Made by a program: the position numbers and the translations under genes | Part shown: positions 1 to 36,972 of the stretch, one piece after another | Position numbering within the stretch: position 1 is the first letter of the stretch | Layout: each line of letters begins with the position of its first letter | Notes under the pieces: generated by a model | Told to the model about the DNA's origin: nothing | The model's input: the letters and a program-made list of their open reading frames with translations, nothing else | Databases searched by the model: none | Origin: Reclinomonas americana ATCC 50394 | Taxonomy: Eukaryota | Direction: 5' to 3' | Assembly: GCA_048213135.1 (NCBI GenBank) | Contig: PS015120.1 | Location: forward strand, 181,538-218,509 | Length of the DNA stretch: 36,972 bases

Positions 1-60
1 CCCCTTCTCCGTGGGCGTCTATTCAACTCACTCCCTCCCCCCCTTCTCCTCCGCGTACAG

Positions 61-2254
61 GACGTGGTGCTGATGAAGAACGGCTACCCGATGACGCTGG
101 CCCAGGTGTTCGAGAGCCTCAACATGACGGCTTACGAGCTGAGTGTGGACACGCTGGATGTGCACGCCGACAAGTCGACCTTCCACCGCTTCGACAAGTT
201 CAACCTCAAGTACAACCCGATGGGCCAGAGTGCGCTGCGTGAGATTTTCCTGAAGACCGACAATTACATTCATGGACGGTACTTTGCCGAGCTGTGTCAA
301 GAGGTACTACGCGGCCGGTTGCTTGAACCTCTGTCGCTCTGCACTTGTGCTGACAACAACGCTGTTGTGATTGCACAGGTGTTCCAGGAGATGGAGGAGT
401 CCAAGTATCAGAACACGGAGCCCCGCATTTCCATCTACGGCAGAAATGTTGCGTCTTGGGTGTTGTTGTGCGGCGATGATGCGTGGACCACCGCTGATTT
501 CATGCACCCTCAGCGCAACGAGTGGGACCGACTGGCCGACTGGTTCAATCGTCACAAGGTGTACTCGAACAATGTGCGTTGGTTGGTGCAAATCCCGCGC
601 CTGTACAGCGTGCACAAGCGTTCGGGCGGCGTGTACAATTTCCAGGAGTTTTTGGATAGCTGCGTACTGCTGGCAGTCGACGGGCGCACACCTTTGGGGA
701 AGAAGTGACCGCTGACGTTGTGTGTGTATCTCTCTCGTGGGAACAGATATTTTTGTTCCCCTGTTCGAGGTCACGTGCGATCCGACGAGCCACCCGCACC
801 TCAACAACTTTTTGCAGCAGTTGGTCGGCTTCGACAGTGTCGATGACGAGTCGAAGGCGGAGAAGAAGTTCCACCACAGGTGAGAGAGTCGGTCCGTTGA
901 TACATCCCATCTCCCTGCGATTGCTGACGTGTATACGACGCAGCAATCCGCACCCCGAAGACTACACGAGCGACGACAATCCATCCTACGTCTACTACAC
1001 GTACTATTTCTATGCAAACATGTTGCGTCGTGGGCATGAGCTCCCTGACCTCTTTGCTGTTGCTCACACATTGCATTGCAGCTTTGCACTGAATAAGCTG
1101 CGCAAGCAGCGCGGTCTCAGTTGCGTTGTGGATTGAACGACGCTGCGTGTCTTCTCTTCCGCGCCACTCACCGTGACCCTTGTTGCCCCACAGACACCTT
1201 CAGTTTCCGACCGCACTCTGGCGAGGCCGGTGACGATGATCATCTCATGGTCACCTTTTTGTTGGCCGACGGCATCAACCACGGCATCACGCTGCGCAAG
1301 AACCCCGTCATGCAGTACCTGTACTACCTGACGCAAATCGGCATCGCCATGTCGCCGCTGTCGAACAACTCGCTCTTCCTCAGCTACGACCGCAATCCAT
1401 TCCCGCTCTTCTTCAAGCGCGGACTCAATGTGTCGCTCTCCACGGATGATACGTATCTCTCTCTTCGTTTCTCGCATGCTCATGAGAGAACGCAGTGTGG
1501 ATCTCATCAGCAAGTTGTGTTTTTCTGCGTGTTCACATCCCCTGATGTTCCACTTCACCAAGGAGCCGCTGATGGAGGAGTTCAGCATCGCCGCGCNNNN
1601 NNNNNNNNNNNNNNNNNNNNNNNNNNNNNNNNNNNNNNNNNNNNNNNNNNNNNNNNNNNNNNNNNNNNNNNNNNNNNNNNNNNNNNNNNNNNNNNNNNNN
1701 NNNNNNNNNNNNNNNNNNNNNNNNNNNNNNNNNNNNNNNNNNNNNNNNNNNNNNNNNNNNNNNNNNNNNNNNNNNNNNNNNNNNNNNNNNNNNNNNNNNN
1801 NNNAGGTGTACCACTTGAGCACGTGCGATTTGTGCGAGATTGCCAGAAACAGCGTGTACCAGTCTGGGTGGGAGCACAGCGTCAAGTCGTACTGGTTGGG
1901 CAGTCGGTACAAGCTGCCGGGTCCGCTCGGAAATCGTGAGTGGGGGGTAGCGAAGAGAAGGGGAATGCTTTTGAGTCAGCGTTGCTCACTCGTCCCTTGC
2001 AGAGATCGAGCGCACCAACGTGTCACAGCTGCGCGTCGCCTACCGCTACGCCACTCTGTGCCAGGAGCACCGCTTCGTGCTGAAGTTGCGCCGCGTGACT
2101 TTCTCCTTCACTTCCAAGAAGCGTCGCTAAACCGCGTGTTTCCCTTCTCCTCTCGTGCAGATGTTTGGCCATTGGCAACGAGCAAAAGGCAGCGGCGGCC
2201 GCTGCAGCTGCTGCCGCGTCTGCTTCGCGGGCGTTGCGTTCACCAGGCAAGTAG
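61..2254 (+). CDS. AMPD: AMP deaminase, C-terminal catalytic domain (5'-partial, about 10 introns, one gap)
   Basis: Spliced translation gives family motifs: [142 protein letters not shown]. Introns at 304-378, 448-513, 659-746, 880-943, 1022-1081, 1120-1193, 1449-1536, 1936-2002, 2085-2160. Stop TAG at 2252-2254. Confidence 0.97.
1449..1536 (+). other. AT-AC intron (88 nt) in AMP deaminase
   Basis: ACG GAT G|ATACGT...GTGTTCAC|AT CCC CTG restores the conserved STDDPL motif. Confidence 0.8.
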
Positions 2255-2449
2255 CCAGGGGGGAGTAGAGCGAGTGGGGGGGGGGAGAAAAATCACGGCG
2301 CACAATGTATAGCTGTATCGGCAATGGACGAGAAAGAGCCACCGGCGATTTACTTGACGACGCTCTCCTCGTCACAAGAAAAACACAAGGACTGAATGTA
2401 TACGGTGAAGGCAAGACAAGACAGACACACAGACACACACTCTACCACA

Positions 2450-4617
2450 TCACCGCCGGCCCACACCCGGCACAAACGAGTCGGCGACGGATTTGTTCTG
2501 GCATCTATCCTCGAGAATGCCAAACACCTCGTCGTTGCGACGACACACAAAGAGCACCGACGGCCGCTTCACCTCCTCCACCAGCAGGCACGGGAAAGAT
2601 GCCGCTGACGACGACGACGACGACGATGACGAAGAGGAGGAGGAAATCGCCGGTCCGGCGAATGATTTCGGAAAGAAGAAGCGCACAAAGGCCGGCGCGG
2701 TGACACACGCGCGATGTGGCACCACAGACGACTTGACGCGCGCTAGCCCGTCGACATCGGCAAAAGGCCACTCGACGCGACGCACCCTCCGGAGCGTAGT
2801 AGTGGTGGACAATGATGGCGTGCTCCTTGACGCACACATACTCGTCCTCGTACAGCACCTCGCCGTCGTGCAGCTCCCACGAGGGGTCCACAGTGGGACT
2901 GCAGCAGGCACAGGAGGTGAGAGAAGAGCAAGAGAGAGANNNNNNNNNNNNNNNNNNNNNNNNNNNNNNNNNNNNNNNNNNNNNNNNNNNNNNNNNNNNN
3001 NNNNNNNNNNNNNNNNNNNNNNNNNNNNNNNNNNNNNNNNNNNNNNNNNNNNNNNNNNNNNNNNNNNNNNNNNNNNNNNNNNNNNNNNNNNNNNNNNNNN
3101 NNNNNNNNNNNNNNNNNNNNNNNNNNNNNNNNNNNNNNNNNNNNNNNNNNNNNNNNNNNNNNNNNNNNNNNNNNNNNNNNNNNNNNNNNNNNNNNNNNNN
3201 NNNNNNNNNNNNNNNNNNNNNNNNNNNNNNNNNNNNNNNNNNNNNNNNNNNNNNNNNNNNNNNNNNNNNNNNNNNNNNNNNNNNNNNNNNNNNNNNNNNN
3301 NNNNNNNNNNNNNNNNNNNNNNNNNNNNNNNNNNNNNNNNNNNNNNNNNNNNNNNNNNNNNNNNNNNNNNNNNNNNNNNNNNNNNNNNNNNNNNNNNNNN
3401 NNNNNNNNNNNNNNNNNNNNNNNNNNNNNNNNNNNNNNNNNNNNNNNNNNNNNNNNNNNNNNNNNNNNNNNNNNNNNNNNNNNNNNNNNNNNNNNNNNNN
3501 NNNNNNNNNNNNNNNNNNNNNNNNNNNNNNNNNNNNNNNNNNNNNNNNNNNNNNNNNNNNNNNNNNNNNNNNNNNNNNNNNNNNNNNNNNNNNNNNNGGC
3601 ACAGAGCAGGGAAGACGCAACGGTGCTTTCGGAGCCGGCACCGCATGCTGCGGCTGTTTCCTGCGGTTCCTCCGTCGGCGGCTGCTCGCTGATCGCGGTG
3701 GCGAGGCAGCCGACGAGGCGCCGCCAAACACGTCGCCGACACCCGACGCCGAGCCATACTCGTCTTCCCCGCCCTCGTCACCGTCGTCGCCCGCGCCACT
3801 GCTTCCATCGTCACCCACATCGACTTGCACAGACGACGCCTCGGCATGGCCAACGAAAAAGCTCGCCGCCCCCGAGCCCATCAGCACCGACTGCGGATCG
3901 ACGGCGCACGGCACGAGAATGCTCTTCAGATGGAACAAGTCGTCGGAGAAGAGGCCATTCTCCTGCTTCAGACGCTGCGAGGAGACATTGTAGCGCACGG
4001 AGAGGCCCATCAGCGTGTCGGCTGCGCACGAGTGAGCGACAACATGCGGAACAGTCTCTCTCTCTCTCTATCACGCGCGCGCGCAACTCGGCTGCGTCCA
4101 ATGATCAATCACCAATCGCCGCTTCGACGCGCCTGCCAAGTCACTGAGCTCATTCGGCGGCGGCGATCCCTGAAACGTGCTGGCAACACGAGGGAATAGT
4201 CAGAAGACAAGAGAGCATTGGCCGCATGATTTCTATTTCTGCGATGACTGCTCTCTCTGCTTCTCTCTGCTTCTCACTCAACTTGTACACATTGCGCGTC
4301 TTGCGCGTGGAAAACGTCTGCAACTGCGCCTCCTGCTCGCCACCCCTCGCATCATCATCCGCAAGCATCACATCTGTCGTCACTCTCCGTCCACTGGCCC
4401 CGAATTCACTGCGCCCTCCGCCTCGAATCAACGAAGTGCTTGCATTTGCGGTCGACGCCCACGAGGGTGCGCCACTTCCACTTCCGCCGCCCTCGAGCAA
4501 GTCACCGTCACTGTCACTGCCGACCAGAGAGAGAGTGGCGCCTCCACCGCCTCTCCCGCGCACGACGACTGCTGGTGGAGGACGCGGAGGCCGTGTTTTT
4601 GATTGTGAGGAGCCCAT
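2450..4617 (-). CDS. LysM-domain protein with N-terminal myristoylation-like motif; link to the exons beyond gap 2940-3597 is inferred
   Basis: Starts MGSSQSK (G2/S6). Removing introns 4282-4180 and 4087-4022 gives HWTQPTDTLMGLSVRYNVSSQRLKQENGLFSDDLFHLKSILVP, a eukaryotic LysM pattern. Downstream same-strand exon reads EVLYEDEYVCVKEHAIIVHHYYAP. Confidence 0.75.
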
Positions 4618-4997
4618 CAAGTGTGTGCGTGCGTGCGTGCGTGTGAATGAGGAATTGCGGCATTGTCCGATGGTGTCCTGACGATGTTGTGAGTGGGTGT
4701 TTTCGGTGTTTCTTGTGTCGTGGTGTGCGATGTAGTGTCATGTGCATGGAGCATGTGAGCGTGCAAGCGCTGCGTGAGTGGAAGTCGGTGAAATGCAACA
4801 GAATGACGGAATCAGTGCAAGGAAAACGCGTCACTCGCTGCTCTCTTTTTTCTCTGCACCCATTCCTCTCTCTACTACCACCACCACTGCTGCGTCGCTG
4901 GTGCTGAATTGCAGCGTCGCACAAGCCGCAACTTCACGGGACAGTCGCGCATCTGTCCACGCACATTGCTCGCGGCCGTTCATTTTTTCATTCAGCG

Positions 4998-6259
4998 ATG
5001 GTTTGCGCCGTGTGCTCCTCCTCTCCCTCTCTCAGTGTGTGTGTGTGNNNNNNNNNNNNNNNNNNNNCCCTCCTCCCTCCTCCTCCTCTCTCTCCTCCTC
5101 TCTCTCTCCCTCTCCCTCCTCTCTCTCTCCCTCTCCCTCTCTCTCTCCCTCTCACCAATGATGCATGCATGCATTCACTGTGAAATGTCAGGTGTATGCA
5201 CTCCGCGAGACCGAGCAACGACAGCGTGAGCGCATTCAGCAACTGGAGGAGACCGTCGACAGCCTGCGACCATATCGCGAAGAAGTGTTGGATCTGCGAT
5301 CACAGGTTGACTCGCACTCTCTCACTCATTCACTCATTCACTCTTTCCTCGCTCACTCACTCTCTCCCTTGAAGAACTCGGTCCTCCACGAGCAGTGCAA
5401 GCGAATGGAAGACGAAGTGCATCGTCTGAGCTTGCTCATTGTGGGGTACGCTCATTCTCACTGTCTCCGCGTCATGTGGCAAGCGGAGGCATTCATCCGC
5501 GCATTCGCAGGCAAGAGCGTGAGCTGGATATCGCCTCACAGGTGGCCAGTGAGCAGATTGAGCGTGCGCGACCGCAGTGGGAGAACGAGCTGCGCGATGT
5601 GCAGGCGCAGAATGCGGCGTTGCGAGAGGACCGCGAACGGCAAGTGCGTCTGCGTGCCGAGGTGGAGAAGGAGGTGCAGCGGTTGGGTCGCATTGTGCAG
5701 ATGCAGCAGCGGGAGGCGGAGTCGCGGGAAATGGTGTTGAGGAGGGAGGTGGACAGGCTCACTGGTGCGTCTGTCTTTCGTGGAGTGAGTGAGTGCGTCG
5801 CTGCTTCGGACCGATTGTATTCGTGCAGAGTTGATTGGTCACTCGAGCATGGAGCGCAAGGATCAGGAGGATCACTTGTATCGCTTGCAGCTGGAGCTGT
5901 CGGATTTGATTCGACGCGAGGCGCAAGTGACGTACCGGTGAGCAGGAGACGTGGAGGAGTTGGTTTTGTGTGATGCTGAAAATCATAAATTGCATCGCAG
6001 TATGGGACTGGAGTCGCCGACCGCAGCGTCTCCGGTCTCCTCGTCGCTGGGTGCGGCCGGTGGCATCTCGTCGCCTCTCGGATTTTCACGCGGACCAGTG
6101 GATGCTGGCTTCTCATCGTCGGTGGGCATGGGCATCGGGGCCACGGCGTCGCCAATGCCAGCGGTGTTGCGAGTGGAGAGCTTGCTGTCGCCGCAGGGGC
6201 GCTACTCGTCGACCACGAGAGGACAAGCTGCAGCGGCATCATCTCGTGAATATGATTAG
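4998..6259 (+). CDS. Coiled-coil protein of unknown function
   Basis: Exons splice in frame through G|GT donors into an E/Q/R/L-rich heptad sequence (VYALRETEQRQRERIQQLEETVDSL...WENELRDVQAQNAALREDRERQVRLRAEVEKEVQRL) and an S/P-rich tail ending REYD*. Start codon uncertain. Confidence 0.7.
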
Positions 6260-6562
6260 CTGCTGCTGCTGCTGCCGAATCACGTTTTGTGCTGATTGTT
6301 CGCATCTTCCTGCAGCTCTCTCGTCTCCATACGGACGCGCACACGCGCAGCCTCTCTGTTGCGTTTCTCCTGTCGCGTGTTGATGACTGTACGTGCCAAC
6401 TGACTGTGTGATTCACGTCACCCCACGCAGACGATCAGCGATGAATAATCCCAAGTCGGTGACCCGGGCGGGCGACAATGAATCGCAACGCGAATGTAAC
6501 AACACGATTCAATGTTGGACGAGTGCGCAGGGAGAAAATTGCCCACGAACAAACAAGTCGCG

Positions 6563-8781
6563 TTAGCGGGCTGGCGGCGGTGGCGGCGGAGGTGGTGGTG
6601 GTAGAGGTGTTACTGTCGTCGCGGTGCCCGCTGGAGGAGAGCGGTTGGCCGGCGGTGGTGGCGGTGGCGGCGGCGGAGGTCCACGAGTGCGCAAGAGTTG
6701 AGCAGCTCGTGCAAGTTCTAGCTGTTGAGGAGAGGCGGGCTTGCCAGACGGCGATGATGGTGAGTCCGGGGCTGCGATGAGGCACAGGGCGATGTCATTG
6801 CGAAGACGGCGAGAATGTCTGCAAAAGCGCGCCGCACACGCACCACGATCGTGCACGATAACACTGCTCATGCTCCTCGGCTTTGGCGGCGGTGCTGCAG
6901 GCAGAGAGCAAGGCAATGAGTGGAATGCACGAGGAGCAGAACATGGTGGCGTGCACGCGAACCAGGCGTATTTCCAGCATGTGGTGAACCAGCTGCAAAA
7001 ATGCACAAGTGAGATGGAGAGCAAGGAGGAGGATGAGGACGACGAGTTACCGGAGGCAGGCGAGCGAGACGACGGCGATGCTGTGAGCGATAAATGACTG
7101 GTGAGCAAGCTCACTGTGTGGCACAGCTTGAGAGGAGGTGGTCGAACCTGCCGAGGGAGAGCCGCCGAAACTGCGTTGCATGAAAGGCACACGTGAGCAC
7201 ACACGCTGGCAAATGCACAAATAAGTTGATGCTTGCTTGTCACTCACCGGCTGTCATGAACCAAGGTGGACGGCGTTTCTGCAGAAGGCGGTGTGCGTGC
7301 ATGAGGATAGGTGATGAGAGGAACCGCGAGACGTGGCTCGGTAGCTCACCAGCTGCGTCTTCCAGTTCGTCTACGGTGCCTAATCGGCGAACACCGAGCT
7401 TGCCCTTGCGGTCGGGAAGAGGGGGCGGTGCACCGCGGGATCCAGAACTCGGTCCTGCTGCGATAGCAAAAGTGAGTGAGGCACTGTCTTCCGACGGAGG
7501 AAAAGAATGCACGGGCGAGTGGCACACCAGCAGCGACAGCAGCGGCCGTGGCGGCGGCAGCCGAGGCCGCGCCCACTTTGCTGGACGAGCCACCTGTGTC
7601 ATGAAGTCGCAGTCGGTGATCTGACCACACCCAAACAACGATATGCAGTAAGAAACGCACCACCGGCGGCAGCCGAGGCAGTCGGTCTCGTGGGATCGCG
7701 GCTGAGTACGCGCTCCACACAATCGGCGAGGGGCGCCATGTCTTTCTTGCCGATGATGTTGTGCTCGTGCACAAAGAAGACAAAGTGCTCGAACGCGTGA
7801 TGGAGCACCGAGGAGGCTTTTGGACCGCGTTTCTGAGCAAGTAACGAGGTGAGTGCTGCGCGATCTGCAAGGCGGTGCAGCAGCCCACCACGTGAACTGC
7901 ATCTCGTCGTTACCCAGTTCCCAACACGTGCCCCATTTCACGAACTGCAGAACGCCCCACCCGCACCCGCAATAAACACCCTCACTCCTGCCACCTCCTC
8001 ACCTTCATCGTCGGTAGATGATGATGGTAGATGTGAGCAAACACGCGGAACAGCCTCCGATACACCTTGTGCATCAACTCGGAGAAATGCGGTGGATACC
8101 GCGCACCCGGCTCCACGGGAAACACCTCCGTGTCATTCATCAACGCATCGATCCACTCCAGCAGCAGCGACACGTACTGATGCGCCGGCACCGAGATTGG
8201 TTGTCCATTCGCCGGCACCAGCGGAGGCTCTCCCCACAAGTACTCAAACCTGCGCATGTTGCATAAGAGGACACGCTGCATGCAGAACAAGAAGCTGCGT
8301 ATGTGTGTCAGGTGAGCAACCTGGGTCCGGCAGTCATCTTTGGGCACGAATCCCGCGTGCAGTCGGCTTGCACGTTCCCAAAGAGCAAATTGGCGGCATC
8401 ATAGAACTCAATGACATTGGCGGCGATCCAGTCGTTGAGCGCGGCACTTTGCGGAGTGCGCACGAGACTCTACACACACACACGCACATGTGCATTAGAG
8501 AGTGGAAGAGCAAGTTACAAAACCGTCATGATGCGCGCGCTCGCACCTCCAGTGACTCATCGTCATCAGTGACGGAGTTGAGTGAGGCCGTGCGGATGTG
8601 CTCTTGCAGAGTGTAGCGAGAGGTGGCACGACGAGCGGCCATTGCTGACTCACTCAGTGAGGAGCGACGATGCGGACGATCATTGTCACTGTGTGCATGA
8701 GTGAGTGAGTGTGAGTGTGTGTGTGTGTTAGTGTGAGGAGCGCAACAGTCCGCCGTCTGTAGTCAACACTGCGCTGTTCAT
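6563..8781 (-). CDS. MOB kinase activator (Mob1/phocein family) with long Pro-rich C-terminal extension
   Basis: Spliced core reads LNDWIAANVIEFYDAANLLFG..CTRDSCPKMTAGPRFEYLW..VPAHQYVSLLLEWID..FP..FSELMHKVYRRLFRVFAHIYHHH..FEHFVFFVHEHNIIGKKDMAPL. Further same-strand exons end in PPPPPPPPPAR* at 6563; the tail's exon structure is approximate. Confidence 0.9.
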
Positions 8782-8820
8782 GCGTGCACAAGACAAGCAA
8801 AGTAAAAAGACAAGTGTGGT

Positions 8821-9219
8821 TCATTGAGTGGATGATGAATGTTGTGCTGCAGCAGCAGGTGCGGTGGCCAGCAGTCGCGTGGCACGAATGACGTTGAAGA
8901 CTTGGTCTGTGAGTGTGTATGTGTGCGATGGGGGCAGTGAGTGAGCGTGCGCATGAGAGAGAGACAGTGAGACAAAGAGAGAGAGAATGTGCCTTCTTGT
9001 TCTTGTAGTTCGCGGGCTCGTTGGAGAATGTCGATGCGTCTTTGTTGGAGCTCTTCTGCGCTGACGGATGCTGCTGATGATGATGCTGCGGTGGTGGTAA
9101 GTTGTTGTTGTGTTGGTCAGGCAGAGTGTGAGCGACGTCAGTTGTCTGCGACTGTGAACAGTGGGACACGCAACGAGCTGCTGCTGGTGGTGCTGCTGCA
9201 GAGGCGGGAGTGTCGCTCA
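8821..9219 (-). CDS. Small helical protein of about 70 aa, or extra 5' exons of the MOB gene
   Basis: Removing introns 9174-9086 (C|GTTGCGT..CAG) and 8992-8907 (G|GCACAT..CAG) gives SDTPASAAAPPAAAPSSSAASVSAEELQQRRIDILQRARELQEQEDQVFNVIRATRLL...TQ*. The start abuts the gap. Confidence 0.45.
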
Positions 9220-9618
9220 NNNNNNNNNNNNNNNNNNNNNNNNNNNNNNNNNNNNNNNNNNNNNNNNNNNNNNNNNNNNNNNNNNNNNNNNNNNNNNNNN
9301 NNNNNNNNNNNNNNNNNNNNNNNNNNNNNNNNNNNNNNNNNNNNNNNNNNNNNNNNNNNNNNNNNNNNNNNNNNNNNNNNNNNNNNNNNNNNNNNNNNNN
9401 NNNNNNNNNNNNNNNNNNNNNNNNNNNNNNNNNNNNNNNNNNNNNNNNNNNNNNNNNNNNNNNNNNNNNNNNNNNNNNNNNNNNNNNNNNNNNNNNNNNN
9501 NNNNNNNNNNNNNNNNNNNNNNNNNNNNNNNNNNNNNNNNNNNNNNNNNNGAGGGGGGAGGATGTGAGACTGCTAAATCGATACACACACTCATGCAACG
9601 CAGGCGGCGGGTGCTCAC

Positions 9619-10631
9619 CTGCAAGCGTACTTTGATCAAGTCTATCGGATTCGTCAGAAAGGCGGCCATGGCGCCAGCTGCAGCGCCACAAGCTGTGTAC
9701 GCGTGTTAGCGACAGTGAGAACCCGCTTCCTCGTGTTGAGCGGAAACGCACCGAAAAATACATAATGCGGCAACGCGGCCACCTCCTCCACCCGATAGTG
9801 CCGCATGAAGCCGACCTTGAGCTGCTCGTAAAACATCAAGTAGAGACCGCTGTAGGGCCCAAACGTCAACAGCGTCGCGCCGAGTCCCTTGTAGAAGCCG
9901 CGAATGCCAGTCGTGTCCCAGATCTTGCCAGCAATGCGCGTCACTGGCACGTACCGCTGCGTGCTGATCGCCTGCTGTCGCTGCTTCAAAACATCCACTG
10001 GCACCCATCTGGTGCGAGGGGATCGCGGAATGAGGGGTGGTGACAGCCGAAGAGACTGACAAAAAGAGAGACAGGCGAGCGCAACATGCACGAGCTGCCG
10101 AGCTCTGCGGCAAAGCCGGCACAAAAGTCGGCAATCAGTGGTCGCTCCCGCAGTGCAGGCAGGCGATGGAGGTAGCTCTTGGTGACTTCGTACGTGGAAA
10201 AGTACAGCATGCCCGCGGGCACAGAGCCGGTCATTGCTGCACACAGTGCTGCGAAGTCAACAAGAGGAGGAGACAACGCATGCCTTACTCCCTCCTCTCT
10301 GTTCGCAGGGGTGTGTGTGTGTGTGTGTGCATGCATCACTCACCGACTGCGACTCCGGAGTAAAAGCCGACAAAGCCCGAGTTCCGGAAGACAGTGCGCA
10401 CAGTGTTGAGGAGGCTTGGTCGCACGCCGAATCGACTCGACTGTGTGATGAAGAGGAGAGTGAGTGAGTAAGTGTGGAGAGATGAGTGATGAGAGATGAC
10501 TGATGCATCTTCCTTGCCTCGGCTTGTCGAATGGTCTTGAGAGTGTCGACAGGGTGCAACACGATGCGCGACACAATGCCGGCGACTGCCGAGGCCACCA
10601 GAGGCACTGTCATTCCGCCCTCAATCAACAT
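9619..10631 (-). CDS. Mitochondrial carrier family (SLC25) protein, 3' end in gap
   Basis: Three Px[DE]xx[KR] signatures after splicing: HPVDTLKT, VPVDVLKQR, NPIDLIKVRLQ. Also GFVGFYSG and GIRGFYKGLG. Confidence 0.95.
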
Positions 10632-10985
10632 GTTTGTGTGTTCGGAAAATTGAAGGCGAAAAAAATATGCTGTTGGTGGACAACTTGCGCGGGGATAACA
10701 AACTTCGTTCTCAAGATGCTAAGTTGCAACTGCAGGGGGGGTTCAACAATGCGGCAGCGGCGTCGGCGGCATCTTCTGGCCGCGTACATGAGCTGGATGT
10801 CGCCACGCAGCGCAGTGTGGAATTCGAATTCGAATTCGAAGTCTGTGAGAGTTAACGCTTTTTGGGGGAAGGAGGGAGAGGGTGGAAGAGAAAGAAAGTC
10901 GCTCATTGATGTTTGTGCTGTGACGCGCAGCCTGAGGTGGTGGTTGGGGGCAAGCAGCTTGAAAAGTCCTGTCCTGTCGCTAATA

Positions 10986-13550
10986 ATGCTCCGCACCGAG
11001 AGCGTGGCGTCGTCGCTGACCGGCGGATTACTCATCGGCTCTGTTGCGTTAGTCACGCTCTCTCCATCGTACATGATCTCACAGGATCATCGATCTTCAT
11101 CCAATAGGATAATGCAGCTCCAGTGGATCCACCAGATGCGCAGCCTGCATTCAAGGCATCGCAAGGCTGTGCCACTCGCACGGCGACTTGGCTGAGGCGA
11201 AAACTCAGGTGGTTGTTTGCAAGCGTACTTCTCATGCAACTGCGCGAGAAGATGCTCATTGCATGCGCGCATCCAAATTGACCAGGTCGCCGCTGCCATC
11301 TGAGCGACTTCCTGCCGATCTGCTGTTTATTGTGGGCGTTGGTATGATGTGCTCGATCATCGGGTGCGTCGCTCGCCTCTCATTTTGTTTCTCAAGCGAG
11401 ATATCGATGGTACTCACAAGTAGGATAAGTAGTGAATCCGCGGGCTACATTGCTGCGCGCACAGTCATACAACGAGCATCGACGAGCGCGTCTGTCGCGT
11501 GGCTGGCCGCTCAAGGCCCCTTCTCGTTCGTCACCAGTGTAGTTACATTCATGTCTGCCGTCACCACCAATGTCATCTCGCGAAGTGACGAGCGTGCTGA
11601 CGAGCGCCTCTGCAACTTTCGAGTCGGTGAGCTGTGCGGCTTGTCTTTTTGATGGCTTTGATCGGCAGTGTGGTCTTATCGGGGTGTAGGACGCGTCTTT
11701 CGTGCCATGATGCTGGCGGCGCTCGTTTCTGGTGCGCTGGTCATGGTCGTGTTTCTCCCGCTGCAGGCGCAGATCTTTGCGCTGTACGATCGAGCTGAGT
11801 ACTCTGACGCAGGTACTGCGGTGAGTGTTGCATCTAGCTCCGTGTCGCTTCGTACAGGTGCACAAGTTTTGACTCAAACACTCGGCTTCAGTATTGGCGC
11901 ATTCGCTCCGTCCTCTTCGTCTTCACCCCCATCAAATCGGTGATGGATGGGACGCTGCTGGGCACAGCACGGGCGATTGAATGTTTGTCGTGTACCTATG
12001 TTTTTTCCGAGTTCTCCATGCTCATGCTTTCGCGTAGGGGTTTGCGCGGAAACCGTCGGTCTCGTTGTGTTTCTGATCTTCGCACTGACGTTGCCGGAGC
12101 ATGTTGCGTCGTTGCTTGACGCGATATCGATCGAGCAGCCGCCTTCTCACGCTCTCTACATTATTGGCCACAGGTTGATCCTCTTGTGGGCTCTGCCATC
12201 GCGTTGCGTGAGAGATCTAGAGGGAAAGAGAAGCGTGGGAGTCAAGCGTTCACTCTTCCATCCATCAACGCAGAACGGTTGCGCTGGATATGGTCCCCGC
12301 TCTTCTCATGCTGGGTGTCATACTGCGAGAAGCTCCCCGGCAGCAGGTGTGGAACCAAAAAAGTGTTTCTCATGCGTGGGCTATCGCGAGCGCACTGATC
12401 GGGTGACTCGCCCGCAGTATGGCATTTTCAACTTCTCCGTGGCTTCCAAGATCAAACTCGCCGGCGACTCCAACTTGCTCAAGTTCTCGTTGCTGCACTG
12501 CAGCAAAGACACAATGTGCGTCAGATACGTCGCAGTTTGGTGTGAAGTGCTCCTAACCTCTTACCGCACAGCGAGGCCATTGTCAATTTTGTTGTCGGTT
12601 CGCTTTGTATAACAATGGCGCCAAATCTTGTCCTAACTGTGCCAGTGACTGAACCTTCGTCTCCGAATGTAGGCGTGTACACCGGTCAACTGTCAGTTTT
12701 GGTGTCCTTTGGAAGGTAGGTTGTGAACGAGAGTAGTGGTATGTGCACAAGCAACGAACAAAGTGACGCACTTTTGCAGCTCGGCATCGAGTACGCTGGC
12801 CGGTCTCATAGGCAGTTGCGTGTCATTTGGTGAATATGCTGACATGCACCTCGTCCCATGTAATGTCCACACGTGCAGTCGTGCCGTCGATCTTCGAGGA
12901 TTACGTGCTGGTGGTGGGCAGGTTAGTGCACGCTTACTCCTCCCTCTCACTTTGTGCAGCTTGGCTTTCTAACGTCCATCAACACAGTCGTCTGTCCGTG
13001 CGCACACGCTACGCATCCTTTATGTTTGTGCTGTACTTTTCATACGCGTGCTGCGTGGTCCTATTAGCTTTCGGCGTGGCACTGGCGTTTGGTGAGTATG
13101 GGCGTTTCTCGAGAGGTGATGATTTTCAGTCGTTCACGGTTCCTCACACTATCCAGGTGCCGACTTGTGGGAGACGGTGGGCGATCAAATGATCCCTCCG
13201 TCTCTGCTTTCGCAAGTGGTGCCCATTGCAAAGAGCCTGGTGCCGTACGTCTATGTCACGATGGTGCTATCTGGTGAGTTCATCGCGCACGAATGGGCGA
13301 TCGAGGAACGTTGTGTAGCAGCCGGCAGCTGACGAGTAATTGTGTACAGCATTCTCGACAATTACAAGAACAGCCTTCTTGTGTTATGTTCGCGATCTGT
13401 TGTCTCTCTCTTTGCAGCTGACAGTTCTTCCGACTCTAAACCCTTGTGTGTTCCAGATGTTCTATAGCGCAGTCACTGTTATCGACGTTAGCATTGTCGT
13501 GTGCACGACGCTGATGATCACATTGGTGAGCATGAGAGAGAGAGAGAGAG

Positions 13551-13587
<37 letters not shown>

Positions 13588-13946
13588 GTGTGGAGGGGGG
13601 TGTTATTGGCGTCGTCTTTCATCTTACGCGCACTCCCAGTTGTCGCGGTATGCGTTTAACGACTCATACATTGGAATGCTCGGTGTCGCGCCTCTCGCAC
13701 GCGAGGCTGTCACAACGTTGCGCCTGCTTCTGTGTCGTTCTCACACGGCTCTAGGTTGTGTGCACTGATCACCGACACAACAGCCTGGTCTTTGGCCTCC
13801 TGCTCCATCTGTGGCTCATGCCGCGCGTCAAAGCGGCTTGGCAGGCACGGAAAGACACAGATGAGGTGGACGGCATGCAGGAGCTGCCTGAGTTGTCGGC
13901 CACACTTCTGTCGCCAGAGGAGAAGGATTCTTCAAAGCAATCGTAG
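10986..13946 (+). CDS. MATE (DinF/DTX-like) multi-pass transporter, about 19 short introns
   Basis: Manual splicing gives one continuous hydrophobic ORF with MATE-like segments: FSFVTSVVTFMSAVTTNVISR, YWRIRSVLFVFTPIKSVMDGTLLG, VGSAIATVALD, GIVPSIFEDYVLVVGSRL. Stop TAG at 13944-13946. Confidence 0.7.
13534..13591. repeat. Intronic compound (GA)n(GT)n microsatellite
   Basis: Seen directly. Similar tracts near 5068-5152, 14697-14718, 19273-19298 and 35649-35699; several lie next to assembly gaps. Confidence 0.9.
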
Positions 13947-14278
13947 CATATTTGCCAACCGCATTTGGCCGATTGTCGGGAATCGGTAAAACTTGCTGTG
14001 TCTTGTGTTTGTTGCCAGCTGCTTTGCTTGCTTTGCGGATCCGGACCCGCCGGCTTTGCTTTGTTTCCCTGGCTTTGGCCCTCTGCCGACGACTGGATGT
14101 GTCGTGGCACATCGATCGCAGCATGGTTTCTCGTAGCTCGGATTTACCAATTGCAAACCAAACTGCAACGAGCTCGAGCTCTCCTCTGTAGCAATAGTTG
14201 GCACCATAGCTATAGAGAGACACAGCACATAACCGCTTCCGTTGTGCCCTCCCTGTCCTGCAGTCACCAAATCGCGCA

Positions 14279-14568
14279 ATGACGCGCCGACCATCGCTCC
14301 TCCTCCTCCTCTCCCTCCTCTTCTGCCTCTCCCTCTCCACACTGCTCGTGCACATCACCGCCGCTGCTCGCCCCTGTGACCTCCCTCCGCTCTCCACCAC
14401 CGCCGTGTGTGACCCCTCGAAGCCCATCAATGATCGCGTGAGTGCACTCATCGCGCAGCTGCTCACGGCGGAGAAGGCCGGTCTGTTTGTCAATGGAGCT
14501 GCCGGCATTCCGCGTCTCAACATCCCCGCCTATCAGTGGTGGAGCGAGGCGCTGCATGGTGTCGCAGA
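14279..14568 (+). CDS. GH3 beta-xylosidase/arabinofuranosidase, exon 1 with signal peptide
   Basis: MTRRPSLLLLLSLLFCLSLSTLLVHITAA signal peptide, then VCDPS..RVSALIAQL..GIPRLNIPAYQWWSEALHGVA. Donor GA|GTTGAGG at 14569. Confidence 0.95.
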
Positions 14569-15228
14569 GTTGAGGAGAGGGGAATGCATGCATGAGGGAT
14601 GATCAATTTCTCCGAACTCTCTCTTTCTCGTGTCTTCCTTCTTCCCTCTCTCAATGCGCCCGTTGTCACATGTCATCCTTCGTTGCTCTCTCTTGCCTCT
14701 CTCTCTCTCTCTCTCTCTGCCTCTCTATTTGCTTCGTGCNNNNNNNNNNNNNNNNNNNNNNNNNNNNNNNNNNNNNNNNNNNNNNNNNNNNNNNNNNNNN
14801 NNNNNNNNNNNNNNNNNNNNNNNNNNNNNNNNNNNNNNNNNNNNNNNNNNNNNNNNNNNNNNNNNNNNNNNNNNNNNNNNNNNNNNNNNNNNNNNNNNNN
14901 NNNNNNNNNNNNNNNNNNNNNNNNNNNNNNNNNNNNNNNNNNNNNNNNNNNNNNNNNNNNNNNNNNNNNNNNNNNNNNNNNNNNNNNNNNNNNNNNNNNN
15001 NNNNNNNNNNNNNNNNNNNNNNNNNNNNNNNNNNNNNNNNNNNNNNNNNNNNNNNNNNNNNNNNNNNNNNNNNNNNNNNNNNNNNNNNNNNNNNNNNNNN
15101 NNNNNNNNNNNNNNNNNNNNNNNNNNNNNNNNNNNNNNNNNNNNNNNNNNNNNNNNNNNNNNNNNNNNNNNNNNNNNNNNNNNNNNNNNNNNNGACGAAG
15201 AGAGTGCGTGCGTGACAAGGAAACACAC

Positions 15229-16343
15229 CGGAACTGAACGCGGAACAGGTTCGCCACATGCACATCGATCTCAGCCGTGGAGACGGCACCGTCCGTGATG
15301 GCCGGCATGAGGTATTTGTTGAAGAAGCCACCGCATTCGATCTGTCGTTGTCGATTGAGTCACATACGTTCTGGGAACAGGCTCACACACACTGCACGCA
15401 ACATCCATGCCGGCATACAGCGTGACCTGCAGGGAAGAGTCAAGAAATAGAAGAGAAATGAGGAGAAGCGAGTGCGGGTGCAAGAGGAGTGCCTCGCGTC
15501 ACACCTTGATGGTCTCATCCGTAGTCTTTGTGAACTTGTGCGCATACTGCACATCGTCGACTGCGCCACAATCGCTGGTGATGTAGCCGTCGAAGCCCCA
15601 CGTGTTGCGCGCCAGATCCGTCATGATGCGGCCATTGGCGCACGAAGGGATGCCGTTGACGGCATTGTAGGAGCACATGAGTGAGGAGACGCGACCACGC
15701 TGGATGCAGCCTTGGAAGGCGGGCAGGTAGGTGTCGGCCTGCGTGAGTAGACAAATGGTCAGTGATCCGCTGTGGAGTGCTGACACCTCGCTGAGCCTCA
15801 CCTCATCTTGCGCCGTGACAATGGCGTTGAAGTGGAAGCGGTCAGTGCCCTTCCAGTTCTCGAGGGAGTAGGCGTAGTAGTGCTTGCAGCAGGCGCTGGC
15901 CTTCAAGTGGCGCGGGTCCTCGCCTGTGTGGAACACAGAGGGATGAGGTCGCACACGAGTGCGGGCACAGTGTGTGTGACTGACTACACACCCTCCTGCA
16001 GTCCCGGCACAAAGCTAGCAGCATAGGCGGCGTTCATGAACGGGTCCTCGCCGGGCGTCTCCTGCCCGCGACCCCATCGCGGATCGCGAATGATGTTGAT
16101 GTTGGGTGTCTGTGCACACCACCACTGCTCAGCTGCAGCACGGCAGAGGACACACAACCACAATGCACACAAACCCAAAACGTGAGACCCGCATGACCGG
16201 CGTTGCTAAAGGCGCGCGCCTCGGTGGAGACCACCTGCCCGATGGCGTTGAAGAGGGTGGAGTTGAAGGAGGCGGCGGTCAGAATCACTTGCGGGAACGA
16301 GGTGGCGTTGGTGGTGGGAGCGTTGAAGGAGACGCCGGGGGAG
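15229..16343 (-). CDS. GH3 beta-xylosidase middle exons, on the opposite strand from the rest of the gene
   Basis: [79 protein letters not shown] (nucleophile Asp motif)..AGMDIECG..VQFR. Confidence 0.95.
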
Positions 16344-17389
16344 CTGAAAGGGGGGAGGAGGGGGGATGGAGGGTGAGGAGAAGAGAGAGACAAAGGAGAA
16401 GGGTGGCATGACAGCACCGGCAACTCTTACACGAAGCAAACAGAGAGAGAGAGAGAGAGAGAGTGGAGGCAGTNNNNNNNNNNNNNNNNNNNNNNNNNNN
16501 NNNNNNNNNNNNNNNNNNNNNNNNNNNNNNNNNNNNNNNNNNNNNNNNNNNNNNNNNNNNNNNNNNNNNNNNNNNNNNNNNNNNNNNNNNNNNNNNNNNN
16601 NNNNNNNNNNNNNNNNNNNNNNNNNNNNNNNNNNNNNNNNNNNNNNNNNNNNNNNNNNNNNNNNNNNNNNNNNNNNNNNNNNNNNNNNNNNNNNNNNNNN
16701 NNNNNNNNNNNNNNNNNNNNNNNNNNNNNNNNNNNNNNNNNNNNNNNNNNNNNNNNNNNNNNNNNNNNNNNNNNNNNNNNNNNNNNNNNNNNNNNNNNNN
16801 NNNNNNNNNNNNNNNNNNNNNNNNNNNNNNNNNNNNNNNNNNNNNNNNNNNNNNNNNNNNNNNNNNNNNNNNNNNNNNNNNNNNNNNNNNNNNNNNNNNN
16901 NNNNNNNNNNNNNNNNNNNNNNNNNNNNNNNNNNNNNNNNNNNNNNNNNNNNNNNNNNNNNNNNNNNNNNNNNNNNNNNNNNNNNNNNNNNNNNNNNNNN
17001 NNNNNNNNNNNNNNNNNNNNNNNNNNNNNNNNNNNNNNNNNNNNNNNNNNNNNNNNNNNNNNNNNNNNNNNNNNNNNNNNNNNNNNNNNNNNNNNNNNNN
17101 NNNNNNNNNNNNNNNNNNNNNNNNNNNNNNNNNNNNNNNNNNNNNNNNNNNNNNNNNNNNNNNNNNNNNNNNNNNNNNNNNNNNNNNNNNNNNNNNNNNN
17201 NNNNNNNNNNNNNNNNNNNNNNNNNNNNNNNNNNNNNNNNNNNNNNNNNNNNNNNNNNNNNNNNNNNNNNNNNNNNNNNNNNNNNNNNNNNNNNNNNNNN
17301 NNNNNNNNNNNNNNNNNNNNNNNNNNNNNNNNNNNNNNNNNNNNNNNNNNNNNNNNNNNNNNNNNNNNNNNNNNNNNCTCTTTCGCCAG

Positions 17390-19037
17390 CCTCGGCATGT
17401 TCGACCCCGTGCCCACACAACCGTACCTCAAGTACAACACCACCGTCATCGACACCAAGGCACACCGTGCCCTCGCCCTGGATGCAGCACGCGAGGGTAT
17501 CGTGCTGCTGAGGAATGATGCCGGCACGCTGCCGCTGTCGACTCGCATTATTCAAAGCGTGGCCGTGATCGGACCGAATGGCGATGCCACCACTGTTGCG
17601 TTGGCTCAGAGCTTGTTCATCGTGATGTTGGCTGGTGTGCTCATCGTGTGCGTGCAGACAATGCAAGGCAATTACGAAGGTGTCGCGCCGTTCCTCGTGT
17701 CTCCTTTTGCCGGTATCAGTGCGTACGCCCCACGCTCCACGTTCACCCGCGGCTGCAAGATCAGCGGCTCCGACAAGGGTGGCTTTTCGAGCGCACAGAC
17801 CGCAGCGTCGGTGGCCGATGCCACCGTCATTGTTGTTGGCCTCGATCAGTCGCAGGAGTCGGAAGGCAACGGTTTGTGAGACGAAGATCCTGATTCCGCA
17901 AAAGTTTTCCATAATTCTCAGTCACCTCCCCTGCTTTCACACAGACCGTGAGTCGATCGACCTTCCTGGTGGTGAGTGGCCTCGCAGAATGTTGCTTCAG
18001 CACGGTACTAGGTGATCACTATGCTCTTCTTCCCTCGTGCAGTGCAAAATGACCTGATCACCGCCGTCGCGTCGTCGTCTCGCGGACCTGTCATTGTGGT
18101 GGTGATGGCCGGCGGTTCTGTGGATCTCACCGTCGCCAAGACCTCCAGCAAGGTGTCGGCGATTCTGTGGGTTGGCTATCCCGGACAGGTGTGTGTGTGT
18201 GCGGGAATGGGAAAGCGAGTGACTCTGCGGCTGGTGACCTAATGATTGCGGTGTGGTGTGCAGAGTGGTGGCACTGCTCTGGCTGACATTTTGTTTGGCA
18301 CGGTGCGTCGACGTGTTTTGATGCAGTTCTTTTCTTGCCCTCACCATCCCCCTGCGCAGGTCAATCCCTCCGGCAGGATGCCGTACACCATGTACCCGGC
18401 CGCGTACACCTCGCAAGTATCCATGTTGGATGTTGCGTTAGATGTCATTATCTCAGTCTCCTTCCCTCTCCTCACGCTGTTGCCACCCTCCCTGCAGATG
18501 AACATGCGTCCAGGTACGAACAATCCCGGCCGCACGTACCGCTTCTACACTGGCGCGCCAGTGTACGCGTTCGGCTTTGGCCTCTCCTACACCACCTTTA
18601 CGTACACGAGCGCGGCGGCACGACGAGGTGGCCTGCAGGTGTCCTACGAGACGGTGGCGGACTACGCGCGCAAAGCGCACGACCGCGGCCACTACCTGCC
18701 GCCGCTGCCGTCCAGTCCAGAGTTTTCGCCCGTCGGCACCGTCTCCGTGACGGTGACCAACACTGGCAAGGTGGCCGGCGCTGTCTCGGTCCTCGGTTTC
18801 TTGGTTCCTCCAAGCCCAGGTGTCAACGGTGCTCCGCTGAAGTCGCTGATCGGCTTCGGCAAGGTGTTCCTGCAGCCGGGCCAGTCGCAGTCGTACTCCT
18901 TCGGCATCCAGGCACACGATCTCACCATTGTCGACTCGACTGGCGAGCGCGCCGCCGTGCAAGGCGAGTGGACCTTTGTCGTAAACCCGTCAGACGAGGG
19001 CTCTGAGACGAGCCGGACGCCGATCCTGGTCCACTGA
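17390..19037 (+). CDS. GH3 beta-xylosidase C-terminal domain and Fn3-like domain
   Basis: LGMFDP..AAREGIVLLRN..VAVIGPN..VVGLDQSQESEGNDRESIDLPG..ILWVGYPGQSGG..NPSGRMP..PGRTYRFYTG..FGFGLSYTTF..VTVTNTG..LIGFGKVFLQPG. Stop TGA ends at 19037. Confidence 0.96.
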
Positions 19038-19128
19038 GAGGGTGAGGCAATACAATGCAATTTATTTGTCCCATGACGTCACTTTCGTGTCTGCACGCCC
19101 AATTGAAGTTGATCTGCGCGCGCAAGAC

Positions 19129-21692
19129 ATGTCCGACACCCCCACACTCCTCACCATCCACACGCACTTCTTTCTCTTTGATGTGTGTGAGCGCATTTCT
19201 CTTCTGGCGCCTCCGTTCGCCGCGCAGCGGTACGTGCATGCCGAGAGACAACAGGTGTGTGTACAGCAAAAGAAGAGAGAGAGAGAGAGAGAGAGAGAGG
19301 AAGAATGGTGCTAACTAGTCTGCACACTGCACAGGCATTTGCAGAGTGCGTCTCTCGTGCACTTCCTCGTGCCGTACCACAGCTGCTCCGCCGATCGAAC
19401 CCTCGGTTGGAGCCCTCGTGCACTCTCAGCGCATCCTTCCGTGTCTCACCATGCTGACTCGCAGTTTCACTCAAGTCGGCTGTGCCTACGTGTCAAACAA
19501 TGCCGGCGACGCGCAACCGGTGGCCGTCGTCCAGCCGCTGACCAGCGTCAACCCGCACATGCTGGCCGTGGCCATGAGAGACACGCGACCGCGAGTGGCC
19601 GAGCCGACATCCACAGTGCGCGCTCCTTCTGTACCCACTCCCGAGTGTGCGGCGCTGCGAAAGGTCAACTCAGTTACTCACTCAGTATCGTCCGATCGCA
19701 CGCCGTCCACTCAAACGCATATCAACACCGCACACCGCAGGTGACGACGCACATTCGACGGCATCGCGAGGTTTCGTTGGAGACACTGCATTTGGACGCC
19801 AGTGAGACGGCACGCACCGACCACGTGACGCTTGCACTGCTCGACCCGTTCCTCACCACTGCCGCAATCGACGCACTGGTCGACGAAGCCGAGCAAATGT
19901 TCGAGGCCAACATGGTGCTGCGCGTGATCGGCGTGCGCAACGACCAGCTGCTCGACATGGAGCTGGACACCATCGGTGCGGCACCGGGCACGCCAGCGAC
20001 GGCCACCGAAGCGTGGGCGCGGCTGGTCGACCGACTGGCCACAGTGCCGAGTTGTACATGCCACCTGGTCGGCCTCGGTCAGTGGGCGGGGTCCTAAAAT
20101 CGCTGCGCGCCGCACGATACTGACTGCGAGTGTTTGGCAGACGAGGATGAAATCGGCGACCTGTTGCGCGTATGCTGCCAGGAAACTGTGGGACCCGACG
20201 ACACTCAGCTCGAGCAGCGCAGCATTGAGGTGGTCCTGAGTGGCGACGGTGAGCTCACTCCACACCTCCCTCTTCCTGTTCCTCTATTCTGATTCCTCCT
20301 CAGTGTCTCTCACCGGCACTCTCGTGGACTGCATGTGCCGCACTACCGATCTCTACACGCGGCGCATCTGCAACTGCCACGACGTGCCCACCAACTGTCA
20401 GCTGAGCGGCGCGCAAATCTGCAGCGTGTCCAACCACTACATCTCACCACAAGACGGCTTTCGCGAAGTCGTGGACTTTGCTGGCCTGCTGTACGACGCA
20501 GCGGAGAGAGAGGGCCAGCATGCCGCTCATGCTGACGGTTGCACACTGCACGTAGTCGGCGTGTGTCCACTCGATTCCATCGCGACCAGTTCGATATTTG
20601 GCACGGTTCGCCGTCTCCAGCTCAGCCTCTCCACCTGTGTGCGCTCTTACACGTGTGTAAATGTCGTGCAGCCGCGCATGCTGGTGCCGTGCAACACTGT
20701 TGCCGACCTCGATCCCATCGACATGGATGTTGATCGGCCTCAGCGAGACGACAGTACCGAATTGCTGCGTGCGCTGCACAGCCACCTCCTGCAAAAGGTG
20801 TGACTGTGGAAAACTCTCACGTACGGTGGTGGCGAAATGACTTACTGAACACGGCGAACAGCAATGTGCGCTCATTCTTCGCGGCATCACCAGCTACCGC
20901 GATCTGCAGGTGTGGCCACTGGTCGACGTCGCCACTACCACCACCACCGCCACCACTTCTTCCAGTCGAGCAGGACGATCAGCTGCGGCCGACATGGCGG
21001 CGAACAGTGTCTTTCACGTGGCCGTGCCGGTGGAGACACACGTCGCCCTGTGTCTGCATGTTACGTAGCTGGGGGAGATAGCGTGAAAGCGAAGCTAATG
21101 ACAGTCTCGTAACAGCGCATTGTGCACGACCAAATCATGAACGACTCGCTGTCCGGCGCACCTCAGTATGACTGCGACCATGAGGTGGACGACGTGGCGC
21201 AGCACGCCATCGGCACGGTGCTGGAGCAGGTGAGGCGGCAGCGCGGTCCCCACTCACCTGTCCTCCCGCTATCCGTCACTTACCAGTGATGCAGTTCCCA
21301 GCAGAACCCTACTCCCCACTGAAGCTGCGTGCTGGCTGCGTGGGCACTGCCGTCCGCCGCCCGCCTCTGGTGAGCAATCGCGGTACTGCTCCACCGCACG
21401 CTGTCCCTGCTCCTGCTGCTGCTCGTCAGCCTCCCCCGCCGATCGCCGCACCCGTGGTCACGCCCGCCAGCAGTGGACGCGGCAGGTGGCCGTGCTGCTG
21501 TTCACCGCTGCACAGATTCTTCGTAACTCACCATTCGCATGCTTTCACAGAAAAATCCAGCGCATTGCCAAACTCTCCACCGGAGCCCCCGCCGCAGCAC
21601 CTTCGCGTGGCAAGAAGGCACCAAAGCAGCAGCAACCACAGCAGTCAGCAACAGTCACAAATGCCCCTGCACTGCAGCTTCGCAGCAAGTGA
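19129..21692 (+). CDS. M1AP (meiosis 1 arrest protein)-like protein
   Basis: Spliced segments follow the order of M1AP C-terminal motifs as I recall them: LHVVGVCPLDSIATSSIFGTPRMLVP, ELLRALHSHLLQK, SVFHVAVP..LCLHRIVHDQIM, IGTVLEQFPAEPYSPL. N-terminal HFFLFDV resembles the first strand of a vWA-like fold. Assigned by eye. Confidence 0.55.
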
Positions 21693-21762
21693 AGTTACCG
21701 CACCGAAAAGAGCTGCAAGAAAAAGTAAACACATGACACACATGCAAACAATGTACACTACA

Positions 21763-24700
21763 CTACCGTGATCCAACAGCATTGGCTACCAGGGCTTCGG
21801 GACAAAACACAGACCGCGTTCTATCGTACGCCGAATCACTAACTTGCGAGGTCTCATCGGTGAGGTCCGAGTGCCCAGGGGCCGCATCGCCAGCCACCAT
21901 GGACGAGAACTTTTCGGCATGCCTGCTCATGCGATCGAGACGATCTGGTCTCTCGCCACGCACGATACCGATTCGACTCAATTCGCCATTCGTGTGTTGC
22001 AGCCACACATCGATCAGTGTCGCTGTGCGGCGAATGTGTGAGCATGTCAAAATACGATGAAAGATGATGACACGCAAGCGCGCAACATCGAAGGAATCCC
22101 TCGGGCGTGAGATTCGCGCTCGGGCGGGTCAGCTTGCGAGTAATGTGTCGAATGGAGCGCAACAAATGCAGACGTGCTTGACTCGTCTCCATCACCTTGA
22201 GGGAGAGCATGCTGAGATCACAGAAGCACCAAGACAGCCAGGCTGCATGTATGTACACACACCATTTCGCACAACTCCGAAAACGTGTCCACGGGATTGG
22301 CCAGCCCCATCAAACTGTTGGCCTCTTGCTCCGTCGCACTCCGACCTCCCAGCGATTGATAAACATCAGCGAGATCAATGCACTGGACGTAGAATAACGA
22401 ATGATCGGCAAGTTACTGGGGGCACAGTTGACCGGCGACACTCTCTCGTACCATGACCAACACCGTGTCCAGGGAGTGCCGCATCAGACTGGTGGCCGAC
22501 TTCAGATCCTGTTTGATGGCCGACGTCAGTGGTGGGTGCGTGGCAGCAAACGGCGAGTCGCCGAGGTCGTCGTCGTCGCGCAAAAGGGTTTTCCTCTGCA
22601 ATGGGAGACCAAGTTAGTCCACGCCGTGTCGACCTGTCTCACTTCCTTCCTTCGCTAGCTGCTTACCAGTGGTGGTGGAGTTGGTTTCATGTTGTTCATG
22701 ATGCGATTGATTTCGCCAACAGCCCAGAAATTTGGTCGACGCCCGAGATGCTGTGTTAATGTTTGATAAGTCAGCAGATAGATATCACGGAAACACGCTG
22801 CAATCGTCTACACCGTACCGTCTCCGTCTTGGGCAAATCCAACGATGCGGCGTACTGCTTGGCCAGAGCCTCGGCCGAGCCGCCAACATTGCTGAGCAGC
22901 ACTAGGTCCTCCAACTCTTGCTGCTGCATCTGCAAGATCTCAATCATGAGCTCCTTGTCCGCCGAGTGGGCACTGAACCTGTTCATCGCCTCCGTGTACT
23001 CGCTGCGAGCACGATCCTGCACAGCGAAAAAGATGTTTGTCAGCAGAAAAACCAGCACAAGGTGAGGCATTTTTTCGACTCACTCGCGGAGAGATCACAG
23101 GCACTCGCGCCAGCTCATCGCCACTGTCCTCCACCAGCGAGTCATCATCATACTCATCATCGTCATGATCGCCAACTGCATATTCGTGACTGTCGTCGTC
23201 ATCGTCGGCTCCGTCCCCTCCGTCCGCGTAGTGTACATGCCGCGAGCCACCAGCTGCTGCTGCAGCTGCTGCCCCATGCCCTCCCTCGCCTGCCACTCCA
23301 GTACCCCCAACAGGCACAGCACCGGCTCCTCCGTGTCGTGGAGCGCCGGCCCCTCCACGACGAGCTGGCGTCTCCGGTCCCTGATCACCAAAGAACTCCA
23401 ANNNNNNNNNNNNNNNNNNNNTGGTTTCGATATGTGGTAGCGCCACTTGCTGGCTCCCTCCTCGGGCTGCGCCATGGGCAGCGGCGGAATGGGGTCCGGG
23501 TGCACGTCGGCCAGCAGCGCGTCCACCTCGGGCAACGGCTGACCGAATTCATCCAGCGGCTCAGGTTCGTCAATGTCGGACACGGTGCTCTCGTCGGCAT
23601 AGTACACGAGAGGAGCGAGGTGCTTGGTAGTGCCTGCCGACGCAGTACGTACGGTGAGAAGCAACAGAATTGAGGTACATCGTCACGCACACAGACCTGC
23701 AGATGATCCATTCGATGACGCCGAATGTCGTCGTCCGGACGATGGTGGCTCCTGCAGACTGGACCGACTGTTGGATTGCGCGGGTTGTGGTGGCGGCAGT
23801 GGTGCCTGCCGTGATGGAGCACCTGGTCGATCGCCAATCACCACAGCCTGTGAGGCGAATGCGCGAGGTGGTGTGGTAGCGCGCGNNNNNNNNNNNNNNN
23901 NNNNNNNNNNNNNNNNNNNNNNNNNNNNNNNNNNNNNNNNNNNNNNNNNNNNNNNNNNNNNNNNNNNNNNNNNNNNNNNNNNNNNNNNNNNNNNNNNNNN
24001 NNNNNNNNNNNNNNNNNNNNNNNNNNNNNNNNNNNNNNNNNNNNNNNNNNNNNNNNNNNNNNNNNNNNNNNNNNNNNNNNNNNNNNNNNNNNNNNNNNNN
24101 NNNNNNNNNNNNNNNNNNNNNNNNNNNNNNNNNNNNNNNNNNNNNNNNNNNNNNNNNNNNNNNNNNNNNNNNNNNNNNNNNNNNNNNNNNNNNNNNNNNN
24201 NNNNNNNNNNNNNNNNNNNNNNNNNNNNNNNNNNNNNNNNNNNNNNNNNNNNNNNNNNNNNNNNNNNNNNNNNNNNNNNNNNNNNNNNNNNNNNNNNNNN
24301 NNNNNNNNNNNNNNNNNNNNNNNNNNNNNNNNNNNNNNNNNNNNNNNNNNNNNNNNNNNNNNNNNNNNNNNNNNNNNNNNNNNNNNNNNNNNNNNNNNNN
24401 NNNNNNNNNNNNNNNNNNNNNNNNNNNNNNNNNNNNNNNNNNNNNNNNNNNNNNNNNNNNNNNNNNNNNNNNNNNNNNNNNNNNNNNNNNNNNNNNNNNN
24501 NNNNNNNNNNNNNNNNNNNNNNNNNNNNNNNNNNNNNNNNNNNNNNNNNNNNNNNNNNNNNNNNNNNNNNNNNNNNNNNNNNNNNNNNNNNNNNNNNNNN
24601 NNNNNNNNNNNNNNNNNNNNNNNNNNNNNNNNNNNNNNNNNNNNNNNNNNNNNNNNNNNNNNNNNNNNNNNNNNNNNNNCAGGACCAGCAATAGCAGCCG

Positions 24701-26069
24701 CTGAGGTGGGCGCGCCAGCCGCAGAACGCGTCACCGTGGCCCCGCTGACATCGATGGCCACCGCCTTTCGCGGTTGATTCACATGTGCCGGAATCATGTC
24801 ATTGGTGGTGGCCACCACTGGCCGGCCGACCACCAGCACCGGATCTGCCGCGTCGTAGCTAACCACACCGGCTCCTCGCAGTGAGCCAGCTGATGCCGAC
24901 TCGCGCATTGGGGGTGCACGATCAGCAGCTGGTCTCGAAACGCCGCCGAGAGAGCCCGCCGAGGCCGAGCCACGAACAAGACTCGGTGGCTGCGCAGGCG
25001 CGGCAGCCGAGGGCGGAGACGGCGTCGTTGTCTGTCGAAGAGAGCCGGCAGAATTCGACGAGCGCACCAGCGGAGGTGGTTCCTCAGCCACCGCCGCCGG
25101 CGGCTCCGCAGGCGTAGTGACAATGACTGACGAGAGCGGGTGCGCAATAATGTCGGCCGACTGCAGAGCTGCGTCCAGGTATTTTGAAACCATGGCCTTC
25201 TTGCGCGGGTCACTCGTGCGGGCGAGCATGGTACGCGGCGTCAGTGGCGTGCTCTGCACGATAAATACGAATGAGAAAGCGGGGGGAGAGCGTGTGTGTG
25301 TGCGCCCATTGCGTACGTACCTCATTTGTGGGACTACCCTGAGAATCGCCGACAGTCACGTCACCGGGGCGGCGGAAAGAGTCTTGTCGCCGTGGCGCGC
25401 GGTTGGCTCCACTCTGACGTGCACCAGTGAGCGAGGACGGAGGGAGAGAGGGGGGGATAAAAAGAACGCAACTCCACCGGCAGAGGGCAATCGGCGTTCC
25501 GACGGTTGAGGTGGGCGTTCCTGTGCGCACAGCAAGTGAGAAGCGAGAAGCAACACCACCCACCACCGCGTTGGCGACTGCAGCGCACCGTCTTGAACGA
25601 CACGCCGATTCCGAGTCCCGCCGACGGCGAAGCACGCACGCTGGTCGACGATGACGATGTAGGTGATCCAGCAGTAGTTTGCACCAGCGGCGCGGGCACA
25701 GCAGCCGCCGCAGCAGCAACAGCGGTCTCGATCGTGGCAATCTGCACCCGCGACTGCGAGCGTTGCACGGCAGGTCGAGCTGGAGCCGCAGCAACAACAG
25801 GCTGTGCTCGTGCCACAGGTGTCGGCATGGAGGCCACTAGCGGTGGCGGCTCCGCAACAGCAACAGCCGCAGCGGGAGCGGGAGCAGCAGGCTGCACTGG
25901 TCTCGGACGACCCGACAGACGAGACTCCTGCCACCACAAAGCGAGCGTCAAGAGCGCGCAACGCAACAAGGATCCATCGCAACAACAACACCAGTACCTC
26001 ACTCTCCCGCGCATCGGCAATGGCCTTTTGCAAGTCGCCCAGCTTTGCGGCCGAGTACTTGGAGATCGG
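21763..26069 (-). CDS. Large low-complexity (Pro/Ala/Ser-rich, acidic) protein with helical C-terminal region; 5'-partial; may be two genes
   Basis: Consistent minus-strand exons bounded by GT..AG on both sides of gaps 23402-23421 and 23886-24679, e.g. PISKYSAAKLGDLQKAIADARE, SEYTEAMNRFSAHSADKELMIEILQMQQQELEDL, STLIDVWLQHTNGELSRIG. Stop TAG at 21763. No family recognised. Confidence 0.6.
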
Positions 26070-26104
26070 CTGAGCATGGAGACANNNNNNNNNNNNNNNN
26101 NNNN

Positions 26105-27249
26105 CCCACAGCAAAGTGAATACGGTCACCGACCGCACCATGCGCGAGCTGCGCTGCGGCCTCCGCCATGCTCGCGAGTCACCAGATATTTTGTGTGTGG
26201 TCATCACCGGCTGCCGTGAGAGCCGCCTGTTTTGCGCTGGATTCGACATTGCCGAGGTGCGTGCAAGGCAACGTGCACACAGCATGTCTCCGCTCCGCAT
26301 CTCATCACCTCCCTTGCCAGTTTGCTGCCGTGCAGGATCACCTCACAAAGACCGGATCCGATCCCTCATCGGTGGTGCAGCGCGGTCATGCGTTCCAATT
26401 TCTGTGGGATTTGGTGTGTTCCATTGCGTGACATTACGGCTGAGCCACTGTTTGGCATTCACCATCGAGCTGCACAGATGCACTTTGAGAAGCCGGTGGT
26501 CGTCGGAGGTGCGTTTCTGCAAAATGTATCGAAGAGGCAAGAGTCATGCTTGCTGAATTCCATCTCACAGTCACCGGTGGCGCCATTGGTGTGGGCGCCA
26601 CAATGCTGCCGCTGTGCGACATTGTCGCGGCCACCAAGAACGCCTACTTCCGCACTCCGTTCTCCGAGCTGTCGATTGCGCCAGAGGCAGCGTCGAGTGC
26701 AACTCTGACCCAGATGCTGGGCGTGAATGGTGAGCGTGCCTCCTGCCATGTGTAACAGTCGACGTCGTGTGCCTCACACTCCTGCTCGCAGTGGCCACCG
26801 ACATGCTGATGCTCGGTTCGTATCCAATGCACTGTCGCTTGTAGATTGTCCCTCTCACCCATGCACGCGCACACACACGCACACAGGTCGCACTCTGTCT
26901 GTCGAGCAGGCCCATGCCGGTGGTCTCGTCGGCACCGTGTGCGCCGACGTCGACGCCCTCAATGCCGAGCTGGACGCCGTGGTCAACAAGCTGATTACCA
27001 TCGGAGCCGATGCGGTCAACTCGACCAAGAAGGCACAGTGCCGCTGGTCGTCTCACACTCATGTGAGTCACCACAGTCGCCTCACTGCGAATTTTGTTTG
27101 TTTGCGTGTCGCAGCTCATCCGCGGTCCACTGCTGGCGAGCTGGGAGACGGCCTACAAGGCCGAGTTGCCGGTGCTGGCACGCCTGCTGGCCTCCGATCG
27201 CAGTCGCAAGGTGATGCGCGACTTTTTGATGGCACGCGGCAAGCTGTAA
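26105..27249 (+). CDS. Crotonase-family enoyl-CoA isomerase/hydratase (ECI2-like), 5'-partial, C-terminal -GKL
   Basis: VVITG..FCAGFDI, FEKPVVVGVTGGAIGVGATMLPLCDIV, FRTPFSELSIAPEAASS, DMLMLGRTLSVEQAHAGGLV. Ends ARGKL*. Confidence 0.92.
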
Positions 27250-27351
27250 GCAAGCAGGGAGTAGGAGGAGCAACAGCGGCAGCGGGCAAAAAAAACAAAT
27301 TGGATGATTTCATTTGAGTGATTTGTTGTTCCCGTCGCTGGTGATTCTGCA

Positions 27352-28046
27352 TTACATGGCCCGTCGAGGTGCCGCTGGCAGTTGCCTTGGCGTTTCACCG
27401 CCAGCCGCTGCAATCGGCAACGATGCGCCCGCCAGCTGCGGCAGTCCCGAGCGCACAGTCACCAGCGCCTGACTGGTGGCCACAGTCATTGCCGCCATGG
27501 TTCCTCCGCGCGGAGACTTGAGCGACGGCAGCGCTGGCAGAGACCACTTCTTCGCCGCCTCCTCCTCCTCGTGCTGGCGATGCGCACGAGGCGAGTGGTA
27601 ATGCTCGGCATAGAACGGCGCACCCACCGGACAGTACGAGTGCTCCAATCGAATATCATCCAGCTCGCACGAACTGGAGACCGCTGCGAGGTGAGTGCGC
27701 CAGGCCACAAACAGGACGGCAAACAAAGTGGAAGGGGAACGCAACTCTGCGCTCATCATGACATCGTCGCACTCTTCTCTTCTTCCCGCGTGCTCCTCCT
27801 GCTGTTTCCTGCTCTCCTCCAGTCGCCGTTGCTTCAGTTGCTCCAGTTTGCGCAACACTGCTGCACGTTGTCGCGCACGCTCACTCTCCAACAAGCCAGC
27901 CAGCCACTCCTGTGCGTGTAAGAGAGAGAGAGAACAAACCGCCAAAAAATGGTCAACGACTTTCAGGTCACGCGCCTCTGGTACACAGACGAGTTGAAGT
28001 CGCTCACCGGCACTTGTGAAGTGATGATTGCACTGCACGCAGGCAT
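27352..28046 (-). CDS. Hypothetical protein with a short coiled coil
   Basis: EWLAGLLESERARQRAAVLRKLEQLKQRRLEESRKQQEE. Intron 27745-27674 (A|GTTGCGT..CAG) keeps the frame. Stop TAA at 27352. Start uncertain. Confidence 0.55.
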
Positions 28047-28167
28047 GATACACACACTCGCGATTCTTTGGGAGACAACGCGCTCTCGGAACAACTTGAA
28101 ACGAAGAAAACCGGTTTCAGGACAGGACGAATTGGTTCGAATCTGTGCGACGTCGATCAAGATTTTT

Positions 28168-30404
28168 ATGCTCTCGTGGCGAGGCACACACGAATCCCTC
28201 ATCAACCCCTCGTTTGAGGGCTACCGATTGAGCCACCATGCGCGGGAGAGCGAGGCATTGACACAGTCCGCGGTGTGGACGTCGGAGAATCGCCCCTTTG
28301 CATTCAAAGACACTGGTGGCGCCGCAGACAAGGCCGACGATCTGGCCACATTCATGCGGTGCGAGAGAGACAGAGACGCACGTACGCGCAGGCAAGAGAT
28401 TCGCATCTCTCACTCTCTCTTTCTCGCTTGCAGCAAAGCACATGCTCAACTTCGCAATGCGCTGACGTGTGCATCGTCGTCGTCGGCGTTTCTCGTGGCT
28501 GACGAGCAGCGTCGCCTGTGTCGCGTCAGCGCAGCCAGTGGCGATGTGCACGTGCTGATCACACCCTCAGCGGCAGCTGCTGATGTGCAGCACGCGGAAC
28601 AGACGAGTCCATCGGTGGCTGCAGCCGATCACGGTCTCTCCGTTTGTCACATGCACGCTGCTGCATCCATCGTCACTCACAAGCGCGTTGCGTGTTAGGC
28701 TTGGTGGTGTACTGTGACGGTCTGGGTCGGCTGTACGTGGCTGGCGAGCAGGAGGAGCCGCTGTTGCAAGTCGACCTGCACGACTTGCCGTGCTTGTATG
28801 TGGAGGATGCGCGGGTGTATGCGGTGCCGGAGGCGGGAGCGGACCAGTTCGATCTGTGGGTGGCGGTGCAGTGGTCGCGAGTGGAGCACGTGGAGCAGGC
28901 GCGGACGCTTCTGCGGGTGTTTGTGGCGGCGGTGCCGTTGGCGCGGTTCCGTGTGGTGGTGGCGACTGCGGCTGCGGCTGCGGCGGGTGGTGGTGGTGTG
29001 CGGCTGGAGGAGTGCTACGTTGGCGATGCGTCGCAGGTGGAGAGTCGATGCGTGGCCAGCGACAGGTAACCGCAACAGCCGATGCCGATGCTCACTCTTC
29101 TTCTTCTTCTTACTCGTTGTTGTCAGTCGCGGTGCCGCCGATCCGCACCCGAATGTGCTGGCGCTGCATCCGCATGCTGCTGGATACCTACTGACGGTTG
29201 CCTCGGTGACGTACACGACGGCGGCGACACAGGCCAAGGGCAGCAGCGGCAGCATGTCGGTGTCGACACAGTCGTCGCCAGCGCGACCGAATGTCGACCC
29301 GCAGGCCATGTTGCGTGGCATGCCGACGGCGGAGGAGTTTGATCGGCGGCACTTTGCGCGCGTAGAGGAGGTGAAGGATGCGGAGGACATGGAAGACGAA
29401 GATGAGACGGATGAGCTGGATCCAGAGGAGAGGGAGCGGCTGGCGATGCACATGCGCAAGTACACGTCGGAGACGGATCTCGATCGACTGCCGGGTGTGA
29501 TGGACCGCGAGGTGAGCGGTGGCGGCGGTGACAGAAACGCCCCTCTCAAAAAAAGCTGACTGCTCTCCCTCCTGTTCATGGCAGACTGGCGAGACCTTTC
29601 GCAAGGACTACGTGTACGCAGAGCAGTACGATGAGGAGTCGTTTGCGGCCGGTCCCGGCGCCGACGGCTATGCCAGCACGTTTGCCTCGCAGCTCTTTGA
29701 ATTTCGGCGTGAGAGCGCGGCGGCCGGCGGTGCAGTGGGTGTGATTGAGCGTGGTCGCGTGTGCCCGCAGGAGGCCGGCTATCAGTACATGGGCCACAGC
29801 AGCGGCGTACGCGACGAGCACAATGGTTTGTGTTCTGTCGCGTGTTTGTCAGTGCGCGCTCTCGTTCGCTGACCGGGCATGCGACCCAGGACTGCCGCTG
29901 GTGGGCCTCCGCAATGGTCTCGACATGGTGGTGTTCACCATCGAGCCCGCGGACGACAGTGGCGCTTCCTCCTCCTCGCCATCGTCGTCGTCACCTGCGC
30001 TGCAGTGGCGCCACGTGGCCACCTTTGATGCGCTGGCGTATGTGGCGTCCGGCAAGCGCAACAAGAAATTCATCTCGTTTTCGCCGTCGTGCAGGTAAAG
30101 TGTGGCGCCAGCACTCGCGCCCGCGTCTTCTCTTCTACACAGACTCACAGGGGTTGCGTGAACACACACATACGCACACAGTGCCGCTGTGCTGGCCGAG
30201 TTCAACAACTACTTTTACGTGTACGACGGAGCGAGTGCCTCGATATCGGCCGCCGCCGCCGCCGCCGCCGCCGCCAACAAGCGTCGACACCAGGTGGTGC
30301 AGTTGCCGGAGTGGCGCGAGGACATTCTCGGCGTGCGCATCACCGACACCACAGTGACACTGCTGCAGCCGAGCGCCCTCGTCACCTTCCGCATTGATGC
30401 TTGA
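28168..30404 (+). CDS. NUDCD1: NudC domain-containing protein 1 homolog
   Basis: N-terminal LINPSFEGYRLS, central ERERLAMHMRKYTSE, and C-terminal LVGLRNGLDMVVF and WRHVATFDALAYVASGKRNKKF match the NUDCD1 motifs as recalled ([46 protein letters not shown]). Confidence 0.88.
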
Positions 30405-30871
30405 TTGTGTGTGTAATCGTGTTCGAATATCGATTACGTGACGATCTGCTGGCAAACTGCCGGCCATTATGCTCGAAGAGGGGTGGGGAACAGTGACAAC
30501 GAAACGACAGTCAGAGATGGAGATGGAGACAAAGAGACAGGCGGGGAGAAAGTGTACCCACCAAAACACCGCATCGCGGAGCCGGTTTCAATTTGAGCCC
30601 GTTTCCGGACGCAGCGNNNNNNNNNNNNNNNNNNNNNNNNNNNNNNNNNNNNNNNNNNNNNNNNNNNNNNNNNNNNNNNNNNNNNNNNNNNNNNNNNNNN
30701 NNNNNNNNNNNNNNNNNNNNNNNNNNNNNNNNNNNNNNNNNNNNNNNNNNNNNNNNNNNNNNNNNNNNNNNNNNNNNNNNNNNNNNNNNNNNNNNNNNNN
30801 NNNNNNNNNNNNNNNNNNNNNNNNNNNNNNNNNNNNNNNNNNNNNNNNNNNNNNNNNNNNNNNNNNNNNNN

Positions 30872-31311
30872 GACCACGAGTGCAGTTCGCACGCCGAGGG
30901 CGCAAACAGGAGATCGTCGTCATCATCGTCGTCGGTGTCTCCGTCGCCGTCGTCATCGTCATCGCCCATGTGCATGTGTGGCGGGAAGGTGCGTGCGCGT
31001 TTGTGTGGAGGACTGCCGTCGTCGTCTGTGGCCGGAGGAGCGCGTTTGCCTCCTGCGTTGCGACGCTCTTCCTCGTCCTCGTCGTCGATGACTGTGGCGG
31101 GGTGGTGGTGGTGGTTGCCGCTCATGAGCAGCATGGCGGAGAGAGAGGAGGCGTCGAGGGCGGCGAGTGAGGAAGAGGGAAACACCAAGCGCCCTGTTGA
31201 CTCATCGTCTACAACAACATGATTGCAATCAGCAAGCAGCGTGCGCGCGGGAAAACATTCGATATGCCCCACTGACCTCGTGACATAATCATCTTCGTGG
31301 TGCGTGCTCAC
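30872..31311 (-). CDS. Acidic/His-rich coding fragment with NLS-like motif; possibly the mis-oriented 5' part of the adjacent homeobox gene
   Basis: Open frame of about 146 codons after a CAG acceptor, containing GKRAPP...PPHKRART and a DDDDDGDGDTDDDDDDD tract. Runs into the gap at LHSWS. Confidence 0.45.
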
Positions 31312-31532
31312 TGGATGACAATCAATCGGGGGTTTGGCCGGGCGCAGGCACGGACGGACGGAGGTTGACAGTGTGCACTGCGATGCAAGAAATGCTGGAA
31401 GNNNNNNNNNNNNNNNNNNNNNNNNNNNNNNNNNNNNNNNNNNNNNNNNNNNNNNNNNNNNNNNNNNNNNNNNNNNNNNNNNNNNNNNNNNNNNNNNNNN
31501 NNNNNNNNNNNNNNNNNNNNNNNNNNNNNNNN

Positions 31533-32545
31533 GTCGTCATCGTCCTCCATGCCTCCACTTCCGCAGCTGCCTCCGCTGGTGTCAATGCCGCCTCCTCCAC
31601 CACCTCCTCCACCTCCGACTGCGCGAGGAGGACGAGCGACTGCAGCAGCAGCAGCACCGCGACGACGCGGAGGCAACAATCGCTTGCCTGAGCGTGCGCT
31701 GGACCTGCTGAAGCGACACGTGAAGCGCATGCGGCAGCTGCAGTGGACCAAGTGTGGCCATGCCGACCCTGTGCCAGTGCCCAGCACGCAGGACAAGCGT
31801 GTGCTGGCCGCGCAAGCTGGCATGCAACTGACGCAGGTGTCGAGTTGGTGAGTGCCTGCCTGTGGATTTAGTTGTGTCTCTGTGCATGCGCTCAGCTGTG
31901 GGCAGGTTCATCAACGCGCGCTATCGGTGCACCAAGGACCCGGGTCTCGTGCAGAGCTTGTTTGGGTCGCCGATGGGTGTGCCGGGTCATGAGAAGCTCG
32001 ACCCGGAGATGCCGATGCACTTGGGCGTGAGCGAGTCGACAGTCTCCGAGCCGCAGCAGCCAGCACTAGCACCCCAGGCACCACCACCACCACCGCCGCC
32101 ACCTCCAGCATCAGCGTCACCAGCAGTGCCTGTGATGCATCCGCTGCTGTCGCAGCCGACGAGCATGCTGTTTACGCCAGTTTCGTCGTCGGTCCCTTCG
32201 CCTGTGCAGCACCATTCGCCACCGAGACCTGTGGTGGTCGGTGTGCTGCCGCCTGCGTTGCCGGTGGGTATGCTGGCCAACTATCAAGTCGTGGAACAAT
32301 GGTACGCGCGCTTGCCGCGGTGGCAAAGTCGTGCCATTTTTGCTGACGTTTTTTTACCATGCAGGTTCCTAGCACACATCGATCGCCCGTACGCCACACC
32401 GCGTGAACGGCAAGAGCTAAAGGAACGATCAGGGCTCTCTCGTCGCGACATTCAACGGTACCTCCGATCACGACGAGACGCGCACTGGAAGTCACTCGGC
32501 GACCCGTGCTACCTCAGTGGCGACTCGGACGATGGTGGCGACTGA
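31533..32545 (+). CDS. TALE-like homeobox transcription factor with a second degenerate homeodomain (copy 1, 5'-partial)
   Basis: RLPERALDLLK...PVPSTQDKRVLAAQAGMQLTQVSSW|FINARYR with an intron inside the Trp codon. Second unit: VVEQW|FLAHIDRPYATPRERQELKERSGLSRRDIQRYLRSRR. Confidence 0.85.
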
Positions 32546-32759
32546 ATCGCTGCGCTTTGTTTACTGTGTTTTACAATCCTCTTCTTTCTTTCTCTATCTG
32601 TTTCGTTTCCTGCCTCTGCACGAATTGGCGGCGTTGAATGGGTTCGTAGTCGTTGTGTGGTCGGTGTGGGAAGAGCGTCGCAAGTGAATTCATGAACGTC
32701 CTTGTGTCATGCAAGTCATTTGTCAGTGATCACAGTGTGTGAGTGTGGAGCGAGAGCAA

Positions 32760-33242
32760 ATGGACGGAGGAGGAGGCAGTGGATCAGCAGCACCGTCTGC
32801 AGCGAGTGTGGCATCGTTGACGTCAGCGGCCACTGTCAAGTATGTGTGTGGAGGTGCGCGAAAAAAGTCGAGTGAGAGAAGGATGCAGATGCGCGCGCCA
32901 CATCCCTCCCAGTGGTTGTGTGTGTGTACGAGAGAGAGAGAGAGAGAGAGAGAGCGCGCATTCCAGTCTGGCATTGACGCGCAATCAATCACATTTGTGA
33001 GTCGAGTTTCTCACTCACTCTCTCTCTTTCCGCACTTCTTGTAGACTGCAAGGAGAAGTCCTCCATCAAGTTCGGCGATCCCATCAAGTGCCACAACTGC
33101 GGGCATCGCATTCTCTACAAGACGCGCACCAAGGAAAGTTGCGTGACTCACTCTCTTTTGGCATCTCTTGTTGCTTCTTCTCTCTCTCTTTCTCAGCGTT
33201 CTCTTTGCCACACGCACAGGGATTCAGTACGTTGCGCGCTGA
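32760..33242 (+). CDS. RPB12: RNA polymerases I/II/III shared subunit RPABC4 (copy 1)
   Basis: Removing introns 32854-33044 and 33138-33219 gives VKYVCGDCKEKSSIKFGDPIKCHNCGHRILYKTRTKERIQYVAR*, the RPB12 zinc ribbon. Not present in the ORF track. Confidence 0.96.
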
Positions 33243-33356
33243 GCTGCGTGTCCGTGCGTGAGTCGTCGCTTCCAATGTAGATGGTGTGAATGTGCAAGAC
33301 AGTTTGGGAGATACTTTACTACACACGGTGCGTATTACAACTACTGTTCAAGTGGA

Positions 33357-34227
33357 TTACACGGGCCTGCTGTTGCTGTCACGTGGTCGCATGGGTGATT
33401 GGGTGCGTGAGGAGCTGCTGCCGTTGACGGTGAGGGAGGAGCCCGATGATACGCGCACTACGCCTGGCGCACTTCCAGCGCGTGGTGGTGATTGGTGGTG
33501 CTGGGCTGCAGCAGCTGCAGCGGCGGCGGCGGCGGCCTCGGCCACAAAGGAGACCGGCGGAAGCATGGGTGGGGCACGTGGCGCCGGCGAGGGGTGTCGT
33601 GGTGGTGAAGACGAGGATGGCGCAGCAGCAGCTGTTGCTGTTGTAGCAGCGGCAGCCGCCACAACCGCGGGAGGAAGCGGCACAGCCAGTGGGATGGATG
33701 CCGGCGGCGGCAACGGCATGGGTGGCGCCACGTATCGACGCACCTCGGCAGCCAGTGGCGCGTGTGGCGGTGGCGGCGACAGCCGATAGCTGGCGGCCGT
33801 CACCAGTGCCGCCGCTGCGGCTGGCGACGATCGCATCGCCACGCTGACATTCATCTCGCCGTCTTTCGGCACCAGCGTGTACTCCCACTCTGTGACGACT
33901 GGCAGCAACGGCGCTGCGGCATCGGCAGCGGCCGCAGCACTGGGGCCGGCTGCTGCTGCTGCTGCCGCTGGGGGTGGTGGTGGCGGTGGCGAAAACTCGA
34001 ACTCGCGCAGCAAGTTGGCCGACACGAACTTGACCATGACCAGCTGCACACAAAAAATGAGTGAGGCCGCCAGCACCACACAGGAGAAGAAAAAAGATAG
34101 CGCACCCCAATCGTCCTCCAAAACCCCATGGCATCACCAACTCCAAATGTCCAGTAGGCCGGGAAGCGCGTGTTACACCGACACTCGAGTGCCGACAGCG
34201 GTCTCCACGGCTGCGTCATTGACTGCA
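33357..34227 (-). CDS. Cytochrome P450-like C-terminus lacking the heme cysteine, followed by a Pro/Ala tail (copy 1, 5'-partial)
   Basis: Spliced: FPAYWTFGVGDAMGFWRTIG|LVMVKFVSANLLREFEFS...EYTLVPKDGEMNVSVAMR. This matches the FGxG heme loop, L helix, LLxxFEF and TLxPK strand pattern of P450s. Confidence 0.55.
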
Positions 34228-34247
34228 NNNNNNNNNNNNNNNNNNNN

Positions 34248-35271
34248 ATCATCATCATCGGCATCGTCTTCCATGCCTCCGCTTCCGCAGCTGCCTCCTC
34301 TGGTGTCCATGCCGCCTCCTCCACCGCCTCCTCCACCTCCGACTGCGCGAGGAGGACGAGCGACTGCAGCAGCAGCAGCAGCACCGCGACGACGCGGAGG
34401 CAACAATCGCTTGCCTGAGCGTGCACTGGACCTGCTGAAGCGACACGTGAAGCGCATGCGGCAGCTGCAGTGGACCAAGTGTGGCCATGCCGACCCTGTG
34501 CCAGTGCCCAGCACGCAGGACAAGCGTGTGCTGGCCGCGCAGGCTGGCATGCAACTGACGCAGGTGTCGAGTTGGTGAGTGCCTGCCTGTGGATTTAGTT
34601 GTGTCTCTGTACATGCGCTCAGCTGTGGGCAGGTTCATCAACGCGCGCTATCGGTGCACCAAGGACCCGGGTCTCGTGCAGAGCTTGTTTGGGTCGCCGA
34701 TGGGTGTGCCGGGTCATGAGAAGCTCGACCCAGAGATGCCGATGCACTTGGGCGTGAGTGAATCGACAGTCTCCGAGCCGCAGCAGCCAGCACTAGCACC
34801 CCAGGCACCACCACCACCGCCACCACCTCCAGCATCAGCGTCACCAGCAGCAGTGCCCGTGATGCATCCGCTGTTGTCGCAGCCGACGAGCATGCTGTTT
34901 ACGCCAGTGTCGTCGTCGGTCCCATCACCTGTGCAGCACCATTCGCCACCGAGACCTGTGGTGGTCGGTGTGCTGCCGCCTGCGTTGCCAGTGGGTATGC
35001 TGGCCAACTACCAAGTCGTGGAACAATGGTACGCGCGCTTGCCCCGGTGGCATAGTCGTGCCATTTTTACTGACGTTTTTTACCATGCAGGTTCCTGGCA
35101 CACATCGATCGCCCGTACGCCACACCGCGTGAACGGCAAGAGCTAAAGGAACGATCAGGGCTCTCTCGTCGCGACATTCAACGGTACCTCCGATCACGAC
35201 GAGACGCGCACTGGAAGTCACTCGGCGACCCGTGCTACCTCAGTGGCGACTCGGACGATGGTGGCGACTGA
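34248..35271 (+). CDS. TALE-like double-homeodomain protein (copy 2)
   Basis: Near-identical to 31533-32545, with the same introns and stop. Confidence 0.85.
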
Positions 35272-35490
35272 ATCGCTGCGCTTTGTTTACTGTGTTTTAC
35301 AATCCTCTTCTTTCTTTCTCTATCTGTTTCGTTTCCTGCCTCTGCACGAATTGGCGGCGTTGAATGGGTTCGTAGTCGTTGTGTGGTCGGTGTGGAAAGA
35401 GCGTCGCAAGTGAATTCATGAACGTCCTTGTGTCATGCAAGTCATTTGTCAGTGATCAAAGTGTGAGTGTGTGTGTGGAGCAGAGAGCAA

Positions 35491-35646
35491 ATGGACGGAG
35501 GAGGAGGCAGTGGATCAGCAGCACCGTCTGCAGCGAGTGTGGCATCGTTGACGTCAGCGGCCACTGTCAAGTATGTGTGTGGAGGTGCGCGAAAAAAGTC
35601 GAGTGAGAGAAGGATGCAGATGCGCGCGCCACATCCCTCCCAGTGG

Positions 35647-35689
<43 letters not shown>

Positions 35690-35981
35690 AGAGAGAGAGT
35701 ACATTCCAGTCTGGCATTGACGCGCAATCAATCACATTTGTGAGTCGAGTTTCTCACTCACTCACTCACTCACTCTTTCCGCACTTCTTGTAGACTGCAA
35801 GGAGAAGTCCTCCATCAAGTTCGGCGATCCCATCAAGTGCCACAACTGCGGGCATCGCATTCTCTACAAGACGCGCACCAAGGAGAGTTGCGTGACTCAC
35901 TCTCTTTTGGCATCTCCTCTCTCTCTCTTTCTCAGCGTTCTCTTTGTCACACGCACAGGGATTCAGTACGTTGCGCGCTGA
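35491..35981 (+). CDS. RPB12: RNA polymerase subunit RPABC4 (copy 2)
   Basis: Same exon structure and protein as copy 1; synonymous GAA/GAG difference just before intron 2. Confidence 0.96.
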
Positions 35982-36095
35982 GCTGCGTGTCCGTGCGTGA
36001 GTCGTCGCTTCCAATGTAGATGGTGTGAATGTGCAAGACAGTTTGGGTGATACTTTACTACACACGGTGCGTATTACAACTACTGTTCCAGTGGA

Positions 36096-36972
36096 TTACA
36101 CGGGCCTGCTGCTGCTGTCACGTGGTCGCATGGGCGATTGGGTGCGTGAGGAGCTGCTGCCGTTGACGGTGAGGGAGGAACCCGACGATACGCGCACTAC
36201 GCCTGGCGCACTGCCAGCGCGTGGTGGTGATTGGTGGTGCTGGGCTGCAGCAGCAGCAGCGGCGGCGGCGGCGGCCTCGGCCACAAAGGAGACCGGTGGA
36301 AGCATGGGTGGGGCACGTGGCGCCGGCGAGGGGTGTCGTGGTGGTGAAGACGAGGATGGCGCAGCAGCAGCTGTTGCTGTTGTAGCAGCGGCAGCCACCA
36401 CAACCGCGGGAGGAAGCGGCACAGCCAGTGGGATGGATGCCGGCGGCGGCAACGGCATGGGTGGCGCCACGTATCGACGCACCTCGGCAGCCAGTGGCGC
36501 ATGTGGCGGTGGCGGCGACAGCCGGTAGCTGGCGGCCGTCACCAGTGCCGCCGCTGCGGCTGGCGACGATCGCATCGCCACGCTGACATTCATCTCGCCG
36601 TCTTTCGGCACCAGCGTGTACTCCCACTCTGTGACGACTGGCGGCAACGGCGCTGCGGCATCGGCAGCGGCCGCAGCGCTGGGGCCGGCTGCTGCTGCTG
36701 CTGCCACTGGGGGTGGGGGTGGTGGCGGTGGCGAAAACTCGAACTCGCGCAGCAAGTTGGCCGACACGAACTTGACCATGACCAGCTGCACACAAAAAAT
36801 GAGTGAGGCCGCCACCAGCACCACACAGAAGAAGAAAAAAGATAGCGCACCCCAATCGTCCTCCAAAAGCCCATGGCATCACCAACTCCAAATGTCCAGT
36901 AGGCCGGGAAGCGCGTATTACACCGACACTCGAGTGCCGACAGCGGTCTCCACGGCTGCGTCATTGACTGCA
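36096..36972 (-). CDS. Cys-less P450-like C-terminus (copy 2, 5'-partial)
   Basis: Near-identical to 33357-34227, with the same FGVGDAMGFW motif. Confidence 0.55.

Follow-up and report, generated by a model that had tools for sequence, protein, structure and literature searches.

Why should a 5' splice site carry one extra base before its conserved G when the exon ends in A, C or T, and what could read such a donor? The question arises in a 37-kb window (the whole stretch of DNA analysed here, 36,972 nucleotides), for which the first-pass annotation had proposed two donor classes set by the last exon base. We curated 70 GT/GC-AG introns from this one window, in 13 gene models and six isolated donors, and counted a donor as shifted if it followed the pattern G[T/C]T[G/A][C/A]G. 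All 26 hexamers previously listed as shifted were found at their coordinates, each after A, C or T; two sites were left out of the counts, namely 35887, which repeats 33138 in a tandem duplication, and 9174(-), which lies in low-complexity sequence.

Junctions and dependence on the last exon base

For 26 introns (tier 1), including one AT-AC intron, the junctions were set independently of the donor motif. In AMPD and GH3, 16–96 candidate GT/GC-AG or AT-AC pairs per intron were scored against 10 homologs, and the curated pair ranked first for 19/19 introns. The other seven tier-1 introns (GH3 14569, Mob1, carrier, LysM, two in RPB12, and TALE) were anchored by residue spacing in alignments or by their Pfam/PDB register. 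The introns of tiers 1 and 2 are listed below with their genes, together with one tier-3 intron next to AMPD and one uncounted duplicate; a slash marks the exon–intron boundary.

304..378 (+), AMPD intron, G/GTACTA, G class; tier 1, first of 96 against the 10 homologs
448..513 (+), AMPD intron, T/GTTGCGT, shifted; tier 1, first of 58; 22-aa homolog gap
659..746 (+), AMPD GC-AG intron, A/GCTGCGT, shifted with C at +2; tier 1, first of 32
880..943 (+), AMPD intron, G/GTGAGA; tier 1, first of 44
1022..1081 (+), AMPD intron, T/GTTGCGT; tier 1, first of 54
1120..1193 (+), AMPD intron, A/GTTGCGT; tier 1, first of 37
1449..1536 (+), AMPD AT-AC intron, G/ATACGT...TTCAC/, neither class; tier 1, first of 54; removal restores STDDPLMFHF
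1936..2002 (+), AMPD intron, C/GTGAGT, non-G exception with a perfect ordinary donor; tier 1, first of 75
2085..2160 (+), intron 3' of the AMPD conserved region, A/GTTGCGC; tier 3; unspliced read-through likewise stays open, to a stop at 2127
14569..14575 (+), GH3 donor, A/GTTGAGG; tier 1; matching acceptor at 16345(-), inside an inverted block; HGVA-DSP-GVSF preserves the homologs' 3-residue spacing
16110..16174 (-), GH3 intron, G/GTTTGT; tier 1, first of 63
15924..15991 (-), GH3 intron, G/GTGTGT; tier 1, first of 38
15739..15801 (-), GH3 intron, G/GTGAGG; tier 1, first of 46
15427..15504 (-), GH3 intron, G/GTGTGA; tier 1, first of 16
15342..15402 (-), GH3 intron, T/GTTGCGT; tier 1, first of 44, margin 4 score units
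17595..17657 (+), GH3 intron, T/GTTGCGT; tier 1, first of 51
17872..17944 (+), GH3 intron, G/GTTTGT; tier 1, first of 46; micro-exon DRESIDLPG
17972..18042 (+), GH3 intron, G/GTGAGT; tier 1, first of 20
18189..18263 (+), GH3 intron, G/GTGTGT; tier 1, first of 39, margin 2.8, within a GT repeat
18303..18359 (+), GH3 intron, G/GTGCGT; tier 1, first of 38
18432..18497 (+), GH3 intron, T/GTTGCGT; tier 1, first of 50
8250..8320 (-), Mob1 intron, G/GTTGCT; tier 1; Pfam Mob1_phocein 21-59 then 61-136, codon split at profile position 60
7833..8002 (-), Mob1 intron, G/GTGAGG; tier 2, in-frame chain; the profile ends at 136/170 before the intron
10009..10085 (-), mitochondrial carrier intron, T/GTTGCGC; tier 1; Mito_carr register agrees within about 2 residues
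10441..10517 (-), carrier GC-AG intron, G/GCAAGG; tier 2; the only in-frame GT/GC-AG solution after PVDTLKTIRQAE
10237..10343 (-), carrier intron, G/GTGAGT; tier 2
9678..9751 (-), carrier intron, G/GTGCGT; tier 2
4022..4087 (-), LysM-protein intron, A/GTTGCGC; tier 1; next exon begins at LysM profile position 7, with six residues (HWTQPT) before
4180..4282 (-), LysM-protein intron, A/GTTGAGT; tier 2
32854..33044 (+), RPB12 intron 1, G/GTGCGC; tier 1; CGDC knuckle restored, Zn_ribbon_RPAB4 from profile position 6
33138..33219 (+), RPB12 intron 2, A/GTTGCGT; tier 1
35887..35958 (+), duplicate of RPB12 intron 2, A/GTTGCGT; not counted
31848..31905 (+), TALE homeobox intron, G/GTGAGT; tier 1; duplicate at 34575-34632
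26257..26335 (+), enoyl-CoA hydratase (ECH) intron, G/GTGCGT; tier 2; ECH_1 17-61 then 97-145, 38 residues in between
26414..26477 (+), ECH intron, G/GTGTGT; tier 2
26509..26570 (+), ECH intron, G/GTGCGT; tier 2
26730..26791 (+), ECH intron, G/GTGAGC; tier 2
26816..26886 (+), ECH intron, G/GTTCGT; tier 2
27063..27114 (+), ECH intron, T/GTGAGT; tier 2, ambiguous; alternative in-frame donor G/GCACAG at 27033

In the spliced RPB12 tail, 8 residues follow the aligned K, a length shared by 11 of 12 PDB RPB12 chains, and the 10-nt indel separating the two RPB12 copies falls within intron 2. In TALE, Homeobox_KN positions 9-31/40 lie on the upstream exon, and S, a split W and FINARYR cover 32-40.

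The two-class dependence was borne out in the window. In tier 1, non-G exons were followed by 11 shifted donors and 1 other, whereas G exons were followed by 0 and 13, respectively (p=2.7e-6). The corresponding counts were 12/2 versus 0/22 for tiers 1 and 2 together (p=7.3e-8) and 23/8 versus 0/39 for all 70 introns (p=4.4e-12), and the dependence is visible in each of the seven unrelated tier-1 genes. The tier-1 counts also agreed with the proposed one-base move of the conserved G (+5 to +6) and the accompanying T at +3: G at +5 occurred after 1/12 non-G and 11/13 G exons (p=2.1e-4), and T at +3 after 11/12 and 3/13, respectively. Among the 23 shifted donors, U+3 was present in 23, G+4 in 22, C+5 in 21, G+6 in 23 and U+7 in 16, giving 7.3 bits of information at +3 to +8 versus 2.6 bits in the G class, whose donors are loose (GT, mostly with G at +3 and +5). 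A G-ending exon and the fixed heptamer GUUGCGU are mutually exclusive in the window, and exons ending in A, C or T are almost always followed by GUUGCGU, more rarely by perfect GUGAGU.

Frame-chained introns, exceptions and unused sites

Tier 3 (34/70 introns) was based on open-frame chaining and signals alone. Apart from the intron at 2085, it comprised the following.

11364..13784 (+), membrane-protein gene, 17 introns by open-frame chain alone; the Pfam search gave no match and there was no usable homolog
Its G-class donors: 11364 GTGCGT, 11627 GTGAGC, 11821 GTGAGT, 12347 GTGTGG, 12598 GTTCGC, 12716 GTAGGT, 12922 GTTAGT, 13092 GTGAGT, 13526 GTGAGC
Its non-G donors: 12103 T/GTTGCGT, 12203 C/GTTGCGT, 12815 A/GTTGCGT, 13717 C/GTTGCGC, 11983 T/GTTTGT, 12489 C/GTTGCT, 13278 A/GTTCAT, 13388 T/GTTCGC
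29066..30181 (+), gene without assigned name, 4 G-class introns: 29066 GTAACC, 29512 GTGAGC, 29826 GTTTGT, 30095 GTAAAG
5765..6000 (+), coiled-coil gene, 2 G-class introns: 5765 GTGCGT, 5938 GTGAGC
22023..23083 (-), gene without assigned name, 5 introns by open-frame chain and signals: 23083 A/GTGAGT, 22818 G/GTACGG, 22451 G/GTACGA, 22272 T/GTGCGA (ambiguous), 22086 T/GTTGCGC
8689..8746 (-), isolated intron, T/GTTGCGC
11043..11117 (+), isolated intron, T/GTTGCGT
21060..21115 (+), isolated intron, T/GTTACGT
25414..25472 (-), isolated intron, A/GTTGCGT
27684..27745 (-), isolated intron, A/GTTGCGT

Eight of the 31 non-G exons lacked the heptamer (three GTGAGT, and one each of GTTTGT, GTTCGC, GTTCAT, GTTGCT and GTGCGA). 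The exceptions listed earlier at 11983 and 13388 and the pair of GTGAGT donors stood, except that there is no GT at 23073(-), where one of the pair had been placed, and the actual donor is at 23083(-). That list was incomplete, as it omitted 13278, 22272(-) and 27063, the last two being ambiguous. GUGCGU followed no non-G exon in tiers 1-2, the closest case being the one GTGCGA of tier 3. In the G class, the Mob1 donor at 8320(-) is the single G/GTTGCT, with GTTGC after G but without G at +6.

The window contains 49 GTTGCG hexamers, where 35.1 +/- 5.8 would be expected, and none of 100 shuffles reached that number. Over the whole window, G directly precedes 3 of the 49 raw occurrences, and none of these three GGTTGCG sites (12278, 30153 and 19517(-)) is a donor in the curated models. 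This scarcity is no evidence by itself, because G is scarce before GTTGCT/A/C as well (6/73); the valid test is the comparison among real introns. An exonic T followed by GTTGCGTGG at 29310 is apparently unused, provided that the gene model is correct, so the heptamer alone would be insufficient.

Intron bodies and predicted pairing with U1

The curated introns are 52-223 nt long (median about 67) and belong to a GC-rich protist. Shifted and other introns have a CTNAY branch motif within 45 nt of the acceptor in 18/22 and 31/47 cases, C at -3 of the acceptor (CAG) in 21/22 and 42/47, median lengths of 66 and 69 nt, and GC of 0.54 and 0.53, respectively. Since these features are common to both classes, the two belong to one spliceosome type.

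Duplex energies were computed with U for pseudouridine, leaving out U1-C, Luc7 and the cap. Shifted donors could form 6.0/11 pairs with U1 in the +1-shifted register versus 4.5/11 in the canonical one. Their predicted duplex with the universal U1 5' end is nevertheless unstable, with a mean of -1.3 to -1.44 kcal/mol, compared with -7.75 for G-class donors and -2.83 kcal/mol for 142 unused exonic GTs. The suggestion that shifted pairing with standard U1 underlies the class is weak in the form proposed: pair number favours it, but predicted stability does not support it. When positions 5, 6 and 8 of U1 were varied, the canonical sequence came 60th among the 64 variants on shifted donors, and variants with G5, C6 and A/G8 were predicted to reach -10.2 to -10.5 kcal/mol. 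Deleting the extra T improved predicted canonical binding to -2.45 kcal/mol; on this model, canonical U1 cannot therefore explain the preference for GUUGCGU over GUGCGU after non-G. No snRNA genes were found within the 37-kb window.

What may read the shifted donors

The explanation we favour, to which we give about half of our confidence on the basis of sequence and modelling, is that short U2-type introns genuinely start at the GTTGCG(T) sites, which are read in a shifted register by a lineage-specific partner. The intron-side helix would form one position further in, its register shifted or bulged by one base; intron G+1 would take the usual place of exon G-1, and the cleavage site would still be determined by the first GU. 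The simplest candidate partner may be a U1, or a paralogue of it, with a 5' end complementary to UUGCGU: position 5 would be G, position 6 C or U, and position 8 A or G. Assistance from a protein or at the U6 stage would be an alternative. The variant U1/U6 that had been offered as a second option would fit better than standard U1 in the shifted register, and a lineage-specific partner appears more likely, the universal U1 5' end alone being unlikely to suffice. A U1 variant is less likely a priori because, to our knowledge, nearly all organisms share the same conserved U1 5' end.

That same conservation speaks for standard snRNAs, with universal U1 in a +1-shifted (or +2/+3-bulged) register and its C9 pairing with G+1 instead of exon G-1. 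The larger number of possible pairs favours this view, as do shifted and bulged registers experimentally proven in human cells for rare human donors (PMC4856993). We nevertheless regard it as unlikely, given a predicted duplex weaker than that of unused exonic GTs, the near absence of GUGCGU after non-G despite its better binding, and the C at +5 in 21/23 shifted donors, a conserved base that would not pair with U1 position 5. Slightly less probable to us is that the heptamer is read chiefly by a non-U1 factor, with the offset as its footprint rather than the mark of a shifted helix. This could be a protein that recognises the sequence, whether U1-C/Luc7-like or an RNA-binding protein peculiar to the lineage, or the U6/U5 stage. 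The negligible canonical U1 pairing predicted here suits this idea; seven nearly invariant positions, however, are more typical of RNA–RNA pairing, and we know of no canonical U6, U5 or U2 segment complementary to UUGCGU. The idea has precedents in two donor classes governed by U5/U6 potentials (PMC9803359 and PMC11732430) and in two classes reportedly defined by LUC7 paralogues (PMC11842720).

We give little credence to an artefact or local accident, in which the gene models misplace the junctions or a few genes here show a pattern that vanishes genome-wide. The junctions are predicted from sequence, nearly half of them by frame-chaining, self-trained gene finders were unreliable on the window, and the window contains N runs and the inverted block within GH3; against this stand the first ranks obtained with the motif unused, the pattern in every tier-1 gene and the significance of tier 1 alone. 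Least probable of all is an introner origin, in which the heptamer would be what remains of the 5' terminus of a transposon-like family, and the lack of G at the exon end would mirror where that family inserted rather than how splice sites are read. The fixed intron start and narrow length range (56-103 nt) would fit, but conservation stops past +7 (0.08-0.12 bits at +8 to +10), donors pair no better with their own intron's 3' end than with those of other introns (-9.07 versus -9.09, p=0.72), and the 3' signals are shared with the other class.

A lineage-specific partner of shifted donors would thus be our preferred reading of a class demonstrated for one 37-kb window, where it hints at unusual splice-site reading; our literature search found no paper describing such a donor class. 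The G and non-G classes match the known split between exon-heavy and intron-heavy 5' splice sites. Unlike the known intron-heavy class, however, that of the window is the local ordinary donor GUGCGU displaced by one base from the cleavage site.

Junctions and gene models

Gene finders self-trained on codons and introns (dynamic programming) missed in-frame introns by reading through them, and one of them produced 181 spurious introns; because they were unreliable, homology was used to place the junctions and their output was kept as suggestions only. A composite regular expression of donor, branch, and AG was too loose, and a signal-only scan had low specificity (54 real versus 21 reversed-sequence matches at a score of at least 10). 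Regarding AMPD and GH3, all GT/GC-AG and AT-AC pairs within 36 nt of each junction were enumerated (16 to 96 per junction), and each candidate splice was translated and scored against 10 homologs, with the donor motif unused. The curated pair ranked first at 19 of 19 AMPD and GH3 junctions, where it led by 2.8 to 19.4 score units. The hallmarks of U2-type introns, namely GT/GC...AG ends and a conserved frame restored by removal, were found in 19/19 cases against homologs and in 7 by register. Protein evidence at individual junctions is listed below.

Protein evidence at individual junctions
14569, GH3: the three-residue spacing HGVA-DSP-GVSF is preserved
8320(-), Mob1: Pfam positions 59 and 61 are joined over one split codon
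4087(-), LysM: the following exon begins at profile position 7
10085(-), mitochondrial carrier: consistent with the Mito_carr repeat to ~2 residues
32854, RPB12: the CGDC knuckle is restored
33138, RPB12: the tail past the aligned lysine is exactly 8 residues long, a length shared by 11 of 12 solved RPB12 chains
31848, TALE homeobox: the 40-position Homeobox_KN profile is completed

The TALE homeobox and RPB12 genes lie in a tandem duplication of ~2.7 kb (about 31600-34300 and 34330-36972), whose copies are near-identical in exons and differ by a 10-nt indel within RPB12 intron 2 (82 versus 72 nt); this difference inside the intron supports the 33138 junction. The introns fixed without the donor motif (tier 1) numbered 26, including one AT-AC intron, followed by 11 introns within Pfam-identified genes (tier 2) and 34 based on open-frame chaining and signals only (tier 3). 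The duplicate donor at 35887 and a low-complexity site at 9174(-) were left out of every count.

The window (36,972 bases, with 3,814 N spread over 12 runs) was composed of AT-rich spacers between GC-rich coding stretches. The GH3 (beta-xylosidase-like) gene at 14369-18995 was parted by N runs (14740-15193 and 16474-17377) into three blocks, the middle of which (15194-16473) was reversed, with homolog residues 163-228, 232-489, and 490-884 on the forward, reverse, and forward strands, respectively. A scaffolding error or a masked rearrangement probably accounts for this inverted block. The AT-AC intron, at 1449-1536 (+) in AMPD, reads G/ATACGT...GTGTTCAC/AT (single slashes mark splice junctions); this parse ranked first of 54 candidate pairs and was the only one restoring the conserved STDDPLMFHF. 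Its donor is closer to the local GTACGT than to the ATATCC of U12-type introns, which suggests a U2-type AT-AC intron.

The best relatives in protein collections, none of them close, stood at 62% for AMPD and 54% for GH3, and the nearest named ones came from a heterolobosean, Phalansterium, and Diplonema transcriptomes. A GH3 exon scan of metagenome contigs returned 80 loci (best identity, 40%) and no close relative, and these loci were left out of the analysis. The gene at 11281-13784 (+) encodes a multi-pass membrane protein and has ~17 short introns; when 1.8 billion representatives were searched with HMMER, no usable relative of it emerged, only 3 multi-stretch, low-complexity-like matches. 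Pfam searches with single exons of this gene and of the gene starting at 28698 gave no matches.

Donor type and the last exon base

The first-pass annotation had claimed that exons ending in A, C, or T (non-G exons) use a donor shifted by one base. The donor strings that it listed were each present where it had placed them and were preceded by A, C, or T; a GTGAGT donor assigned to about 23073(-), a position lacking GT, had to be moved to 23083(-). Three further GTTGCGT sites after non-G bases, all outside the assigned gene models, were absent from its list: 6358 (+), with a branch-like CTGAC and the acceptor CACGCAG 73 nt downstream; 3621 (-), which adjoins an N run; and 2233 (+). The site T/GTTGCGTGG at 29310 (+) lies within a long open exon of the gene at 28698-30398 and is apparently unused as a donor; if this gene model is right, the heptamer alone is insufficient to define an intron.

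The string GTTGCG occurred 49 times in the window, compared with 35.1 ± 5.8 expected, and this count was reached in 0 of 100 shuffles. G directly preceded 3 of the 49 sites. This raw scarcity proves nothing and was dropped as evidence because G was equally rare before GTTGCT/A/C (6/73), and the dependence thus had to be tested on real introns. For all counts, the shifted class was defined as G[T/C]T[G/A][C/A]G.

Donors after non-G and G-ending exons (shifted/other)
Tier 1: non-G exons 11/1; G exons 0/13; Fisher p=2.7e-6
Tiers 1 and 2: non-G exons 12/2; G exons 0/22; Fisher p=7.3e-8
All 70 introns: non-G exons 23/8; G exons 0/39; Fisher p=4.4e-12

The two-class donor dependence was confirmed within the window and was seen in each of seven tier-1 genes. 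The window contains three GGTTGCG sites, and the models use none of them as a donor. In tier 1, G at +5 was found after 1 of 12 non-G exons versus 11 of 13 G exons (6/31 versus 35/39 among all 70 introns), and T at +3 after 11/12 versus 3/13. A parse with both intron ends moved by one base was rejected, since, judging from the junction contexts, it would require TT...GN termini with an inconsistent 3' dinucleotide. Eight of the 31 non-G donors fell outside the shifted class.

Non-G donors outside the shifted class
1936: GTGAGT, homology-fixed
27063: GTGAGT, ambiguous, in the enoyl-CoA hydratase (ECH) gene
23083(-): GTGAGT
Others: GTTTGT, GTTCGC, GTTCAT, GTTGCT, and one ambiguous GTGCGA

T at +3 also occurred in seven donors after G exons, at 16174(-), 17872, 29826, 12598, 26816, 12922, and 8320(-). 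These were GTTTGT (three), GTTCGC, GTTCGT, GTTAGT, and GTTGCT, and all except GTTGCT kept G at +5; they may be decayed relatives of the shifted class. The G-ending Mob1 exon with a GTTGCT donor has no G at +6. Two introns were of the GC-AG type, one in each class: 659-746 (+) in AMPD (A/GCTGCGT, shifted class, homology-fixed) and 10441-10517 (-) in the carrier (G/GCAAGG, the sole in-frame solution).

Donor anatomy and predicted pairing with U1

The 23 shifted donors carried U at +3 (23), G at +4 (22), C at +5 (21), G at +6 (23), and U at +7 (16), and the base at -1 was U, A, C, and G in 11, 10, 2, and 0 cases, respectively. The information at +3 to +8 was 7.3 bits, compared with 2.6 bits in the G class (donors after G-ending exons), and conservation in the shifted donors stopped at +7, with +8 to +10 holding 0.08-0.12 bits. 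As is typical of U2-type introns, both classes showed a YTNAY branch-like motif with a pyrimidine-AG acceptor shortly downstream. A branch-like CTNAY, mostly CTCAC or CTGAC, was located within 45 nt of the acceptor in 18/22 shifted and 31/47 other introns, and C at -3 was found in 21/22 and 42/47, respectively. The median intron lengths were 66 and 69 nt, and the GC contents were 0.54 and 0.53. Donors paired no better with the 3' end of their own intron than with those of other introns (p=0.72), and pairing between intron ends was rejected as an explanation on this ground. A recent introner family was likewise rejected, as far as donor flanks and end pairing are concerned, on the near-absence of information at +8 to +10 and the same pairing result. 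Because the 3' halves are alike in both classes and there is no own-end pairing preference, both belong to a single type of spliceosome, which reads two donor grammars.

Relative to GUGCGU, the ordinary donor in this window, the heptamer GUUGCGU carries a single additional U behind the GU, and it also equals the G-class G/GUGCGU with the second G changed to U and the cut placed one base upstream. The shifted donors could form 6.04 pairs with U1 in the +1 register, in which the helix lies one base further into the intron, versus 4.48 in the canonical register. The added U and the gain in possible pairs point to a displaced helix and so support the previously proposed shifted U1 register in part. 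The canonical, almost universally conserved U1 5' end would not suffice on its own: in duplex energies computed without pseudouridine or proteins, its best duplex with shifted donors in any register averaged only -1.3 to -1.4 kcal/mol, compared with -7.75 kcal/mol for G-class donors and -2.83 for 142 unused GTs in homology-fixed exons. Deleting the extra U from the shifted donors was predicted to strengthen binding to canonical U1 (-2.45), and the conserved C at +5 would be a mismatch to it. When U1 positions 5, 6, and 8 were varied (64 combinations), the canonical sequence ranked 60th for the shifted class; the combinations of G5 and C6 with either A8 or G8 were predicted to reach -10.2 to -10.5. 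On these modelled energies, canonical U1 alone is an unlikely reader of the shifted donors.

We favour a helix on the intron side that would be displaced by one base and formed with a lineage-specific partner, the simplest being a U1 variant or paralogue, because canonical U1 is predicted to fail on energy, rank, extra-U deletion, and the +5 C mismatch. The main alternative is that shifted donors are recognised by a protein or at the U6 stage. A displaced helix with a variant U1 could be extended to two 5' splice-site specificities within one major spliceosome, in which canonical U1 would serve G-ending exons and a second U1-like snRNA (5' end roughly ...ACGCAAC...) would serve the approximately one-third of introns after non-G exons, one base out of register; we regard this extended arrangement as conceivable but rather improbable. 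No snRNA was found in the window, where Rfam gave no family at gathering score and three chance-level matches, none to an snRNA, at E<=1.

Comparison with known splice-site systems

No description of a GTTGCG/GUUGCG or one-nucleotide-shifted donor class was found in the literature, where logos given only in figures or supplements would escape a search; matches to the strings themselves were primers and unrelated RNAs only. U12-type introns have a highly constrained donor, RTATCCTT, that is independent of the exon end, and a TCCTTAAC-like branch near the 3' end. The shifted donors are similarly constrained and independent of an exon-end consensus, but a U12-type reading was rejected since the donor is GTTGCGT and the CTCAC/CTGAC branch motifs are common to both classes; branch motif, acceptor, and length match those of the other class, and the shifted introns make up a third of the total. 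In animals, some U1 snRNAs are variants whose 5' ends are altered, and such a variant would similarly give the major spliceosome a second 5' splice-site specificity, although we know of no organism with a major intron class dependent on one.

Regarding other protists, the diplonemid donors reported in PMC12621601, (G)/GTATG, do not match GTTGCGT. In humans, shifted and bulged U1 registers have been proven at rare donors (Tan et al. 2016, summarising Roca and Krainer; PMC4856993), and Table 3 of that paper predicts 68 sites with a bulge at +2/+3 and 51 with a bulge at +3. The likeness to the sites described there is close: an ordinary donor with an extra base after GU, G at +6, U at +7, and cleavage before the first GU. 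The human helix to canonical U1, however, is contiguous and stable (about -6.5 to -7.6 kcal/mol for a shifted model oligo; PMC4856993), whereas for the window class no binding to canonical U1 is predicted, and its conserved C would be a mismatch there. The class also comprises 23 of 70 introns and is tied to non-G exon ends, unlike the rare human sites. Non-canonical U1 registers have so far been known only as such rare mammalian exceptions.

Human donors further show compensation between -1G and +5G, in which -1G is almost invariant where +5G is absent (2004 work, as described in PMC8283771). In the window, too, intron positions depend strongly, in statistical terms, on the last exon base, but most of its donors without G at -1 also have no G at +5. 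An established split divides 5' splice sites into two main classes, AG//GUNNN, linked to U5 loop 1, and //GURAG, linked to the U6 ACAGA box (2025 review, PMC11732430; Parker et al. 2022, PMC9803359; also PMC11842720). This two-class view presumes a GURAG-type intron side. The window shares its exon-side/intron-side anticorrelation, in tier 1 as in all introns, its loose intron motif after G and strict motif otherwise, and roughly comparable numbers (39 versus 31). In contrast to //GURAG, the strict motif here is GUUGCGU with G at +6, and G at +5 is rare after non-G exons.

A free-living lineage with a one-base-offset donor in approximately one-third of its introns, bound strictly to the last base of the exon, would offer a natural experiment on the means by which cleavage is positioned without reliance on the U1/U6 helix, the extent to which snRNA 5' ends can drift, and the way in which intron sequence compensates for coding constraints at exon ends. 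Gene-prediction programs that have learned only ordinary donors, or one donor matrix, will mis-splice approximately one-third of the junctions in this genome. Overall, the window shows the known anticorrelation but lacks the GURAG feature, and its shifted class differs from the human registers in frequency and in the conserved C.

Follow-up and report, generated by a model that had tools for sequence, protein, structure and literature searches.

The DNA analysed here, a window of 36,972 nucleotides, is a draft scaffold with twelve runs of N (3814 N in total) and one inverted contig; a near-identical tandem block lies across a 20-N gap within it. Positions 61-2130 of the forward strand hold the 3' portion of an AMP deaminase (AMPD) gene rich in introns. 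Exons 61-303 and 1196-1450 of this gene match the Pfam family PF19326 at E-values of 8.5e-38 and 1.2e-46, respectively, and the AMPD exon matches to this family reach 159.8 and 130.6 bits against a gathering cut-off of 27. Exon 1196-1450 covers positions 451-535 of the profile, while the final 21 residues read from 1332-1595 cover the adjoining positions 534-554. Among solved enzymes, the same exon aligns with residues 515-599 of the Arabidopsis protein (PDB 2a3l; E = 1.4e-38) and with human AMPD2 (8hu6/8hub; E = 2e-33). On the basis of these family and structure matches, the host gene is a clear member of the AMP deaminases, and its protein is ordinary once a stretch of 88 nt has been removed. 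All of the AMPD exons are open, with 64 % identity to the best homologue over nine exons, and the other seven introns and all exons are intact; the gene thus appears to be functional. The best named relatives of the AMPD gene and of a GH3 gene in the window are protosteloid Amoebozoa (Soliformovum, Cavostelium, Protostelium and Phalansterium), at modest levels of identity (45 % for GH3, 64-81 % for AMPD), with Phytophthora, Prasinococcus, diplonemids and choanoflagellates scoring close behind, so that an amoebozoan placement is tentative.

The 88 nt that separate two AMPD coding stretches are not a multiple of three, and the catalytic motif SLSTDDP of the host enzyme is complete only when they are excised, which brings back the universal pattern SLSTDD-PLxFH. 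The layout of the junction is TCC ACG GAT G/ATACGTATCTCTCTC...CTCATCAGCAAGTTGTGTTTTTCTGCGTGTTCAC/AT CCC CTG ATG TTC CAC, and in the register with AT-AC termini the intron spans 1449-1536 of the forward strand in phase 1. The upstream exon, delimited by translation and by the Pfam and PDB matches, starts at 1194 (in-frame part 1196-1450) and ends in this register at G1448, with which the second Asp codon begins. In the downstream exon (1537-1596, forward strand) the initial AT completes the Asp codon, followed by 19 residues (1539-1595), after which the exon enters an N gap (1597-1803). Using fixed anchors, all excisions of 30 nt or more that start within 1425-1519 and end no further than 1574 were enumerated, and the 2300 that were in frame and stop-free were retained, each product being scored against 67 distinct homologue segments. 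The 88-nt excision, which restores STDDPLMFH, tied for first place among the 2300 with a mean score of 129.0, in three equivalent registers: 1449-1536 (AT-AC), 1450-1537 (TA-CA) and 1451-1538 (AC-AT). The next-best excision ranked fourth, with a score of 122.0. The ambiguity among the three registers is inherent, and cDNA could not separate them; AT-AC is the sole recognised terminus pair among the three, and by our own arithmetic the chance that an arbitrary excision would offer AT-AC in one of three registers is approximately 3/256. The best GT-AG option, 1453-1510, ranked 224th (score 109.0) and inserts ten residues in frame, while a second in-frame GT-AG option, 1453-1495, which had not been recorded previously, ranked 498th (score 104.0) and inserts fifteen. 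The enumeration thereby upheld three claims of the initial annotation, namely that removal of the 88 nt alone restores the motif, that the slid registers offer no recognised pair but AT-AC, and that the GT-AG alternative at 1453-1510 is in frame and places ten residues between DD and P.

Twenty-two introns could be mapped in three genes of the window, with eight in AMPD, eleven in GH3 and three in Mob1, the last of these placed by eye and the third of them less certain. Besides the focal intron, the AMPD introns on the forward strand comprise those at 304-378, 448-513 and 659-746, which were obtained by automatic junction enumeration, and those at 880-943, 1022-1081, 1120-1193 and 1936-2002, which were placed by reading the sequence. 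Twenty of the mapped introns have GT-AG termini, one is GC-AG (659-746) and one, the focal intron, is AT-AC. Their lengths range from 57 to 170 nt. The 3' ends of the 21 other introns read CAG in all cases except one, a TAG in Mob1 (8470-8546), and a CT[CGA]A[CTG] motif occurs 14-33 nt from the 3' end in 17 of the 19 other introns that were scored. GTTGCG is the commonest donor (six of the 21 other introns), beside GTG and GTT variants. The focal 5' splice site is ATACGT (1449-1454, forward strand), with GGATG on the exon side; among the local donors GTGCGT, GTGAGT and GTACTA come nearest to it. Its match to the local donors is moderate, as the GT at +5 and +6 is found also in GTGCGT and GTGAGT, while A at +3 occurs in one of 21. 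The earlier description of ATACGT as the local donor GTACGT with its G changed to A was not confirmed, given that GTACGT is present in none of the 21 other mapped introns. The branch-like CTCAT motif and the T-rich tract reported ahead of the AC were in turn recovered: on the forward strand, CTCAT occurs at 1479-1483, where it is a branch candidate for rival GT-AG models ending in the AG at 1494-1495 or 1509-1510, and again at 1503-1507, where the local motif survey makes it the proposed branch site of the focal intron, with A1506 situated 30 nt from the 3' end. CTCAT itself is found in three GH3 introns. A T-rich, A-free pyrimidine tract follows at 1515-1533 (forward strand; 75 % pyrimidine with twelve T over 1515-1534), no AG occurs from 1515 to 1560, and the 3' splice site CAC (1534-1536, forward strand) corresponds to the local CAG with its last G replaced by C. 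The focal intron thus shares with the local GT-AG introns the branch motif, its spacing, the pyrimidine tract and a 3' end of the form CA-N.

The junction between DD and P is uninterrupted among the relatives. The motif pattern was matched by 99 of 120 homologous proteins, giving 230 domain copies, with the other 21 proteins outside this count. In 227/230 domain copies S[ST]D and P are separated by exactly one residue, and the three exceptions consist of P0007 and one P0045 site that is counted twice. The former carries a 14-residue insert that is placed after DDPL, while the latter is contiguous and differs in being without the His. A looser search found STDDP in two of the 21 proteins outside the pattern. 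Furthermore, STDD is directly followed by P in all 80 metagenome loci with an AMPD alignment, and the gap between the flanking exons is 0 nt in 78/78 loci matching both. Among 120 short fragments (46-149 aa), the pattern shows 110 to be contiguous, and visual inspection adds P0258 and P0332. Five diverge one to three residues past P (P0249, P0257, P0261, P0272 and P0349), two end at P or immediately beyond it (P0286 and P0302), and P0321 ends in STDE followed by a stop, which at the level of the protein reading would fit a GT intron; P0321 may thus have an intron at the focal codon. The diverging and stopping fragments look like exon ends that have been read into introns, which suggests that introns occur near this site in other eukaryotes. 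No extra residues between DD and P were found in any relative examined, whether protein, metagenome locus or short fragment. An intron at the focal codon was found in none of the 80 metagenome loci, none of which is a close relative (identity up to 78 %). Gaps of more than 40 nt between neighbouring exons elsewhere in AMPD are present in only 23/80 loci, and a few of the 80 do seem to have introns at other junctions that they share with this AMPD gene. Most of the loci thus appear to be intron-poor or mRNA-like and say little about the ancestry of the intron. The protein collection contained no transcripts of the same species, the best identities being 81 % (proteins of 150-2000 aa) and 78 % (46-149 aa).

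The composition of the disputed 3' third was evaluated using 20 exon pieces and 16 introns of AMPD and GH3 as training sets. Positions 1511-1538 are the 28 nt that the GT(1453)-AG(1510) model makes coding. Their log-odds score for exon against intron 3' zone is -7.9 bits, a value below every one of 872 exon windows matched for length and phase (mean +4.4, standard deviation 3.7, minimum -7.6), while intron 3' ends average -3.7 bits on the same scale. Similarly, GC3 is 4/10 in this stretch as compared to 835/1052 (79 %) in exons, and T content 46 % as compared to 20.5 %. This stretch looks like the pyrimidine tract of an intron.

Signals of the minor spliceosome were sought in the focal intron and throughout the window. 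The focal 5' site ATACGTAT differs from the U12 consensus ATATCCTT at four of eight positions, and the best TCCTTAAC-like branch-box word in the intron, at -33, has three mismatches. The usual zone of the U12 branch point, from -23 to -3, is free of adenosine, and TTTGA, the variant box of Physarum, does not occur within two mismatches nearer than -35. In the whole window RTATCCTY is absent (0.77 expected), while TCCTTRAY occurs once (1.86 expected), outside the AMPD gene. No Rfam match was obtained in the 37-kb window, nor any hit in a tRNA scan. The earlier observation that a minor-spliceosome 5' site and branch site are lacking is consistent with these counts. A U12-like word, GTATCTCT, is located 4 nt into the intron (1453-1460, forward strand) and includes the GT donor of the rival GT-AG models. 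It was compared with [G/A]TATC[C/T]TTT, as quoted for Physarum in the accessible part of bioRxiv 10.1101/2020.10.12.336362; in the excision ranking, cleavage at its start (1452/1453) cannot restore the motif. This word is the sole hint of conversion from a U12 intron, an origin which the initial annotation had considered and had proposed to check in AMPD orthologues. That check, over the same 80 loci of at most 78 % identity, revealed no intron of any kind at this codon, hence no U12 orthologue, and the idea of conversion is unsupported and stays a guess. A literature search on AMP deaminases with U12-type introns matched only an unrelated Plasmodium splicing study. According to PMC3584512, AT-AC termini also occur outside the U12-type introns, a class that is defined by its 5' site and branch box. 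AT-AC sites make up approximately 0.09 % of human splice sites, according to the available section of PMC4176328.

Considering the homology, the insertion-free relatives and the composition, the junction is by far best read as that of an intron with AT-AC termini, and the AT-AC junction at 1449-1536 is quite probable. The preferred explanation, to which we assign a probability of roughly 0.6, is that the 88 nt at 1449-1536 form an AT-AC spliceosomal intron, inserted in phase 1 in SLSTDD/PLMFH and most likely removed by the major (U2-dependent) spliceosome. We infer both the splicing at 1448/1537 and the type of spliceosome. In the proposed mechanism, G/AUACGU would be used in the manner of a local G/GUNNGU donor, and branching would take place at A1506 of the CUCAU box. 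The two AGs that follow 3 and 7 nt past the branch would be too near to serve, and as the next 46 nt are free of AG, the second step would take the CAC beyond the pyrimidine tract. The terminal intron bases, usually a G...G non-Watson-Crick pair, would here be an A at +1 and a C in the last position; the principle of such pairing was reportedly described by Parker and Siliciano in 1993 and by Wu and Krainer in 1997, the latter being cited in PMC3584512. Of the initial proposal of a major-spliceosome AT-AC intron, possibly a converted U12 intron, the former part agrees with the AT-AC termini, the lack of U12 signals and the local type of anatomy, while the latter part gained no support. Several features count against the preferred explanation. 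ATACGT matches the local donor consensus only moderately (A at +3 in 1/21; GTACGT in 0/21), there are two in-frame GT-AG options with a plausible branch at CTCAT 1479-1483, and good acceptors of the local type are present in CGCAG at 1495 and TCAG at 1510.

A first rival is an ordinary GT-AG intron at 1453-1510 (58 nt) or 1453-1495 (43 nt), with a lineage-specific insert of ten or fifteen residues between DD and P: both options are in frame and stop-free, GTATCT may act as the donor and CTCAT 1479-1483 as the branch, CGCAG and TCAG resemble local acceptors, and 58 nt falls inside the local length range of 57-170 nt. However, the 43-nt option is shorter than every local intron, the two products rank 224th and 498th of 2300 by their fit to homologues, and no relative examined has an insertion between DD and P. 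Furthermore, the 28 nt that would become coding score below all 872 exon windows at -7.9 bits, with GC3 of 4/10 against 79 %, and the insert would directly follow two Asp residues which we take to be catalytic and metal-binding in the adenosine/AMP deaminase family. A GT-AG intron is thus unlikely here. Somewhat less probable still is a U12-dependent AT-AC intron with decayed signals, or one that belongs to a lineage with altered U11/U12/U6atac recognition, as with the branch box of Physarum. The AT-AC termini, a phase of 1 rather than 0 and the U12-like word GTATCTCT 4 nt inside the intron are in its favour, as are the amoebozoan affinities of the best named relatives, since Physarum, Protostelium and Acanthamoeba keep a minor spliceosome, that of Physarum having altered motifs, according to the accessible part of bioRxiv 10.1101/2020.10.12.336362. 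Set against this are the 4/8 mismatches to ATATCCTT, a best branch box with three mismatches at -33, the lack of an adenosine from -23 to -3 and of a TTTGA box, a window with no RTATCCTY and a single TCCTTRAY outside AMPD, and the absence of a U12 orthologue among the 80 loci, while cleavage at the displaced box (1452/1453) does not restore the motif. In a related and comparably improbable reading, the locus began as a U12-type AT-AC intron, and its recognition box has since shifted 4 nt into the intron (ATACGT and then ATCTCTC, with GTATCTCT at +5); this relic, in a thinly sampled amoebozoan-like lineage, may now be handled by the major or by an altered minor spliceosome.

Two further explanations are the least favoured. 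Nonconventional introns, described in euglenids and hemistasiid diplonemids in the available text of PMC12621601, are set by the pairing of their ends, in which case the AT-AC register would be a coincidence. The minimum free energy fold does join AUACGUA (1449-1455) with UGCGUGU (1526-1532), the exon flanks GGAUG and CAUCC extend the helix, and the end duplex of 8 bp (-12.7 kcal/mol) was reached by 125 of 5000 shuffles. Folds of the whole intron nevertheless have z-scores of -0.21 and +0.23, and among 16 local GT-AG and GC-AG introns one exceeds this end pairing (-17.3) and another comes close to it (-10.8). Moreover, most mapped introns (20 of 22) show ordinary GT-AG termini and branch motifs, unlike those of hemistasiids, the canonical diplonemid donors are GTATG in the portion available of PMC12621601 as against the local GTTGCG, and the best named relatives are Amoebozoa; an intron of this kind is very improbable at this locus. 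The 8-bp pairing of the intron ends would also fit a structure-assisted mechanism. Equally far-fetched is an artefact or a dead gene, in which both intron ends were miscalled or misassembled, or in which a pseudogene carries an unspliceable insertion. The draft scaffold, with its 12 N runs, inverted contig and near-identical tandem block across the 20-N gap, makes errors conceivable; yet two specific substitutions would be needed exactly at the first and last bases of the intron, the exons are all open (64 % identity to the best homologue over nine exons), and the seven other introns have intact sites. The draft state of the window, in its 12 N runs and one inverted contig, is also a point against the preferred explanation of an AT-AC intron removed by the major spliceosome. 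As regards an origin from a transposon or introner, no second copy of the 88 nt was detected within the window, where only CT-repeat words recurred.

Introns of the U2-type AT-AC class are rare and have been known since 1997, and the focal intron is probably a further, predicted example. It resembles this class in its AT-AC ends, in the lack of a U12 5' site and branch box, and in an otherwise ordinary 5' site, branch motif and tract; it differs in that its class is predicted from sequence alone, in that the host is a protist, probably an amoebozoan, and not a vertebrate, and in that it splits a catalytic motif. With the U12-type AT-AC introns it shares the termini and a phase other than 0. 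However, the 5' site (/ATATCCTT) and the TCCTTRAY box near the 3' end of that class are absent from the focal intron, and a T-rich tract, which is not known to be typical of U12-type introns, is present. The nonconventional introns of euglenids and hemistasiids, as far as these are covered in the accessible parts of PMC12621601, PMC3935182 and PMC4770533, are similar in having borders other than GT-AG and ends that are able to pair, but the focal pairing does not appear exceptional among the local GT-AG introns, the rest of the gene has GT-AG introns with branch motifs, and the focal termini are a spliceosomal pair. The focal intron would thus be a modest addition, one intron of a known kind. 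If spliced as proposed, it would be a protist member of a class with very few cases, the AT-AC introns without minor-spliceosome signals. The larger questions are how frequent such introns are in this lineage, whether a minor spliceosome is present there, and whether AT-AC ends outlive minor-to-major conversion. Were the U12-relic reading true, the locus would represent such a conversion caught in the act while keeping its AT-AC ends, or else a second 'transformed' minor system after that of Physarum. For annotation, a gene finder that is restricted to GT-AG introns would either frameshift this AMPD gene or add ten to fifteen spurious residues to its catalytic motif.

In the annotated AMP deaminase protein of Planoprotostelium fungivorum (P0007), fourteen additional residues, VSAHRTWNTDCKLE, follow the STDDPL motif. 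This insert starts with valine and ends with glutamate and is compatible with an unspliced, in-frame 42-nt GT...AG intron. It is possibly the product of a faulty annotation, and lies two codons away from the position that the probable AT-AC intron (1449-1536) occupies in the Reclinomonas americana AMP deaminase (AMPD) gene. Eight short ORF fragments from other eukaryotes (P0321, P0261, P0286, P0302, P0249, P0257, P0272 and P0349) end or diverge zero to three codons past STDD(P), which suggests that intron positions are clustered around this motif in several lineages. One of these, P0321, ends with STDE followed by a stop, and may carry a GT intron within the same aspartate codon as that interrupted by the AT-AC intron.

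Two of the eight introns mapped in the AMPD gene are not of the GT-AG type, because an 88-nt GC-AG intron (GCTGCG...AACAG; 659-746, forward strand) is found in addition to the AT-AC intron. Its removal yields FLDNIFVPLFE, in agreement with the homologues. With the nearby GT at 664 as donor, the acceptor would have to be non-AG. Furthermore, a gap of 207 N (1597-1803) lies inside the gene, and the homologues have only a single residue at this place (SIAA-x-VYHL), so that a further intron is probably hidden within it.

Among the twenty-two mapped introns of the AMPD, GH3 and Mob1 genes, the most frequent donor is GTTGCG (6/22; 448, 1022, 1120, 15402 on the reverse strand, 17595 and 18432), and the akin donors GCTGCG and GTTGCT are also present. 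GTTGCG fits the 5' end of a typical U1 poorly, so that the U1 or the 5' site recognition of this organism may be unusual.

A single GH3 beta-glucosidase/xylosidase gene is split into three pieces within 14369-18998, with the first (14369-14566) and third (17391-18998) on the forward strand and the middle one (16336-15228) on the reverse strand. As the latter is located between two N runs (14740-15193 and 16474-17377), the contig containing it is probably inverted in the scaffold. The gene also includes a 27-nt micro-exon (17945-17971, forward strand) encoding DRESIDLPG, bounded by GT-AG introns (17872-17944 and 17972-18042).

A tandem repeat of ~2.73 kb occupies 31534-34227 and 34258-36972, its copies sharing blocks of 86-100 % identity and separated by a 20-N gap. 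Either a true duplication or two haplotypes set in tandem could account for it. An RPABC4 zinc-ribbon ORF occurs in both copies, and a TALE homeobox piece is found in the first and probably also in the second.
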